The notes beneath the pieces were generated by a model. That model saw nothing but the letters and a program-made list of their open reading frames with translations. It made no database searches and had not been told where the DNA came from. Source: an uncultured bacterium (GTDB lineage: Bacteria > Babelota > Babeliae > Babelales > Vermiphilaceae). Taken from it: 64,000 nucleotides of DNA. Shown here one piece after another: positions 1 to 64,000 of this stretch; positions within the stretch are counted from its first letter, which is position 1, and every line of letters begins with the position of its first letter. The stretch is from contig OY968764.1 of NCBI GenBank assembly GCA_963695335.1, positions 672,001 through 736,000 of the forward strand, written 5' to 3'. The translations under genes were made by a program, and so were the position numbers.

Positions 1-2
1 GT

Positions 3-2072
3 GTTATTACTGGTAAAAATGCTATTTTTGTTGATTTGAATGGTGAAATTAGTATTGAGCTAGGATTTATTGCTGATATGGATGTTATGGTTATTAAAAG
101 CCATAATGGTATTGTTGATCTTCCTGCAAATCAAGTCTTCTTCACTAAGGGAGCTGCAGTTGCAACATGGAATGTTGATCTCAGAAATCCTGAAGATCAA
201 ATTATTATTGGACCAGATCAAGAATTACCAACATATGTATTCAATTGGATGCGTGCGAAAAAAGATTGTCCAAATTTTGTACCATTCAGTTGCTGTTCTA
301 ATGCATGTATGTGTGCATCAGTAACAGATGCAAATATAACTGGATTACCAACAATTCAGGGAACCATTAATGACTTACAAATTCAAGGAACACGTATCGG
401 TGATCCTGCACAATTCTTGATTGATGGCGGTAATGTTGATCAGTTAACTTTCTCAAGCAGTAATTGCAGTGGCGAAGTTCCAGTTGCTACAATCGTGTTG
501 CAAAATAATGGAATGGTAAGTCTTGATAGCACAACTACGCTTGGTGTAAATGGTGTTGTTATTATAGCGAATGGCTCTGGACAAGTGAACGTCACGAGTG
601 ATCTTGTTATTGATAATACATGTGCATTTGTTAAAGGTCCTGATTTTGCATCATGTGATGTATTAGAACTTTACAGTGCAGTACCTCGTCAAATTCTTCT
701 TAAATCTGGTGCTACATTAAACTTAACTTCATTTACTGATCCTTCTGAAATTGTTGCAATTGGTGGTGAGCTTACTCTTGCCGTTGAACCTGGTGCGCAA
801 ATTGTTACAGGTTCCGGAACATTGCGTTTTGCTGATAATGCACGCTTGTTATTTATTCCAGCAAATAATGCTGAAGCATTCTTTAATGCAATTCCATTTG
901 GTGCGCAAGATTCAACGTTACCAGTTACGATTGTTCCTGCAGCTGATCCTCATAATCCACTTTCTTCATTGATCAATTTTGGTCAAGGTCTTCATAACAC
1001 TGATCAGTTCCGTGTGAAATTAATTGGTAGCGGTACAATTGAATTGGTAGACAATGCACAAGGCATATTGCCATTCAATGCATTTGTTGGTGTTGAAACA
1101 ATAAGCAATGATCTGTGTGAAATTCCAACAACTGATCTTATTTTAAGTCTTGCTGATAATGGTACATTTGCAATAGGTCATTACAATTATAATGAAGGCG
1201 GTGTGTTGCAAATTGGTAACATTGATCCAATAGAAGGTCATTCAGTTAACTTCACACTCCTTCTTGATGGTGATAATGCTAACTTTAGTATTGGTAGCCG
1301 TGGATTCCTTGGTCTTGGTGTTGGTATTGAACGCTTTGATGGTCAGGTACAACTGTTACGTGCTCGTAATTGCCCAACAAACTTTGTACCAAACGTAAAC
1401 ATTGTTAATAATCTGAGTAATGTTGATCTGATTACGCTTCAAATGTTCAATGGTAGATTTGAACATGATCGTATCTTCTCTGGTGATGATATGAATGCAT
1501 CATTGCTTGCAGTAAGTAGTACTGCTACATTTGCGCTTGATTTTGAATTGCCAGATGAAAACGTTGATCCTACATTAAGCAGTCAATCCAACTTCAATAT
1601 GGCTGGCGGTGCTAATATTGTACTTGTTCAACCAGGACCAGTTGGTGGATTGCAGCCTATTGTATTAGATCAAGCTGGCGCTCTTTCTTTACTGTTAAGT
1701 GCGGGTGTTATGGCTTCAACGTTGTTACAACCGGATAATGTTGATGTTTCAGATCTTACTGGTACAGAATTCTTTAATTATATTGCTACGCAAGATGCAA
1801 GTAATGCTATGACAACTCGTGATAATACATTTGGTAGAGCAAATGCTGCAGCGCAAGGTGATAGCTTCCGACCTGAATCAGAAAACATTCGTGTTGATAC
1901 AGTAAGTGGTGATACGATTATTCGTTCTCAAGTATTTGATGTTGTTGGTATTGGTCAGGAAGATTCTAAGAATCGTGCAGCAATTGATGCAGCAGCGGTG
2001 TTTGCAGATATTAATATTGCAGCAAATCAAATAGTATCAGTTACAGTTATAGAAGAAGGTTTACAGATATAA
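3..2072 (+). CDS. Large Gly/Asn/Asp/Val-rich putative surface or beta-helix protein, 5'-truncated by the window edge
   Basis: Frame is open from position 3 to TAA at 2070-2072; beta-strand-rich composition; no family recognised. Confidence 0.6.
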   Translation, partial: VITGKNAIFVDLNGEISIELGFIADMDVMVIKSHNGIVDLPANQVFFTKGAAVATWNVDLRNPEDQIIIGPDQELPTYVFNWMRAKKDCPNFVPFSCCSNACMCASVTDANITGLPTIQGTINDLQIQGTRIGDPAQFLIDGGNVDQLTFSSSNCSGEVPVATIVLQNNGMVSLDSTTTLGVNGVVIIANGSGQVNVTSDLVIDNTCAFVKGPDFASCDVLELYSAVPRQILLKSGATLNLTSFTDPSEIVAIGGELTLAVEPGAQIVTGSGTLRFADNARLLFIPANNAEAFFNAIPFGAQDSTLPVTIVPAADPHNPLSSLINFGQGLHNTDQFRVKLIGSGTIELVDNAQGILPFNAFVGVETISNDLCEIPTTDLILSLADNGTFAIGHYNYNEGGVLQIGNIDPIEGHSVNFTLLLDGDNANFSIGSRGFLGLGVGIERFDGQVQLLRARNCPTNFVPNVNIVNNLSNVDLITLQMFNGRFEHDRIFSGDDMNASLLAVSSTATFALDFELPDENVDPTLSSQSNFNMAGGANIVLVQPGPVGGLQPIVLDQAGALSLLLSAGVMASTLLQPDNVDVSDLTGTEFFNYIATQDASNAMTTRDNTFGRANAAAQGDSFRPESENIRVDTVSGDTIIRSQVFDVVGIGQEDSKNRAAIDAAAVFADINIAANQIVSVTVIEEGLQI

Positions 2073-2077
2073 TTGAA

Positions 2078-2110
2078 TACAGATGGGTATGTAAAAGTAC
2101 CCATCTGTTT
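2078..2110 (+). terminator. Intergenic hairpin (terminator or mRNA stabiliser)
   Basis: ACAGATGGGTA...TACCCATCTGT followed by TTCTT. Confidence 0.7.
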
Positions 2111-2163
2111 CTTCCGTTAAAAAAAGGTAGCGAGGTATGGACGTAATAAAGAAAAGGAATGTA

Positions 2164-4017
2164 ATGAAGAAAACCTTAAAAAGTATTGTGCTTTTAGGCG
2201 CATTATATGGTGGATCACTTCATGCAAGTTTTGAATTTAGATCTCCGTTAGATTTTGATGCTCGTGGGTATCAACATTGGTTTTTAGCACCAGCTGATCA
2301 AGCATGGTGGTATGGCCAAATGCCAAGTGAGAAAACGAATACTGATTGGAACATTCACATGTGGGGTGTGGGATATTCCCGTACAGCTGATAGAGCATTC
2401 TCTTCATGTGGTTGCGAAGATAAAGTAACTCGTAACACAACAACACTCTCAGAACTGTTTTTTGGTAAAGCAGTATTCCGCGGGGAAAATGCATTCACCA
2501 ATGGAACATTTGCAGGAAATCAGGGAAATGCTGATGTTCTTGCTAATCAAGTTTTAGTAAATGCGGTAAACCCATTCTTAGCTTTTGCGAGTATTGCACC
2601 GGTATTTGATTACAATGAAAAAGGTGCGAATATGGGTATCGATTTTGCACGGTATGTAGGCAATAATGATAGATTCCATATTGGTGGCCGTATTAATGTT
2701 CCGTTTAAAGTAATTGAAATTCAACCAGACAGTGATGCTACCTTTGAAGAAACACTTGATAATGTATTTGTCACAAGAATAGTTGATCTTAATGATGGAA
2801 CATTTTCACCGAGTCAAGTTGAATATGCAATGCGATTTGATTTTTTAAGTACATTAGTTTTTCAACAAAATGCTTTGCCATCTGGTAATACAGAGGCACG
2901 TCCTGTTGTAGTATACAGTAATGATTCCGCAGGAAACGCTATTATACAGCTTGCTGGTCAATCATTAACTGGTACAAGTGCTGATCAAAATAACACAATG
3001 CCAGCTGCATATGCTACTATAAGAAAAGATGGAACGGTTCCAGCTGTTCCATTCAGAAAAGCACCAAACCAAGTGACTGGTTCTGTTGGGCCTGATGGTG
3101 AAGGTGCTAATAATGATGTGTTATTCTTTAAAACTAATGTTGACTATGCAGGACAGTTACAAAAAGATAGATGTGCGCAAAGCACTATTTTTATAACACC
3201 ACGTTCAGATGTTAATACCGGTGTCATTACAGCTTCTTCAAATGCTATTTTGACAACTATCCAAACATTGCTTGGTACAGATCTTATTCCTTCAGAACCA
3301 GCATCTGCTTTCTTTTTAGAAAATGGAATAGATTTGACGGGTTACAGCCGTGTTGTTGGTGTTGGTGATTTAGCTGCAGAAGTGTATGGCGGTATCTGTA
3401 ATTATGATAATTGGTTTGCTGATGGTATCTTTGGTCTTCAAGTTCCAACAGCAAAAAGACAAGAAAATCCTAATCAAGTTTTCTATAAACCAACAGGTAA
3501 CAATGGCCACGCTGTTGTTAAAGTTGGTTTAGATGGTGGCTGGAAACCACGTCCATGGTTTGCATTTGAAATTCGTCCATTCTACTTCCATGCGTTTAGA
3601 GCAAGAGAACATCGCGCAGCTCCATTTGCGGGCGCAACAATTGTTAACGTTGGACCAGAATTTGATGTTAATGTTGCTTGGAATTATTTCACACTACAAA
3701 CAGATTTCAACTTCTTCCATCCACATAATCCTGATCTTGGTTTTGTGCTTGGCTATGAGTTGTTTGCTAAAGGACACGATAATGTATCAGTTGATTGTTG
3801 TCCTGCAACAGCAACGGATTTATTAGGTCGTCCAAATCAACCAATCGATGTGTCTAATTATGAAAGACATACAAATTCACTTTCTAACAAGTTACGTGGT
3901 GAAGTATTCTACCGTGCACATTATTTTGAAATCTTTGGTGGTGGATCGCAAATGGTTTCTGGTAGAAACATTATGAAAGAAACTGAAGCTCATATTGGTT
4001 TAGCAATATACTTCTAA
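2164..4017 (+). CDS. Putative outer-membrane beta-barrel-like secreted protein
   Basis: Signal peptide MKKTLKSIVLLGALYGGSLHA, AAGGA RBS, amphipathic C-terminal strands ending in Phe (HIGLAIYF). Confidence 0.6.
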   Translation: MKKTLKSIVLLGALYGGSLHASFEFRSPLDFDARGYQHWFLAPADQAWWYGQMPSEKTNTDWNIHMWGVGYSRTADRAFSSCGCEDKVTRNTTTLSELFFGKAVFRGENAFTNGTFAGNQGNADVLANQVLVNAVNPFLAFASIAPVFDYNEKGANMGIDFARYVGNNDRFHIGGRINVPFKVIEIQPDSDATFEETLDNVFVTRIVDLNDGTFSPSQVEYAMRFDFLSTLVFQQNALPSGNTEARPVVVYSNDSAGNAIIQLAGQSLTGTSADQNNTMPAAYATIRKDGTVPAVPFRKAPNQVTGSVGPDGEGANNDVLFFKTNVDYAGQLQKDRCAQSTIFITPRSDVNTGVITASSNAILTTIQTLLGTDLIPSEPASAFFLENGIDLTGYSRVVGVGDLAAEVYGGICNYDNWFADGIFGLQVPTAKRQENPNQVFYKPTGNNGHAVVKVGLDGGWKPRPWFAFEIRPFYFHAFRAREHRAAPFAGATIVNVGPEFDVNVAWNYFTLQTDFNFFHPHNPDLGFVLGYELFAKGHDNVSVDCCPATATDLLGRPNQPIDVSNYERHTNSLSNKLRGEVFYRAHYFEIFGGGSQMVSGRNIMKETEAHIGLAIYF

Positions 4018-4044
4018 AAGTTATTTTTGAAAAAGGTAATGAAT

Positions 4045-4650
4045 ATGAATTCAATAATTACTCGATATAAAAAAACAGCGGTGTTAGCAGCGTTTGTTGC
4101 TGCAATAAGCATAAGCTCAGTTATATCTGCTGGATGTGGTGCTTGTGCAGCAGCAGCAGTGATTAGACAATCAATTAAAGATGCTCAAGCGGCAGCGCTT
4201 AACAGTGGAAAAAAAGCATTAGAAGATGAATTAGATGATCTTGATGGAGAAGAAGCAGCAGATCGTGCAGCACGTGAAGCGTTAGTTGATCCATGCGATC
4301 CTTTTGCATCATGCAATGGATGTGAAGGTGGATGTAGTTTAAATTGTAAACTACAAACATTGTTCAACTGTTGTGTTGCTACAAATAAAGAAGTGCGTCG
4401 TCAAGGTCATGAAGCAAACAAATGTTGCAAAAGAGTACGTCATGAACTGAATGAAATTGAAGATCAAATTTCTGTTCTTGATAGCGTGATTGTAAGCCAA
4501 GGCGATGCAGCTGCAACATGTTGTTCTGTTACATCAGCACAGATAAATACATTAAGCATTTCAGTTGCTGATCAAATCAGTGCACTTAATCTTTCTATTG
4601 CTGACGTTCTTGCTTTAGTGACACTTGTATTTAATTGTACATGTACGTAA
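4045..4650 (+). CDS. Secreted cysteine-rich protein with a coiled-coil-like C-terminus
   Basis: Signal-like N-terminus; CGAC, CNGCEGGC, three CC pairs, terminal CTCT; start uncertain (4027/4039/4045). Confidence 0.65.
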   Translation: MNSIITRYKKTAVLAAFVAAISISSVISAGCGACAAAAVIRQSIKDAQAAALNSGKKALEDELDDLDGEEAADRAAREALVDPCDPFASCNGCEGGCSLNCKLQTLFNCCVATNKEVRRQGHEANKCCKRVRHELNEIEDQISVLDSVIVSQGDAAATCCSVTSAQINTLSISVADQISALNLSIADVLALVTLVFNCTCT

Positions 4651-4693
4651 TAGAAGATTAATAATATAAGTTATTATATTATCGATTTTAAAA

Positions 4694-4737
4694 GAGTGGG
4701 ATATGGCCTAAAAAGCCGTATCCCACTCGTGTTTTTT
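4694..4737 (+). terminator. Rho-independent terminator
   Basis: GAGTGGGATATGGC-taaaaa-GCCGTATCCCACTC followed by a T tract. Confidence 0.8.
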
Positions 4738-4801
4738 GACAATACCCTCTGCTGCGCGTACCCTGTTATCATAGGGGTATTTTTATGAGGGGATTTTTTT
4801 T

Positions 4802-5860
4802 ATGTATAATTATATCGTTAAGTTGTATTTTTTCGCGCTCGTCCTGAACTTGTTGAAGGATTTCTTCGAGCGCTCAAAGATATCCTTCGACAGGCTCAGG
4901 ACGAGCGCAGGAAAGAAAGTTTTTCTTGCAATGATTGTTGGAATGTATTGTGTGCAAAGCGTGCGTCCAATGGAGCCTGAAAAGTGGAATGGTGATACAA
5001 AAAATGATGTTGCAATAGAGATGTATCATTTTTGGTCCAATGATTATAATCAAAATATCAATAATATAAAGAATGTTGATTTAAAAGAAATTCGGTCAAC
5101 TTTAAATAAAGAAGATTTTTTATCCAGTTCTGATGATACATTAAAGCATCTCTTGTATCTTTCTACGATACGTAAAAATGACGATAAAACGCTTTTTACG
5201 CAAAAACAACAGAATAAGTTTGATGCAGCTTTTAAAACAAAACAATCTGTTCCTATGTGGTTTGGTATTAACGGAGCAGTTATTGTTGGTACATCACTTT
5301 TGCCATGTATTAATTTTACTGGTTTATTACAATGTTCAAATGCAACATTAGTTGGGTGTTTATCTCAACTTGTTACTATCACAACGCCAACAGTAGCTTC
5401 TGTGGCAGGAGCTCTTACTGTGGGGTTTGTGTCTTTATATGCTACGGGACTTTCGCCTGATTATTCTTCTCGTAAAGCAAATAAAGTGCAAGATGAAATA
5501 GGTCATTTGCGTACAAATTATGCAACAATAGCCAAATATTGGATTGATATTTATTTTAAATATCCAGAAAAAGCCCAGTACATTGCTCAAAAAATTGATA
5601 TTGAAGCGTTGAGAACAAGGGCGCAATTAAAAACGCATAAAAAGAGAAGTGGCAGCTCTTTGGTGACTCCTCTTGAAGAAGCATGGCATTTTATTACGCA
5701 TAAGACTGTTCTGATAACATTTACGGAAATTGAAAATTACCTTTATAATAAGATGCATAGCCAAGATATCGATCTTTTTAAGAGACGAATTGAATCCCTT
5801 GAAAGCATTATTTATCAACAAAATGCAGAAATACAAAAATTGAAACAAGAAAAAATATGA
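4802..5860 (+). CDS. Putative secreted/membrane protein with an in-frame palindromic repeat in its N-terminus
   Basis: GAGGGG RBS before ATG 4802; PME motif after a hydrophobic segment; two central hydrophobic segments; C-terminal coiled coil; stop overlaps metG start (ATGA). Confidence 0.7.
   Translation: MYNYIVKLYFFALVLNLLKDFFERSKISFDRLRTSAGKKVFLAMIVGMYCVQSVRPMEPEKWNGDTKNDVAIEMYHFWSNDYNQNINNIKNVDLKEIRSTLNKEDFLSSSDDTLKHLLYLSTIRKNDDKTLFTQKQQNKFDAAFKTKQSVPMWFGINGAVIVGTSLLPCINFTGLLQCSNATLVGCLSQLVTITTPTVASVAGALTVGFVSLYATGLSPDYSSRKANKVQDEIGHLRTNYATIAKYWIDIYFKYPEKAQYIAQKIDIEALRTRAQLKTHKKRSGSSLVTPLEEAWHFITHKTVLITFTEIENYLYNKMHSQDIDLFKRRIESLESIIYQQNAEIQKLKQEKI
4835..4908. repeat. Family A palindromic repeat
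   Basis: GCGCTCGTCCTGAACTTGTTGAAGGAT...ATCCTTCGACAGGCTCAGGACGAGCGC; close copy at 59148-59221. Confidence 0.9.
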
Positions 5861-7782
5861 AAAAAAATAGTTTTTACGTCACTACTCCCATCTATTATGT
5901 CACAGCCAAACCTCATTTGGGATCATTGTATACCACATTACTTGCCGATGTTATTGCCCGTTGGAATAAACTGCTGGGCAATGACACATTTTTTTTAACA
6001 GGTACTGATGAGCATGGGCAAAAGATAGCACAAGCTGCAGCCGCCGCAGGAAAACAACCAAAAGAGTTTGTGGATAGTTTTATTCCTGATTATAAACATG
6101 CATGGCAGATGTATGACATTCAGTACGATAAATTTATTCGTACAACGGATCCAGATCATGTTAAAGGTGCACAAAAATTTACCACTGAGTTGATGGAAAA
6201 GGGGTATGTGTATAAATCTGTTTATGAAGGTTGGTATTGCACATCATGCGAAACATTTGTAGAAGAAATTCATGCAGGTGATCAACGGCTTAAAGGACCA
6301 CAATGCCCAACGTGCGGCAGAGATACGCATATTGTTTCTGAAGAAACATATTTTTTTAAACTGTCTGCGTTTACTGATAAACTTTTGACGTTTTATAAAG
6401 AAAATCCTGATTTTATTGTTCCCAAAGAACGCGCGAATGAAGTGATCAATTTTGTTGCATCAGGATTAAAAGATTTGAGTATTTCCCGAACAACGGTTAA
6501 GTGGGGTATACCATTCCCGAATGATCCTCATCACACATTGTATGTCTGGGTGGATGCATTATCAAATTATATTACCGGTGTTGGGTATGGACAGCCAGAT
6601 AAAATAGATGAGTTTCATAAACGTTGGCCAGCAAATGTGCATCTTCTTGGAAAAGATATTGTACGGTTTCACGCAGTGTTTTGGCCAGCATTTTTGATGG
6701 CTGCAGATTTACCTCTACCAAAACAATTATTAGTCCATGGTTGGATTAAAGTTGATAAACAAAAGATGTCAAAATCTCTTGGCAATGTTGTTGATCCTGT
6801 TGAATTACAAAAAAAATATGGGACCGATCCAATTCGTTATTATTTATTGCGTCAGATTCCGATAAACCAAGATGGTGATTTTAGTATTACTGATGTTGAA
6901 AATCGTATAGAATCTGATCTTGCTAATGATTTGGGTAATTTATTAAATCGTATGTTGGTGCTTGCTGAGAAGTATGATTTGTTTGATGTTGCACCGTGTA
7001 CAGTGTGGTCACCTGCATCATTGGATTTGCGTGATGCAAGTTGGAATGCGATTGAAGATTTTACTGCGCATATGAATGAGTATATGTTTCATCATGCATT
7101 ATCAAGTTTGTGGAAATTTATCAGTAGTACGAATGCGTATTTCCATGGGCAGGAGCCTTGGAAAGTTGCTAAGATTGATCAACAGTTGTTTGCAGAAATT
7201 ATTTCAGCTACGTGTCACAGTTTGCGTACCATTGCACTGTTATTGTGGCCAGTAATGCCACAAAAAATGGAAGAACTTTTACATAGTATTGGTGTTGAAT
7301 TTAAGTTAGAAAATCATACGCTTGAAAATTTAGAACTAAATAGTTGGAATAAACATTTTATGTTGAAGAAATCACCCACTTTGTTTGAGAAGCCTATTAA
7401 AGAAATTGAAGAGGAAAAAATGTCACAAGAAGTTGTACAACAAGAAGAGAAATCATACATCACAATCGATGATGTTGTTAAAGTTGAATTGTTAACCGGA
7501 ACTATTGAAGCGTGCACTGATGTTGCAGGTTCAGATAAGTTGGTGCAAATGACGGTTGATTTGGGAGTGCATGGTAAACGTACTATTTTAGCAGGAATTA
7601 AAAAAGATCATGCGCCATCAGAATTGGTTGGCAGACGTGGACTGTTTATTACCAATTTAAAGCCACGCAAAATGGCTGGAACAGAATCACAAGGTATGAT
7701 GCTTGTTGCAGAAGATGCAGATGGCAAAGTGCAGCTTGTGCAATTCCCTGACAGTGTTGGTAACGGTGTGAGATTGAGATAG
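5857..7782 (+). CDS. metG: Methionine--tRNA ligase with C-terminal tRNA-binding (Trbp111-like) domain
   Basis: TTPIYYV..PHLG (HIGH-like), GTDEHGQK, CxxC knuckle, KMSKS, NLKPRKMAG.ESQGM. Confidence 0.97.
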   Translation: MKKNSFYVTTPIYYVTAKPHLGSLYTTLLADVIARWNKLLGNDTFFLTGTDEHGQKIAQAAAAAGKQPKEFVDSFIPDYKHAWQMYDIQYDKFIRTTDPDHVKGAQKFTTELMEKGYVYKSVYEGWYCTSCETFVEEIHAGDQRLKGPQCPTCGRDTHIVSEETYFFKLSAFTDKLLTFYKENPDFIVPKERANEVINFVASGLKDLSISRTTVKWGIPFPNDPHHTLYVWVDALSNYITGVGYGQPDKIDEFHKRWPANVHLLGKDIVRFHAVFWPAFLMAADLPLPKQLLVHGWIKVDKQKMSKSLGNVVDPVELQKKYGTDPIRYYLLRQIPINQDGDFSITDVENRIESDLANDLGNLLNRMLVLAEKYDLFDVAPCTVWSPASLDLRDASWNAIEDFTAHMNEYMFHHALSSLWKFISSTNAYFHGQEPWKVAKIDQQLFAEIISATCHSLRTIALLLWPVMPQKMEELLHSIGVEFKLENHTLENLELNSWNKHFMLKKSPTLFEKPIKEIEEEKMSQEVVQQEEKSYITIDDVVKVELLTGTIEACTDVAGSDKLVQMTVDLGVHGKRTILAGIKKDHAPSELVGRRGLFITNLKPRKMAGTESQGMMLVAEDADGKVQLVQFPDSVGNGVRLR

Positions 7783-7815
7783 TCAACTACATAATAAAAA
7801 TAAGATTCTTTTTCT

Positions 7816-8000
7816 GCGCTCATCAGCTTCTCCCATCTTCGATTTTTCTTGATGGGGACCCCGATTCAACCCCATTTCCATTATATTCCAATGGGGACCC
7901 CAATTCAGCCCCATTTCCATTTCTTCCAATGGGGACCCCAATTGGAGTAAGACGTAAATTGGGGATAAAAATTGGAGCTAAAGGATATCTTCGAGCGCTT
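7816..8000. repeat. Composite repeat: family C hairpin chain (three TGGGGACCCC units) plus family A fragments
   Basis: Units start at 7853, 7892 and 7930; AAAGGATATCTTCGAGCGCTT (7980-8000) is the reverse complement of 17473-17493. Confidence 0.8.
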
Positions 8001-8012
8001 TTGGTAAAATTC

Positions 8013-9080
8013 ATGAAAAATATAAACATCATTTTTTTGTTACTTATCAGTAATGTAATTATCGGAATGGAAGCTGAACGTAAAAGTTTGGCTTCCTTTT
8101 TTTGTGTTGAGAAATGTGTGCAAAATGAAGACATTTGTACAGTAGTTGCGCAGCAGCATGTGTCCGATCAGAAATGGTGGTATATGGATAAAGAAATTCA
8201 GTATATCAACCAAGGTTGTTTAGATGCATCGTATCAGAAAAAAAACAGTTTTGCTTTTGTGCATTTTAATAAAGCCTGTACAGAAATAATAATTTTTCCC
8301 GGGGGTATTGGGGATTGTTTTATATGTGTGTGTGATAGAAAAAGCGGAAAGGAACGGGAGCGTATTTTTTTTGAAGATTATAATGAGGTCAATTTTTCTT
8401 ACCCTCAAATATGGGCGGATAGACTTTATTCCTCAACTCGTGCTCCTCAGGTCAGTTATAATGAGGGTTTATGGTGTGGTGAGTATTCTTTTTGTGAAGA
8501 ATCTGGAGGATTGAAGGAGGCTCTTGTAGTAGTAAAGCGTGAATATATGTGTGGTCGTGTAACAAATATTAATGAATCCAAAGCTTGTGTGTGGGATAGA
8601 ATAGAAGGAAAGGAATCATTACAGCTTGTGCATGATGGTCCAGTTAATATGGCACATTTTAATCCGCAAGGTATAGAAATAATAACGGCATCAGATGATT
8701 GTACAATGCGTTTATGGCATAGCAAAACAGGGCAAGAGTTGTTGCGTATCGCATATGGTACCTGTGTTCAGTCAGCATGGTTTAATGAGATGGGAACGGA
8801 AATGGTGGTTGCAACCGATGATGGTAACATACAAATTTTTGCGCAGTATAAGACTGATAATTTGCCACAAGTCTTGCTGAAAAAATTATTGCATCTATGG
8901 TTGCAATTGCAAAAGCCAAGTAAAAAAATTGATTCACCTGAAAAATTATTAGATAATGTTGCTCAATTGTTATCGTGTGATAAGAATGAAATGAATATAA
9001 CATGGCAATCGTTTCCAAAACATATGCAGAAAGCGATGTGGTTATCGATGCATAATAAGATTCAGAAATATGGAAAGTAA
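8013..9080 (+). CDS. Secreted WD40-repeat protein, long type, copy 1
   Basis: MKNINIIFLLL..GME signal; HDGPVNMAHFNPQG..IITASDDCTMRLW; start moved from 7929, which lies in the repeat. Confidence 0.85.
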   Translation: MKNINIIFLLLISNVIIGMEAERKSLASFFCVEKCVQNEDICTVVAQQHVSDQKWWYMDKEIQYINQGCLDASYQKKNSFAFVHFNKACTEIIIFPGGIGDCFICVCDRKSGKERERIFFEDYNEVNFSYPQIWADRLYSSTRAPQVSYNEGLWCGEYSFCEESGGLKEALVVVKREYMCGRVTNINESKACVWDRIEGKESLQLVHDGPVNMAHFNPQGIEIITASDDCTMRLWHSKTGQELLRIAYGTCVQSAWFNEMGTEMVVATDDGNIQIFAQYKTDNLPQVLLKKLLHLWLQLQKPSKKIDSPEKLLDNVAQLLSCDKNEMNITWQSFPKHMQKAMWLSMHNKIQKYGK

Positions 9081-9095
9081 ACATAAAGAGCAATA

Positions 9096-9824
9096 ATGAA
9101 GTATGCATATTTAGTTTTTTTGATGAGTATTAGCAACGGTTTTTTATTTTCTATGGAAATGGACTTTGCATCTAGAGATAAAATATGGCGGGTTGATAGA
9201 GAGATTCAGTGTGAGAAGTTGCCTACTTCTTATCGTGGTCAAGAATATTCATTTAAAGATTGGTTGAGATTTATACATTTTAGTAAAAATGGTACAGAGA
9301 TTATAGGGTGGAATCGTGGATTTCCTCTTTGTCTTGTATGGGATAGAAAGAGTGGAATATTGTTAGCGCGGGTCGAAGATGCCACTGCTAATAATCCTGT
9401 ATTTGACGAACCAAGATGGAAAGATAGATTGCCTGAACCACATTTTCCTAAGGAATATCCTGAAGGGTGGAAGAAAGATTTTAATGATTATGACTTAGAA
9501 GAAGAGTCAGAAACTTTGGTGTTAGCAACTAAGAACAAAGAATACCAAGTTTGTGTGTGGGATAAAAGAGAAAAAAGAGAGACATTGCAGCTTGTGCATG
9601 AGAATAGAGTGAATCAGGCACATTTTAATAGAAAAGGTATAGAAATAATCACAGCATCGCAAGATGGTACAATGCGTTTGTGGCATTCACAGACAGGGCA
9701 AGAGTTGTTGCGTATGAATCATGCCTCAAATGTAACAGATGCAGAATTTAATGAAATGGGAACGGAAATAGTTGTTGCAAGAGAAGATGGTAAGATACAA
9801 ATTTTAGTACAAGAAGTTAAATAA
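9096..9824 (+). CDS. Secreted WD40-repeat protein, short type, copy 1
   Basis: Signal + SME; HENRVNQAHFN..IITASQDGTMRLW. Confidence 0.85.
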   Translation: MKYAYLVFLMSISNGFLFSMEMDFASRDKIWRVDREIQCEKLPTSYRGQEYSFKDWLRFIHFSKNGTEIIGWNRGFPLCLVWDRKSGILLARVEDATANNPVFDEPRWKDRLPEPHFPKEYPEGWKKDFNDYDLEEESETLVLATKNKEYQVCVWDKREKRETLQLVHENRVNQAHFNRKGIEIITASQDGTMRLWHSQTGQELLRMNHASNVTDAEFNEMGTEIVVAREDGKIQILVQEVK

Positions 9825-9829
9825 AATTC

Positions 9830-10948
9830 ATGAAAAATATAAACATCATTTTTTTGTTACTCATCAACAATCTTATTAATGCAATGGAAGTGGTTTCTGT
9901 ACCTGCAAATTTCCCTGTTGACTGCAGAAACAGAATCCTTTTTTTTGAGCTTGCTCAAAACAGTCATAACTATGTTGATAAATATGCTGGTGGTGATTCT
10001 GTTAACTTTTCTGGTACTTTTGTTTCTAAAGGAAAGGGTTCTTATGACCCTTTGAGCGAAGTAAGACGTATTCTTTGTAAGATAAGTTGTCTCAATTGGG
10101 AATGGTATGAAAAGCTTGATCAACAGAGGAATAATCCTGTTGCTGCGCGTACTATGATGCAAAATATTGGCATTACTTGCTATTCAAATTTTTTTGGCAA
10201 TAACAGATCTCCTTTTATATCGTATATTGTTAATCGATTTTGTACTCTAGGTGCACAAAAATGCCGTGAATTGAGCTGTCAGTTGTATGATAAAGATCTT
10301 AGTCCAGAAAAAGTTGAGCAATTATATAAAGAAGGAGCTGTTCTTGATTATTGGAATAGAGGACCAAAGGAGACTGTTCTTCGTTATTGGATTATAAAAA
10401 ATGATAAGAATAGTATAGAAATTGTGGAAAAGCTTTTACAATTAGGTGCAAATCCTGATGCTTATTATGAAGAGAGTAATTATTCTCCTCTACCACTAGT
10501 TGTGTGTAATAATAATGTTGATGTAGTTAAATTGTTATTGAGTTATAAAGCAAGAAAGCAATGGTATTGGGTTTTTCGAGACCAGCCTCCTAAATGTATT
10601 GATCTTTTTATTGATTATTCCACAAAAGATGAACTTACTGATGGATTAATTGCTTGTGTTAGATGCAGGGATTATTTACCAGAAATTATGCAGAAATTGA
10701 TTGATAAGGGAGCAAACCCGAGCGCTGCACTCCCTTATGTTTTTACATCTATGATAGAGAATGTTGGTAAATCTACACCTGATCATGATGCATTTAGACA
10801 ATTACGCGTACAAGTGTATGATTTTCTTTGCGCTCAACAAGCGTATGATGCAGAGGTCTACAATAAGATACAAAATCTACAGGAGTTTTTGAGTTCTCTG
10901 GTCAATAAACTTGAACAAAATAAACCGATTTTTGATGATGGTATTTAG
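9830..10948 (+). CDS. Secreted ankyrin-repeat protein, copy 1
   Basis: Signal + AME; IVEKLLQLGANPD, VVKLLLSYKA, LIDKGANP. Confidence 0.85.
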   Translation: MKNINIIFLLLINNLINAMEVVSVPANFPVDCRNRILFFELAQNSHNYVDKYAGGDSVNFSGTFVSKGKGSYDPLSEVRRILCKISCLNWEWYEKLDQQRNNPVAARTMMQNIGITCYSNFFGNNRSPFISYIVNRFCTLGAQKCRELSCQLYDKDLSPEKVEQLYKEGAVLDYWNRGPKETVLRYWIIKNDKNSIEIVEKLLQLGANPDAYYEESNYSPLPLVVCNNNVDVVKLLLSYKARKQWYWVFRDQPPKCIDLFIDYSTKDELTDGLIACVRCRDYLPEIMQKLIDKGANPSAALPYVFTSMIENVGKSTPDHDAFRQLRVQVYDFLCAQQAYDAEVYNKIQNLQEFLSSLVNKLEQNKPIFDDGI

Positions 10949-10975
10949 TGATGATTATTCAAAAGGGAGAAAATA

Positions 10976-12064
10976 ATGAAGAGTATGAAAGTTATTTTTT
11001 TGTTATTCGTGAGTAATCTAATTTTTCCCATGGAAGCTGAACGTAAAAGTTTGGCTTCCTTTTTTTGTGTTGAGCAATGTGTGCAACATCAAGATATTTC
11101 TCAGCATATTTCGCGGCACTGTTTGTCTGATCAGAAGTGGTGGTATGTGGATAAAGAGATTCAGTTTTATGGTTTTAAGCATCATAATAGTTATCATCCA
11201 ATTTTGGGCAGATATCCAAATTATTTAAGATGTGTCTGTTTTGATAGTGCTGGCACAAACATAATAGCTTTTCCTAATGAAGGATGGGGTGATCTTGCAT
11301 GCATATGGAATAGGGATGGAAAAGAGCTAGAGCGCTTAGATCAGGATGCTTTGTATACATTTTGTGACAGCAATGATCAATGGGCAAGTGAATTATATAA
11401 TTCAGGCAATAGTCCTTGGAAGCATGAGTATGCAAAGGATATGCAAAAGTTATTGGATGAGCAATTTGATTTGGCTTCCATGATATGCTGGAATGATGGA
11501 CAGGCTTTTGTGGCATCACAATTTAAAGCATATGGTTGTTGTAGAGTGCATGCTTGGAATCAAAAAGAAAATAAAATATTATTTACCATTCATCATCAAA
11601 ATCTTATTAATTCAGTGGCATTCAATCCACAGGGCATAGAAATGATAACGGCATCATCAGATAAAAGTATGCGTTTGTGGAACAAAAAAACTGGACAACA
11701 ATTATTGCGTATTAATTATGATACGCGTCTTACATCAGCAAGTTTTAATGGGTTGGGAACAGAAATGGTAGTTGCAACAGATGATGGTAACATACAAATT
11801 TTTGCAAAGTATTGTATAGATAATTTGCAGCACATATTATTGAAAAAACTGTTGCATCTATGGTTACAGTTGCAAATGCCAAATAAAGAAATTGATTCAC
11901 CTGAAAAATTATTAGATATTGTTGGGTGCATGTTGCACTGCAATTACGATGAAATAAAAGAAGCATGGCAATCATTTCCAGAGCATATGCAGAATGCTAT
12001 CTGGTTATCAATGCATAAAAAGATTCAGAGATATGGAATAATAAAAGAAGAGGAAAGTGTATGA
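10976..12064 (+). CDS. Secreted WD40-repeat protein, long type, copy 2
   Basis: Paralog of 8013-9080 (MEAERKSLASFFCVE; LLKKLLHLWLQLQ; WQSFP.HMQ). Confidence 0.85.
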   Translation: MKSMKVIFLLFVSNLIFPMEAERKSLASFFCVEQCVQHQDISQHISRHCLSDQKWWYVDKEIQFYGFKHHNSYHPILGRYPNYLRCVCFDSAGTNIIAFPNEGWGDLACIWNRDGKELERLDQDALYTFCDSNDQWASELYNSGNSPWKHEYAKDMQKLLDEQFDLASMICWNDGQAFVASQFKAYGCCRVHAWNQKENKILFTIHHQNLINSVAFNPQGIEMITASSDKSMRLWNKKTGQQLLRINYDTRLTSASFNGLGTEMVVATDDGNIQIFAKYCIDNLQHILLKKLLHLWLQLQMPNKEIDSPEKLLDIVGCMLHCNYDEIKEAWQSFPEHMQNAIWLSMHKKIQRYGIIKEEESV

Positions 12065-12840
12065 ACTGTAAGAATATTATTTTTTTGTTACTTGCGAGTA
12101 ATCTGATTGTTGCGATGGAGCCTGAACATAAAAGTTTTGCTATAACATATCATGAGAAATCTGATAAGCAATGGCGGATGGATAAAGAGATTCAGTTTAA
12201 TACTGAAAAAAAGGATATTCCAAAATTGATACGACATAAAAATGGTTTGAGAAGTGTATGTTTTGATCCCACCGGTAAAAAGATATTAGCTTTTCCTTGG
12301 CATGCCGATTGCTTTGTATGTATATGGGATAGAGATGGAAAAGCGTTGGAATCCTTAGATTTTGACGCTTTTGATCAATTTTCTGAAAATAATAGTGAAT
12401 GGTCTGATAGATTATTGAGTTCAGGTAATTCCCCTGCTTTTCCAATCTATGAAGGTGATGATAGACAGTTATTGGAAAAAGAATTTGGTTGGTTGCCAAT
12501 GGTATGTTTTAATGAAGAACAAGTTTTTGTAGTGCCAAAGTTTAGGGTGTATGGTGGTCATAATGCGTACGCATGGAATCGCTCAGAACAGAAAAGATTG
12601 TTTAGTCTTAAGCATACAGACATAATCTATTCTATAGATTTTAATCCAAAGGGCATAGAAATAATAACTGCATCAGCAGATAAAACTGTGCGTTTGTGGG
12701 ATGCAAAAACAGGTAAAGAATTAGTATGCATTGGTTATGATACACGTGTTACATCTGCAAGTTTTAATCAAGATGGTACAGAGATAGTTGTTGCAACGGA
12801 TGATGGTAAAATACGAGTTTTGGTACAAGATAATAAATAA
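12061..12840 (+). CDS. Secreted WD40-repeat protein, short type, copy 2
   Basis: HTDIIYSIDFNPKG..IITASADKTVRLWD; ends KIRVLVQ like 9096-9824. Confidence 0.85.
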   Translation: MNCKNIIFLLLASNLIVAMEPEHKSFAITYHEKSDKQWRMDKEIQFNTEKKDIPKLIRHKNGLRSVCFDPTGKKILAFPWHADCFVCIWDRDGKALESLDFDAFDQFSENNSEWSDRLLSSGNSPAFPIYEGDDRQLLEKEFGWLPMVCFNEEQVFVVPKFRVYGGHNAYAWNRSEQKRLFSLKHTDIIYSIDFNPKGIEIITASADKTVRLWDAKTGKELVCIGYDTRVTSASFNQDGTEIVVATDDGKIRVLVQDNK

Positions 12841-12877
12841 GTTGTTGATATAAAGTAAAAAATATGAGTTTGTATGT

Positions 12878-12942
12878 TTCGACAAGCTCAACACGAACGG
12901 AGAAAAAAAATATTTAATCCCGTTCGTGCTGAGCCTGTCGAA
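12878..12942. repeat. Family A palindromic repeat variant, intergenic
   Basis: TTCGACAAGCTCAACACGAACGG...CCGTTCGTGCTGAGCCTGTCGAA. Confidence 0.85.
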
Positions 12943-12978
12943 GTATACGAACTCATTAGGTTTAATAGGATTTGTAGA

Positions 12979-14061
12979 ATGCACAAATTATTAACATCAT
13001 TATTATGTGCCGTTATTTTCACTTGTTCTGTTATTGGAATGGAAAAAGAAATATCAGTTCCTGCAAATTTTCCTGATGATTGTAAAAATAAAATATTGAT
13101 TGATTATCTTGTTAAAGATGTTCATAAGCAAATCAAAAATTTTCATAAAGATAGTTGTTATTGTTTTGGTTATAGCGTTGATCAGGTTTGTAGGTTAGCA
13201 GGGCGCCTCATTGTGAGAATTAGTCGCATCAATTGGGATTTTTATAAGATACTGGAAAAAGAAAGAAATGATCCTGTTGCCACTCGTACTATGCTTAAAA
13301 ATATTGTATCTACCTATTATCCAAATCATGAAGGCACTGAATTAGAGATGGTTCATTGGTTTAAGAGTCCTGGGGCACAAAAATGCATTAGATTGAGTAA
13401 TCAATTATTTTTGACTGGAATGACTCCAGAAAAAATTGAACAGTTATATAATGAGGGTGCCTTTCTTAATTATTATGATAGCTATAATTATGTTGATCCT
13501 AGTAAAGAGACGGTTCTGAGTTATTGGGTTGATTGTGGGGCTCAAGAAAGTGACATTATTGTTGAAAAACTTCTTCAGTTGGGAGCAAATCCTAATCTTA
13601 GTGAAGGATATACTTCTTTTCCTTTGATTAAGGCAATGCGAAGGAATAGCATTGAAAAAATTAAATTATTACTGAGCTATAAGGCAAAAAAAGAGTGGTA
13701 TAATGTGTTGTCATGTATATTGTATCATCGTTATATTGATACGATTATTGCTTATTGCACCAAAGATGAGCTTAATGATGGATTGGTTGCTTGTGTTGAT
13801 GCATATGCTTATCGACCAGAAATTATGCAAAAATTGATTGATAATGGAGCAGAACCTAGCGCTGCGCTGCCTCATGTATTAAAAAATATAATTGAAAAAG
13901 TTGATATATTGGATTCAGATAATTCGGCAGTACTCAATTTCAATTTCCTTTGTAATCAAGGAGCATATGATCAAACTGTTTTTGATAAGGTGAAAAATTT
14001 ACAAATAATTTTTGGTGCTCTTGCCAATAATCTTGAAAAGAATAAAGTATTAGAAACTTAA
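12979..14061 (+). CDS. Secreted ankyrin-repeat protein, copy 2
   Basis: Paralog of 9830-10948 (SVPANFP.DC.N.IL; IVEKLLQLGANP); AGGA RBS before ATG 12979. Confidence 0.85.
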   Translation: MHKLLTSLLCAVIFTCSVIGMEKEISVPANFPDDCKNKILIDYLVKDVHKQIKNFHKDSCYCFGYSVDQVCRLAGRLIVRISRINWDFYKILEKERNDPVATRTMLKNIVSTYYPNHEGTELEMVHWFKSPGAQKCIRLSNQLFLTGMTPEKIEQLYNEGAFLNYYDSYNYVDPSKETVLSYWVDCGAQESDIIVEKLLQLGANPNLSEGYTSFPLIKAMRRNSIEKIKLLLSYKAKKEWYNVLSCILYHRYIDTIIAYCTKDELNDGLVACVDAYAYRPEIMQKLIDNGAEPSAALPHVLKNIIEKVDILDSDNSAVLNFNFLCNQGAYDQTVFDKVKNLQIIFGALANNLEKNKVLET

Positions 14062-14110
14062 AAAGAGACTGTAATTTGGAAACGATCAATTCCAAATTAC
14101 AGTCTCTTTT
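14061..14110. terminator. Bidirectional terminator between convergent genes
   Basis: AAAAGAGACTGTAATTTGGAA...TTCCAAATTACAGTCTCTTTT. Confidence 0.85.
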
Positions 14111-14128
14111 GCTCAAAAATAAGAAAAA

Positions 14129-15682
14129 TTACATACCCCAAACGGTTATTATTTTGTTCTCGTACGTATCTTCTTTGTTGAATATTTTTTTATCCCATGA
14201 TTTTCCTGGTGTACGATCAAACACAAGCAAGTGACCTTCGGTTGCATTGCTTGTATCCATATAACCAGCCGTTTGTTCAAGACCTTCAGGAATAGTATGT
14301 TTTCCACGGTTAATTTTAATCTCAATAACAATGCGTTGGTCGCCAAATTCAATAAGTAGATCTACGCGTTTTCTTCCCAAAGCATATTCACGATGAATTT
14401 TACCACCGCCATTTACCACGCGTTGTAAATATGCCATGAGTAATAAATGTGGAGCTGATTCTGGGTAATCAATTTGTTCTAACCAAATAGCAGAATTTAC
14501 ACGGAAAAATTGAGTAAAAGCACTGAGCAGTTTATGCATATTTAAAGATTTGTCTTTATTTTGGTACGATGCAATTCCTGGTACAGTTTCTTGCATACTT
14601 TCTTGTTTGGTATAGACAAGAGCTCGAGGAATAACTTCTTGGTATATAGGGTTTGCTATTCTAATACCTTTTTGTGTGATAAGTCCTAAATCACGTACAT
14701 ATTGTAGATCATCTGGTTTAAAGATTTGTTCTTGTTCTGTACCACTAATGATGGCATCTATAATATAACGTACGCGTGGTTCATGTAATTTATGAGCAAG
14801 TTGATCGATGTGCGTATCACGACGTAAAATGAGTGTTTCTTTTGAGCGTTCAATAATATCTTTGGTGATTGGTTTATTACGATCAGTAACATCTCTAAAG
14901 CATGCTTGATATGCAAGAGCATTGACAAGCCAAGGTTGGCCTTGAGTTAAGTAAAAAGCATATTCTATAGCTTCGTCACTGAATTTTTGTCCTGTTTCTT
15001 GAGTATGTTGATTATATAAATTACGAACTTGATCTAATGAAAAATTAGGTAAGGTTAAGCTTTCAGCTTTTATATTAAATGCACTGCCTCCAAGTACCAT
15101 GTTATGTTCTGCTTCAGACCAAATCATGTAGTCACGTACATCACGTACTCCAAATAAACAAACTGATTGTGGGAAATGTTTTGGTCGATTGGGGTAACCA
15201 GCGCGTAGTTGGCGTAACACGGAAATAAGTGTATCTCCAATTAATGAATCAATTTCATCAATAAAAAGAACAATGGGTTTATCTGATGTAGAGCTCCATT
15301 CTTGTAAAAATCCTTGTAGACTTGCTCCAGATAAATTTTTTAATGCTTGTTCAATGATTGGAAAGATGGAATCATTGAGATGGTAATATATTTTTGCTTG
15401 GTTTTGAAATTGCTTCAAAATAATTTCCATTCCCTTTTCTACATTGCCTCGTGCAATTTGAGCTGGTTCAACATTAACATAAAATGCTTTGTAATGACTT
15501 TCTTTATTGAGTTCTTCAACAAGTATTTGAATAGCTGTTGTTTTTCCACTTTGGCGTGGTGCGTGAAGAATAAAATATTTTTTTTGATCAATAAGTTGTT
15601 TAACTTCAATTTCATTTAATCTATGTGGTATAAAATAATGTTCTTTTGGGTTAATTGGACCCGCTGTATTAAAAAAACGCAT
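14129..15682 (-). CDS. AAA-like ATPase with C-terminal PD-(D/E)XK nuclease-like domain
   Basis: MRFFNTAGP; Walker A APRQSGKTT; Walker B LFIDEID; REYALGRKRVDL..IEIK. Confidence 0.85.
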   Translation of the reverse strand: MRFFNTAGPINPKEHYFIPHRLNEIEVKQLIDQKKYFILHAPRQSGKTTAIQILVEELNKESHYKAFYVNVEPAQIARGNVEKGMEIILKQFQNQAKIYYHLNDSIFPIIEQALKNLSGASLQGFLQEWSSTSDKPIVLFIDEIDSLIGDTLISVLRQLRAGYPNRPKHFPQSVCLFGVRDVRDYMIWSEAEHNMVLGGSAFNIKAESLTLPNFSLDQVRNLYNQHTQETGQKFSDEAIEYAFYLTQGQPWLVNALAYQACFRDVTDRNKPITKDIIERSKETLILRRDTHIDQLAHKLHEPRVRYIIDAIISGTEQEQIFKPDDLQYVRDLGLITQKGIRIANPIYQEVIPRALVYTKQESMQETVPGIASYQNKDKSLNMHKLLSAFTQFFRVNSAIWLEQIDYPESAPHLLLMAYLQRVVNGGGKIHREYALGRKRVDLLIEFGDQRIVIEIKINRGKHTIPEGLEQTAGYMDTSNATEGHLLVFDRTPGKSWDKKIFNKEDTYENKIITVWGM

Positions 15683-15700
15683 ATTACTTTCTCCTAGCTA

Positions 15701-15949
15701 TTAATGTTCAGCTAATTTTCTAAGGACGTCATCATATTTCTCAATAAGTTCTTCATATAATTTTTGTAATTTTGGATTGTCGCTAATAGTTCTAACTGAT
15801 GGATGATCACGCACAGGTTCAATGATGATATTTGCTCCATCAGTTTTAAGATTAATCCGTGTATCTTCGGTGATATTGAGTAGTTCGAGGATTGGTTTGT
15901 CGATAAGAATTGCGAGACTGTTGCCATGTTTGGTGAGTTTTTTAACCAT
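15701..15949 (-). CDS. AbrB/MazE-family antitoxin-like DNA-binding protein
   Basis: KKLTKHGNSLAILIDKPILELL swapped-hairpin signature. Confidence 0.85.
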   Translation of the reverse strand: MVKKLTKHGNSLAILIDKPILELLNITEDTRINLKTDGANIIIEPVRDHPSVRTISDNPKLQKLYEELIEKYDDVLRKLAEH

Positions 15950-16128
15950 GAAAAATCCTTTTTATATCTGATTTTTTAATTTAATAGTAGCTTAGACAAT
16001 GTTTTGACGTCGGTCAATACATTGTTGTTTTGTAAAGAAATAATATTTTGATGTTCCCTTGATACTTTCTCTTTGAATATTGCATATTTGAATAAGATGA
16101 TAATGTTTTTATAAAAATAGGGGGAGTG

Positions 16129-17466
16129 ATGATGAAGATGAATAAAGTACATATTGTATTGGCTGTTGTTTTGCTTGGCAATGCAGTTGCAATGCAGGGC
16201 ATGATGCAGCAGGGAAGAAAAGTATTCAAAAAACCAATCTATAGACCAGTAAATCAGAGAGTTAATAAGCCAACTACTCAGACATGGGGAAATTGGTTTA
16301 AATCTTTTTTTCATCCTCAAGCAGTCAAGCCGGTAGAAAATTATGCTGCCGAAGAAGTTTACAGTTCGCCTTTTGAGAAGGGTGGGCAGAAGAGAATGTA
16401 TAGTACATATCAATCGTCTACCACCGAATCTTTTGCAATCCCAGGATCTTTTGAACCTTCTTGGAAGTCGAAACTGCCTTGGACAGATGAGTATAAAATT
16501 GAGGAATTGTTTAAAGAATTGAATGATGATCTTGATGGGAGAATTAATGCTTCGGGGCTTCGTAGTGCAGGACGTATGCCAGATGCTTATCAGTTCCAAA
16601 AAATGTATGACTTGATCAAGGTGTCTGGATACAATCCTCTTAATAGATTTATTCAAGGACAACCTTCTTTTTCTGCAAAAATGCTGAAATTTGTTTTTAG
16701 ATATGGAAGAGTTGATATAAGCAATTATGGAAAAATTTTAGATATGTCTCATGCTATGGGGGCTCGTATTAGAAAAGAAGAGGAAAATGAAATTGGTATA
16801 CTTGTGAGTCATTTCTTACAAAGCATAGGTATTAATCGAATAAGCAGCATTGATGCAAAGTGGAGATTATCTGAAATTATAGCATTTGCTCGGCCAATAT
16901 TGGCGGCTTATAATATTTTACGTAGCATTGAGATACATATTAATACTCCGTTTATAAATTGGGATAAGCTTGATGAATTGTGTGATCTTCAATTAGATCC
17001 TGAAAAATTGAAAAAAACAATTGAAGATTTACAAAAAAATCCAAAGGAATTATTAAATTCTCACTATGGGATGATCAGAATTGTAATGATGACTAAGTAT
17101 GGGCGCAGCGATAGACCGATTACTGGTGAGTATGTAATTAATTTGTTAAAACAAGCAGGTTTTTCAGGTATTGGTGCAAGAAGACAAGAATATCATGAAC
17201 AGCAGTATGGATCATCTCAGTTTGGAACAGAATCTTTTGGTACGGCAAGAAATAAACTTGCACAATTACTTGGCATTGCAGCTAGCTCATCAGAAAAAGA
17301 AATCAGTAATGCATATCGCAAGTTTGTGATGCAGTATCATCCTGATATTACCAAAAATCCGAATAATCCAATGTCATTGAAATTGAAGAATGAAATTAAT
17401 CCAGCATGGGATGAATATAATAAAGCATTGAATGCGGTTAAGCAGGAGAAGGGTGGTAGGGAGTAG
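16129..17466 (+). CDS. Secreted protein with C-terminal J domain
   Basis: GGGGAG RBS; signal peptide; LLGI..SSSEKEISNAYRKFVMQYHPD...EINPAWD; exact start uncertain. Confidence 0.8.
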   Translation: MMKMNKVHIVLAVVLLGNAVAMQGMMQQGRKVFKKPIYRPVNQRVNKPTTQTWGNWFKSFFHPQAVKPVENYAAEEVYSSPFEKGGQKRMYSTYQSSTTESFAIPGSFEPSWKSKLPWTDEYKIEELFKELNDDLDGRINASGLRSAGRMPDAYQFQKMYDLIKVSGYNPLNRFIQGQPSFSAKMLKFVFRYGRVDISNYGKILDMSHAMGARIRKEEENEIGILVSHFLQSIGINRISSIDAKWRLSEIIAFARPILAAYNILRSIEIHINTPFINWDKLDELCDLQLDPEKLKKTIEDLQKNPKELLNSHYGMIRIVMMTKYGRSDRPITGEYVINLLKQAGFSGIGARRQEYHEQQYGSSQFGTESFGTARNKLAQLLGIAASSSEKEISNAYRKFVMQYHPDITKNPNNPMSLKLKNEINPAWDEYNKALNAVKQEKGGRE

Positions 17467-17472
17467 TTTTAT

Positions 17473-17647
17473 AAGCGCTCGAAGATATCCTTTAACCCCA
17501 ACAATCGTTACACTCTTATTGGGGACCCCGATTGGAACGGAGTGAAAATTGGGGTAAAAGATATCCTTCAACCTGTCTTCGCCAAGGCTTCGGCAGGCAC
17601 GGCAAGTTCTTAAGACAGGTGTTTACTAGTGAGCCTGTCGAACTATC
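17473..17647. repeat. Nested composite repeat (families A, C and B) flanking the IS110 right end
   Basis: A centre 17473-17493, C unit 17495-17555, A arm GATATCCTTCAAC..CAAGTTC split by B at ~17572-17603, A arm TGAGCCTGTCGAA 17630-17642. Confidence 0.8.
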
Positions 17648-17664
17648 AGCGATTATGATCAAAG

Positions 17665-18630
17665 TCAAGTAGAATAGGCATTTTTATTAGGTGCCCACTT
17701 TCTATTTTCAGTAAGAAGAACATTAGCAAGTATAATAAACTTGCGCATTACAGCAATTAGGGCAATCTTAGATGGTTTTCCTTCTTCACGTAATCGCTCA
17801 TAAAATTTCTTAAAATCTGGATTATGTTGAACAGCTGAAAGTGTAGGCATATACAGCATTTTTCGTGGTAAGGATCTACCTTCTCTAATGATAGATTTTT
17901 TCTTATAATTACCACTTTCATTGGTGTATGGAGCTACGCCTAATAAGGCTGCAACTTGCTTATTTCCAATACTTCCTAATTCAGAAAAAAAAGCAATTAA
18001 CGTTGCTGATGTTCCTTTTCCAGCACCAGGAATTGATGTGATAATATTTTGCTTATGTTTCCAGTCATCATCATTATCAATTAATTGTTCTATTTCTTTT
18101 TCCAATTCCTTAACTTGTTCATCCATAAAATCAATATGTTGTTGAATTTTGTCTTTACAAAATTCAACTTGTGGATGAGCCAATCGTGTTTTTTCTCGAC
18201 TGATCATTCCCGTCAAATCACTTTTCCTTCTTATTAAAGCTTTCAATAATTCTTCATTCTCTTTTGGCACTTTAATGCGTGTTTCCTCTGATAATTCTTT
18301 TTGTTGTGCAAACAAAGCAATCATAGATGCATCAATCTTGTCTGTTTTTGCTTTTGCTCCATCTGATGCGATAAACGACTTAATTCGTTTCGGCTCAATT
18401 AGCCATACAAAATATCCAGCATTACTTAATGTACGAATCAATAATTTTTCGTATCCACCAGATGATTCACATACAACGCGAACAACATTGTACTCAGAAA
18501 ATACATTAAGTATTTTATTGAGACCAGCGGCGCTATTTGGCGTTTTAAAATATTGATTCAATGGACGTAAAAAAACATCCAAATTATCTTTTGAAATATC
18601 GACACCAACAAATATTTCTGTTAGCTTCAT
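17665..18630 (-). CDS. IS110-family (DEDD) transposase / bridge recombinase
   Basis: GVDISKD, CESSGGY, KTDKIDA (RuvC-like DEDD); SIPGAG and GVAPYTNESG (Tnp-domain serine); ALIAVMRK; ORF intact. Confidence 0.95.
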   Translation of the reverse strand: MKLTEIFVGVDISKDNLDVFLRPLNQYFKTPNSAAGLNKILNVFSEYNVVRVVCESSGGYEKLLIRTLSNAGYFVWLIEPKRIKSFIASDGAKAKTDKIDASMIALFAQQKELSEETRIKVPKENEELLKALIRRKSDLTGMISREKTRLAHPQVEFCKDKIQQHIDFMDEQVKELEKEIEQLIDNDDDWKHKQNIITSIPGAGKGTSATLIAFFSELGSIGNKQVAALLGVAPYTNESGNYKKKSIIREGRSLPRKMLYMPTLSAVQHNPDFKKFYERLREEGKPSKIALIAVMRKFIILANVLLTENRKWAPNKNAYST

Positions 18631-18807
18631 AGTAATTCTTCCTCATAATACGAGCCTTGCGCTCAAGCGATTATTCGAATCTTCTACAAATCTGGTTGAT
18701 AGCTCTTTAGCTGAAAACGGTTCTTGTAACCTAGGACGAGCACAAGACGCTATCAACCTTTTTTTATAGCCTAGTTTCCTAAACCTAAAAAACTCAATAA
18801 TCTACAT
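18631..18807 (-). ncRNA. Predicted IS110 bridge RNA (5' hairpin, target-binding loop, donor-binding loop)
   Basis: Stem GGUUGAUAGC/GCUAUCAACC encloses GCUCGUCCU + hairpin + UUCAG; second loop AUAAUCGCU + GAGC/GCUC hairpin + UAUGAG; ends approximate. Confidence 0.8.
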
Positions 18808-18855
18808 GCTTTTATCATATGAGGACGAGCGCGAGAAAGGATTGGATTTAAAGTG

Positions 18856-18888
18856 TATGCGGTGAAGAAAATTTTTTTTCACCGCATA
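18856..18888 (-). terminator. Hairpin immediately downstream of topA
   Basis: TATGCGGTGAA...TTCACCGCATA. Confidence 0.6.
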
Positions 18889-18892
18889 TTTA

Positions 18893-21142
18893 TTATTTTG
18901 CAGATGTATAACCGCACTCTTTATTCAAACAAACAAGCGTAGTTTCACCTTCTTTATTTGTTTTTTTAACTAAGAACGGCCACTTACATTTTGGACATTT
19001 CTTTTCTTCGATAGGGTCAAAGATTGCAAATTTACATTTTGGATATCCAGCACAGCCCCAGAATTTGCCGCCCCGCCATGCGCGTTCAATAATTTCATCA
19101 CCACTTTCCGGGCAATGGAACGGTAATGTTTTACGTTCAACGTATTTGCAATCAGGGTACCCTGAGCATGCAACAAAATCACCGTACTTACCTTTAAGTT
19201 GGCGTAACTGTTTGCCGCACGTTGGGCATTGTTTATCAAGCAGTTTTGGTGCTTCATGTTCTTTTAGTTCAATTTTGCCATGTTCGTCACGTGCAAAATT
19301 AGAAGTAAACGTACATTCAGGAAATCCAGTACAACCTAAAAACTCACCAGCTTTGCCAAAACGGATTGCCAATTTATGTTTGCCACATTGTGGGCAGATC
19401 ATATCAATTTCAACCGCTTTTTTGCCACCATCTTTGCCAGCAAACGCTTCTAAATCTTTTTCAAATGTTTCATGGAAACTTCTGAGTAATGTGTCGCGCT
19501 CAAGCTCACCTTCTGCAATTTTATCAAGCTCTTCTTCCATACGTGCAGTGAATTTGGGGCTCATGAGTTCTGGTAAATTTTTAACCAACATTTCTGTTAC
19601 GGTCATACCCAATTCTGTTGGTACAAATTTCTTTTTTTCAAGATTTGTATATGCACGTGCGCGGATAGTATTAAGAACTGCCACGTAGGTACTTGGTCGG
19701 CCAATACCTTCTTTTTCTAACTCTTTAACAAGTGAAGCTTCAGTAAATCGTGCAGGTGGTTGTGTGAAATGTTGCTTAGGATCAATCTTTTTAAGATCAA
19801 CATTGTTTTTTGCTTTAATGTCAGCAGGCAGCGTAACTTTATCTTCTTTTTCGCCTTCTTCCTCTTCTTGATATACAAGTAAGAAGCCATCAAAGATAAG
19901 CGTTGAGCCAGTGACTTTGAATGTATAAATACCACCTTTAATCACTACTTGGCGCTGTGCATATTCAGCCGGTTTCATTTGGCATGCAACAAATCGTTTC
20001 CAAATAAGATCATATAGTTTTGCTTCATCAGCAGGGATATACGGTCTTACTTTGTCAGGTGTAAGGGTAATATTAATTGGTCTAATTGCTTCATGGGCAT
20101 CTTGTGTTTTACCTTTTGATTTTTTTTCAAACATGTTCGCTTTTGCAGGTAAATAATCAGCAGGAAAATTCTTGTTGATATATGAACGTACTTGCGTCAT
20201 TGCCGTATCAGAGATACGTAATGAGTCTGTACGCATATAGGTGATTAATGCCACAGGAGTAGAGGCATCTGTAAGCGGTAAACCTTCATACAGATGTTGC
20301 GCAAGTTGCATTGTTTTTTTAACAGAAAACCCAAGTAAGTTGTATGCTGCTTGTTGCAAGGTACTGGTCATAAATGGAGGCAGTGGATTTCTGGTGCGGG
20401 TTTTATCAGTTATTGAATCGATCGCATAATTTTCATTTTTGAGCGCTTCAATAACCTTTTTTGCCGTTTTTTCATCTTTAATTTCTGCTTTTTCTTTGCC
20501 AATATTAGTGAGCGGTGCAGCAATTGTTGCTTTGTTGTGTGCAAAGTTACCGGTGATACTCCAGTATTCTTCGGGAACAAAGTTGCGGATTGCAGTTTCA
20601 CGATCACAGATCATGCGCAATGCTACTGATTGCACGCGTCCAGCAGAAAGACCTTTTGCTATTTTGCGCCATAAAATAGGAGAAACTTCATAACCTACCC
20701 AGCGGTCTAAAACTCTGCGTGCTTGCTGAGCTTCTACTAATTTTATATTAATTTCACCAGGTTTGTTAATAGCTTCTAAAATGGCAGGTTCGGTAATTTC
20801 GTTAAAAGCGATTCGGTATGTTTTTGTGCCTTTTTTGGCGACTTTATTAATTTCTTGTGCAATGTGCCATCCAATAATTTCCCCCTCACGGTCAGGATCG
20901 GGAGCTATATAAATGGTATCGCAGGTGGATGCTTGTTTACAGATGCCGGCGATAGTTGCTTCTTTACCTTCTAAGGTAACGTATTCAAGGTGGATACCTT
21001 TTTTATCCATGGTGACGCCGATAGATTTTGCAGGAAGATCTTTAATATGCCCCATGGTGGACATGATCACAAAATCTTTGCCGAGAAACTTTGCAATGGT
21101 TTTAATTTTTGCTGGTGACTCAACGATGATTAACTTTTTCAT
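18893..21142 (-). CDS. topA: DNA topoisomerase I with C-terminal zinc ribbons
   Basis: LIIVESPAK, DPDREGE, SAGRVQS, LITYMRTDS, AHEAIRP, C4 repeats. Confidence 0.97.
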   Translation of the reverse strand: MKKLIIVESPAKIKTIAKFLGKDFVIMSTMGHIKDLPAKSIGVTMDKKGIHLEYVTLEGKEATIAGICKQASTCDTIYIAPDPDREGEIIGWHIAQEINKVAKKGTKTYRIAFNEITEPAILEAINKPGEINIKLVEAQQARRVLDRWVGYEVSPILWRKIAKGLSAGRVQSVALRMICDRETAIRNFVPEEYWSITGNFAHNKATIAAPLTNIGKEKAEIKDEKTAKKVIEALKNENYAIDSITDKTRTRNPLPPFMTSTLQQAAYNLLGFSVKKTMQLAQHLYEGLPLTDASTPVALITYMRTDSLRISDTAMTQVRSYINKNFPADYLPAKANMFEKKSKGKTQDAHEAIRPINITLTPDKVRPYIPADEAKLYDLIWKRFVACQMKPAEYAQRQVVIKGGIYTFKVTGSTLIFDGFLLVYQEEEEGEKEDKVTLPADIKAKNNVDLKKIDPKQHFTQPPARFTEASLVKELEKEGIGRPSTYVAVLNTIRARAYTNLEKKKFVPTELGMTVTEMLVKNLPELMSPKFTARMEEELDKIAEGELERDTLLRSFHETFEKDLEAFAGKDGGKKAVEIDMICPQCGKHKLAIRFGKAGEFLGCTGFPECTFTSNFARDEHGKIELKEHEAPKLLDKQCPTCGKQLRQLKGKYGDFVACSGYPDCKYVERKTLPFHCPESGDEIIERAWRGGKFWGCAGYPKCKFAIFDPIEEKKCPKCKWPFLVKKTNKEGETTLVCLNKECGYTSAK

Positions 21143-21415
21143 GAGTATCTTTTTAGGTTTAGCTGATAATTATGTTGTAACATAGTACTCCTTTTCCATT
21201 TTTTTGCATTACTTTATCTATAATAGAGGATCTATTTTCAAAAAGTCAAATAATTATACCCCAGATTTTTAGTTAAAGCTTTAATCCGAGGACTTCTTAA
21301 TAAGAATTAAGAGGAAATTAACTCTCCGGGAGGCGAGATTTCTTGGTGGATTGTTAAAAACCGGACTTTTGTGTAAAATAGATAGCAATAAATCTTTAAA
21401 CTGATCGGGGGTAAA

Positions 21416-21802
21416 ATGTCTGTTAATTATCGTGAAATGCTAGAAAAAGTAAGAGATTTAAAGATTGGCAAAGATGATATGCCGCCATTACGCTACGATG
21501 ATGAAGCAGAGCTGTTTGAAAATCCTGTCATCATTGAGCGTAAACATTTAATTACTATTCTTAAGCGTTTTAAGCAAGAACTTATCTCCCAAGAAGATCT
21601 TTTTGATTGGATTCATTTTGTTTGGTTTTCAGATTTATACACATGCGCGGATGAAGATGCGGAATGTATTTCTGGTGTTATTCAAATATTAGAAGAGTTA
21701 GAAGAAGAGGGCGAAGTGCTACCGGAAGACGTGCAGCATTGTTTGTATGCGCTTGAGCACAATGTGGAAAATCCGCTTCGCTTATTTGACCATTCTTTAT
21801 AA
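21416..21802 (+). CDS. Acidic hypothetical protein
   Basis: 128-aa ORF with GGGGG RBS; no family recognised. Confidence 0.65.
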   Translation: MSVNYREMLEKVRDLKIGKDDMPPLRYDDEAELFENPVIIERKHLITILKRFKQELISQEDLFDWIHFVWFSDLYTCADEDAECISGVIQILEELEEEGEVLPEDVQHCLYALEHNVENPLRLFDHSL

Positions 21803-21806
21803 TTGC

Positions 21807-21931
21807 ACCCTTCGATACATTCTCTTCCGCAAAGCTACAGAGAACACTCAGGGCGAGCGGTGGGAGGTGCAATAAGTTATTTTCTTCCGCTCGTCCTGAG
21901 TGTTTTTGCTTGCAAAAATGTATCGAAGGGT
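21807..21931. repeat. Family A' palindromic repeat (arms carry internal hairpins; B-like insert in left arm)
   Basis: CCCTTCGATACA..CACTCAGGGCGAGCGG...CCGCTCGTCCTGAGTG..TGTATCGAAGGG. Confidence 0.9.
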
Positions 21932-22006
21932 AGCGTATCGGAGAACTTGCTGAAAGAATGAATATTTTATAAGTTAAAGAATAAAAAATAAATTTAGGGA
22001 TAACGC

Positions 22007-22783
22007 ATGACATTACTCCAATCATGGGCAGATTCATTAACATTACTTAAGCCAAAGAACTTACAACTTTTTGTGATGGTGACAATTAAATCAATTATCG
22101 AAGCGTACAAATTATATTTTAAATATTTTTGGTGGTTAATATTGGCAATGCCAATTTTTTTATTTATAGCACCAGACGTTGCAGCAGCTTGGAAAAATAA
22201 TGATGGTAACAGTTTAGCTCACTACGCTACGATAGTTGGTATCGCAGCTTCATTGTATGGATTGCTTTTTTTAGCGGCTTGTTTTGCCACACGCCCTTCT
22301 ATTTTGCAAAAAGATTGTGCTTATTTCCGTACTCAATTCAAAAAAATTATTGTGTACTGGTTTGTGTGGGGGATCTTCAGAGTACTATTGATGAAATACG
22401 CAGTATCATTTGGCAAAACAGCTTTTTACATAGGAAACATATCTTTTAATAAAACAGCTTTTTATGTAGGAAACACCTCTTTATGTGCACCAGAACTTAT
22501 ATTTTTTATTCTCTTTTTTGCTGATTCAGATGGAGGATTAAAAAATATTTTTGTTTCTTTTTGGAACACATTAAAAATGATCGTTTATAATCTTCCTTTG
22601 ATATTTTTGATTAATCTTATTTTTGGTATCTCTTTATTTGTGTTCAGTTATTTTTTTAATATTTCTCCCTTGATGCAAATTATTATTGGAGCGTTTTTGA
22701 TGCCAATTGGTGTGTGCACATACGCCAATATTTATATTAAAAGGTTGCATGATCAATTTGATCTCTATTTTAAGCAGCCATAA
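22007..22783 (+). CDS. Multi-pass membrane protein
   Basis: Several hydrophobic segments; internal FGKTAFYIGN/FNKTAFYVGN duplication. Confidence 0.7.
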   Translation: MTLLQSWADSLTLLKPKNLQLFVMVTIKSIIEAYKLYFKYFWWLILAMPIFLFIAPDVAAAWKNNDGNSLAHYATIVGIAASLYGLLFLAACFATRPSILQKDCAYFRTQFKKIIVYWFVWGIFRVLLMKYAVSFGKTAFYIGNISFNKTAFYVGNTSLCAPELIFFILFFADSDGGLKNIFVSFWNTLKMIVYNLPLIFLINLIFGISLFVFSYFFNISPLMQIIIGAFLMPIGVCTYANIYIKRLHDQFDLYFKQP

Positions 22784-22794
22784 TAGGAAAATGT

Positions 22795-23526
22795 ATGAAA
22801 ATTGGAATGGTTGTACGGAATCTTTTTTCACGTTTTTTACTTGTTGTTATTACGATTGTTTTTCTTATTCCGATTATTATCTTTCTTTGTATTCCAGAAA
22901 AATATCGTTATAAATATCCGATCTTTTTTTATCCTGTACACTGGTTTTACGTTCTTATATTAAAAGGTTCGATGTTGCCAATCACATACAAAGGAGTTGA
23001 TAATATTCCCAAAGATAAGCCAGTTATTTTTGTGGCAAATCATCAATCAGCCTTAGATATTCCTCTGCTTGGTGTATTATCAAAATATGTTCCTCACGTG
23101 TGGCTTGCAAAAGCAGAGTTGATGGATTCTATTTTTATTAGATGGATAATACCATTATTATCGGTGCTTGTTGACGTTGATTCACCAAGAGCAGCAATGC
23201 TTTCGCTGCGTAAAATATTAAATGTAGTGAATAATCATCATCGTAATCTTATGATATTTCCAGAAGGAACTCGGTATACAGACGGTAAGATTCATGAGTT
23301 TCTTGGCGGTTTTGTGATTCTCGCAAAAAAATTAGGACGTCCTGTGGTGCCTGTGTGTATTATTGGTATTAACAAAGCGTATCCACCAGAAACGTTTTGG
23401 GTGCAGTGGTATCCAATTACGGTGATTGTGGGTAAGCCGTTTATGTATGAAGAGAATGATACGGATGAAGCATTTAAAGATAGAGTGCATCAGTGGTTTG
23501 TTGAACAAGTGGAGCAAAATGCGTGA
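22795..23526 (+). CDS. plsC: 1-acyl-sn-glycerol-3-phosphate acyltransferase
   Basis: NHQSALD (HX4D) and FPEGTR. Confidence 0.9.
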   Translation: MKIGMVVRNLFSRFLLVVITIVFLIPIIIFLCIPEKYRYKYPIFFYPVHWFYVLILKGSMLPITYKGVDNIPKDKPVIFVANHQSALDIPLLGVLSKYVPHVWLAKAELMDSIFIRWIIPLLSVLVDVDSPRAAMLSLRKILNVVNNHHRNLMIFPEGTRYTDGKIHEFLGGFVILAKKLGRPVVPVCIIGINKAYPPETFWVQWYPITVIVGKPFMYEENDTDEAFKDRVHQWFVEQVEQNA

Positions 23527-24518
23527 TTAACCATTTTTTTTTACGTTGCGCGTATCCGTTATATACCGCCATTTTGATTGCTGTTATTGTTGCGGTTATG
23601 TTGGCACGTAAATTTTTACACAAAACAGTTGTGTATTGTTATTCATTGGGGCATGCGCTTAAAAAAAGTAGTCGTGCCACGTCTCATATCCATAAAAAAG
23701 TTTTTTATATTCTACGTTTGCTTGTTTTAATTCTTCTTGCGCTGTTGATTGCAAAGCCTCAAGTTGTTGATTCCCGTTCCAAAATTCCTGTGCAAGGTAT
23801 TGATATTGTTTTGGTGCTTGATGTCTCTGGCAGTATGCAGTTTAGAGATTATGAAGATGATAATCGCTCCCGTTTTGACGTTGCAAAATCGGAAGCGATT
23901 CATTTTATTGAAAAGCGTGATAATGATGCGCTTGGTCTTGTTTTGTTTGGTAAAGATACTGTATCGCGTTGTCCCATTACCTTTGATAAGCAGCTGTTAC
24001 AAAATGTGGTTGATGAGCTACAACTTGGCGTTATAGATTCTGATGGCACTATGTTGGTTACGGGCATTGTTACTGCAGCAAACCGTTTAAAACATTCAAA
24101 ATCAAAAACAAAAGTGATGATTGTGTTAACTGATGGCGAACCAAGTGAAGGGGATATGGATCCATCAGTTGGTATTGAAGTTGCACAAAAATTAGGCATA
24201 AAAATATACACCATTGGTATTGGTAGTGAACAGGAACAAATTTTTAGACATCAATTTTATGGTATGATGATTCGCCCAAAAGTGAATAAAGAGTTGTTAA
24301 CGAGTATTGCACAACAAACGGGCGGATCATATTTCTTTGCGCGCAGCGCTGCAGATATGCGCCGCGTGTATGATACCATTGATGCGTTGGAGCGCACAGA
24401 TCATGAAGTTCCACATTTTAGCTTGTATTATGATTTGCTCGTTCCATTTATTGCGGTTATTATGGCGGCTCTTTTTTGTGAGCTATTACTTTCAACATAT
24501 ATATGGTTTTCATTATGA
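23523..24518 (+). CDS. batA: BatA-like VWA membrane protein
   Basis: GIDIVLVLDVSGSM (MIDAS), LTDGE, KIYTIGIG, terminal TM helices. Confidence 0.85.
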   Translation: MINHFFLRCAYPLYTAILIAVIVAVMLARKFLHKTVVYCYSLGHALKKSSRATSHIHKKVFYILRLLVLILLALLIAKPQVVDSRSKIPVQGIDIVLVLDVSGSMQFRDYEDDNRSRFDVAKSEAIHFIEKRDNDALGLVLFGKDTVSRCPITFDKQLLQNVVDELQLGVIDSDGTMLVTGIVTAANRLKHSKSKTKVMIVLTDGEPSEGDMDPSVGIEVAQKLGIKIYTIGIGSEQEQIFRHQFYGMMIRPKVNKELLTSIAQQTGGSYFFARSAADMRRVYDTIDALERTDHEVPHFSLYYDLLVPFIAVIMAALFCELLLSTYIWFSL

Positions 24519-25513
24519 TATATATAACAGATATTCATTGGGCTACACCGAATAATATGTGGACGCTGTTGTTGGCATGTATTGCAGCATTGCTATTATG
24601 TGTGCGCTACAAAAAACAGTTACAAGCGCGATTCGCTTTGGTTGGAGTGCACACACAGTTTCTAAAAAATGTATCACCACAGAAACAGTTATTAAAATCT
24701 GTTTTGCTATCAGTTGGATTTTTATTTTTATGCTTTGCATTATTACGACCGCAGTGGGATAAATCTGAAGAAACGATTGTGCAAGAAGGGCGTGATTTAT
24801 ATATTGCGCTTGATATATCCCGTAGTATGCTTGCTACTGATTGTTCTCCCAATCGCCTGCACTTTGCAAAAGACAAAATTAAGCGCTTAGTAAAAAAGCT
24901 TTCTTGTGAACGTGTTGGGCTTATTCTTTTTTCTGGTTCTGCTTTTGTGCAATGTCCTTTAACATCGGATTATGGAGCATTTTATTTATATCTTGACGCA
25001 GTTGATGCAGAACTTATCTCTTCCGGAACAACTGCGCTTGATCAAGCTATTATACAAGCATTAACCTCGTTTGCATCTGCTCCAGATCGTAAAAGTAAAT
25101 TATTGGCACTGTTCACTGATGGTGAAGATTTTTCTCAGAATTTGAACAGTATAAAACAAGATGCAGCAGAATCTGGGCTTTCTATTTTTACGTTTGGTGT
25201 GGGAACTCCTGAAGGTGCTCCTGTTCCTCTGTTTGATGCTCATGGTAAACTTCTTGGTCATCAGAAAGATGCGCACGGTGGCATTGTTATTTCTCGCCTT
25301 AATGAAGGAATTTTACATTCACTTTCGCAAGATGCTGGTGGTAGATATATTAGATCGGTTGATAATGATGATGATATTGCAACATTTATTCGAGCGGTGC
25401 ATGCTTTTGAAAAAGAACAAATTTCGGAACGTAAGCATTCGCGGTATGAAGATCAATATCATTATTTTTTGCTGGTAAGTTTTATTTGTTTTGCGCTTGA
25501 GTGGTTATTATGA
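24515..25513 (+). CDS. batB: BatB-like VWA protein
   Basis: LLRPQW, LDISRSMLATD.SPNRL, FTDGED; ATGA overlap with batA. Confidence 0.85.
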   Translation: MIYITDIHWATPNNMWTLLLACIAALLLCVRYKKQLQARFALVGVHTQFLKNVSPQKQLLKSVLLSVGFLFLCFALLRPQWDKSEETIVQEGRDLYIALDISRSMLATDCSPNRLHFAKDKIKRLVKKLSCERVGLILFSGSAFVQCPLTSDYGAFYLYLDAVDAELISSGTTALDQAIIQALTSFASAPDRKSKLLALFTDGEDFSQNLNSIKQDAAESGLSIFTFGVGTPEGAPVPLFDAHGKLLGHQKDAHGGIVISRLNEGILHSLSQDAGGRYIRSVDNDDDIATFIRAVHAFEKEQISERKHSRYEDQYHYFLLVSFICFALEWLL

Positions 25514-26796
25514 AATTACATGTATCAAGTATGATGATTACTAAATTTATTAAATCAGTTAGAGCACCTCTCACCGCTCGCCCTGAGTGTTTTACGAAGC
25601 GTAGCGTAGTAAAATGTATCGAAGGGTGCAAAAATCAAAAGTTATTGTTATGTCGCATCCTGCGATACATTTTTGAAGACAAAAACACTCAGGACGAGCG
25701 GAGGGTAAGCAAGTGTATTTTTGTAGTCACCATTTTTATGACATCTTTCTTTACCCATCCTTTCTCCTACGATTCCGCAATTTATAAAGCTCAAAAGGGC
25801 AATTGGCAAGATGCGCACAGTGCATTAAGCAGTATTATTACGGATAATCCTGATAGAGCAGATGTTATGTATGATGCAGGAGTTGCTGCATATAATCTTG
25901 GCAACAAATGTCAGGCAGCAACTTGTTTTGCGCGTGCAGCTGAATGTAGTGCTGATAAAAATATTGCGTTTTGTGCTCATTTTAATGCGGGCAATACATA
26001 TGTTGATGAAAAAGAATTAGAACAAGCGCTTGTAGAATATGATAAAGCGCTTGCAATAGAATCTGATAATGAGTATGCGCGTCATAATCGTGATCGTGTT
26101 GCGCAGATGTTACAAGAGCAGGAAAAACAGCAAGAGAATAAGCAAGATGATCAGCAGCAGAATAAAGATCAAGAAAAAAATGAACAAAACCAGGATGACA
26201 AGCAAGATCAGGATAAGCAGCAAAAAGATAAGCAAGATGGACAGCAAGACAGCCAAGATTCCTCCTCCGCTGAAGCTTCGGCGGACAGGCAAAACCAAAA
26301 GCAAAATGGTAATGATAAAAAAGATGGTCAACAAAACCAAAACGGCAACGACACGCAAAATGAAAAAAACGACTCATCGCAAGATGAATTGTCAAATAAG
26401 CAATCCCAAGGTGATAGCGATCAAAGAGACGCTGCAAACAACAGCAAAGACACACAGCGACAAGAGTATGGGAAGAATAAAAAAGAGCGCCATCAAAATT
26501 CCACCAATGATAAGAAGGGGGATGGTAAAAATGAGTTTGATAAACAATCGCAAGATGCACAAAAAGAGGGCAATGAGCAACAAAGAGATAAACATGGAAC
26601 AACTCCTGGTCAACAAAATATAAGTGATGATAAAGATAATCTATCAGCGCAAGAGGGTCAAGAGCAAGCGATCACTGATCCATGGCTTTTGAGAATTCTG
26701 AATGATCAGGAAATGCTTGATAAGACAGTTAATAAACAGTTAATGGAAGCAAAAATTCGTCAACATGGTGGAAAAAATGGTCAAAATTGTTGGTAA
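25510..26796 (+). CDS. batC: BatC-like TPR protein with Q/D/K/N-rich tail; carries two in-frame palindromic inserts
   Basis: TPRs (YDAGVAAYNLG, HFNAGNTY..ALVEYDKAL), low-complexity tail, terminal W; ATGA overlap with batB. Confidence 0.8.
   Translation: MKLHVSSMMITKFIKSVRAPLTARPECFTKRSVVKCIEGCKNQKLLLCRILRYIFEDKNTQDERRVSKCIFVVTIFMTSFFTHPFSYDSAIYKAQKGNWQDAHSALSSIITDNPDRADVMYDAGVAAYNLGNKCQAATCFARAAECSADKNIAFCAHFNAGNTYVDEKELEQALVEYDKALAIESDNEYARHNRDRVAQMLQEQEKQQENKQDDQQQNKDQEKNEQNQDDKQDQDKQQKDKQDGQQDSQDSSSAEASADRQNQKQNGNDKKDGQQNQNGNDTQNEKNDSSQDELSNKQSQGDSDQRDAANNSKDTQRQEYGKNKKERHQNSTNDKKGDGKNEFDKQSQDAQKEGNEQQRDKHGTTPGQQNISDDKDNLSAQEGQEQAITDPWLLRILNDQEMLDKTVNKQLMEAKIRQHGGKNGQNCW
25574..25701. repeat. 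Family A' palindromic repeat inside the batC reading frame
   Basis: CCGCTCGCCCTGAGTG..GTATCGAAGGG...CGATACATTTTTGAAGACAAAAACACTCAGGACGAGCGG; right arm nearly identical to 30370-30413. Confidence 0.9.
26260..26290 (+). repeat. Family B 31-bp palindromic repeat in frame in batC (SSSAEASADR)
   Basis: TCCTCCTCCGCTGAAGCTTCGGCGGACAGGC; 3 mismatches to the reverse complement of 57545-57575. Confidence 0.85.
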
Positions 26797-28450
26797 ACTT
26801 TTTATAATTTTTCTCTGTTTGATGGGATCTTTTTTACATGCGGGTATTTCTTTGGAAGTTCGTACAGATAATGGCACTCCCAATAGCGTTGTAGTAGGAC
26901 AACCATTTACGCTTGATGTTGTTATTAATGGAGTGTATGGATCAATTCCACAGCCAACAATTCGCGGCATAGAAAAGTTTAATCCACGGCAATGTGGATC
27001 ATATATGAGCAGTGTGAATGGCAAAGCAACAGCGCGTTATTCTTATCAGATTCGTATTGATAAAATTGGATCATATGTGCTGGGGCCGGCAACTATTACA
27101 CATCAGCAACAAGAGTTTGTTTCCAATGAACTGCACGTAGATGTAGTAAAAGATATTGGTGCAGTGCAGACGAATAATAAAAATAGTACAGCTGCAGAGC
27201 CAAAAACATTTTTACGATTGATGGTCAGTTCAGAATCTGTAGTTGTTGGGCAAAAGATACATTGTGTGTTGCGTTTTTATTATCAAGATCCGTCACTTTC
27301 ATTAACAAGTATCGGTTCACCAGAGTTGCCTGGATTTGATGTTAAAGAGAATATTCCGCTAGAACAAGGTTCTGCGCAGGTTGATGGTGTAGAATATCGT
27401 TATGTGCAATGGCAGTGGGAGATGTATCCAACCAAGCCGGGCGAATTTCTTATTCCTGCATATAGTGCTGATTATGAATTGCCGATAAAAGATAATAACC
27501 ATCTTTTTGGTGGTTTTTTTGCGTTCAGCAGAGCTGAGCATAAGCGAGTATACTCAAATGCTGTGAATATTAAAGTTTCTCCACTGCCGCATTCAAAATT
27601 GCCCGTGCATGCAGTTGGGCAGTTTGAACGTTTTTCTGCTGAAATAAAACCGGGAGTGGCAAAAGAAGGTGAAGGAATGGCGTTAACATTAGAAATAGAA
27701 GGTAATGGTAATTTATCATCCATAGCAACACCACTGTTACAGATGCCTGATACGTTAAAATATTATGATTCAAATAGTTCTATTATTGCTCCCAAACATA
27801 GTGATGAATTACCTAAAAAAAGATTTGAATTCATTGTACAGGGTATGAAATCAGGGTATTGCGAAATTCCTGAGCAACTGTTTACCTATTTTGATATTGA
27901 TACTCATCGATATGTAACATTGCGTACTGTACCGCTTGCAGTTTCAATTATGCCGGGAGTAATCAGTGCAAAAAAAGATATTGGTGCACCGTTATTGCCG
28001 ATTGAAGAGTCGGGCGCTATTGCTGCTCATCGGACTATTGCAGATATTAATAGATCAGGGGTGTGGTATGACATACCAGAACGGCGTTCATTGCCATGGT
28101 GGTTGTTTCAGTTGTTGTTATTATTGCCATGTTTTTATCTTGCATATCCTCTTGTGTTAGAGAGAAGCATTGTGCTGACTGGAAACAGTGCGCGATTGGT
28201 ACGATGGCGCGCGTTTAGAAACGCTCATAAACAGCTTGAGCATGCTATTAAAAACAGTGATGATACGCAGCTGTATGCTATTTTTATGCAATTGTTTGCA
28301 GATCTTGATAAGAATGAAGAAGTTTTGCGACAAGATGTTTTTTTTGAACGTATTGTGCACGCAGCATATGGAAAATCAGATAATAAAAATAGTGATGAAT
28401 TATGTGGGATGGCAAAGCAATGGTTAGAGCGCTTAGAAAAAGCTATATAA
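26777..28450 (+). CDS. batD: BatD-like protein
   Basis: Signal peptide, Ig-like segments (VGQPFTL, AVGQF, IEGNGNL), C-terminal TM; operon position. Confidence 0.75.
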   Translation: MVKIVGKLFIIFLCLMGSFLHAGISLEVRTDNGTPNSVVVGQPFTLDVVINGVYGSIPQPTIRGIEKFNPRQCGSYMSSVNGKATARYSYQIRIDKIGSYVLGPATITHQQQEFVSNELHVDVVKDIGAVQTNNKNSTAAEPKTFLRLMVSSESVVVGQKIHCVLRFYYQDPSLSLTSIGSPELPGFDVKENIPLEQGSAQVDGVEYRYVQWQWEMYPTKPGEFLIPAYSADYELPIKDNNHLFGGFFAFSRAEHKRVYSNAVNIKVSPLPHSKLPVHAVGQFERFSAEIKPGVAKEGEGMALTLEIEGNGNLSSIATPLLQMPDTLKYYDSNSSIIAPKHSDELPKKRFEFIVQGMKSGYCEIPEQLFTYFDIDTHRYVTLRTVPLAVSIMPGVISAKKDIGAPLLPIEESGAIAAHRTIADINRSGVWYDIPERRSLPWWLFQLLLLLPCFYLAYPLVLERSIVLTGNSARLVRWRAFRNAHKQLEHAIKNSDDTQLYAIFMQLFADLDKNEEVLRQDVFFERIVHAAYGKSDNKNSDELCGMAKQWLERLEKAI

Positions 28451-29163
28451 CATTATTCTCTCTTTGCGCGTTTATTGTAATCACAACAAACGCAAAAAAT
28501 GATGAAGAATTTTTTTTGCGTGGCAACAAGCAGTATACACAAAAGAATTATGATGATGCATTCAATTCTTATGAAATGATAAGTAAAAAAGGTAGCGCTG
28601 TTTTGTATAATATGGGTAATTGCTGTTTTCATAAAGGTGATTATGCTCAGGCTCTTGTATATTGGTCACGTGCGCAAGTTGGAGCAACGCCTCAAGAATA
28701 TGCTCTTATTGTACACAATAAAGAGCATGTTGCTCATTTGCTTGGTAAAGAAGATCTTGTATCAGGACGACAAAAAATAGTTGCTTTTTTACAAGCTTTA
28801 TTGCCTTACATTTCTCTTTTTTTACTCCAACTTTTATTTTTGTTGTGTTGGTATTTTTCTTTGTTTTTACTGCGTAAACAACAGATAAGATTTAAAAAAA
28901 TTATTGTTGGGTGTGCATCATTTATAATGATGTTTTTTGGATCTCTGTTGCATGTGCATTATATGCAGCAAGATGTACAAGGTGGTATTGTGGTAAAGAA
29001 AGATGCACAGCTTTTAGTTGGTCCTGATAAAGGGTTTCAAGCCCTTTGCCCACTTGTTTATGCTTATAACGTAGCGGTTAAAGAAAGAAGAGAAGGGTGG
29101 TATAAAATTCAATATGCTGATATGATTGGCTGGGTTGAAGCAGATATGGTGCAAATTATATAA
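28420..29163 (+). CDS. batE: BatE-like TPR + SH3 protein
   Basis: LYNMGNC..GDYAQALVYW, two TM helices, GWYKIQY..IGWV; start uncertain. Confidence 0.8.
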   Translation: MVRALRKSYITLFSLCAFIVITTNAKNDEEFFLRGNKQYTQKNYDDAFNSYEMISKKGSAVLYNMGNCCFHKGDYAQALVYWSRAQVGATPQEYALIVHNKEHVAHLLGKEDLVSGRQKIVAFLQALLPYISLFLLQLLFLLCWYFSLFLLRKQQIRFKKIIVGCASFIMMFFGSLLHVHYMQQDVQGGIVVKKDAQLLVGPDKGFQALCPLVYAYNVAVKERREGWYKIQYADMIGWVEADMVQII

Positions 29164-29190
29164 TAAAAACTCATAAATTGATAACAGCGT

Positions 29191-30369
29191 ATGATTAAAC
29201 GTTTTTCTATTGTGCATTCGGTACTGTTTAGTGTGTGTATAAGTATCATGATGATTCTCATGATACTTCTTTTTATTGAATATCGTTTTTTTTGCAAACA
29301 AGCGCGGGAAATGGTTGAGCTTAAACAGCAGTATGCTGTGTATGTTGCTTTATTTAATCAACGTTTATATCCCGATGATTCTTGTCTATATTCCAATGAT
29401 CCTAGTAGCGCTCGCCCTGAACTTGTTGAAGGGTATCTTGGAGCACTCGAAGATATCCTTTTTCCCCAGTTTTCGTTTCACTCCAAACCGGGGTCCCCGT
29501 CTGAAGGAACTGAAGATGGGGTTAAACAGGCTCAGGGTGAGCGCGGGGTGACAAGTGACGATTTTGATGCTTCATCTTTTGACCGGGTCCCCGATCGAAA
29601 CGATAGTGAAGATTGGGGTGGAGTTGATGAATCATCAATTTCCATGGATGAAATTCTTGCCGCAGAAGCCAGCGACGCACCAGATGATGACGATGATTAT
29701 GTAGATGATTCTTTTGTGGTAATTAATAGGCAACCTGAATACCTTAAGCAATCAACATTTGATTATATGCAGGCACAAGAACTTAATTCATTAATGACAG
29801 CAATTGATGTTGATCGTTGGTCTGATTATACTGAATCATCTTCACGCCCAGTTATATCTGCACCAACAAAAAAACCTACTGCACAAAATAAGCGTGTTAC
29901 TAAACCTGTAACTAAGCCCAAACAGCATATTACAGTGCAACGTTCGTTTAAAGATTGTGGATTTATTTTACCGATTGATGCAGGTAAATTTTGGTTGAGT
30001 TCACTGTTTGGTCCACGTAAACGTGTTGACGGAACATGGGGATTTCATCATGGCATTGATATGGCGGCTGTAAAAGGTACGCCTGTAAAAGTAGCACGAG
30101 CGGGAACGGTTGTAGAAGCTGGTTTTCAGACAGGATACGGTAATACCGTTGTTGTGCAGCATTCTGATGCATTAAAAACACGCTATGCTCATTTGCATAC
30201 CATTCGTGTATATATGGGACAAAAGATAAAACAAGGTATTATTGTGGGGACGGTGGGAGAAACAGGATTTATTAGAAAAAAAGGAAAAGACGGTTCACAT
30301 TTGCATTTTGAAGTGTATGAAAAAGGTAAGCGAGTGAATCCTATGCATTGTTTACCAAGAGCAGTATAA
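29191..30369 (+). CDS. M23 family peptidase with N-terminal TM and in-frame repeat inserts
   Basis: HHGIDMAA, GYGNTVVVQH, TRYAHL, HLHFEV. Confidence 0.9.
   Translation: MIKRFSIVHSVLFSVCISIMMILMILLFIEYRFFCKQAREMVELKQQYAVYVALFNQRLYPDDSCLYSNDPSSARPELVEGYLGALEDILFPQFSFHSKPGSPSEGTEDGVKQAQGERGVTSDDFDASSFDRVPDRNDSEDWGGVDESSISMDEILAAEASDAPDDDDDYVDDSFVVINRQPEYLKQSTFDYMQAQELNSLMTAIDVDRWSDYTESSSRPVISAPTKKPTAQNKRVTKPVTKPKQHITVQRSFKDCGFILPIDAGKFWLSSLFGPRKRVDGTWGFHHGIDMAAVKGTPVKVARAGTVVEAGFQTGYGNTVVVQHSDALKTRYAHLHTIRVYMGQKIKQGIIVGTVGETGFIRKKGKDGSHLHFEVYEKGKRVNPMHCLPRAV
29408..29619. repeat. Family A repeat (29408-29544) with nested family C unit, plus a C fragment (29583-29619), all within the M23 ORF
   Basis: GCGCTCGCCCTGAACTTGTTGAAGGG...CAGGCTCAGGGTGAGCGC; CCCCAG..GGGGTCCCC..TGGGGT at 29464-29522. 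Confidence 0.85.
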
Positions 30370-30469
30370 TCCTTCGATACATTTTTGAAGACAAAAACAC
30401 TCAGGATGACCGGAAGATAATGATGATTCCCGCTCGCCCTGAGTGCCCCGTTAGGGGTGTATCGAAGGG
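30370..30469. repeat. Family A' palindromic repeat, intergenic
   Basis: TCCTTCGATACA..CACTCAGGATGACCGG...CCGCTCGCCCTGAGTG..TGTATCGAAGGG. Confidence 0.9.
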
Positions 30470-30507
30470 TGCGGGAAAGAAAAAATATTACATATTAAAG
30501 GAAAAAG

Positions 30508-31485
30508 ATGGCGCAAGATAATATTAAAAAGCAACAAAGTTGGCTTTCCAGTATCACCGAATTTTTGTTTTTATTAATGGTTGTTTTTTTGATTCGTACG
30601 TTTGGTTTTGGATTGTATCAAGTACCAACCGGATCAATGGAAACAACTATGTTAGTTGGAGAACGGTTTTTTGCAGATAAATTTTCTTATAATTTCAGAA
30701 AACCACGGTTTGGTGAAATTATTTCCATGAATGATCCTGAATTTAAATATTCAAAAAACTCTTTAATGAATCTATTTCAGCATTATGTGTGGGGACCATC
30801 CAACTGGACAAAGCGAGTTATTGGTTTGCCTGGAGATACTATTAAAGGTGTTATAGAAGATGGTAAAGCGGTTGTGTATCGTAATGGTCAGAAGTTAGAT
30901 GAGCCGTATATTAATAAATATCCACTCTTGAGATCATTCAAACAAGATATCAATGTATTAATGCAACAGATAGAACAAGATATACAGCAGATGGCACGTG
31001 GATACAAGCTTGATCGTAGTGCTGTTGATGCATATGTGATGCAACGGTTATCGCAAGAATTGTCTGCTCCACGCTCATATGATCCATCTGTGCCGTATGA
31101 TCAACAACCATTTTATCGTACCAATGCAAATCGAGTAATTCGTGATGAAGAAGGCAATCTTGAATTGATCGTTCCAGGCGAACCGTTGATGCCAAGAAAT
31201 GGTGTGTTGGTTTCTGATGAATCGCGCAATAATTGGAATGGCTCAGATGTGTTTTTTGTTAAGCTTGGTCCAGATGAATATTGGGGAATGGGAGATAACC
31301 GTTTAGGTAGTCATGATTCACGTTTTTTTGGAATTATTAAAGAGCGGGAAATTCACGGTAGAATTCTGTTCCGTATTTGGTCAATGGATAGTGATGAAGC
31401 GTGGTGGATTTTAGACCTTATTAAACATCCAATAGATTTTTGGTCACGAATCCGTTGGAGCAGATGGCTGCAGTTTGTACGCTAG
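30508..31485 (+). CDS. lepB: Signal peptidase I
   Basis: VPTGSMETT (Ser), KRVIGLPGD (Lys), MGDNR..SHDSRFFG. Confidence 0.95.
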   Translation: MAQDNIKKQQSWLSSITEFLFLLMVVFLIRTFGFGLYQVPTGSMETTMLVGERFFADKFSYNFRKPRFGEIISMNDPEFKYSKNSLMNLFQHYVWGPSNWTKRVIGLPGDTIKGVIEDGKAVVYRNGQKLDEPYINKYPLLRSFKQDINVLMQQIEQDIQQMARGYKLDRSAVDAYVMQRLSQELSAPRSYDPSVPYDQQPFYRTNANRVIRDEEGNLELIVPGEPLMPRNGVLVSDESRNNWNGSDVFFVKLGPDEYWGMGDNRLGSHDSRFFGIIKEREIHGRILFRIWSMDSDEAWWILDLIKHPIDFWSRIRWSRWLQFVR

Positions 31486-31502
31486 TAGATTATATTATAA
31501 AT

Positions 31503-31535
31503 AAAAATGCGCATCTTTAAACGATGCGCATTTTT
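31503..31535. terminator. Bidirectional terminator
   Basis: AAAAATGCGCATC-tttaaac-GATGCGCATTTTT. Confidence 0.8.
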
Positions 31536-31978
31536 TATTGATTATTTTTGTTATGAATTGTGTTCCAGTAGTTTTTGTACGTATCAAACTCTTTTTCGTC
31601 ATATACACGATCACTTACTATTGTGAAAGTGTTATTACCATCGGTGAGAGTATAAGTTTTGTCTGTCTCTATAAATAAATTGAGAGGTACGGCAGACAAT
31701 AATCTATCTTTTAAAAATTTGTAGATTGGGTTTCTTGTATCATTGTTCATTGGTGTAAAATGAATTGTCTTTTCTATGGCATTATCTTTGTAAAAGCTAC
31801 GTATATCATCTCTGCAATATTCATGTAATGCAATATACCCTCCCAGTGGTTGGAGAACCAAGGTGTTACTATCGCTTTGCTTTAATTGTGATCTTTGTTG
31901 GTCTTTTTCCATTCCTATAAGAGAAATAGAGATTGCTGATAATCCGATTAATAGATATTTTTGGTATGATTTACTCAT
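31535..31978 (-). CDS. Secreted hypothetical protein (GMEK N-terminus)
   Basis: Signal peptide followed by GMEKD. Confidence 0.7.
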   Translation of the reverse strand: MSKSYQKYLLIGLSAISISLIGMEKDQQRSQLKQSDSNTLVLQPLGGYIALHEYCRDDIRSFYKDNAIEKTIHFTPMNNDTRNPIYKFLKDRLLSAVPLNLFIETDKTYTLTDGNNTFTIVSDRVYDEKEFDTYKNYWNTIHNKNNQ

Positions 31979-32090
31979 TTTTTAGCCTTTCAGTTTGCTC
32001 AAAGTATTCAAATGGACAAAATTATGTTTTTGTGTAATAATGAATACTGTTTGTATTTCTTCACATAGAATTTATCACAAGGGCTGGGAT

Positions 32091-33218
32091 ATGTCACGTT
32101 TTAGGGTTATTTTAGTTGCTTTATTTGGTTTTGGCTTATCATTCTTGTCTATGGCAATGGAAAAGAAGTCTATGTCGTCTGCCAGTTCTCACTATCTGAG
32201 TCCTGATATCCAAAAATTAATACTTTTCAAAAGTGCCGCATTAGAAGACAAATATGGCAATCGTATGCCTGAAGATGTGAAAAATGTAATAGTGCAACAA
32301 AATTATGACTTTTATCGTGATGACTTGCTTGCATCTGGCATAAACAAAAAATTGGAAAAGGCATTAGGTAAGTTAAATGACGAGGGCAGAATTGCCAAGT
32401 ATGATGGCGCAAAGATTGAAGCTAATGATTTTGATTTACTAACTATGAGTGATGAAGGAAGAGATGTTTTTTTTCATTTCATAAGCGCTTTACCATATAA
32501 ATATACTACATTAGATGGTTCATATGAGTATTTTCGTCATGATAGATATACAAGTAATTTTATGCGATATGACTATGACTTAGAAGATGAAAGTAATAGA
32601 AAACATTTGGGTTTACTATCAGTAGATGATTACAATAAAATGTTACATTTGCCAGTAACATTGAGAAGTAAAGTTGGAAAGTTATGTGCCGTAAAAACTA
32701 TAGGGTCAGAGGTTCCTTATTATTCTTATATGACAAAACACGTTATCAAAGATATTAAAAGAGAAATTAGTGAGATTATAAGAGATATTCCAAATAGAGA
32801 CAGAATCTTTTTGACAATGATATCAGGAGCTTCAATTGTTTTTGCTTTGAGTGGTTTGGGGTATGGAGAGAGGTTTGGTTCAGGAGTATCATGTTTGTCA
32901 TCATCGGGTTATTATGCTGGATCAGGTATAGTATGTGGCTTTGGTGGACTTACTGCGTTGCTGAGTACTGTAATAGCACGAGATAGGCATAATGAATTAA
33001 AAAGATATGGACCAGGGTTTGAATTGATAGATAAACCTATTCTGACATTAGAAGAACAAGAAAATATTAAAAAAGTAGAAAAAGAAGCTCAAGAGAAAAA
33101 AGAGCAAAGAGGTATGGCTTTATATAAGCCAATTAACACAAAGCAATTTGAAGTATTAACAAAAAATTTATCAAAAAGTGTTCAATCAGATCGTCTTAGT
33201 TTAAGAAATAAAGAATAA
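32091..33218 (+). CDS. Secreted hypothetical protein with two hydrophobic segments and weak F-box-like motifs
   Basis: MSRFRVIL..AMEKK; LSPDIQKLIL, MPEDVKNVIV; bilobed hydrophobic region; charged tail. Confidence 0.7.
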   Translation: MSRFRVILVALFGFGLSFLSMAMEKKSMSSASSHYLSPDIQKLILFKSAALEDKYGNRMPEDVKNVIVQQNYDFYRDDLLASGINKKLEKALGKLNDEGRIAKYDGAKIEANDFDLLTMSDEGRDVFFHFISALPYKYTTLDGSYEYFRHDRYTSNFMRYDYDLEDESNRKHLGLLSVDDYNKMLHLPVTLRSKVGKLCAVKTIGSEVPYYSYMTKHVIKDIKREISEIIRDIPNRDRIFLTMISGASIVFALSGLGYGERFGSGVSCLSSSGYYAGSGIVCGFGGLTALLSTVIARDRHNELKRYGPGFELIDKPILTLEEQENIKKVEKEAQEKKEQRGMALYKPINTKQFEVLTKNLSKSVQSDRLSLRNKE

Positions 33219-33400
33219 ATCAAGTTTGTTGGAATGAGTATAATAACTTCCCTGTTATCTTTTGTAAAAAGAGAGAGCAGGGGATTTTTTATGGTTTAAC
33301 CAATCAGTTGATGCTATTGATACAAAAGCTTGCAGAATAGCTATTTTCTGCTACATTTAAAATGTTTACTTTTTTACAGGTAAATAATTGAATTGTTCGT

Positions 33401-33474
33401 GGCGGCATAGCCAAGTGGTAAGGCATGGGTCTGCAAAACCTTGATCCCCGGTTCGAATCCGGGTGCCGCCTCCA
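33401..33474 (+). tRNA. tRNA-Cys (GCA)
   Basis: GGCGGCA/TGCCGCC acceptor stem, CTGCAAA anticodon loop, GTTCGAATC, CCA end. Confidence 0.97.
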
Positions 33475-33620
33475 GTCTTCGTTGCTACGCAACTTCGTCT
33501 GGCTGCGCCAATATAAAAAATAAATAAGTTTTTTCTTATTGGGTACCCAACCGTAGCGTTAGCGAAGGTAGGGTTAAAAGACTGTCCGACGTAGTTCGAT
33601 AGAACGTAGACGGACTAGCT
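33475..33620 (+). repeat. Family D repeat modules after tRNA-Cys
   Basis: GTCTTCGTTGCTACGCAACTTCGTCTGGCTGCGCCA (33475-33510) and CTGTCCGACGTAG..CGTAGACGGACTAGCT (33582-33620). Confidence 0.8.
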
Positions 33621-33683
33621 AGCGATTTCGTTGCTGCGCCGCAGTGAGATGATTGTAAGATCGTGGGAATAATAAATAGGTGT

Positions 33684-33770
33684 GCCGGGATGGCGGAATA
33701 GGTAGACGCAAGGGACTTAAAATCCCTCGAGTGTAAACTCGTGCCGGTTCGAGTCCGGCTCTCGGCACCA
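33684..33770 (+). tRNA. tRNA-Leu (TAA)
   Basis: GCCGGGA/TCTCGGC acceptor stem, CTTAAAA anticodon loop, long variable arm, CCA end. Confidence 0.97.
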
Positions 33771-33924
33771 GTCTTCGTTGCTGCGCAACTTCGTCTGGCT
33801 GCGCCAACAAATGAATGTTATACAAGAGATTAACTTTGAAATTTTGTAAAGAAGGCTGTCCGACGTAGCGTGAGTCCGAAGAAGCCATAGGCGAAAACGG
33901 ATCGAAGGCGTAGACGGACTAGCT
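33771..33924 (+). repeat. Family D repeat modules after tRNA-Leu
   Basis: 33771-33806 differs from 33475-33510 at one base; 33856-33924 has the same ends as 33582-33620 with a longer loop. Confidence 0.8.
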
Positions 33925-34032
33925 TGATTAAAAAAGAATGAGTGAAGCAGATCTTCTAAAAAAGAAAAATTATAAAAAAGTCTCGTAGTAACGATAAAAG
34001 ATTACGTAAAAAATAAGTTATAACAAAAACAC

Positions 34033-34061
34033 TTGACAACATATGTTCCTATGGATAGCAT
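34033..34061 (+). promoter_or_regulatory. Sigma70-type promoter for the HU gene
   Basis: TTGACA-17bp-TAGCAT. Confidence 0.7.
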
Positions 34062-34127
34062 ACAAACTAGTATATCGTTTTTATTTTGTTTGCTTTGCCA
34101 TAGATCAATAAGTAAAGGATGTTCTAT

Positions 34128-34400
34128 ATGAATAAGGCAAAGTTAATCGAATCAATGGCTAAGGCAACCAAACAGCCAAAAGCAGTGTGTAAAGAAATGC
34201 TTGAAGCAGTTCTTTCTTCTATTGGTGGAGCATTAAAACAAGGAAAAACTGTAGTTTTGACTGGTTTTGGTACTTTCTCAGTAATGAAAAGAAAAAGCCG
34301 TGTTGGGATTAACCCAGTAACACGCGCAAAAATGACAATTGCTGCGAAAAAAGTTCCTAAATTTAAAGCTGGTAAAGCTCTTAAAGCTTCCATCAAATAA
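34128..34400 (+). CDS. hup: HU family DNA-binding protein
   Basis: MNKAKLI, LTGFGTF, GINPVT, PKFKAGKALK. Confidence 0.95.
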   Translation: MNKAKLIESMAKATKQPKAVCKEMLEAVLSSIGGALKQGKTVVLTGFGTFSVMKRKSRVGINPVTRAKMTIAAKKVPKFKAGKALKASIK

Positions 34401-34426
34401 GCTTTATTGTTTTAGGTAGAAATTGT

Positions 34427-34463
34427 AAAAGAGGTGTCCATTTGGACACCTCTTTTGTTTTTT
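34427..34463 (+). terminator. Rho-independent terminator
   Basis: AAAAGAGGTGTCCA-t-TGGACACCTCTTTT plus T tract. Confidence 0.85.
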
Positions 34464-34476
34464 AATCCCTTTTTTA

Positions 34477-34541
34477 TTGATTTTACAGGACTTTAATCAA
34501 TATACTTAAAGTAGAAATGTAGAAAAAAGATGAAAAAGGGA
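34477..34541 (+). promoter_or_regulatory. Promoter and 5'UTR, copy 1
   Basis: TTGATT-18bp-TATACT then TAAAGTAGAAATGTAG; duplicated at 36120-36185. Confidence 0.7.
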
Positions 34542-34548
34542 CATTTTT

Positions 34549-36111
34549 ATGAAAAAATTATTGTTGTTTTTTAGTTTTTGTTCTGTCGCATCTGTGCATA
34601 GTGTGCCAGTAGGAACTCTTGAGCCAATTATGCCGCAGCATCAATTACTTGCGCAAAAGGATGCGTTAGAAGGTGTAGTTAAGAATATATGGGATAAATG
34701 TTTACATAGCTTGGATAAACAATTTCCAGGTTTGGCGCAACAAAATCCTTCTGATGAACATGTCCTGAGCGTAAATTTTGAGTTTGAAAAACAACCAACA
34801 ACCAATCATGGTCAAGAGCTCATAACCTCGATCGTGGATTCTGTGATAGCTCAAATCTCAATGTCTTCGCTTAAATTTGGTAAGACTACGAGCTGGAAAC
34901 AATTAGAACAAGACGAGGTACTCAAACAAGTGCTTGCGCGTATGATAGCCGCTGCGTTAATTGAGTTGGTCTTGAATGATGGTAGTGAACCTTTAGAGTG
35001 GTGTACTTGTACTGCTGAGTATAAGCGTATTACACTTGCATTATTGATAGTTAATGAACTTCGTGAAAAATTTGAAAATCCTACAGAGCGCATTGTATAT
35101 ACATCTTTTGCATCAGGGAATTTATTACAAGATTATGTAGCTTTAGGAGAACTTTTACTATCTCATAATAATATTTTAGTGAATCTCATTGATTTAAATT
35201 ATCCAGATATACCGGCATTAGCAAAAAAGAATTTAAAAAAAGCGGAAGCACATAATCTTCATATCCTTGAAATGAAATCTCAGCAAGAAAGCGCTGAGAT
35301 GATTGATAGTTTTAAGGTGAAAATAGCTCAAGTTATATCAGAAAGAAGATGGGGTAATAATGAGAAAGCTCATTTTGATGTCAGTGTGTATCAGAATGCA
35401 TATGAATATATCTTCCGTGCCAAAACTAATCCTCAGGAAAAAAGTAATGTATTGGTGATGGTAGATCCTTCTGTGTTTTCATATGCCATAGCAGATTATC
35501 CCTCAATGGCGAATGTCATTAATGTGTGGATAGATCAGGAAACAAAACCTGTATTTAATGTGTATTTACCGCGGCATCAGGGAACGCATTTATATCAACT
35601 AAAAGATAATGTTGATCCTAAAATAGTACAGTATCTTCAGAATCAGTTGTTGCAATTAATGGTAAGTACCGGAGCTAGTAAGCAGTATACAGGTAACTTC
35701 ACTAATGCGCTTTTAAATAAAACTATTTCTTTTGGCAAACAGATAACAGATCCAGTTTTAGCAACTGCTTTCCCTCGATTGATGCAAAGAAGAGTAGAGC
35801 TTAGAGAAGAAGCATTGCAAGAAGGTAGTGTTGATAATGATCTCCTTCAACCATTAACACCAGTTAAATTGGGTGATGTTTCTGTATTGCTGTCTTGGGG
35901 AACAGATGCCCATATCAGTTTTCAGGATTTAGTATGGGATGCGCTTGCACCCAATGCAGTTGTATATCAACTGTATGCCAATGATCCTAATAAGACCAAT
36001 GATGCGAATAATAAAATTATTAAGGTAAACCCAGAAATGTATAAAAAAGTGGATGTAGTTATCCCAAATGCTGGCCGAGCTTCTGAGGATAAATACAAGC
36101 GAGTTCACTAA
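34549..36111 (+). CDS. Secreted hypothetical protein
   Basis: 520-aa ORF with signal peptide MKKLLLFFSFCSVASVHS. Confidence 0.75.
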   Translation: MKKLLLFFSFCSVASVHSVPVGTLEPIMPQHQLLAQKDALEGVVKNIWDKCLHSLDKQFPGLAQQNPSDEHVLSVNFEFEKQPTTNHGQELITSIVDSVIAQISMSSLKFGKTTSWKQLEQDEVLKQVLARMIAAALIELVLNDGSEPLEWCTCTAEYKRITLALLIVNELREKFENPTERIVYTSFASGNLLQDYVALGELLLSHNNILVNLIDLNYPDIPALAKKNLKKAEAHNLHILEMKSQQESAEMIDSFKVKIAQVISERRWGNNEKAHFDVSVYQNAYEYIFRAKTNPQEKSNVLVMVDPSVFSYAIADYPSMANVINVWIDQETKPVFNVYLPRHQGTHLYQLKDNVDPKIVQYLQNQLLQLMVSTGASKQYTGNFTNALLNKTISFGKQITDPVLATAFPRLMQRRVELREEALQEGSVDNDLLQPLTPVKLGDVSVLLSWGTDAHISFQDLVWDALAPNAVVYQLYANDPNKTNDANNKIIKVNPEMYKKVDVVIPNAGRASEDKYKRVH

Positions 36112-36119
36112 TTATTCTA

Positions 36120-36185
36120 TTGATTTTACAGGGTTTTACTTAATATACTTAAAGTAGAAATGTAGGAAAAAGATTAAAAAGGAGA
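36120..36185 (+). promoter_or_regulatory. Promoter and 5'UTR, copy 2
   Basis: TTGATT-18bp-TATACT, TAAAGTAGAAATGTAG, AAGGAG RBS. Confidence 0.7.
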
Positions 36186-36190
36186 CTGTC

Positions 36191-36640
36191 ATGCTTAATG
36201 AAGGACAAGTAATGCTCGATGGAGCGCAAGAGGCAGCGACTGCTTTGCCAGAAGCAACTACCGCAGGTACAGGACTTATCGATTCTTTAAAAAATGCTAT
36301 GCAGCCGGATGTTATTGCCAACAAGCTTGGCGTAGACAAAAACATGCTCGTTGATATCACCTTGTACGGAGCAATCGGCTTTATCGTAGGTTTTCTTCTT
36401 AAAAAATACAGTGAATATTTTATATCCATGGCGCTTTTGATTATTGGGATTTTTGTATTACAGCAGTTTGAATATGTTTCTTTCTCTATTAATATGCCAA
36501 AAGTACATGAACTGTTTGGTATACAATCAGGTGTAGCAGTTGATGGATACGGAAGATTGGTATGGGAATCAATCAAAGCTAATATTGCAGGTTCAACAAG
36601 CTTAGTAGTTGGATTTTTAATTGGTCTTAAAGTTGGTTAA
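36191..36640 (+). CDS. FUN14-family membrane protein
   Basis: GAIGFIVGFLLKK...LQQFEYVSFSIN...GFLIGLKVG pattern. Confidence 0.65.
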   Translation: MLNEGQVMLDGAQEAATALPEATTAGTGLIDSLKNAMQPDVIANKLGVDKNMLVDITLYGAIGFIVGFLLKKYSEYFISMALLIIGIFVLQQFEYVSFSINMPKVHELFGIQSGVAVDGYGRLVWESIKANIAGSTSLVVGFLIGLKVG

Positions 36641-36655
36641 AAAAAAGGATAGGCA

Positions 36656-37276
36656 ATGGATAATACATTTGAAGTAGGGTTTCTGCGAGTATTAGCTGAA
36701 CTTAAGCTTATTACCGCAGAAGATGCTGTGAAGTTACTTGCGGCATATCATGAATCGGACGTGGATCAATTTGATGAATTTCTTCTTTCTGAAGGAATTC
36801 TTGATGCAGAAAATCTTCTGCAAGCATTATCGCACTATTATCAAGTACCATCATTTGATGCTTCAGGATATTTTTTTGAAAGACATTTATTGCATATGTT
36901 TCCCAAAGAAATGCTCGTAAGGCATGAAATTATTCCTATGCAAGTTGATGAAAACATGATGATTGTGGTAGCAGCAGACCCTAGTAATTCTGATCTTTTG
37001 TTTGAAATTGGTGAATACGTTTCTTATGATATCCGTTTCTATGTTGGCGTTGCTCGTGATATTTGTGATGCAGTAGAAGAGTATTACGATAAAGCAGATA
37101 CCGAAGTTGATGAAGATGAGGATATTGGGCAAGAGCAACTGTTGCGCAGTGAATTTATGCACTTGGCAGAAGCTGACGAAGAAATTGTATTTCCAACAAA
37201 TACAGAGTACATGGTAAAAGATGAAGAGATCGTAGAAGATGAAGAAGGTGAGGTAGAGTACCTTGAAGAACTCTAA
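36656..37276 (+). CDS. Stand-alone N-terminal domain of PilB/GspE ATPase (T2SSE_N/MshEN-like) with acidic tail
   Basis: LLSEGIL..LLQALS, FPKEML.RHEIIP, IVVAADP. Confidence 0.75.
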   Translation: MDNTFEVGFLRVLAELKLITAEDAVKLLAAYHESDVDQFDEFLLSEGILDAENLLQALSHYYQVPSFDASGYFFERHLLHMFPKEMLVRHEIIPMQVDENMMIVVAADPSNSDLLFEIGEYVSYDIRFYVGVARDICDAVEEYYDKADTEVDEDEDIGQEQLLRSEFMHLAEADEEIVFPTNTEYMVKDEEIVEDEEGEVEYLEEL

Positions 37277-37283
37277 TCATACA

Positions 37284-38447
37284 ATGGTTGATGATGAATC
37301 AGTTGTTTCACGAGTTGATGCATTGCTACAGCATGCAATTGAGCACCGTGCATCAGATATTCATCTTGAACCAACACGTGATGAATTACGAGTTCGTTTT
37401 AGAGTTGATGGTATTTTGGTTGATCAACAATCGTTTTCTTCTTGTTTAACGGCATCAATTATTGCACGTCTTAAAATTTTAGCTCATATGGATAGTGCAG
37501 AGCGCAGACTTCCGCAAGATGGTAAATTCCATTTGATGCACGAAGGTAATGAAGTTGATATACGTGTCTCCACATTCCCGTGTTTGCATGGTGAAAAAAT
37601 GGTTGTCCGTATTCTTGATCGGATGCTGCAAACAATTAATCTTGATAATCTTGGTTTTGAGCCCACTATGTTGGATGCATTTAAACGATTAATGCAACGG
37701 CAGAGTGGATTTTTTTTAGTAACTGGTCCAACAGGGTCAGGTAAGACAACAACGTTGTATGCAACCCTGTCTTTATTGCACAACTCAGAAAAAAATATTG
37801 TCACATTAGAAGATCCGGTAGAATATTCTTTGCGTGGTATTACCCAAGCGCAAATCAATCTCCCGGTAGGTTTTACATTTGAAAAAGGGATACGTTCTTT
37901 GGTTCGTCAAGATCCTGATATTATTATGGTGGGTGAAATTAGAGATAAAATTACCGCGCGTATTGCCATAGAAGCCGCGCTGACGGGGCATTTAGTTTTG
38001 AGTACATTGCATACAACAGATGCACCGAGTGCAATTATGCGTTTAATGGATATGGGCATTGAACCATTTTTAATTAACGCAGCACTTTCTGGTGTGCTCG
38101 CGCAACGTTTAGCGCGTAAACTGTGTGGTAATTGCCGCACAACACGTCCTGCAACAGCAGAAGAAAAACAGTTGCTTAAGGAGTATGGAATTAAAAATAT
38201 GGATTTTGTGTATGAATCTCTTGGTTGTGCAGCGTGCGATAATCTTGGATATAAAGGACGTGTGGGAATATTTGAATTGTTAGAAATTTCCCCTGAATTG
38301 CGATCGTTGATTATTAAAAACCCATGCTTTGATGAGATATATAAACAAGCGCTTGCCAATGGTATGAGAACGTTAGAAAGTGACGGTGCGCATAAAGTTA
38401 AAGAGGGTATTATTTCTTTAGCTGAATACGCACGTATTATTACGTAG
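37284..38447 (+). CDS. PilB/GspE-family ATPase, catalytic portion
   Basis: ASDIHLEP, ERRLPQDG, GPTGSGKTTT, EDPVE, RQDPDIIMVGEIRD, TGHLVLSTLH, tetracysteine motif; start could be TTG 37263. Confidence 0.92.
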   Translation: MVDDESVVSRVDALLQHAIEHRASDIHLEPTRDELRVRFRVDGILVDQQSFSSCLTASIIARLKILAHMDSAERRLPQDGKFHLMHEGNEVDIRVSTFPCLHGEKMVVRILDRMLQTINLDNLGFEPTMLDAFKRLMQRQSGFFLVTGPTGSGKTTTLYATLSLLHNSEKNIVTLEDPVEYSLRGITQAQINLPVGFTFEKGIRSLVRQDPDIIMVGEIRDKITARIAIEAALTGHLVLSTLHTTDAPSAIMRLMDMGIEPFLINAALSGVLAQRLARKLCGNCRTTRPATAEEKQLLKEYGIKNMDFVYESLGCAACDNLGYKGRVGIFELLEISPELRSLIIKNPCFDEIYKQALANGMRTLESDGAHKVKEGIISLAEYARIIT

Positions 38448-38449
38448 AT

Positions 38450-39271
38450 TTATTTTTTAAAAGAACCTGTCAATTCTCTATTTCTCAGAGATCTAAAGCA
38501 AGACTTATTTGTAACAATTTTTTCTTCTTGTGATGCAATCAAAATGAGTGGAAAGCGAATTGGAACTATTTTTTCATCGATAATTGATTGCCTAATCGCT
38601 TTATCATTTGAAACGCCATTGGGGCCGTGTTCGAACCGATCAAACTTTCTCCATTCGTTTGTTATACTATCCCATATTTTTTCTGTTCCGTTTTTTCTTA
38701 TTAGTTGAGCATCAATTAATTCTTGTACATTATCTTTTTCATCTATCCAAGTACTTGCCTCTTTGTAAAATTGTTTTTTAGCAAAATTTCTGTCTTGGGC
38801 AAAGCTATTTTTTTTAAGTATTGGATTTTTTGCGCATACTATTTTGACTAAAAATTGTTGATCTTTGAGAGCAGGTTTGTTGGGGTATAGTTGAGCGCCA
38901 GTTTTTTTAACAGTAGTCAGGGTAGAGCCATCGTTGAGATTAAATGTATGTTTTAATGGAATAACTTTTTTAAACGTAATGACTGAAGGATTGTTTAAAT
39001 TTTCTATTATTTTAAATGTCATCACTGGATCTTTAATTGTTGTAGGCAAATTGAGAGCAGTATGAACTGATTTGGTAGCGTATTTGATTGAGGTGTCATA
39101 ATATGGAGATAATTGGCATTCGAGAATCATGGCATGGTATGTAACGACTGTTATATTTTCTGACTCTTTTAGTTGTAGTTGCGGATGATTATTTGGTTTT
39201 TCCATGGCAGCGATAGAGTTGTAGGTAATCATGATGAATATAATGAAGCCGTTTTTTGTGAATGGATTCAT
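38450..39271 (-). CDS. Secreted 'HGPNG' family protein, copy 3
   Basis: Signal + AMEK; KDPV, C.KNP.L, HGPNG shared with 39917-40669 and 40728-41462. Confidence 0.75.
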   Translation of the reverse strand: MNPFTKNGFIIFIMITYNSIAAMEKPNNHPQLQLKESENITVVTYHAMILECQLSPYYDTSIKYATKSVHTALNLPTTIKDPVMTFKIIENLNNPSVITFKKVIPLKHTFNLNDGSTLTTVKKTGAQLYPNKPALKDQQFLVKIVCAKNPILKKNSFAQDRNFAKKQFYKEASTWIDEKDNVQELIDAQLIRKNGTEKIWDSITNEWRKFDRFEHGPNGVSNDKAIRQSIIDEKIVPIRFPLILIASQEEKIVTNKSCFRSLRNRELTGSFKK

Positions 39272-39362
39272 ACAGTTCCTGAATGATTATTTTTTTCTTT
39301 TGAACCTAACATATTTGTTTGGGTGATGCTACCTATGGTTTTATTTGAATGAGTTATTTGGT

Positions 39363-39617
39363 TTATGTTTGTTGTACTTCAAGAAGTTCATATGCTATCT
39401 GTAATCGTAGAAAAAATCCTTCTGATAGTCCAAAAAATTTGCATAATCGTAGGTCGGTATCTGCAGTAATGCTGCGTTCTCCTCGGACGATCGTGTGAAT
39501 TCTATCTGCAGGGACTCCGATGGCTTTGGCCAAAGCGTTTTGACTCATATTGAGTTCATCAAGAAATTCAAATTTTAGCATTTCTCCGGCATGAGGATTA
39601 TGTATTTTTTTCATCAT
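39363..39617 (-). CDS. higA: HigA-family (XRE HTH) antitoxin
   Basis: HNPHAGEML..EFL..LNMSQNALAKAIGV..RSITADTDLRL.KFFG..FFLRLQ..Y. Confidence 0.88.
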   Translation of the reverse strand: MMKKIHNPHAGEMLKFEFLDELNMSQNALAKAIGVPADRIHTIVRGERSITADTDLRLCKFFGLSEGFFLRLQIAYELLEVQQT

Positions 39618-39636
39618 TTACATCAATTGTTAGAGA

Positions 39637-39789
39637 CTAGCGGTTTCCTGCTGCCATATGGCGTGCACGGATACTTGCTTCTGCTTTTTCTTTTGTATTT
39701 GAATGCGCAATGACTTTCCATTTTCCATTTTCATGTTTTAAAATGGGCCAACCTTTAGTTTTTGTTTGTTTACCGACTTTATATGGCAT
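39637..39789 (-). CDS. Small basic hypothetical protein (50 aa)
   Basis: GGAG RBS before ATG; MPYKVGKQTKTKGWPILK... Confidence 0.55.
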   Translation of the reverse strand: MPYKVGKQTKTKGWPILKHENGKWKVIAHSNTKEKAEASIRARHMAAGNR

Positions 39790-39866
39790 GATGCTCTCCA
39801 ATAAGGGTACATTTATCACAAATACATGGTAATTAAAGCGTTCGTTTAAATTCAAGTGATTTAACT

Positions 39867-39917
39867 CATGAATTTTCTTTCAAAAAATACCGGCCTTTTT
39901 AGGGCCGGTTATTTGAT
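39867..39917. repeat. Intergenic hairpin cassette duplicated at 40667-40718
   Basis: CATGA..TTCAAAAAATACCGGCCTTTT.GGGCCGGTTATTTGAT in both copies. Confidence 0.8.
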
Positions 39918-40669
39918 TACTTAACTATTGTTACTGATGATGGTTGGAGTTGTAACGCAGCAGCAATGAATGGTATAATATCTGCTGGAAAAATTTGTTG
40001 ATCACATTGATAATTCTTTAAAAACCAAAGTATGAATGGAATTCTTGGCTTTATCACGTCTTTAAATTGAGCCTTAATCAACGCTTCTTCATTTGGGCAA
40101 CCATTTGGTCCATGTGTCCATATTGTTTGATTATTTACTTCTTTTTCAACTAAAATTTCGGCTGTTGAAAAATCTTCTTTTCTATCAATAGAAAATACTC
40201 GATCATCTGATTGATATTCGTATACTCTGAGAGTCCATGGTGCAAGTGTGTATAGTGGAAGTATTGCAATTTTAAGTTGAGTAAAAAAACTATCACCATA
40301 TAAATTTGGGTTTTCCATACAACGGACCATGATGTTGCGACTATGTTCATTTTTATCTAGCTTCACTTTTAGGCTTAGTAGAGGCTCTTTTGTGTGATAG
40401 GTAAAGAGATATTTAGCTGCTATGAGAGTGTCGTATTTGTCCCATGTTTTGAGATTAGTGATTATGCATAAAACAAGTGGGTCTTTAGGTTTTGAAGGTA
40501 AATTTTTAGGAACTTTCCGATGAAAGTGCCATCCGGTAGTGCAATACATTGCCATGTTTGATTTATGACAAATCATTAAAGTGTGTTCTGCTTCTTTTTC
40601 CATGGCAGTGATTGCATTGCAGGCAATCATCATGAATATCATAAAACTGTTTTTTACAAATAAATTCAT
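39917..40669 (-). CDS. Secreted 'HGPNG' family protein, copy 2
   Basis: MNLFVKNSF..AMEKE; KDPLVLC, CMENPNL, HGPNGCPNEEALIK. Confidence 0.75.
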   Translation of the reverse strand: MNLFVKNSFMIFMMIACNAITAMEKEAEHTLMICHKSNMAMYCTTGWHFHRKVPKNLPSKPKDPLVLCIITNLKTWDKYDTLIAAKYLFTYHTKEPLLSLKVKLDKNEHSRNIMVRCMENPNLYGDSFFTQLKIAILPLYTLAPWTLRVYEYQSDDRVFSIDRKEDFSTAEILVEKEVNNQTIWTHGPNGCPNEEALIKAQFKDVIKPRIPFILWFLKNYQCDQQIFPADIIPFIAAALQLQPSSVTIVK

Positions 40670-40727
40670 GAGTTTTTCTTTCAAAAAATACCGGCCTTTT
40701 TGGGGCCGGTTATTTGATATGATCATA

Positions 40728-41462
40728 CTATTGAGTAATCATCGCATTTATTGATTTTATCAAAGCTTCTTCATTACAACAGCCATTTGGTCCATGGCCA
40801 TATATGTTTTCTTGAGTTATAGTTTTTCCTGGGTGTGAGAGTGTTGGGTTTATCATGAGCATTACGTCTGGATTTTGTTCTTTATCAATATTATGAATTA
40901 TTTCATCCTCTGCACGGACTATTATTCTTTTAAGTTTGAATAGTTTAGCTTTTTTAAAATCATCAAAATTCCAGATAGTTAGTTCTTGAGGATCTTCTTT
41001 GTGTGTATTGTATGCATAGCAGACAAATTTTTCAGGTGTTTCATAGAATGGAGTCATGACATTTCTGAATTGCTCAAGGAAATCATTGCCCTGTAATTTT
41101 GGGTTTTGTGTGCAGCGTGCTGTAATTTTAAAATGATGATTATTGTTATTGGTGTGGTGTATTTCTATTAAAGGCTCTTTTGTCTCAGGTTTGAAAAGAT
41201 ATTTTGCTGCTATGTATGTACGAAATGGTTTGTTTGTTTCAATGTTTGTAATAGTGCATTGAATAACTGGATCTTTAATATCAGAAGGTAAGTTGCTGGG
41301 GGTGCGTGTAGCATGGAATTGTGGCATTGCGTATGCTACATGTTTTATGTGTTGAGAAATCATTAAGGTGTGCGTTGCTTCTTGTTTCATACCCATAATT
41401 GTACCGCTGCCTATGATGAGTGAGAAAATAAGGATATTGAGAAGTTCTGGGAGATTAGTCAT
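40728..41462 (-). CDS. Secreted 'HGPNG' family protein, copy 1
   Basis: Signal + GMKQE; KDPVIQC, CTQNPKL, HGPNGCCNEEALIK. Confidence 0.75.
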   Translation of the reverse strand: MTNLPELLNILIFSLIIGSGTIMGMKQEATHTLMISQHIKHVAYAMPQFHATRTPSNLPSDIKDPVIQCTITNIETNKPFRTYIAAKYLFKPETKEPLIEIHHTNNNNHHFKITARCTQNPKLQGNDFLEQFRNVMTPFYETPEKFVCYAYNTHKEDPQELTIWNFDDFKKAKLFKLKRIIVRAEDEIIHNIDKEQNPDVMLMINPTLSHPGKTITQENIYGHGPNGCCNEEALIKSINAMITQ

Positions 41463-41549
41463 GTGGTCCTTTTGTAGGTTAATGATAATGATTGGGATTA
41501 TGGTAACAGCATGTTCATTTAATGCAAGGGATTTGTTATACTTGTTGGT

Positions 41550-42308
41550 ATGAAAAATAATACCGTTTTGCAGATTAATAACATTTCTGTCTCAGTAAAT
41601 GATAAACCCGTACTTTATGATATTAACTTGAATGTTGATTCTGGCGCTATTCATGCCATCATGGGGCCCAATGGGTCTGGCAAGAGTAGCTTAGCACACG
41701 CTTTAATGGGGTACCCGAGTTATACAATAACGTCAGGAAGCATCCTGTTAAACGATTCTGATCTGTCAATAGCGCACGTTCACGAACGTGCAAAGTCTGG
41801 ATTATTTCTCTCTTTTCAACATCCGTGTGAAATCCCTGGAGTATCTGTTGCTTCCTTTCTGAAGGAAGCGTTTATGGCAGTTACAGGAAAGCATATTTCA
41901 GTTGCTGATTTTCAACACCTATTACTACAATATTGTGAAAAACTATTAATTGCTCCTGCGTTTATCAGCAGAGGCCTTAATGATGGTTTTTCTGGTGGTG
42001 AAAAAAAGAAATTAGAGTTGTTACAGTTGCTAGTTTTGCAACCAAAAGTGGCAATTCTTGATGAGATAGATTCTGGCCTTGATATTGATGCCCTTAAAAT
42101 TGTTGCAGCTGGTATTGCATTAGCGCGTCAAGAAAACCCAGCAATGAGTATTATTTTGATCACTCATTATCAAAGAATTTTAGATTATATTACTCCTGAT
42201 TATGTACACGTTATATGCGATGGACGGATTGTTGCATCGGGCGACGCGCATGTTGCACAAGAATTAGAACAAAAGGGATATGATGGATTCAAACAAATTA
42301 ATCCCTAA
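41550..42308 (+). CDS. sufC: Fe-S assembly ATPase SufC
   Basis: IMGPNGSGKS, GFSGGEKK, LDEIDSGLDIDAL, ITHYQRIL. Confidence 0.95.
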   Translation: MKNNTVLQINNISVSVNDKPVLYDINLNVDSGAIHAIMGPNGSGKSSLAHALMGYPSYTITSGSILLNDSDLSIAHVHERAKSGLFLSFQHPCEIPGVSVASFLKEAFMAVTGKHISVADFQHLLLQYCEKLLIAPAFISRGLNDGFSGGEKKKLELLQLLVLQPKVAILDEIDSGLDIDALKIVAAGIALARQENPAMSIILITHYQRILDYITPDYVHVICDGRIVASGDAHVAQELEQKGYDGFKQINP

Positions 42309-43647
42309 TTATGTTTTTAAAAGTCCAAAGGGCTTGAATAAAGATATAGTCACAGAAATTTCGCGCAAAAAGAATGAACCAGCGTGGATGTTGGAATTCC
42401 GTCTTAAAGCATTAGAAATTTTTGAAAGCAAACCACTGCCAGAGTGGGGTGCAGATTTGTCTGATCTTGATCCAGAAGATATCTATTATTATATCAAGCC
42501 GATAGAAGAGCAGCATACTGAATGGTCTGATGTTCCTGACAAAATAAAACGCACGTTTGAAAAACTGGGCATTCCGCAAGCAGAACAAAAGTTTTTGGCG
42601 GGTGTTGGTGCGCAATTTGAATCAGAAGTTATTTACAAAAATTTGAAAAAAAAATGGGCGCAACAAGGTGTTATTTTTACTGATATGAGCACTGCGCTGC
42701 GTGATCATGAAGAGATTGTTAAAAAATATTTTTCTACCATAATTCCTGCGCATGATAACAAATTTGCTGCACTCAATTCTGCTGTATGGAGCGGTGGCAG
42801 TTTTGTATATGTGCCAGCTGGTGTACGTATTGATATGCCATTGCAAGCATATTTCCGTATTGATTCATCGCAAATGGGGCAGTTTGAGCGTACGCTGATT
42901 ATAGCAGAACCGGGCAGTTTTGTGGAATATGTTGAAGGGTGCAGCGCGCCAATTTATAAAAAAAATTCTTTGCATAGCGCTGTTGTTGAACTTATTGCAT
43001 TGCCTGGTGCACATATCAGATACACCACCATTCAAAATTGGTCACAAAATGTATACAACTTGGTGACCAAGCGTGCAATTGCATACAAAGATGCACGCGT
43101 TGAATGGGTTGATGGCAATTTTGGCAGCAAAGTTACGATGAAATATCCATGTATTGTTTTGGCTGAACCCGGTGCAAAAGGCTCCATTATTTCTCTTGCG
43201 GTAGCAGGTAAAGATCAGCATCAAGATTCTGGTGGTAAAATTATTCATTTGGCGCCGCATACAACTTCAAGCATTATTGCTAAATCATTGAGTAAAGAGG
43301 GTGGGCGATCAAGTTATCGTGGATTACTGAAAGTTATAAGATCGGCACATCACGTAAAATCAAAAGTGCAATGCGATGCGCTTATTTTTGATGATATATC
43401 TCGCACTGATACATATCCAACCATTGATATTCGTGAAGATCAGGTTGATATTGGGCATGAAGCTTCGGTAAGTAAAATAAGTGACGAGCAGTTGTTTTAT
43501 TTGCAATCGCGCGGGCTTAATGAACAATCTGCACGAGCATTAATTGTGAATGGATTTATTGATGCGTTTGTGCAACTGTTGCCCATGGAATATGCGGTGG
43601 AAATTAATCGATTGATTGCAATGGAAATGGAAAATTCAATTGGTTAG
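42283..43647 (+). CDS. sufB: Fe-S assembly protein SufB
   Basis: EPAWMLEFRLKA, NSAVWSGGSF, GQFERTLI, YVEGCSAP, HEASVSKI. Confidence 0.96.
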   Translation: MDSNKLIPNYVFKSPKGLNKDIVTEISRKKNEPAWMLEFRLKALEIFESKPLPEWGADLSDLDPEDIYYYIKPIEEQHTEWSDVPDKIKRTFEKLGIPQAEQKFLAGVGAQFESEVIYKNLKKKWAQQGVIFTDMSTALRDHEEIVKKYFSTIIPAHDNKFAALNSAVWSGGSFVYVPAGVRIDMPLQAYFRIDSSQMGQFERTLIIAEPGSFVEYVEGCSAPIYKKNSLHSAVVELIALPGAHIRYTTIQNWSQNVYNLVTKRAIAYKDARVEWVDGNFGSKVTMKYPCIVLAEPGAKGSIISLAVAGKDQHQDSGGKIIHLAPHTTSSIIAKSLSKEGGRSSYRGLLKVIRSAHHVKSKVQCDALIFDDISRTDTYPTIDIREDQVDIGHEASVSKISDEQLFYLQSRGLNEQSARALIVNGFIDAFVQLLPMEYAVEINRLIAMEMENSIG

Positions 43648-43651
43648 TAAT

Positions 43652-44266
43652 ATGCAAGAATATACTGTTGGTGAAAACCAGCATAAAAATTACTTTTTTT
43701 TAATTGAAACTGCAGGGAATCAGTATATTCGTTTGCATGTTGAACGTAATGCAAATCTTGTGGTAGAAATATTGATTGCATCCACAGCACATGTGCATCT
43801 TGAGTGCATATTATTAGGTGCTGGAGCGCACGTTTCTATTTCTGGTGCATATATTCTTGATGCAGCGCACAAAGTGCAGATTACAACGGTGCAGCATCAT
43901 CGCGCTGCGCACACTTCTAGTACTTTGATTATGAAAGGATTACTGCGCGACAGCGCACAAGCTCAGTATCATGGAACGGTGCGTATTGAAAAAGATGCGC
44001 AGGGCTCTTGTGCATCACAAGAAAATAAAAATATATTGTTGAGTAATCAGGCGCGTGCTGTATCGGTTCCAAATCTAGAAGTGTTGACGCATGATGTGCA
44101 ATGTGCACATGGCAGTGCGGTTGGCAGATTTGACGCAGAGCAGATGTTTTATGCGGCATCGCGTGGTATTGATGAAACAACTGCGCAACGTCTTTTGAGT
44201 CATGCTTTTGTAGCAAATTTGTTTACGGATGAGATGTTAAAAAATAAAGTGATTGAGTTGTTATGA
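43652..44266 (+). CDS. sufD: Short SufD (C-terminal beta-helix core)
   Basis: SVPNLEV..HDVQCAHGSAVG, FYAASRGI; operon position. Confidence 0.85.
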   Translation: MQEYTVGENQHKNYFFLIETAGNQYIRLHVERNANLVVEILIASTAHVHLECILLGAGAHVSISGAYILDAAHKVQITTVQHHRAAHTSSTLIMKGLLRDSAQAQYHGTVRIEKDAQGSCASQENKNILLSNQARAVSVPNLEVLTHDVQCAHGSAVGRFDAEQMFYAASRGIDETTAQRLLSHAFVANLFTDEMLKNKVIELL

Positions 44267-45498
44267 ACACATTTAAAAAATTACGTGCTGATTTTCCCAT
44301 TCTCCAACAAAAAGTGAATGGCTATCCTCTTATTGCATGTGATAATGCTTCTACATCGCACAAGCCGCAATCAGTGATTGATGCAATGGTGCAATTCTAC
44401 ACAACAACAAATGCCAATATTTATCGTGGTATTCATCTTTTTGCAGAACAGGCTACACAACAGTATGAAAATGCGCGTAAAAAAGTGGCCAATTTTATTG
44501 GTGCAGATTCAGAAGAAGTTATTTTTACGCGCGGATGCACATCAAGTATTAACTTTGTTGCAGCAACATGGGCTGATCAAAATATTCAAGCGGGTGATGA
44601 AATTGTTGTAACAGAACTTGAACATCATGCAAATTTAATTCCCTGGCAACGTCTTGCGCAAAAAAAGAGTGCAGTTCTCAAGTTTATTCCTATTTTTCCT
44701 GATGGATCAGTTGATCTTTCTTGTCTTGATTCTATTATTACACACAAAACAAAGCTTGTTTCTGTGATTCATGTCTCCAATGCTGTTGGTACACATGTTG
44801 ATGTTGCAACAATCATTAGACGCGCTCATGCTGTTGGCGCTCGCGTATTAATTGATGCTGCGCAATCAGCACCACATCAAAAAATTAATGTTCATGAACT
44901 TGATTGTGATTTTTTGGTATTTTCAGGGCACAAACTATTAGGTCCAACGGGCATTGGTGTTTTGTATATTAAAAAAGAGTTGCACGATGAAGTTCCTCCG
45001 TATGAAGTTGGTGGCGGCATGGTTGCAAATGTTGATTGCACACATGCAACATGGGCAGCAGCGCCACAAAAATTTGAAGCTGGAACTCCGCCAATAGCGC
45101 AAGCAATTGGGTTAGGTGCAGCAGTTGATTATCTGCAAGTACATATCAAATTTGATGAGCTTATTGCGTATGAAGCGCAACTGTGTACTCGTTTGATTGA
45201 TGGTCTTTCAGAAATTGCGGGTGTTAGAATTTTAGGGCCTATATCAGAACTCAAAGAAAAAGGGCACGTGGTGAGTTTTCTTGTTGAGGGTTACCACAGC
45301 CATGATGTGGCAGCATTTTTAGATTCTCGTGGCATCTCTGTTCGCGCTGGACACCACTGCGCACAACCCTTTGCCAAGAAGTTGGGGTATGATGCTTCCG
45401 TGCGTGTCAGTTTTTATTTTTATAACACTCTCGAAGAAGTTGACGCTATCATTGTGGCGATGCGGGAATTGGTTTCATCTAATCCTGCAATTTTGTAA
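44263..45498 (+). CDS. sufS: Cysteine desulfurase SufS
   Basis: DNASTSHKP, EHHAN, DAAQS, FSGHK (PLP Lys), RAGHHCAQP. Confidence 0.96.
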   Translation: MNTFKKLRADFPILQQKVNGYPLIACDNASTSHKPQSVIDAMVQFYTTTNANIYRGIHLFAEQATQQYENARKKVANFIGADSEEVIFTRGCTSSINFVAATWADQNIQAGDEIVVTELEHHANLIPWQRLAQKKSAVLKFIPIFPDGSVDLSCLDSIITHKTKLVSVIHVSNAVGTHVDVATIIRRAHAVGARVLIDAAQSAPHQKINVHELDCDFLVFSGHKLLGPTGIGVLYIKKELHDEVPPYEVGGGMVANVDCTHATWAAAPQKFEAGTPPIAQAIGLGAAVDYLQVHIKFDELIAYEAQLCTRLIDGLSEIAGVRILGPISELKEKGHVVSFLVEGYHSHDVAAFLDSRGISVRAGHHCAQPFAKKLGYDASVRVSFYFYNTLEEVDAIIVAMRELVSSNPAIL

Positions 45499-45566
45499 GA
45501 AATATATTATTATTTTACTCGTGTAGATGTAATATATTTTTTTTGTGCTTTATAGGGAGTGCTTGC

Positions 45567-46850
45567 ATGCAACAAAATAAATTATTCTTTTTTCTACTTT
45601 TCTTCTTTTTTCACATCTCATGTATGGTTGAGTTTCAATTAATTCCCGTTGAAGCTATGGCTACTCTTATGAGCCATTTGGATTACAAATCAAATGTGCA
45701 ATTAACACGAGTGTGTAAAATATTGCATAATTCTTATAAGCAAAAAAATGAGATTTTATTCACTGATCATTATTTACATCCAACTGATTACATGAATGCA
45801 ATGATTCATTTTTCTCGCAGAAATGACATAAAAAAGGTGAAGCTTTTGATTCGGCATGAGGGAGAGGTTAATAACAATAATAGACTAGATATAGTCTGTT
45901 TTTTTTGGCCTAATAAAGCAACAATATATGAAGATGCTATTGATGTGTATAAAAGAGGATATAATAAAGACAGCATTTTAGATGTTAGAAAGTTAATAAA
46001 AGAACCACCAGTTCTTGAGTTAGTCCTTAAGCAAGGGTATCGGAATTTTAATTATTGTGATGAAGAAGGTGATACTCCTTTACATCGCGTTGTTGATGTT
46101 GGCGATATTGATGCTTGTACAATTTTATTATCACTCGGTGATTTGGTTGATCCTAATATTCAAAATCAAAAAGGTAATACCCCACTTCATTATGCTACTG
46201 TACCCTGTTTTCTTGTGCCTCATAGATATAAGATAGTAAGGCTTTTACTTGATGATGCACGAGTTGATCCCAATCTTAAAAATAATGATGGTTATGCGCC
46301 GTTACATGTAGTTGTGGATCTTTTTTCTTATGTAAATAACCAGGGATCTGAAGCATTAACCTGGTTGCTTGCTGATTCACGAGTTGACCCTAATATTCAA
46401 AGTAACGAAGGTGATACGCTCTTACATATTGTGGCTAATTGTATATGTGTTACAAGCGCTGACAATAGAATCAAAATGTTAAACCATGTATTATCTGATC
46501 CGCGGGTTAAGCCTAACATTCAAAATAATCATGGGAATACGCCTTTATATTCTTCGGTTATATTGAGTAATGTGCAAGTGTTCAAATGCTTACTTGCTGA
46601 TCTACGAGTTGATTGTAATAGTAAAAATAACAGAGGTAACACAGTGTATGATATTGCATTCAACCCAGAGATTAGGCAACTTTTAGCTCCACGTGTGTCT
46701 TTTTTTAATAAAAATAAAAAGGCTATGATGAGATTGGCGCCTCAAATCATAATAATTGGATCATTGATAGGGATTGCTGTTGATGAAGTTTTTTTTGCTG
46801 GGCGCACTTTTGGAGTATGTGATAAGATTGCAAATATGTTGGGACATTAA
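45567..46850 (+). CDS. Secreted F-box-like + ankyrin-repeat protein with C-terminal TM
   Basis: Signal; LIPVEAMATLMSHLDYKSNVQLTRVCK; about six ankyrin repeats (GDTPLH, GNTPLH, DPRVKPN). Confidence 0.85.
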   Translation: MQQNKLFFFLLFFFFHISCMVEFQLIPVEAMATLMSHLDYKSNVQLTRVCKILHNSYKQKNEILFTDHYLHPTDYMNAMIHFSRRNDIKKVKLLIRHEGEVNNNNRLDIVCFFWPNKATIYEDAIDVYKRGYNKDSILDVRKLIKEPPVLELVLKQGYRNFNYCDEEGDTPLHRVVDVGDIDACTILLSLGDLVDPNIQNQKGNTPLHYATVPCFLVPHRYKIVRLLLDDARVDPNLKNNDGYAPLHVVVDLFSYVNNQGSEALTWLLADSRVDPNIQSNEGDTLLHIVANCICVTSADNRIKMLNHVLSDPRVKPNIQNNHGNTPLYSSVILSNVQVFKCLLADLRVDCNSKNNRGNTVYDIAFNPEIRQLLAPRVSFFNKNKKAMMRLAPQIIIIGSLIGIAVDEVFFAGRTFGVCDKIANMLGH

Positions 46851-47686
46851 ATTCTAACCCCACATTTTTTTAATTTGTTTGCAAGATGCGAGGGTTTATC
46901 ACACACAATTGCTTGCATCCCCATTGTTTTTGCAGTTGCAGCAGCTTCTTCTTGATCTTCAATAACAATGCAGTTGGCAGGATTAAGATTATGAGTTTCC
47001 ATGAGATGTGTTAAAATAGCTTCACCTGGTTTTATTTTTTTGATATGTGATGAAATAACAATGCCATCAAATTGACTTATAAGTTCAGGAAATTTTTGTT
47101 GTGATGTTGCGTATAGCTCTTCTGGTGCATTAGCACAACAATACACAGGGTGTCCGGCATCTTTTAATTTTTGAATCAGTTGTGTAGTTGATTTTACAGG
47201 TTCAATCATAACCGTAACAGTTTGTGGATCAAGCACAAGATCCATAATATCTTTCATCAGTTCTTTCTCTTTAACGCTACTGAAAAATTTTTGTTCATCA
47301 AGCATTTGCATACCTTGAGCAATTTCTTCTCGTGCTTGCGCGCATGTTTTTTTACCTTCTTGCAGTTCAACAAGGCAGCGGGGCATAGTGCGTTTTTGCA
47401 GTGTAAGAACAACGTGTGGTTTGTGCAGTTCATGTTTGCTCATTTCATCAAGCATATCAAGACAGCGATGACCTGGGTTTTTCCAATGAGTTATGGCATA
47501 GCTTGCTAAAGTTCCATAACCTATTTTTTTTGCAAAACCTATCTGGTTTTCTTTAATAACAACATTAGTCAGATCAAAAATAATAACATGTTTTGGAGAT
47601 GTGCTAGGGTTACTTGTTTTTTTTGCAGACATTGATTGTGTTAAGATGAGTAGAAATGAAATGTTTATACATTGAAATATTTTCAT
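46847..47686 (-). CDS. HAD-family hydrolase with signal-like N-terminus
   Basis: IIFDLTNV, FDGIVISS..KP, IEDQEE. Confidence 0.8.
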   Translation of the reverse strand: MKIFQCINISFLLILTQSMSAKKTSNPSTSPKHVIIFDLTNVVIKENQIGFAKKIGYGTLASYAITHWKNPGHRCLDMLDEMSKHELHKPHVVLTLQKRTMPRCLVELQEGKKTCAQAREEIAQGMQMLDEQKFFSSVKEKELMKDIMDLVLDPQTVTVMIEPVKSTTQLIQKLKDAGHPVYCCANAPEELYATSQQKFPELISQFDGIVISSHIKKIKPGEAILTHLMETHNLNPANCIVIEDQEEAAATAKTMGMQAIVCDKPSHLANKLKKCGVRI

Positions 47687-47857
47687 GTCTTCCCCTTTAA
47701 TTTTAAAGTATGTTCTGAGCGTAAATAATTTTGTTTTCTCTATGCAAGTGATTACTGAAATGTTTGCGAATTAGTAACTATTTTGTACAATAAAGTATTA
47801 TATTAGTTAATCATGCAGATAGAAATTTTATAGCAGTAGCGTTATAGGGAATTTTTT

Positions 47858-49108
47858 ATGAATATAATACGTAATATTCGTTTTTTTATTTTGATAACTT
47901 TGTGCTTGAATTCCCTGAATGCATTAGCCAATGAATATAGACCACGTCCTTATTCTGTTCCACAGTATAATAAAGCTCATAGTAGAGCTTTTTTTGCGTT
48001 TTCACCATTACTGTTTATTGGAAAATTTGCAGACGGGCTTTCTCATAATGTAGGAAAAATTTTTGAAAATATTGATCTTTCTTCTGGGGCACATATCATT
48101 CAAGAACATAGAGTAATGTTGAGTGCTGCAGGGGCTGTAATTGTATTATCTTTTTTAGTTAAGCAACTACAGAAATCAGAGATGTGTGGAACATGGTTGG
48201 GTGAAAAATATACGGAAATAAGTACATCAGTTAGTGATTGTGCAAAGCCTCATATTAAAAAAATATGTCCAAAACCTGTTCGGTATTCTATAAAACTATT
48301 AATGCAATTTTTTTGTAATGTGATTAAAAGATATATCGCGATGAACCAAGGAACTATTGTGTATTCTGCAACAGCTCCTGTTGCGGGAAAGTTGCTTGAC
48401 AATGTAATTGGTTGTCCCATTCCCTTGTTAAGTTGGACATCAGTTGGATGGATAACAAGTGGAGTTGTGATTACTAAAGCGTATTTTGATTCAAGTTTTG
48501 AGAAAGTTAATGAAAGATTTGATGGTATTGAAACTGAAATGAAACAAGTTAGTGAAAAGAACATAGCACAACACACTGCTACTCAAGAAAAAATAGGAGT
48601 AGTGCAAACCACAATTAATACAATGGGACAAAGTATTACTCAGTTATTTAATAAAATACAGAATTTAAAGACAGGCGTTGGACAAGTTAAAGAGCAAGTA
48701 GGTAGTGTGCTGAAAGAGTTAGTGGGAATAAAAGACCAAGTAAATTTATTACATGACAAGATTGATACGCAAGATAAAAAGACTGTTGAGCAATATGAAA
48801 AATTAACAAAACGAATGGAAACGTTAGAAAAACTTCTATATCAAAAAGCAGAACGTGATGAAACTTTGAGGTTAGAATTGCAAGGATTTAAAGAGACTTA
48901 TCAAAAAGATCACGTAGCTTTACGGAAAGATTTGAGTGAAACTTCTACTCATATAAGTCGGCAAATTACTGGTGTTCAAAAAGAAGTTCAAGAAGGATTT
49001 TCTTCACAGTCTAAGTTGTTGTGTCAACCAGGTGGTGACCATAGTAAAGATGTGCATATACACATGTTGCAGTTGCAATTAGATCAGAGATCTGCAAACA
49101 ACAGTTAA
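47858..49108 (+). CDS. Secreted/membrane protein with long C-terminal coiled coil
   Basis: Signal peptide, hydrophobic segments, heptad-rich C-terminal half. Confidence 0.7.
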   Translation: MNIIRNIRFFILITLCLNSLNALANEYRPRPYSVPQYNKAHSRAFFAFSPLLFIGKFADGLSHNVGKIFENIDLSSGAHIIQEHRVMLSAAGAVIVLSFLVKQLQKSEMCGTWLGEKYTEISTSVSDCAKPHIKKICPKPVRYSIKLLMQFFCNVIKRYIAMNQGTIVYSATAPVAGKLLDNVIGCPIPLLSWTSVGWITSGVVITKAYFDSSFEKVNERFDGIETEMKQVSEKNIAQHTATQEKIGVVQTTINTMGQSITQLFNKIQNLKTGVGQVKEQVGSVLKELVGIKDQVNLLHDKIDTQDKKTVEQYEKLTKRMETLEKLLYQKAERDETLRLELQGFKETYQKDHVALRKDLSETSTHISRQITGVQKEVQEGFSSQSKLLCQPGGDHSKDVHIHMLQLQLDQRSANNS

Positions 49109-49175
49109 TTCTTTTTCAATAATCGTGTATTGTATGTATTATTTTTACATTGAAAAAAGATTATGAGGAGGTTGT

Positions 49176-49871
49176 ATGAATGGTAGTATAAAAAAAGCAT
49201 TATTGATCTGCTTTGTGATAGGAATAATAGTCGGACTTGTGTGGTATTTTGGTTTGCATGAATATTTTTCACTTGCATCATTACAAAGTAACAGAGTTTA
49301 TTTGGAAGAGGCAGTAAAAACGAATTACGTTCAAGCAGTTCTTATTTTTATGGCTATTTATGCAGCCGTTATCTCTCTTGGTATGCCAGGAGTGCCACCT
49401 TTGACTATGTTGGGTGGTTTTTTATTTGGGTTCTTACCATGTATTGTTTTTGCCAGTATTAGTTCAACAGTGGGAACAACAATATCTTTTCTGGTGATTC
49501 GTTATGTGCTGGGGAATTTGATCAGAGGGAAATACGCACAAAAGCTTGATCGGTTTAATGAAAAAATAGCGTCGCATGGAACCGCGAGTTATTTATTAAC
49601 GATGCAATTAATGGGGGTTATCCCTTATTTTGTTATCAACGTTTTGGCTGCACTAACCAATGTTTCTATAACAACATTCATGTGGACAACATGTGTTGGA
49701 TCGTTGCCTATTTTGGGTATTTACGCTTTTGCTGGAGGGCAGTTGTATTCAGTTGAATCAGTTAAAGATATTTTTTCACCATCAATTATAGCTTTGTTAG
49801 TTGTACTGATATTGGTTTCATTGATGCCGCTATTATTGAGATTTTCTCGTCGAGTAACTGATTTAGAATGA
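49176..49871 (+). CDS. TVP38/TMEM64 (VTT/DedA superfamily) membrane protein
   Basis: LGMPG..LTMLGGFLFG, GTTISFLVIRY, IPYFVIN, FMWTT.VGSLP. Confidence 0.85.
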   Translation: MNGSIKKALLICFVIGIIVGLVWYFGLHEYFSLASLQSNRVYLEEAVKTNYVQAVLIFMAIYAAVISLGMPGVPPLTMLGGFLFGFLPCIVFASISSTVGTTISFLVIRYVLGNLIRGKYAQKLDRFNEKIASHGTASYLLTMQLMGVIPYFVINVLAALTNVSITTFMWTTCVGSLPILGIYAFAGGQLYSVESVKDIFSPSIIALLVVLILVSLMPLLLRFSRRVTDLE

Positions 49872-50695
49872 GCTAGTCTAATATTTGCAATAAGTTTTTT
49901 AAAGCATGATTCATGCATAACAGCGTTGATGCCCAACTGTTGAGCTGCTGCTATGTTTTCTTTTTGATCATCAATAAACCAACAATCTTGTGGATCTAAT
50001 TTGTATTGAGTTAATAAAGCTTCATATATTGTGTTGTGTGGTTTATTCGCTTTGATATGACCGGAGATGATAATTCCATCAAAAAGATCAAATAATTGCG
50101 GATGTTTTTTTTGAAGTAATACAAAAGATTCGGCATCCCAGTTGGAAAGGGCATATACTTTATGTCCTTCTTTTTTACATTTTTTTATAAAAGCAATTCC
50201 CGCAGCCGATATTTTACGAGAATTAATAAAATGTTCGGGAGTAAAAATCATCAGCAACAGATTTTCAACAAGACGTTGTTCGGCTGAACACTTAAACCAT
50301 TCTGGATGTGCAGTAATGCTATTATCTATCAGTGTTCGGATTTCTGAACTTGTCATAATGCCTTGGAGCCATGCGCACATAAGGAGGGGTAACTGATCAC
50401 CTTTTTCATCATAGGTAAGATGAATATTTGTATTGTTGAGATTATGCGTTTGGGCTATAGCGTTGAGCGTTGCAAAGAGGGCTTTTTTGATATGATAATC
50501 AAGATTTAAAGGATTTATTCTGTGTCTGACGCTATAGGTGGCAAGGTTCATCATTCCTAAATGCTGAAACGATACACGTTTATCTGTTTCAATAAGCACT
50601 CCGCCAAGATCAAAAATAAAGATCTTTGCTGACGTAGATGAGTAGCAAAGGGTCAAATACATAAAGAGTTGGTATAAAGATTGGCGAATGTTCAT
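49721..50695 (-). CDS. HAD-family hydrolase, paralog of 46847-47686, with 3' overlap
   Basis: IFDLGGVL, ALSNW, FDGIIISG..KP, FIDDQKENI. Confidence 0.85.
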   Translation of the reverse strand: MNIRQSLYQLFMYLTLCYSSTSAKIFIFDLGGVLIETDKRVSFQHLGMMNLATYSVRHRINPLNLDYHIKKALFATLNAIAQTHNLNNTNIHLTYDEKGDQLPLLMCAWLQGIMTSSEIRTLIDNSITAHPEWFKCSAEQRLVENLLLMIFTPEHFINSRKISAAGIAFIKKCKKEGHKVYALSNWDAESFVLLQKKHPQLFDLFDGIIISGHIKANKPHNTIYEALLTQYKLDPQDCWFIDDQKENIAAAQQLGINAVMHESCFKKLIANIRLAHSKSVTRRENLNNSGINETNISTTNKAIIDGEKISLTDSTEYNCPPAKA

Positions 50696-50781
50696 TGGTT
50701 TTCCCTTTAAAAAAGCTTCTTTTTACTCTTTTAGTATACCACAAATTAATACAGGTAGTAAAGATGGGTTGTGGTAAATAA

Positions 50782-50820
50782 TAAAAACGTCCGATTGTGG
50801 TGAACAACCGGACGTTTTTA
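50782..50820 (-). terminator. Terminator hairpin
   Basis: TAAAAACGTCCG...CGGACGTTTTTA. Confidence 0.75.
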
Positions 50821-50840
50821 TGTTCAAAAAGTTGGTTGAG

Positions 50841-51248
50841 TTATTTTGATGATGCGTTTATCCATTCAATCTGTGTATACCATCCATAACCGCCAAAGCG
50901 TGGGTAGATCATAATAATGGCATCTGCATCAGGGTGGTAGATTTGTTCTTGTTTAATTTGATTATATGTGTTTGAAATGTCGTAATAGCTACCACCAATA
51001 GTACTTATAGAAAGAAAGTGTTGTGACGGGTTTATTATATTATATGCTGATGCTTGACGAGCAATTTCCATACTAGCTCCATTGCCAAGAATTGTTGGTT
51101 TTAAATGGTGGGCATTCTGAGCAGGCGCTTCTACGTATTGTATTTTTTGTCCATAATTATTTTGTATGAATACTCTTGCCAAGACTGAAGATGTGCTGAT
51201 CCAGCTGAGTACAATCGTCCCTAAAAGATTGATATATAATTTTTTCAT
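50841..51248 (-). CDS. Secreted hypothetical protein ('NNYG' domain)
   Basis: Signal; VFIQNNYG, LGNG, LSIST, DAII.I.P, W shared with 51283-52107. Confidence 0.7.
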   Translation of the reverse strand: MKKLYINLLGTIVLSWISTSSVLARVFIQNNYGQKIQYVEAPAQNAHHLKPTILGNGASMEIARQASAYNIINPSQHFLSISTIGGSYYDISNTYNQIKQEQIYHPDADAIIMIYPRFGGYGWYTQIEWINASSK

Positions 51249-51282
51249 CAGATTTCCTTTTTTTTATAATGACAACTATTTC

Positions 51283-52107
51283 TTATAAAGCTTCTCCGCG
51301 GGATTTATAGTTAGTTAAACTATTATGGCATCTTGTGATGCTTCTTTTGATGTCATCTATTGCGGGAGCAAGGTCAGGGCTCACGAACCCTTTCTTTTTG
51401 AGCATTCTTTTATCTATTCGATATACAGGTGCCATGAGATTACGTTTTAATTCATCGCAAAGATTAATTTTTCCTAATTTTTTTGCTTGAGCATAATTGG
51501 CAGAGCAAACTTCTGCTGCTTTTTTTGCATAATCCGCTCCTAAAGCCCCTCTTTTTATGGCTTCTAGTCGCTGATCTGCACTGTTTAAATCCATAAGATT
51601 TTCTTCTTGTTCATAATTGATCATATAAGAAGGAGCTTGGATGGGTTCAGGTATATTTGGATTTATTTTTGGCGCTCCTACAAGAGTAGGGAAATCTGAA
51701 GGTTCAAATGGTTTAATTTTACCTTTTGTCTCCCATCTGAGAGATATATTCCAGTTGCTCATATAGCCGCTTGGTTCTATAGCTATTACAGCATCATCGT
51801 TTACATGTCGAGCTTGTTGATTTCTGATATCAATAAGATAGGGATTAAGATTAAGAGGGGAACCATAGTTTAGATAACCTATGGTGCGTATAGAAAGCAT
51901 TGCTATGTAATTTACATCCCCAAGATTGACTCGTACATTATTACCAAGATTGTATCCTTCTGGTTGTTGCGAGGAAATTACATAGTTAAGCATTGCACCA
52001 TAATTATTTTCTAAGTAGACATTTATTCCTGAGTAGATTGCATGCGATAAGAAGCTTATTCCAAGGATAAAGCTTACTTTATATACATAGAGATTTGTTT
52101 TTTTCAT
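51283..52107 (-). CDS. Secreted hypothetical protein ('NNYG' domain plus helical C-terminus)
   Basis: Signal; VYLENNYG, LGNN, LSIRT, DAVIAIEP. Confidence 0.7.
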   Translation of the reverse strand: MKKTNLYVYKVSFILGISFLSHAIYSGINVYLENNYGAMLNYVISSQQPEGYNLGNNVRVNLGDVNYIAMLSIRTIGYLNYGSPLNLNPYLIDIRNQQARHVNDDAVIAIEPSGYMSNWNISLRWETKGKIKPFEPSDFPTLVGAPKINPNIPEPIQAPSYMINYEQEENLMDLNSADQRLEAIKRGALGADYAKKAAEVCSANYAQAKKLGKINLCDELKRNLMAPVYRIDKRMLKKKGFVSPDLAPAIDDIKRSITRCHNSLTNYKSRGEAL

Positions 52108-52248
52108 GGGACCCCCTTTTTATAATTAAATCATTTCTAGCATAATCATGGCAGATGGAGAATACAAATTGCAATATATTGAAGATGTTAATTTTTGAAT
52201 GCTTTGGTATACTGAAAACAGATATTTTAGCTTTATTGGAAGTAATCT

Positions 52249-52644
52249 ATGCTTAATTTTTACCAAGAAATTTTAATGGATCATTATCGTAATCCCCGTA
52301 ACAGTGGGGTTATTGGGGGTGCTGATTTTAGCGCAGAACAGCGCAACAGTTCTTGCGGTGACGAGGTGCTGTGTACAGGCATAGTTACAAATAACATGCT
52401 TGGCTGTGTGCTTTTTAAAGGTAAAGGATGCGTGATTAGCCAAGCAACGGCGTCATTGCTATCTGAATATGTTCAAAATAAGTCTTTGGATGCTATTTCA
52501 GATCTTGATAAGGATGACATTATTGCTATGATTGGAATGCCGTTAGGCCCTGTGAGGTTGCAATGTGGTTTATTGCCGCTTATAGCATTACAAAATGGAA
52601 TACGCGATTATGTTAGATCGTCTCAAGCTTCTTGTAGAACTTAA
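52249..52644 (+). CDS. sufU: SufU/NifU-type Fe-S scaffold or sulfur acceptor
   Basis: YQEILMDHYRNPRN, NSSCGD, GCVISQA, RLQC. Confidence 0.88.
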   Translation: MLNFYQEILMDHYRNPRNSGVIGGADFSAEQRNSSCGDEVLCTGIVTNNMLGCVLFKGKGCVISQATASLLSEYVQNKSLDAISDLDKDDIIAMIGMPLGPVRLQCGLLPLIALQNGIRDYVRSSQASCRT

Positions 52645-53737
52645 TAATCTTGCCGATAAACTTTTTGTTGATACAACTCCTTTTTATCATCTTGCCCAAG
52701 ATATTTGGCACTCTATTACCCAAGATTCAACATTTTTGTATAAAGTCAGACAGGTAGATAATGCGCCATGGCCCGTGCCATTATGGACTGGTAATATTGG
52801 TGATATCATTCCCGTGGAGCGGATTACGTATCCTCATGTGGTACTCTCTGTGGATGGGTCTCAAATTTATCCCGATAGGCATAATGTCTTATCGTGCTGT
52901 TTAATTAATACTGGATCAGTAGTATTACCCTATAATGGCGAACATAGACGCGTACAGCTATCTTCAGAACCAACAGTATTTGCGGGTGTAGATGAAAGTG
53001 GCCACGCATTCACCACCGATGGCGTCAATTGTAAGCGGCAAGAGCTTGAGTTACGTGCAGGGCTTGATCTAAGTAAAAAGATACAACAAGAATATAGCGA
53101 CGTTCCATCAATTTTATTTTTTGATGGCTCTTTAATTTTTTGGCATTTATCATCAAAAGAAATTGATGTGAGATATCATTTTCTGAACGCATATCTAGCA
53201 TTGCTTGATGAACTGCACCATGAAAAAACTGTTGTGTGTTGGTATATCAGTATGCCAAAAAGTAAAGAGTTAATGAGTTTGGTTCGTCTTTATTTGTGTA
53301 ATTTTGATGTTGAAAAAAAAGAGTTGTATGAATCGGTGGAAAGTGTGATTGATAGCGGAATTATGTATAGTGCTTTGGAGCCTTATACCCGTTCAATTGT
53401 TTTCAGTAATCATAGTAGTATTAGCACATATTATCCACAACATTTACGACCATTTTTCTTTTATCTGCATACGGGTAATGAAATTGGTCGTGTAGAAATA
53501 CCTGCATGGATTGCGCATGATGAAGAGATGGTAAATTTTGTTGCGCAGATAGTTATTGATCAATGTATTAAAGGTGGTGGTTACCCGGTGGCTTTGGCTG
53601 AGGCGCATGAGCAAGCTGTTGTTAAAGGACCTGATCGTGAATTTTTTTATCACTTCTTGCAAAAAATGGGCATGGAGCGAAACCATACCCAATCTATTTC
53701 TCGTAAAAGTTTAAAAAAGCGTGGTATTGGAATTTAA
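52610..53737 (+). CDS. nurA: NurA-family nuclease
   Basis: SVDGSQIYPD, FDGSL, RVEIPAW, GYPVALAEAHEQAVV. Confidence 0.85.
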   Translation: MLDRLKLLVELNNLADKLFVDTTPFYHLAQDIWHSITQDSTFLYKVRQVDNAPWPVPLWTGNIGDIIPVERITYPHVVLSVDGSQIYPDRHNVLSCCLINTGSVVLPYNGEHRRVQLSSEPTVFAGVDESGHAFTTDGVNCKRQELELRAGLDLSKKIQQEYSDVPSILFFDGSLIFWHLSSKEIDVRYHFLNAYLALLDELHHEKTVVCWYISMPKSKELMSLVRLYLCNFDVEKKELYESVESVIDSGIMYSALEPYTRSIVFSNHSSISTYYPQHLRPFFFYLHTGNEIGRVEIPAWIAHDEEMVNFVAQIVIDQCIKGGGYPVALAEAHEQAVVKGPDREFFYHFLQKMGMERNHTQSISRKSLKKRGIGI

Positions 53738-54750
53738 AGTTCTATTTTATCAGTTGTTTTAGCTATTGCTTGTTCAATGATATCAATAACTTCCTGATCA
53801 CCTGTGGCTTGAGCTGCTTTTAATGGCGTATCACCATTATCATTTGCAATTATTGGATTTGCTTTATGTTCAAGCAATGTTTGTATCACCGCAATATCTT
53901 GATCTCTATTCTCTATGTCTTCAGGGAAATAGTTTTGTATTGCTCGCAGAAGCGCTGTGTTGCCGCTTGCATCTTGTTGATTAATATTCAGACCAGGTTG
54001 TTTTGTAAGGAATGTAATGGTTTCAGCATTATGAGCATACATGAGTGGCGTTTTGCCGTTAAAACCAGTTTGGTTGATATTAGCGCCATTTTTTAAAAGA
54101 TATTGCATTAAGAATGTATTATCACTTTTTATTGCGTACATTAATGGTGAGGAATATTCTTCAGAATCTTTATTCCAACGATAGGTAAAATCAAGATCGA
54201 CTTTATAAAGTTTATCGTCAAGCTTAAAACCTTTAAGCAACTTGTCTAATTTTGGAAGTACACCACCCATTTCTTGTATCTCGTCTACATTTTTCATTAT
54301 TGTAGCCAGAGCAAGTTGTATTTTAAATTGGTGTTTGGATGCTTTAGTTTGGAAAGCTTTTGCTGCTGTTGTATCAGCAACATCAAATTTCTTTGCACGA
54401 TTTTTGATAAGTTCAAGATCAATTTCAGGATCATTAATTAAGTTATTGAGGAGAGTGTTTGTTCGCGCAAGAGAATTGATAGTTTGCGCTGATTCTTTGA
54501 GTGTTGTGTCCGCGCAGCTTTTGGCAAACAGTTGAATAATCGTTGTTTGCACTTCTATTGGCAGTTCAGAAAAGCCTGTGCCGGGCATTATTGTGGCTGT
54601 TAATAACTGTTTTAATCCTGAATAGCCATTGAACAGTGTTGATTTCGCATAGCTAAGCCATCCGTTGTTGTTATTTTCGGATGAATAACTGTTAAAAATA
54701 AGAGTGATGAGTACAAGCGGTAAAATATTTATTCTTTTTGACAATTTCAT
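53734..54750 (-). CDS. Secreted F-box-like + ankyrin-repeat protein
   Basis: Signal; FSELPIEVQTTIIQL; SPLMYA, GKTPLMYA, GNTALLRA, GDTPLKAA. Confidence 0.85.
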   Translation of the reverse strand: MKLSKRINILPLVLITLIFNSYSSENNNNGWLSYAKSTLFNGYSGLKQLLTATIMPGTGFSELPIEVQTTIIQLFAKSCADTTLKESAQTINSLARTNTLLNNLINDPEIDLELIKNRAKKFDVADTTAAKAFQTKASKHQFKIQLALATIMKNVDEIQEMGGVLPKLDKLLKGFKLDDKLYKVDLDFTYRWNKDSEEYSSPLMYAIKSDNTFLMQYLLKNGANINQTGFNGKTPLMYAHNAETITFLTKQPGLNINQQDASGNTALLRAIQNYFPEDIENRDQDIAVIQTLLEHKANPIIANDNGDTPLKAAQATGDQEVIDIIEQAIAKTTDKIEL

Positions 54751-54814
54751 TACTTTCTCCTTTTTAATACTTAGTATTAATCTTAGTTTATAAAATTTTC
54801 AGCTTGAAAATCAA

Positions 54815-54880
54815 CCCTTTAACCCATCTTTCGCATAAAGCTTCGGAGTACACGGTCGCTGGACACGGCAGGGCGAACGG
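54815..54880. repeat. Degenerate A arm with B-like insert
   Basis: CCCTTTAAC..TTCGCATAAAGCTTCGG..CAGGGCGAACGG. Confidence 0.55.
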
Positions 54881-54895
54881 GGGAAGCGCAAAAAA

Positions 54896-54919
54896 AAAGA
54901 GGCCGATTAAGGCCTCTTT
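54896..54919 (-). terminator. dnaJ terminator
   Basis: AAAGAGGCC-gattaa-GGCCTCTTT with the A tract on + giving a U tract on -. Confidence 0.8.
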
Positions 54920-54941
54920 GAATTCACATAACTTGTGTGCA

Positions 54942-56078
54942 TTAACCCAAGAATTTTTTGAAAAAGCTTGTAATAAAGCCTTCATTGCTGGCTTGTGTGC
55001 CTACAATATCAGAGTATTCTTGGAGTTTCTTTTTAGCATCAGCTGATATTTTGGTTGGAATATAGCATTGGGTAATGATTACAAGGTTACCACGGGTTTT
55101 GCCTCGTAGCTTATAGAAACCTTCACCTGAGATGACTATTTTCTCTCCAACAGGGCAGCCTTTTGGAATTTTGATCGTGTGTTTTGTATCATCGATGCTT
55201 TCAATATCCACTTGGCAACCAAGGGTCAGTTGTGGGTAGGTCAGCATGACATGGCAAATCAGATCGTCTTGATCACGTTTAAAGACTTTGTCTTCTTTAA
55301 TACGGATCTGTAAGAAAAGATCGCCAGCAGGTCCACCATAAAGGCCGGCATCTGCTTTTTCACTCACGCGCAGTTCTGCATTATTGAAAATACCTCGAGG
55401 GATATTAACAGTAAATTTATCATACCGTTGAACGCGTGATTGACCGTTACATCCTGTACATGGTGTGGGAATAATAAAGCCTTGTCCATTACAGCTGCTG
55501 CACGCTTGCGCATACATGAAAAAGCCCTGTTTAAAGTGCATTTCACCAGAGCCGTTACACGAGGTACAGGTTTGGGCAGATGTTCCTGGTTTAGCACCCA
55601 TTCCATTACAGGTTTCACAACTAAAGTAGTGATGGTATGCAATCTCTTTTTTGGTGCCAAGGAACGCATCTTTGAGAGTAATTTCTATTTCTTTGGTTAA
55701 AGATAAGCCAGCTTGCGGTTGTGGCCCTTTTTTGCGTCGGCTTTTTGCAGCCCCCCCATTAAACATAGAGCCAAAGATGTCGCCAAAATTTTCAAAAATG
55801 TCATCCATGTTCATATTGCCAGCATGACTGAATCCGCCATGCCCGCCACCCATGCCACTCGTTGCATGACCAAATTGATCATACTGAGTACGTTTAGAAG
55901 CGTCACCAAGCACTTCATAAGCTTCAGTAGCTTCTTTAAACTTATCTTCAGCTACTTTGTTGTCAGGGTTACGATCTGGATGGTATTTCATCGCCAGTTT
56001 ACGGTAGGCGGTCTTAATTTCATCAGTTGAAGCTGATTTGCTGACGCCTAAAACATTATAGAAATCTGCTTTACTCAT
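54942..56078 (-). CDS. dnaJ: Chaperone DnaJ
   Basis: J domain (YHPDRN), G/F region, four CxxCxGxG-type repeats, C-terminal domain. Confidence 0.96.
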
Positions 56079-56104
56079 AATGGCCTCTTTTTGTTCGATT
56101 GGCT

Positions 56105-56365
56105 TTATTCTTCAGTTGGTGTTTCTTCGTTTTCTTCAGACTTCTTTTTAGCCTGAGAACGTAAGCCACCAAGCGTAGGCTTGCATAGCTCTTTTCTTTC
56201 TTCAAGAACGTCATATGCTTTTTGAATTTGTTTGAATTTTTCTTCAGCTTCTGCGCTGCCAGGGTTACGATCTGGATGGTATTTCATAGCTAATGCACGG
56301 TATGCAGCTTTAATTTCATCCATTGTAGCGAAAGAATCAACGCCAAGAATTTTATAATATTTCAT
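56105..56365 (-). CDS. Small J-domain-only protein
   Basis: [37 protein letters not shown]. Confidence 0.8.
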
Positions 56366-56468
56366 AAAAATCCATATAGTTAAAGCCATCATTTTGTGGC
56401 TAAATTAATATTTTACCTTTCTATTATAACATAAAATTAGGCTTATGCTAAGGGGAAAGGGTGGATTT

Positions 56469-57020
56469 TTATGGGCGGGCACAGTTAAGGGCTAGGGACA
56501 GCTTTTCTTGTTGGGCACATTGTTTGAATGGTTTGGGCAGATTTTGCTCTTCAAGTGAAAAAGAACCTTTTTTTAATACAGGTTCAACATCATCAGGTAC
56601 GGTTAAGACAAGATAGTATGTGGTTGTGGGAGCAAGGCTTTCTTTTTCATCAAAATTAAGAATAAGGGTTTGTTTGCATTTATTCCAGACGCCATCACAT
56701 ACCAAGTTTTCTTCGATGGGCAAAAAGAGATCTTTTTCAAAATTTTTTCTATAAAGTGATGCTATTAAATTATCAAGAGTTTCGCCATCCCAGTGGAGAT
56801 TAATTGTTTCTATAAAAACAGGATCTTTGGAGCGTTTTTTAAAGGTAATGCTGCCGGCAAGAATCCATTTGCCACCAAATTGAGCTACTTTTTTACAGTC
56901 TTCTTCTAAACAACGCCATTTCGGTTTTAAAGTAATATTAAAAGTTTCTTCTGCGTGGCAGAATAATAGAGGCAATGTACTTAAGAAAATTGATAATATC
57001 CATTGTGCATAACGTTTCAT
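56469..57020 (-). CDS. Secreted hypothetical protein
   Basis: GGAG RBS; signal MKRYAQWILSIFLSTLPLLFCHA. Confidence 0.7.
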   Translation of the reverse strand: MKRYAQWILSIFLSTLPLLFCHAEETFNITLKPKWRCLEEDCKKVAQFGGKWILAGSITFKKRSKDPVFIETINLHWDGETLDNLIASLYRKNFEKDLFLPIEENLVCDGVWNKCKQTLILNFDEKESLAPTTTYYLVLTVPDDVEPVLKKGSFSLEEQNLPKPFKQCAQQEKLSLALNCARP

Positions 57021-57083
57021 ATTCTCTCCAACTCGTTTTTTACTTAACCTTAGCACAGCTATAAGAAAATAGTGAACTGTTTT

Positions 57084-58091
57084 TTATTGGCGATACAATT
57101 TCCAGCGATTCTCTTCTGAAGCGCTAACCATGATAATATAGTTAATCGCAAATGGATCATGTGGCAGATATTCTGGAACTGGTGGGAATGATGTGCTCGC
57201 ATCATTAAAAATGAAGAGTGTAAAATAGTCCAGTTCCCTGTTGCCCGATGTTTTTGAAATGCGGCACTGTTTTAATGTCCCATCTTTGTTGAGTGCAAGA
57301 AGTACCTGAACGGAATCAACGTCTCTTGCTGAAGGTGGAAAGCGATCATTATGAATATTAAATGAATTTTGTAAGCACCAGCTCAGTTTTTGTAGGTAAC
57401 GTTCATATTTAATTTGTTCATCGCTTGGAGTGCCATTTTTTTTGCCCAGCATGTGTATTGCATGATTACCTTCATGTTTTACATGGTTGAGAAAGCCTTG
57501 CGAAAGTTGTGCAAGTGTTAGAGGGGGTTTAGGTCCTGATGGTTGCCTGTCCGCCGTAGCTTTAGCGAAGGAGGATTTTGGCTGCAATAATTTCTGTGGA
57601 ATAACTTTTTTTGGAGCAGTAGGTTTAATTTCAGTGTTTTGTATTGTTGCTGCGGGTTTATCTTTGATAGTCTCTTTTTTTTCTTCTGGAATTATAGATT
57701 CTGTGATTTCTTTTTTTGCTGGAAGTTGTTCTTGTTTTTCTGAAGTATCTTTTATTGGCTCAGGATTGTCTTGTGTAGCTTCAGCAAGGTCGGGTCTGTC
57801 CGCTCCTTCGACAGAGCTCAGGATAGACTCCGCTTCAGCGGCGGAGGAGGATTCAAACTCATCTTGAAAGTAAACTGGTGTACCAAAATTGCCAGCGCGT
57901 GCTTTTGCTTCTACCCACTCATTATTTTGTTTGTTTTTTTTCTGTAATATTTCGTTTGCATCGGGAAGTGGCAATGCGGGATCGTGATGAGATTTTTGTA
58001 GTGTGATGTAGATTAAACTGCCACCGTGAAACAGTAATGATAAAAGGAATGCAAGTAAGATAATCTTTTTTGTGTGGTTGTTTGACTTCAA
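57084..58091 (-). CDS. TonB/TolA-like protein with two in-frame repeat inserts
   Basis: LLSLLFH TM anchor, P/K/E-rich linker, LNKDGTL..ISKTSGNRELD..FPPVP; TTG start. Confidence 0.75.
   Translation of the reverse strand: MKSNNHTKKIILLAFLLSLLFHGGSLIYITLQKSHHDPALPLPDANEILQKKNKQNNEWVEAKARAGNFGTPVYFQDEFESSSAAEAESILSSVEGADRPDLAEATQDNPEPIKDTSEKQEQLPAKKEITESIIPEEKKETIKDKPAATIQNTEIKPTAPKKVIPQKLLQPKSSFAKATADRQPSGPKPPLTLAQLSQGFLNHVKHEGNHAIHMLGKKNGTPSDEQIKYERYLQKLSWCLQNSFNIHNDRFPPSARDVDSVQVLLALNKDGTLKQCRISKTSGNRELDYFTLFIFNDASTSFPPVPEYLPHDPFAINYIIMVSASEENRWKLYRQ
57545..57575 (-). repeat. Family B repeat in frame (SSFAKATADR)
   Basis: GCCTGTCCGCCGTAGCTTTAGCGAAGGAGGA. Confidence 0.85.
57794..57851 (-). 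repeat. Family B repeat with nested family A arm, in frame (SSSAAEAESILSSVEGADR)
   Basis: CTGTCCGC-TCCTTCGACAGAGCTCAGGA-..GCGGAGGAGGA. Confidence 0.8.
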
Positions 58092-58150
58092 TGAATTCCT
58101 TTTTTTTTGATTCCATTTTACGTCATTTAGCTACAAAAATAAAATAAGTT

Positions 58151-59122
58151 CTACTCTTTCATTAGAAATGCATTTTTTTGTTTTTTGACGATTGACCATT
58201 TTTGATGGACGGCATGCGTGCCGCCATTTTTATGTTGCAAGAATCTCATAATTTCATCAAGAAATGCTTGTGTCGCTGGAAATGGTACATCTTCAGTAAT
58301 TAACCAATGCATAAGAATGCGCGTGCGCAGTGTTTCATCAAGTGCAAGTAACTGTGGGATGTTGATAATGTGTTGGTTATTTTCGATACGCGAAATTTCT
58401 GCAAATGTTGTGTGCGTCAAATTTTCTAAAAACTGTTCAGTTTCTTTAAGACGCTTTAGCGTAAAAATAAAATTGGTTGCAAATCTATCATCGCATGTGC
58501 GCAATGCAGGCAATACGTTCATGCGGATGCGGTTGCGTAAATAATCAGACGAATCATTGGTTGCATCAGTTGCGTATGGAATGTTGTGTTCATGGAGCCA
58601 TGCAAGAATATCTGATTTGTTTGTTTCCAGCAATGGTCTGACATAATTACCATGTTGTGGTTTGATAGCAGTTAATCCTGTCAAACTTGAACCGCGAATT
58701 AAGCGAATAAAAAATGTTTCTTCTTGATCTTGTGCATGATGTGCAAGGGCAATTGTATCAGCATTGTATTCGCGTAAAACTTTTTCAAAGAAGTAACGGC
58801 GCATATTTCTGCCATACTCTTCTTGTGAGCCATTGTGTTTGAATGTTGCTGATAATTCAGATCTTTTTGCAGTTACAAAAGGGATGTTGAGTTTTTGTGC
58901 AAGGGCTTCACAATCTTTTTGTTCTTGAGCGGCCTCTATGCGCCATTCATGGTTAAGATGTGCGGCGATGAGTGTGAGATTATATTCTTGTTGCAGTGAT
59001 GTGAGAAAATATAATAAAAAAACAGAGTCGGGCCCTCCGGAGAGCCCAACTATAATTACGTGGCCTGATTTAATCAGGTTGTTTTTTTTGATGTACTGTT
59101 GAATTTGTGTGAGAATATTCAT
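58151..59122 (-). CDS. tilS: tRNA(Ile)-lysidine synthetase
   Basis: GLSGGPDS, AHLNH, LAHHAQDQEET, RPLL, RNRIR. Confidence 0.95.
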   Translation of the reverse strand: MNILTQIQQYIKKNNLIKSGHVIIVGLSGGPDSVFLLYFLTSLQQEYNLTLIAAHLNHEWRIEAAQEQKDCEALAQKLNIPFVTAKRSELSATFKHNGSQEEYGRNMRRYFFEKVLREYNADTIALAHHAQDQEETFFIRLIRGSSLTGLTAIKPQHGNYVRPLLETNKSDILAWLHEHNIPYATDATNDSSDYLRNRIRMNVLPALRTCDDRFATNFIFTLKRLKETEQFLENLTHTTFAEISRIENNQHIINIPQLLALDETLRTRILMHWLITEDVPFPATQAFLDEIMRFLQHKNGGTHAVHQKWSIVKKQKNAFLMKE

Positions 59123-59147
59123 TTGCTATACGCGCACGTTTTTTCTT

Positions 59148-59221
59148 GCGCTCGTCCTGAACTTGTTGAAGGATATCTTTGAGCGCTCTAAGATGCCCTT
59201 CGACAGGCTCAGGGTGAGCGC
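59148..59221. repeat. Family A palindromic repeat between gyrB and tilS
   Basis: GCGCTCGTCCTGAACTTGTTGAAGGATATC...CCCTTCGACAGGCTCAGGGTGAGCGC. Confidence 0.9.
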
Positions 59222-59252
59222 GCAGGATAATTTCAATAAAAACAAATTTGTG

Positions 59253-61748
<2,496 letters not shown>

Positions 61749-62068
61749 TTATAATCTAATATGATTTTTTCTCTTTTTATTTAGTATACACAAATAATAA
61801 AAAAAGTCGATTATTAAAGGATTTTGAGTTTCATTTTGTTTGTGCGGTTGAATGCTATGTGAACCAGAATAATATTTTTTTTCAAAGTTTTATATGGTTG
61901 ATAATAATTTCTTTTTTTTGATGTGTTATAGAGCGTTTTTGCTGGACTGTTATCAATAGTTTCAACCGGTTCTTTATATTTAGCTCCTTGCTTTTTTATC
62001 AAACTGATATAAATTATAAAAGATGGTTGTGGTTAAAATAAACAACCTGAAATATTTTAATCTGTTGG

Positions 62069-62566
62069 ATGGGGGTTCGTAAAGACTTGGAATCTATTTT
62101 TGGTAAAGAAAAAGATATTTTTTTCATGCAGGAAGCGCTTGCACAGGCAAAGCTTGCATACGAAATTGATGAAGTGCCAATCGGGGCTATTGTAGTAAAT
62201 CCAGAAGGTGATATTATAGCTCGAGCATATAATGTTGTTGAGCGTGATTGTACTCAGCGATCCCATGCAGAAAGTTTAGCCATAGAGCAGGCGGGAAAAG
62301 CCTTGGGTGATTGGCGTTTAAGTGGGTGTTGGTTGTATGTAACACTTGAGCCATGCTCCATGTGTATGGGGCTAATCAGATTGAGTCGGCTTGCGGGTGT
62401 TGTATATGGGGCTTCATCCCCATTGTTTGGGTTTAGCCTTGACAATGCAGATGACCTTTGGGTATACAAAAGAGGTGTTATTTCAGTGGTTGAAGGCGTT
62501 GAATTGGATGATTCTGCCGATTTACTGAAAAATTTTTTTCATAAAAAAAGGAAAAAGAGTGGATGA
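62069..62566 (+). CDS. tadA: tRNA adenosine(34) deaminase
   Basis: EVPIGA, HAE, WRL..LYVTLEPCSMC. Confidence 0.9.
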   Translation: MGVRKDLESIFGKEKDIFFMQEALAQAKLAYEIDEVPIGAIVVNPEGDIIARAYNVVERDCTQRSHAESLAIEQAGKALGDWRLSGCWLYVTLEPCSMCMGLIRLSRLAGVVYGASSPLFGFSLDNADDLWVYKRGVISVVEGVELDDSADLLKNFFHKKRKKSG

Positions 62567-62912
62567 TAAACGTAATTTAAAACAAATTGAGGCAGATTTG
62601 CTGAAGCGTAAATTTGAGCTTGAGCAAAAACTAACAGAAATGTCTAAAGAGCAGTTCTCTGATGGGCAAGTGCAAGATCCAGGGGATCAAGCGCTTACCG
62701 CAACCATGGAGTCTTTGCGTATGTCATTACAGGATGCTGAAGTTGAAGAATTGCGTGGCATAACGCGTGCTTTGGAGCGGATAAAAGAGGGAGAATATGG
62801 TATTTGTTCCGATTGTGGCAACCCTATTTCTGAAAAGCGTTTGAACTCATTTCCTGGAACAATGCGCTGTTTGGCATGCCAGGAAAAGTTTGAAGAAAAG
62901 CCCGGTTTTTGA
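62559..62912 (+). CDS. dksA: DksA/TraR C4 zinc-finger protein
   Basis: DPGDQA tip, ALERI..YGICSDCG.PI..RL..CLACQ. Confidence 0.85.
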   Translation: MDDKRNLKQIEADLLKRKFELEQKLTEMSKEQFSDGQVQDPGDQALTATMESLRMSLQDAEVEELRGITRALERIKEGEYGICSDCGNPISEKRLNSFPGTMRCLACQEKFEEKPGF

Positions 62913-62921
62913 GTCGTATGA

Positions 62922-62950
62922 TTGACAATTACGCTATATGATTTTATACT
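62922..62950 (+). promoter_or_regulatory. Sigma70-type promoter for rpsI
   Basis: TTGACA-17bp-TATACT. Confidence 0.8.
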
Positions 62951-63015
62951 AATTAGCAAAATCGTTGTGTTTAGAAAATTTTTTCTCTTTAATTACCAGA
63001 AGGTTATAGTTCACT

Positions 63016-63432
63016 ATGGCAAAAGAAATGACAAAGTCTGCTAATTCTCCAGTAGCTCATGGCGTTGGTCGTCGTAAAACTGCGGTAGCTCGTGTATGGT
63101 TACGCCGTGGTGATGGTCAAATCTCAGTTAATGGGCAAAACCACCTTAATTATTTTGATACAAAAATCGCGGCTGATGTTGCGGCAACTCCATTTAAAGT
63201 ATGCCCAATTGGCGCGAATTTTAATGTTGAAGTTAACGTATTTGGCGGCGGTAAAGTAGCGCAGGCTAATGCGGTAAAATTGGGAATTGCACGCGCTTTT
63301 GTTGAATTTGATGCTAACGCAAAACCTCAATTAAAAAAACATGGCCTTATGACTGTTGATTCTCGTAAAAAAGAACGTAAAAAATACGGTCAAAAAGCTG
63401 CTCGTCGTAAATTCCAATTCGTAAAACGCTAG
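63016..63432 (+). CDS. rpsI: 30S ribosomal protein S9
   Basis: GRRKTAVARV, GGGKVAQA, ERKKYGQKAARRKFQFVKR. Confidence 0.97.
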   Translation: MAKEMTKSANSPVAHGVGRRKTAVARVWLRRGDGQISVNGQNHLNYFDTKIAADVAATPFKVCPIGANFNVEVNVFGGGKVAQANAVKLGIARAFVEFDANAKPQLKKHGLMTVDSRKKERKKYGQKAARRKFQFVKR

Positions 63433-63489
63433 GTTTTACAAAAAACATTATTGTCTTGGCCAGTTCAGTCAAAAAAAAAGGGGACGCCT

Positions 63490-64000
63490 ATGTGTACTGT
63501 AGTGGGGTATATTGGAAAATCTCTTTGTAGATCCTATATTTTTGAAGGGCTGGCCAGATTAGAATACCGCGGATATGATTCTGCGGGTTTTGCTTGTCTT
63601 GAACCTTCTTCTCAAAAAGTTCTTTATACAAAAGCCTCTGGTCAACTTTCTCAATTAGCAGAACGTCTGCAACAAAATCCTATAGATGGCTATTTAGGTA
63701 TTGGCCACACTCGTTGGTCAACACATGGCGATTTTTCTGAGCGCAATGCTCATCCTCATTTTGACTGTTCCAAAACTATTTCCGTTGTACACAATGGTAT
63801 TATCGAAAATTATGATGAACTGAAAAAGCAGTTGCTTGTAGCAGGCCATATTTTTGAATCTGACACAGATACAGAAGTTGTCAGCCATCTTTTTGAATCT
63901 TTCTTAGCTACTAAAGAGTTTAATGCTCAAACTGTTTCTGAACTTGTGCAGATGCTTGATGGAATGTATGCATGTATTATTATGATGCAGCAGTTTCCTG
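63490..64000 (+). CDS. glmS: Glutamine--fructose-6-phosphate aminotransferase, 3'-truncated by the window edge (not in the ORF track)
   Basis: Manual translation: MCTVVGYIG..GLARLEYRGYDSAG..GIGHTRWSTHG..NAHPH..VHNGIIENY..SDTDTEVV. Confidence 0.93.
   Translation, partial: MCTVVGYIGKSLCRSYIFEGLARLEYRGYDSAGFACLEPSSQKVLYTKASGQLSQLAERLQQNPIDGYLGIGHTRWSTHGDFSERNAHPHFDCSKTISVVHNGIIENYDELKKQLLVAGHIFESDTDTEVVSHLFESFLATKEFNAQTVSELVQMLDGMYACIIMMQQFP

Follow-up and report, generated by a model that had tools for sequence, protein, structure and literature searches.

How does a mobile element choose its landing sites in a genome rich in palindromic repeats? The question is raised by an IS110 element within the 64,000-nucleotide stretch of DNA analysed here (the window), for which a first-pass annotation had proposed that the element's guide pairs with the genome's own palindromic repeat, in analogy with IS621 but in another lineage. 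This proposal held, since all three copies lie in perfect arms of the repeat and guide and target covary among related elements, although the arrangement itself is already known. The explanation that we consider very probable from sequence comparison is that an IS110-group element homes by bridge-RNA base pairing into an abundant and older REP-like hairpin family, each element using mainly one of its subtypes.

The element is intact and occurs in three identical copies in the whole genome (Table 1). Its recombinase scores 199.5 bits against NF033542 (cut-off 140), aligns with the recombinases of ISCro4 (E = 1e-41) and IS621 (E = 7.5e-40), and combines an N-terminal DEDD domain with a C-terminal domain carrying a conserved serine; residues D11, E55, D97, D100 and S239 are unchanged across 11 close homologs. 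The left non-coding end is predicted to specify an RNA with target and donor loops that co-vary with the DNA, and each position of the outer 8-bp stem of the target-binding loop is paired in 15–17 of 17 homologs. Rfam returned only two tRNAs over the 64-kb window and no match to a bridge RNA model. Joining of the ends would bring TTGACT and TATGAT together at a spacing of 17 nt as a putative junction promoter. The intact recombinase, the four guide segments matching target or donor, the CT cores, the candidate promoter and the position of the copies together place the element, as far as its sequence tells, in the IS110 group of bridge recombinases, of the kind already known from IS621 and ISPpu9/10.

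Table 1. Coordinates in the window of the IS110 element, its predicted RNA and guides, and the repeat arms
Feature	Position	Strand	Remarks
IS110 element	17648..18823	minus	1176 bp, CT core counted at both ends
IS110 recombinase	17665..18630	minus	321 aa; PF01548 + PF02371
Left non-coding end, predicted bridge RNA	18631..18823	minus	
Target-binding loop of predicted bridge RNA	18694..18758	minus	
Left target guide GCTCGTCCT	18733..18741	minus	
Right target guide TTTTCAG	18711..18717	minus	specifies CTGAAA
Left donor guide ATAATCGCT	18666..18674	minus	9/9 match to right end
Right donor guide TATGAG	18642..18647	minus	6/6 match to left end
Putative circle-junction promoter, -35 box TTGACT	17663..17668	minus	sequence match
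Putative circle-junction promoter, -10 box TATGAT	18814..18819	minus	sequence match
Occupied arm, left half GCGCTCGTC	18824..18832	minus	
Right half of occupied repeat and adjoining repeat modules	17474..17647	minus	subtype continuing GATAG
Empty site GCTCGTCCTGA, best class	4837..4847	plus	right guide 5/6; continues CTGAA
Empty site GCTCGTCCTGA, CTGAG class	4896..4906	minus	right guide 4/6; opposite arm of hairpin 4835-4908
Empty site GCTCGTCCTGA, CTGAG class	21889..21899	plus	paired outward with GC-variant arm 21848-21858
Empty site GCTCGTCCTGA, CTGAG class	25689..25699	minus	paired with GC-variant arm 25576-25586
Empty site GCTCGTCCTGA, best class	59150..59160	plus	CTGAA; flanked by gyrB and a tilS-like gene; paired with AC-variant arm 59209-59219
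GCTCGCCCTGA variant arms	21848, 25576, 29410, 30432		
GCTCACCCTGA variant arms	29532-29542, 59209-59219		
Repeat in frame in M23 peptidase gene	29408..29545	plus	GC + AC arms
GC-variant arm, intergenic	30432..30442	plus	

All three copies have CT at both junctions and the same left half, in the context GCGCTCGTC-CT-GA, and the probability of finding three of three in perfect-left arms at random genome positions is about 2e-14. Removal of the element in silico restores intact repeat subtypes that exist elsewhere in the genome (a scarless target), and the right half of the occupied repeat with its modules likewise has intact sister copies elsewhere. Neither a new insertion site nor a circle joint was found in four DNA sequencing runs/contigs; loose ends in run X1 match the flanks of the other copies of the element in this genome (G000), and X1 may be the source population. 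A search for a RAYT-like mobiliser found none; the Y1 transposases, of which there are three, belong to IS200/605-type copies that these arms do not flank.

The target is a REP-like hairpin family of 199 arms genome-wide, 75 of them carrying GCGCTCGTC, and every copy of the element sits at a fixed base of this abundant, mainly extragenic palindrome. GCTCGTCCTGA, allowing at most one mismatch, has 10 matches in the window against 0.21 expected, a count reached by none of 100 shuffles. The arms fall into four classes (GT, GC, AT and AC), and variant arms, mentioned in the first-pass annotation, were found in the window (Table 1). The arm letter T or C co-varies with a stem partner A or G, both in G000 (88:3 versus 0:79) and in the congener G008 (95:1 versus 6:85), a single contig, 92% complete and without a transposase match, that has the same four classes. 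The GT:GC ratio is 72:76 in G000 and 65:93, 43:51 and 22:33 in congeners without an IS match, and it varies widely among congeners (33:5 in G007, 0:15 in G006). The four variants are hairpin subtypes and very probably older than this IS.

The repeats had also been regarded as safe harbours, and this stands in part. At most 184 of the 199 arms lie outside homology-supported coding spans (a ceiling, genes without a G008 match being unscored), which leaves the arms mainly intergenic, but 15 lie inside such spans. Perfect sites occur in frame in ddl and pheT, which shows that aiming at repeats does not make insertion entirely innocuous. The repeat in the M23 gene adds ~50 codons that G005, G006 and G008 lack, and in-frame repeats of 24 aa in pheT and 12 aa in tsaD are absent in G008; these are in-frame insertions in otherwise intact genes, missing from orthologs, as for RPEs.

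The five exact and unoccupied GCTCGTCCTGA sites of the window were confirmed, all in hairpin repeats and in addition to the sixth arm that the element occupies, as was the extension of only two of them (4837 and 59150) as CTGAA; these two alone equal the occupied sites in their right-guide match. The first of them is intergenic because orthologs of the ORF at 4802 align only from residue 41–44, and the site at 25689 lies ahead of the portion of a batC-like ORF for which three congeners give an alignment (starting at residue 71–74). Genome-wide, 56 of the 75 perfect-left arms continue as CTGAG and none of these is occupied; for the 18-arm best class, defined after looking at the data, p is 0.012 within the 75 arms. 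Guide match and occupancy are related, and the copies do not lie mostly outside the arms.

Guides of 17 homologs, read from alignment columns, match their own targets at 119 of 153 left positions (null 75.5 ± 5.1) and 95 of 119 right positions (null 64.4 ± 4.3), scores reached by 0 of 20000 permutations, although the permutation p values overstate the significance because the homologs are related. Among related elements in this register, the guide matches the occupied arm variant in 10/10 (permutation p = 3.5e-4, with the same caveat), with variant switches within three separate subclades of a quick tree. In L232, one letter differs in both the target guide and the target, and also in both the donor guide and the donor. 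Sister elements have GT, GC and AT guides, and natural one-letter reprogramming therefore appears to partition the repeat subtypes. The guides are not strict, since the 25 homolog insertions scored include 73 guide–target mismatches, of which 22 are wobble pairs and 51 are of another kind, and certain elements fit their target on a single side (L002 has 4/9 on the left). The targets of the G254 and G245 homologs are not repeats, and some relatives insert at other registers of the family. In G002, the end of contig C28 coincides exactly with the core of the orthologous arm that follows topA. This is suggestive of an IS missing from the assembly, and G002 is therefore not classed as IS-free; none of the other 69 G002 matches lies at a contig start, contig ends being judged for fetched loci only.

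Hairpin structure might pick the sites in addition to guide sequence, in a dual match as reported for ISPpu10, a possibility that we hold tentatively and regard as somewhat unlikely. All targets are hairpins, 3/3 occupied arms start with GCGCTC, as do 48/75 GT arms, and a stem-loop is named as a determinant in the preprint on ISPpu10; on the other hand, relatives use other registers and non-repeated sites, and structure would complement the guide, not replace it. It is unlikely that rG:dT and rU:dG wobble makes all four variants usable and that GT-only occupancy is a small-number chance. By base-pairing logic a GU guide could pair by wobble with both changes, the main natural target of IS621 uses an rG:dT pair, L241 and L099 show wobble insertions, and this genome holds only three insertions, whose 3/3 placement in the GT class against all 199 arms gives only p = 0.052. 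However, wobble at the two variant letters is found in 0/12 insertions at this register, a set made up of 10 elements and two further G000 copies, and guides specifying CTGAA sit in CTGAG in 0/6 cases whereas those specifying CTGAG do so in 5/6.

A chase between guides and subtypes, in which this IS110 clade follows the repeat by one-letter switches (GT, GC, AT) or register moves while IS pressure shifts host subtype frequencies (33:5 to 0:15 among congeners), is quite doubtful as a whole; its guide-tracking half is supported by the sequence comparison and its reciprocal half, IS pressure on the subtypes, is without support. If true, it would amount to co-evolution of host and transposon recorded in the letters of a guide RNA. 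The narrower suggestion of the first-pass annotation, that variant arms are escape alleles spread by evading this guide while guides chase them, did not hold up and seems improbable. None of the 124 variant arms is occupied, relatives' guides track the variants exactly and subtype ratios differ among congeners, but the variants are compensated stem subtypes, the same mix is present in congeners without an IS match, including G008 (although these congeners may have been exposed in the past), sister guides match the variants, and three identical copies would make the IS recent and rare, with small pressure on 199 arms. That the arms seed rearrangement as recombinase hubs is just as improbable: amplifications of >100 kb bounded by ISPpu10 insertions in REPs are reported from laboratory evolution, and the flanks of L097 are duplicated and the termini of L233 inverted, but G000 and G008 (one genome pair at ~77% amino-acid identity, blind to transient or within-species events) are collinear over 662 anchors with breaks in 4/114 arm-bearing versus 44/547 arm-free gaps (Fisher p = 0.11, pointing if anything to fewer breaks at arms), 3/3 gaps holding IS copies are unbroken, and window gene order is retained in 4/4 congeners examined.

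Under guide-directed homing into the older hairpin family, and by analogy with IS621, the element would be excised or copied out to a circle, a promoter would form at the circle junction and the bridge RNA would then be expressed, and recombination would occur at the CT core of an arm. Guides of related elements would be retuned by single letters, each element using mainly one subtype; this one would prefer GT arms that continue as GAA or GAT. Insertions would survive where arms are intergenic, and rearrangement is possible in principle but none was seen.

The repeats resemble the CGTC REPs and the Rickettsia RPEs, hairpin dimers found mainly between genes, a number of them also lying in frame within coding sequences (Di Nocera et al., 2013, PMC3733652). 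CGTC-1 to CGTC-4 are described there with a terminal CGTC, an 8–9 bp stem starting with AT, a 4–5 nt loop and a CCA tail, whereas CGTC occurs here in GT arms only and a stem RYCC..GGRY surrounds a longer interior, a stem/loop geometry that departs from that text description. No published description was found of Dependentiae, Babelota or TM6 with IS110, palindromes or RPE, although supplements (Durrant Supplementary Data 2, the Di Nocera files) could list such targets, nor of this case under IS110 with REP, escape or coevolution or GIY-YIG with REP; the Babela genome paper mentions neither palindrome nor IS110.

REP-resident IS110-family elements are known from ISPpu9, ISPpu10, ISPa11 and ISRm19, all copies of which are reported in REPs at a fixed position, with a 2-bp repeat in ISPpu9/10 (Tobes and Pareja, 2006, PMC1525189); unlike these, the relatives here share out a single repeat family by subtype and register, as can be read from their guides. 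The ISPpu10 preprint (10.64898/2026.03.19.712850) reports REP targets that are 97.1% intergenic, many empty sites, a hairpin target and a link to rearrangement. Mostly intergenic REP targets, many empty sites and a hairpin target recur here, but no rearrangement was seen and some perfect targets lie within housekeeping genes. That related elements are reprogrammed in nature had been remarked on earlier for the seekRNAs of IS110/IS1111 elements (Siddiquee et al., 2024, PMC11187229); in the available text of that paper, no account was found of guides that follow repeat subtypes letter by letter. Among the closest systems is IS621 of E. coli, whose bridge RNA carries LTG, RTG, LDG and RDG and which has a REP at 144/173 insertion sites (Durrant et al., 2024, PMC11208160). 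Both share a DEDD and serine recombinase, a CT core, a left-end RNA with four guides and a host REP target, but the present element, known from sequence alone, belongs to another lineage and uses another repeat family, and its left guide matches the natural target 9/9 where IS621 uses wobble. The core mechanism is already established; the findings would add a lineage with small genomes, probably Candidatus Dependentiae, which are parasites of protists, to those in which bridge RNAs target repeats of the host, and the best addition to the known systems is the guide–subtype series, a natural set of one-letter guide variants with matching sites that is useful for questions of guide evolution and wobble tolerance.

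The IS110 element of the window (1176 bp) is present in three identical copies, each bounded by CT, in the host genome G000, a single contig of 1.37 Mb with 35.7% GC in which the window lies at C1:672001-736000. The host lineage is probably Candidatus Dependentiae, a name borne by a homolog of 42% identity, and the size of the genome and its ankyrin/WD40 content agree with that group. All three copies are intergenic and interrupt GCGCTCGTC/CT/GA, which is followed by ACTT in two cases and by TAGT in one. The proposal of the first-pass annotation that the element targets a repeat of its host is thereby borne out (chance ~2e-14), and that the repeat is targeted by this IS110 is beyond doubt. Once the element ends are joined, a promoter TTGACT-17-TATGAT is predicted to arise.

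Coordinates and guides of the IS110 element, and repeats lying in frame within genes
Feature	Position	Strand	Description
Transposase	17665-18630	-	PF01548 and PF02371; NF033542 above cut-off; matches solved ISCro4 and IS621 recombinases
Left target guide	element left end		GCTCGTCCT
Right target guide	element left end		TTTTCAG, specifies CTGAAA
Left donor guide	element left end		ATAATCGCT, 9/9 against element end
Right donor guide	element left end		TATGAG, 6/6 against element end
In-frame repeat element	window 29408-29545		M23 peptidase
Spans containing in-frame repeats (two-domain D-Ala-D-Ala ligase, dprA, pheT, a pgk-like gene, tsaD)	G000 149054-151516, 847408-848712, 579965-582409, 1048063-1049247, 439332-440519		

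The five exact unoccupied sites listed previously for the window are also present, as are its GC and AC variants, far more often than chance predicts. They form the arms of hairpins that belong to one modular family, for which G000 had 75 GT, 76 GC, 34 AT and 14 AC arms before insertion. All three copies occupy GT arms (p 0.052 against all arms) and fall among 18 best-class arms (p 0.012), a class that matches the right guide at 5/6 positions or more, was defined post hoc, after looking, and includes only 4837 and 59150 of the five window sites; judged from G000 alone, discrimination among arms is weak. One short palindrome lies 3' of tRNA gene ends (window 33448-33511 and 33744-33807, also G000 near 205000).

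Guide-target pairing was also examined in homologs; 22 of 261 genomes in this phylum contain a match. Parsing of 31 homolog loci left 17 elements after removal of repeated copies and of six loci with no detectable end (L088, L091, L103, L105-L107). Guides read off alignment columns matched their own targets at 119/153 positions on the left (75.5 in shuffled pairings) and 95/119 on the right (64.4), and 0/20000 shuffles reached either value. Mismatches are frequent, with 73 across 25 insertions, and in some cases only one side matches, resembling the half-match recombination reported for IS621 in the available part of a preprint. Homolog targets are repeat families in G162, G177, G018, G069, G139, G138 and G199; those in G254 and G245 are not repeats, and the one in G101 has one match. 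A second palindrome family, of AG/CT/ATGGCGGACA type, is targeted by L002, L093, L094, L101, L111 and L247 and has 10-50 copies in 4/5 hosts searched. L089, L099, L239, L242 and L243 are inserted in the hairpin family seen in the window, or in one like it, in other registers or on the opposite strand. Individual loci show further peculiarities: L088 terminates in a donor junction that has been reconstituted, the start of the left end is duplicated in L093, the flanks of L097 are duplicated and its right side matches poorly, and L234 has other sequence in place of its left end.

Among the closest 17 of 80 metagenome loci, together with the genome elements, 10 elements share the register of the G000 element, and the guide equals the occupied variant in 10/10 (4 GT, 4 GC, 2 AT; permutation p 3.5e-4, which is optimistic because the elements are kin); L245 lies outside the selection pattern, and the guide or an end is unreadable in L234, L236 and L239. 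Nearest to the G000 element are L232, which at 68% identity combines a GC guide with a GC arm and whose donor loop likewise differs by one letter, and L233, which at 58% has AT in both guide and arm. The two form a supported clade with the G000 element in a quick tree where guide switches also occur inside two further subclades. The termini of L233, known from a single contig, appear inverted relative to transposase and guide RNA, and joined they still give TTGACT-17-TATGAT.

The variant arms had been suggested to be escape alleles, a reading that does not hold up. The T/C variants are stem-compensated, T pairing with A in 88/91 and C with G in 79/79 scored arms (the partner motif is absent within 60 nt for 25/196 arms), and the same covariation and four classes (65, 93, 41 and 12 arms) occur in the congener G008, where a transposase search gave no match. 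The IS110 was matched in 0/10 congeners searched, and GT:GC ratios vary between 33:5 and 0:15 among congeners, G000 being intermediate. Together these observations point to old structural subtypes, which by their sequence would be poorly used by the G000 guide and well used by sister guides. Elements since lost may have exerted past selection on them.

The idea that repeats act as safe harbours stands in part: the three copies are intergenic, but 15/199 arms lie within homology-supported coding spans; for at least one of these arms, at window 25689, the gene start was probably miscalled. Peptides derived from the repeat, resembling Rickettsia RPEs, occur in frame within ddl, dprA, pheT, a pgk-like gene, tsaD and the window M23 peptidase gene, with two repeats each in the two-domain D-Ala-D-Ala ligase and dprA. 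Insertion would be disruptive at the perfect-left sites in ddl (genome 150795, best class) and in pheT (genome 581949).

Seeding of rearrangements by arms finds no support against G008: 662 anchors are collinear except for local and single-gene moves, and breaks affect 4/114 arm-bearing, 44/547 arm-free and 0/3 IS gaps. Gene order of the window is conserved across four congeners. Such rearrangement is plausible, though neither new nor seen here, because the REP-targeting ISPpu10 bounds known rearrangements, according to the part of the source consulted (10.64898/2026.03.19.712850). In congener G002, the end of contig C28 (L116) coincides exactly with the CT core of the topA-adjacent arm orthologous to the window's insertion site, possibly where an IS was left unassembled. 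Between metG and topA (window 7929-17466) lies an island that varies between congeners and encodes WD40 and ankyrin paralogs together with one protein of AAA type and one with a DnaJ domain.

A small GIY-YIG nuclease gene (L315, G000 565584-565799) has dimers of this hairpin family on both sides, an arrangement like that of RAYT genes, and is a candidate mobiliser; no paper on GIY-YIG with REP was found. An IS200/605-type transposase is present in three near-identical copies (G000 369218, 574578 and 1166633).

Homing of IS110 into host repeats is an already known arrangement. The parts of the literature consulted describe the bridge RNA that directs IS621 to E. coli REPs (PMC11208160), the location of ISPa11, ISPpu9, ISPpu10 and ISRm19 in REPs (PMC1525189), and natural reprogramming between IS110/IS1111 relatives (PMC11187229). 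Many IS110 copies of Pseudomonas wadenswilerensis (L012-L023, L037, L038; 35% identical) occupy one position of that host's REP. The published literature searched contained no series of guides matched to repeat subtypes, which supplementary files may contain, and such a series is what is added here to an IS110 that, like IS621, ISPa11, ISPpu9, ISPpu10 and ISRm19 as described in those sources, targets REP-like repeats of its host.

Follow-up and report, generated by a model that had tools for sequence, protein, structure and literature searches.

An IS110-Family Insertion Sequence With a Predicted Bridge RNA in the Palindromic Repeats of a Babelota Genome

The 64,000-nucleotide stretch of DNA analyzed in this study (hereafter the window), which comes from an uncultured bacterium of the Babelota, carries on its minus strand an IS110-family element of ~1.17 kb at 17648-18821. 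Very probably, it is an insertion sequence of the IS110 group that is intact, has been active recently and uses bridge-RNA-guided recombination to move. The present analysis shows its anatomy, copy number and insertion sites, the conservation of its catalytic residues and the covariation of stems and guides among its relatives. Its transcription, the binding of the RNA by the protein and catalysis are predicted by analogy with IS621. All features that define an IS110-group bridge system and are testable on sequence were found. The element is compact (1.17 kb, 321 aa) and apparently fully intact, and the sequence directly reveals its target and donor, the core, the handshake bases and the promoter. 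The coordinates of its features are given in Table 1.

Table 1. Positions of the element, its gene, the predicted bridge RNA and the associated target and donor sequences in the window.
Feature	Position	Strand	Sequence, basis or remark
Whole IS110-family element	17648..18821	-	1172 bp plus one CT core copy (17648-17649)
Recombinase gene, 321 aa	17665..18630	-	RuvC-like DEDD domain, coiled coil, Tnp domain; D11, E55, D97, D100, S239
-35 box TTGACT	17663..17668	-	In right end; contains recombinase stop codon TGA
-10 box TATGAT	18814..18819	-	In left end
Predicted bridge RNA, ~177 nt	18631..18807	-	5' end from position of -10 box
5' stem-loop	18767..18787	-	GAAA tetraloop, 7-bp stem GGUUUAG/CUAGGCU; sequence, in MFE fold
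Target-binding module	18694..18758	-	Outer 10-bp stem, inner stem, internal loop, GGUU/AACC hairpin; MFE, RNAalifold, pair counts
Outer 10-bp stem of target module	18749-18758 with 18694-18703	-	GGUUGAUAGC with GCUAUCAACC
Inner stem of target module	18744-18747 / 18704-18707	-	UCUU / AAGA
Target-loop hairpin	18728-18731 / 18719-18722	-	GGUU / AACC
LTG	18733..18741	-	GCUCGUCCU; equals left flank 18822-18830, 9/9 in all 3 copies
RTG	18711..18715	-	UUCAG; complementary to CT-GAA 5/5 in 2 copies, to CT-GAT 4/5 in window copy
Target-loop handshake guide	18710	-	C; next base after RTG; pairs with donor position 7 (G)
Donor-binding module	18634..18681	-	Closing stem, internal loop, GAGC/GCUC hairpin
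Donor-loop closing stem	18677-18681 / 18634-18638	-	GAUUC / GAAUU
Donor-loop hairpin	18661-18664 / 18652-18655	-	GAGC / GCUC
LDG	18666..18674	-	AUAAUCGCU; equals right end ATAATCGCT, 17648-17656, 9/9
RDG	18642..18647	-	UAUGAG; complementary to left end CT-CATA, 18818-18823, 6/6
Donor-loop handshake guide	18641	-	G; next base after RDG; pairs with target position 7 (C)
Left flank, left target GCTCGTC-CT	18822..18830	-	GCTCGTCCT; terminal arm of host palindromic repeat; DNA, not RNA
Right target GATAG...	17560..17647	-	Start of ~90 bp variant repeat; third base differs from guide-specified GAA
Predicted donor DNA for recombination			ATAATCGCTCATA
Predicted target DNA for recombination			GCTCGTCCTGAA
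Predicted circle (RE-LE) junction			...ATAATCGCTCATATG...

Copies and Insertion Sites

A search of its own genome, a single contig of 1.37 Mb, identified three copies of the element that were 100% identical over ~1.19 kb. On the left, where the copies share the target repeat, the identity stopped at 18832/18833, and on the right it stopped at 17646; lining up the three copies set the ends of the element at 17648 and 18821. All three copies read GCGCTCGTCCT / CATATGAT...ATAATCGCT / GA, in which slashes mark the joints. A CT dinucleotide flanks the element on both sides, of which the second (18822-18823) belongs to the target and not to the element. The insertion site common to all three copies was GCTCGTC-CT/GA in a GC-rich palindromic repeat and no copy was found at an unrelated site, in keeping with the site specificity that a previous model-generated interpretation of this DNA (the sequence-only reading) had proposed. 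The right flank of the two other copies was GAACTTGTTGAAGG (CT-GAA) and that of the window copy was CT-GAT; after the shared GA, the two other copies go on as GAACTTGTTGAAGGATATC and the window copy as GATAGTTCGACAGG.

The non-coding left end upstream of the gene is 191 nt long and the right end extends 17 nt past the stop codon. This combination of a long left end and a short right end without long terminal inverted repeats is that of the IS110 group. Over 17300-19200, the contigs of four DNA runs (X1-X4) were low-depth pieces without joints, and no circle junction and no empty site were seen in them. Their loose ends at 17646 and 18833 matched the sequences that flank the two other copies.

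Immediately upstream of the element, its strand carries a 749-aa ORF (18893-21142) whose translation resembles DNA topoisomerase I. This ORF is followed by a 16-pair terminator-like hairpin at 18855-18889, beyond which the element is found. On the other side of the element is a 446-aa ORF on the plus strand (16126-17466), which ends in a stretch with an HPD motif (…YRKFVMQYHPD…) that resembles a J domain.

The motif GCTCGTCCTGA is the outer arm of the GC-rich palindromic repeat, which is abundant throughout this AT-rich genome (35.7% GC). With at most one mismatch, it occurred 10 times in the window, compared with 0.21 occurrences expected and at most 2 in 100 shuffles. These counts and the right flanks of the two other copies bear out the earlier claim that CTGAA is the continuation in intact repeats. 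Genome-wide, the free copies of the target numbered 72 for the 11-mer and 14 for the perfect 12-mer ending in GAA, of which ~0.05 would be expected from composition. In each full repeat, one arm ends in GAAC and the opposite arm in GAGC. The free 11-mers ending in GAG numbered 56, and none of the three insertions was at a GAG site, the odds of which are ~0.016 by arithmetic if the third base were irrelevant. The repeat that holds the window copy is a variant of ~90 bp starting with ...CCTGATAG. The element thereby illustrates how palindromic repeats, where they are numerous in a reduced genome, provide an abundance of harmless landing sites.

Several other features of the repeats were observed. 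At 17560-17649, the DNA to the right of the window copy is a member of a separate ~90-bp repeat family. Six other members (L004-L009) share 86-92% identity with it, and the family begins with a degenerate target motif, GCGCTCATCCTGATAG / GCGCTCATTCTGATAG. The sequence GCTCG[TC]CCTGA was found 148 times genome-wide. Palindromic repeats in the window were located at 4837-4906, 21848-21899, 25576-25699, 29410, 30432 and 59150, and they comprised at least two subfamilies, GCGCTCGTCCTGA...TCAGGACGAGCGC and CGTTCG...TTCGACAGGCTCA...CGAACGG.

Recombinase

The predicted recombinase matched two Pfam domains, PF01548 (DEDD_Tnp_IS110; E 6.1e-22, residues 8-151) and PF02371 (Transposase_20; E 1.3e-16, residues 195-278). 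Its closest solved structures were those of ISCro4 (9t56, E 1e-41) and IS621 (8wt6, E 7.5e-40). Residues D11, E55, D97 and D100 were aligned with D11, E60, D102 and D105 of IS621, respectively, and S239-G240 were aligned with S241-G242. In IS621, the DEDD and Ser residues form a composite active site, as described in the accessible part of Hiraizumi et al. (2024; PMC11208158). Moreover, D11, E55, D97, D100 and S239-G240 were invariant in an alignment of 35 homologs. Judged from its translation, the recombinase is intact, possessing both Pfam domains and all five catalytic residues of IS621, which agrees with its earlier description as an intact 321-aa protein. A database search yielded 665 homologs at E ≤ 1e-3, of which the nearest (79-86% identity) were on short metagenome contigs. 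The nearest relatives were from metagenome genomes of Dependentiae/Babeliales.

Structure and Guides of the Predicted Bridge RNA

All coordinates that the sequence-only reading had given for the hairpin, stem, guides, flank and ends were recovered when they were read again on the minus strand. The same reading had placed the bridge RNA at 18631..18830. This holds for the RNA from ~18807 to ~18631; positions 18822-18830, however, are target DNA. With a start near 18807, the RNA would be ~177 nt long if its 3' end is at the start codon, and its GC content is 0.40.

The single-sequence fold of 18631-18820 had an MFE of -54 kcal/mol (z -3.8), and 1 of 200 shuffles was as good. Of the proposed layout, this fold recovered the 5' hairpin, the stems of the target loop and both small hairpins but not the closing stem of the donor loop, in place of which the 5' leader paired with the linker and LDG. 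Because the single-sequence MFE fold lacks this stem, its assignment is based on the comparison with relatives described below. Over 180 nt counted from the predicted start, the bridge layout had an energy of -38.1 kcal/mol, compared with -52.1 kcal/mol for the free MFE and -42.2 kcal/mol with the guides forced open. A scan of 17400-19100 against Rfam 15 with E up to 10 gave only chance-level matches, such as snoRNA and miRNA families, and none to any bridge-RNA family that Rfam 15 may contain.

A 17-bp helix is possible between the 5' leader (18790-18803) and the linker plus LDG (18667-18684), and the fold of the naked RNA that contains this helix is lower in energy than the bridge layout. 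Compared with shuffles, the leader-LDG helix had a z of -3.45 in the window element and a z below -2 in 4 of 10 close relatives. It was considered as a conserved feature and dropped, as it was significant in none of the distant relatives.

The target specified by the guides is GCTCGTC-CT-GAA and the donor is ATAATCG-CT-CATA. All four guides fit these sequences and meet at the CT core, as had been read from the sequence before. The bases next to RTG and RDG are predicted to be handshake guides. In Hiraizumi et al. (PMC11208158), such bases are described as pairing, once the strands have been exchanged, with position 7 of the other DNA.

When the right end is joined to the left end, TTGACT-17-TATGAT is formed, which matches 10 of the 12 consensus bases, compared with 7 of 12 in the integrated state; these numbers reflect consensus match only. 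A promoter scan of the integrated sequence found no good promoter at the left end. Among 24 elements with mapped ends, 16, including the one in the window, had a TTGAC-like hexamer that starts 21 nt from the right end (20 nt in one locus). An excision-dependent sigma-70 promoter across the RE-LE junction was described for IS621, as given in the accessible text of PMC11208160.

Covariation Among Relatives

A total of 160 related loci were fetched. The leader alignment comprised the window element and the 14 relatives nearest to it, whose proteins were 42-47% identical. RNAalifold predicted 21 pairs from these 15 sequences, 15 of which showed compensatory changes. The predicted pairs included the stems of the target loop and the closing stem and hairpin of the donor loop. 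In a manual structure of 25 pairs, which was drawn from the same 15 sequences on which it was tested, 91.2% of 374 cells were paired, compared with 79.3 ± 1.0% in shuffles, none of 500 being as high. In addition, 17 pairs of this structure were changed on both sides, compared with 9.7 ± 1.7 in shuffles, and the pairing fell to 30-40% when partners were slid by 1-3 columns. Both-side changes were found in 8 of the 12 pairs of helix 1 in the target module, and compensatory changes in 4 of 5 pairs of the donor closing stem and 2 of 4 pairs of the donor hairpin.

A covariance model, R1, was built from the leader alignment of the 15 sequences and matched the window, itself a seed sequence, at 18628-18763 with 94.5 bits. 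R1 was run on 138 of the 160 fetched loci, the other 22 being further copies from genomes already represented. Matches just upstream of the gene and on its strand were found in 59 of 99 and 32 of 39 loci, or 91 of 138. Matches outside the seed included L095 (137 bits), L012 (97 bits), L023 (80 bits) and L128 (64 bits), and R1 also matched GC-rich elements with protein identities of only 31-38%. In its own genome, R1 matched exactly the three copies of the element and nothing else.

The guide stretches were taken from the R1 alignment, which provided 57 usable rows after four secondary matches on the minus strand, L095 (no ORF called) and L034 and L100 (gaps in the guide columns) were dropped. 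This model-based extraction replaced an alignment-free search for exact 7-mers shared by guides and ends, which was clean in the close clade and noisy in distant relatives. In 51 of 58 rows, the first 7 nt of LDG were found again downstream of the stop codon of the same element, compared with 35 of 2786 cross pairs between elements with different 7-mers. The LDG 7-mers were of 15 different sequences, 13 of which were present at their own right ends. The commonest distance from the stop codon to the right end was 17 nt, which was found in 22 of 51 relatives and is also that of the window element. The LDG 7-mer was not found downstream in 7 of 57 relatives, and the rule for the left end (the core plus the reverse complement of four RDG bases) found no left end in 25 of 57 rows, which were left out. 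Because of these missing left ends and 7-mers, the statistics on guides and flanks are those of 24 mapped elements. The failures of the left-end rule are probably due to a longer or discontiguous RDG in many relatives, and such an RDG was described for IS621 in the accessible part of PMC11208160.

Both ends of the 24 elements were set from the donor guides alone, and the target guides had no part in setting them. LTG matched its own left flank at 5.33 of 7 non-core bases and the flanks of other elements at 2.91, and RTG matched its own right flank at 4.33 of 5 bases and those of other elements at 2.75. None of 10,000 permutations reached the observed sum for LTG or RTG. Covariation of guides and flanks in homologs, which the sequence-only reading had named as a check, was thus observed, with LTG and RTG both tracking their own flanks. 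Moreover, the handshake base of the target loop pairs with donor position 7 in 22 of the 24 elements, and that of the donor loop pairs with target position 7 in 19, whereas these bases pair with the DNA of their own loop in just 3 and 2 of the 24 elements, respectively.

Targets varied widely among close relatives, such as CAACC-CT-TTTTAG, GGCCGA-CT-TCGCGA and GTCGCG-CT-ACAGG, and the donor of the relatives stayed near ACAATCA-CT-TGTA. These variable targets and the steady donor fit the variable first loop and conserved second loop described in an Extended Data legend of PMC11208160, from the part of that article that is accessible. Relatives with a nearly constant donor and differing target loops constitute a natural series of reprogrammed guides. 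The donor of the window element, ATAATCG-CT-CATA, differs from that of the relatives, and its LDG and RDG differ in step. In four close relatives (L015-L017 and L072), the last two bases of LDG and LTG mismatch the element's own core; in L015, for instance, the core is TT, LDG ends in AG and LTG ends in CC. These may be natural core-mismatch variants.

Proposed Mechanism and Alternative Explanations

By analogy with IS621, excision would join the right end to the left end and place the promoter TTGACT-17-TATGAT across the junction. An RNA of ~177 nt would be transcribed from the left end and would bind the DEDD/Ser recombinase. The first internal loop of this RNA would pair with the target GCTCGTC-CT-GAA, the bottom strand of which would be bound by LTG GCUCGUCCU and the top strand by RTG UUCAG, and the second loop would pair with the joined ends ATAATCG-CT-CATA via LDG AUAAUCGCU and RDG UAUGAG. 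Strand exchange would occur at the shared CT core, aided by the handshake pairs between C 18710 and donor G7 and between G 18641 and target C7. The outcome would be insertion into one arm of the host palindromic repeat.

Three other explanations were weighed against this one. That the matches between loops and flanks arose by chance in AT-rich sequence has a negligible probability. RTG (5 nt) and RDG (6 nt) are indeed short, and nothing beyond their shortness favors chance. An exact 9-mer match in a leader of ~190 nt has odds of ~7e-4 by arithmetic, and the element contains two such matches in addition to the two short guides, all four in the expected loops and sharing the CT core. Given that the same matches are made with different sequences in relatives, where none of 10,000 permutations was as good, a chance origin of the guide matches is excluded in practice. 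It is improbable, too, that the element has the anatomy of a bridge-RNA system but is an immobile, fixed relic that neither excises nor expresses its RNA in this host. The three copies are 100% identical over ~1.19 kb, the ORF is intact with all catalytic residues, and all guides and handshake bases are intact, which argues against a relic. Such a relic would nevertheless account for the presence of just three copies despite 14 perfect unoccupied 12-mer targets, for the weak promoter of the integrated state (7/12) and for the lack of a circle junction or empty site in the contigs examined from the four DNA runs, although low excision is normal for IS621, as reported in the accessible part of PMC13626964.

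Alternatively, the folded left end might serve chiefly as a cis-acting leader for the control of transposase translation, with the guide matches taking no part in the choice of sites. A likely ribosome-binding site, GAGG (18641-18644), lies within the RDG/handshake stretch, and the 3' strand of the donor-loop closing stem, frequently rich in purines, stops 0-12 nt short of the start codon in 41 of 59 relatives. A pure leader, however, leaves it unexplained why the loops track their own flanks and ends, and we regard this explanation as very improbable. The roles of leader and guide are compatible with each other, and it is conceivable, albeit rather unlikely, that in this clade the bridge RNA doubles as the leader of the recombinase mRNA and acts as an autoregulatory switch. 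The predicted RNA reaches the start codon, so that the likely ribosome-binding site and the RDG/handshake stretch overlap, and in many relatives the 3' strand of the donor closing stem has a sequence such as GAGGT or GGGTC. In such a switch, translation of the recombinase would be stopped once the donor loop folds or the recombinase binds to it, and in the window element the leader-LDG helix could keep the free RNA inactive until the protein binds. The closeness of the closing stem to the start codon, both at 18631-18647 and in relatives, suggests a link between RNA folding and translation. No description of such a switch was found in the literature searched, and the main text of PMC11208160 does not contain the words 'Shine', 'RBS', 'ribosome' or 'start codon'.

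Comparison With Known Systems

The system of this element would work like that of IS621 and belongs to the same family. As the sequence-only reading had stated, the class of mechanism, first described in 2024, is a known one and not a new kind. Bridge-RNA-guided IS110 elements have been catalogued by the thousands since 2024, and the element described here therefore adds little in principle. IS621 targets REP elements, and the element in the window is similarly inserted into a host palindromic repeat. Similar to IS621, it encodes a two-domain DEDD + Ser recombinase (321 aa, compared with 326 aa) and has a long left end, a short right end and a CT core. In both, a 5' stem-loop precedes the target loop and the donor loop, LTG and LDG are 9 nt long, RTG and RDG are short and include the core, handshake bases correspond to position 7, and the promoter is split across the RE-LE junction. 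IS621 of Escherichia coli comprises a bridge recombinase and a bridge RNA of 177 nt (Durrant et al., 2024, PMC11208160; Hiraizumi et al., 2024, PMC11208158; structures 8wt6-8wt9), and the target-loop/donor-loop layout claimed earlier for the window element is the one that the accessible part of Durrant et al. describes.

Different from IS621, however, the recombinase of the window element is only remotely similar to that of IS621 (E 7.5e-40 over residues 7-303), and its target and donor sequences are wholly different. Its nearest relatives are in Dependentiae/Babeliales metagenome genomes. In addition, its predicted RNA is AT-rich (GC 0.40) and abuts the start codon, with RDG and the handshake base overlapping the likely ribosome-binding site. 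The best match among solved structures was the ISCro4 transposase (PDB 9t56; E 1e-41 over residues 7-303), in which the same catalytic residues were aligned.

No paper mentioning IS110 together with Dependentiae was found, and the target, donor-junction and stem strings of the element were not found in the readable part of the supplements of PMC11208160, which does not imply their absence from the remainder. On these two grounds, this member of the family may be undescribed.

Insertion of IS110-family elements into repetitive palindromic intergenic sequences is shared with ISPpu9 and ISPpu10 of Pseudomonas putida, whose hosts and guide sequences differ from those of the window element. ISPpu9 inserts into palindromic repeats, according to the accessible part of PMC12288879, and the accessible part of a preprint on ISPpu10 (bioRxiv 10.64898/2026.03.19.712850) describes palindromic-repeat insertion in which a stem-loop encoded by the target adds specificity. 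The seekRNA elements of the IS1111 group, as presented in the accessible part of PMC13604230, have a recombinase of the same family and the same guide logic. In the IS1111 group, a long right end, downstream of the gene, contains the guide RNA, and the subterminal inverted repeats are long (PMC11208160, Extended Data Fig. 10, in its accessible part). Different from the IS1111 group, the RNA of the window element is upstream of the gene, and its right end reaches just 17 nt past the stop codon.
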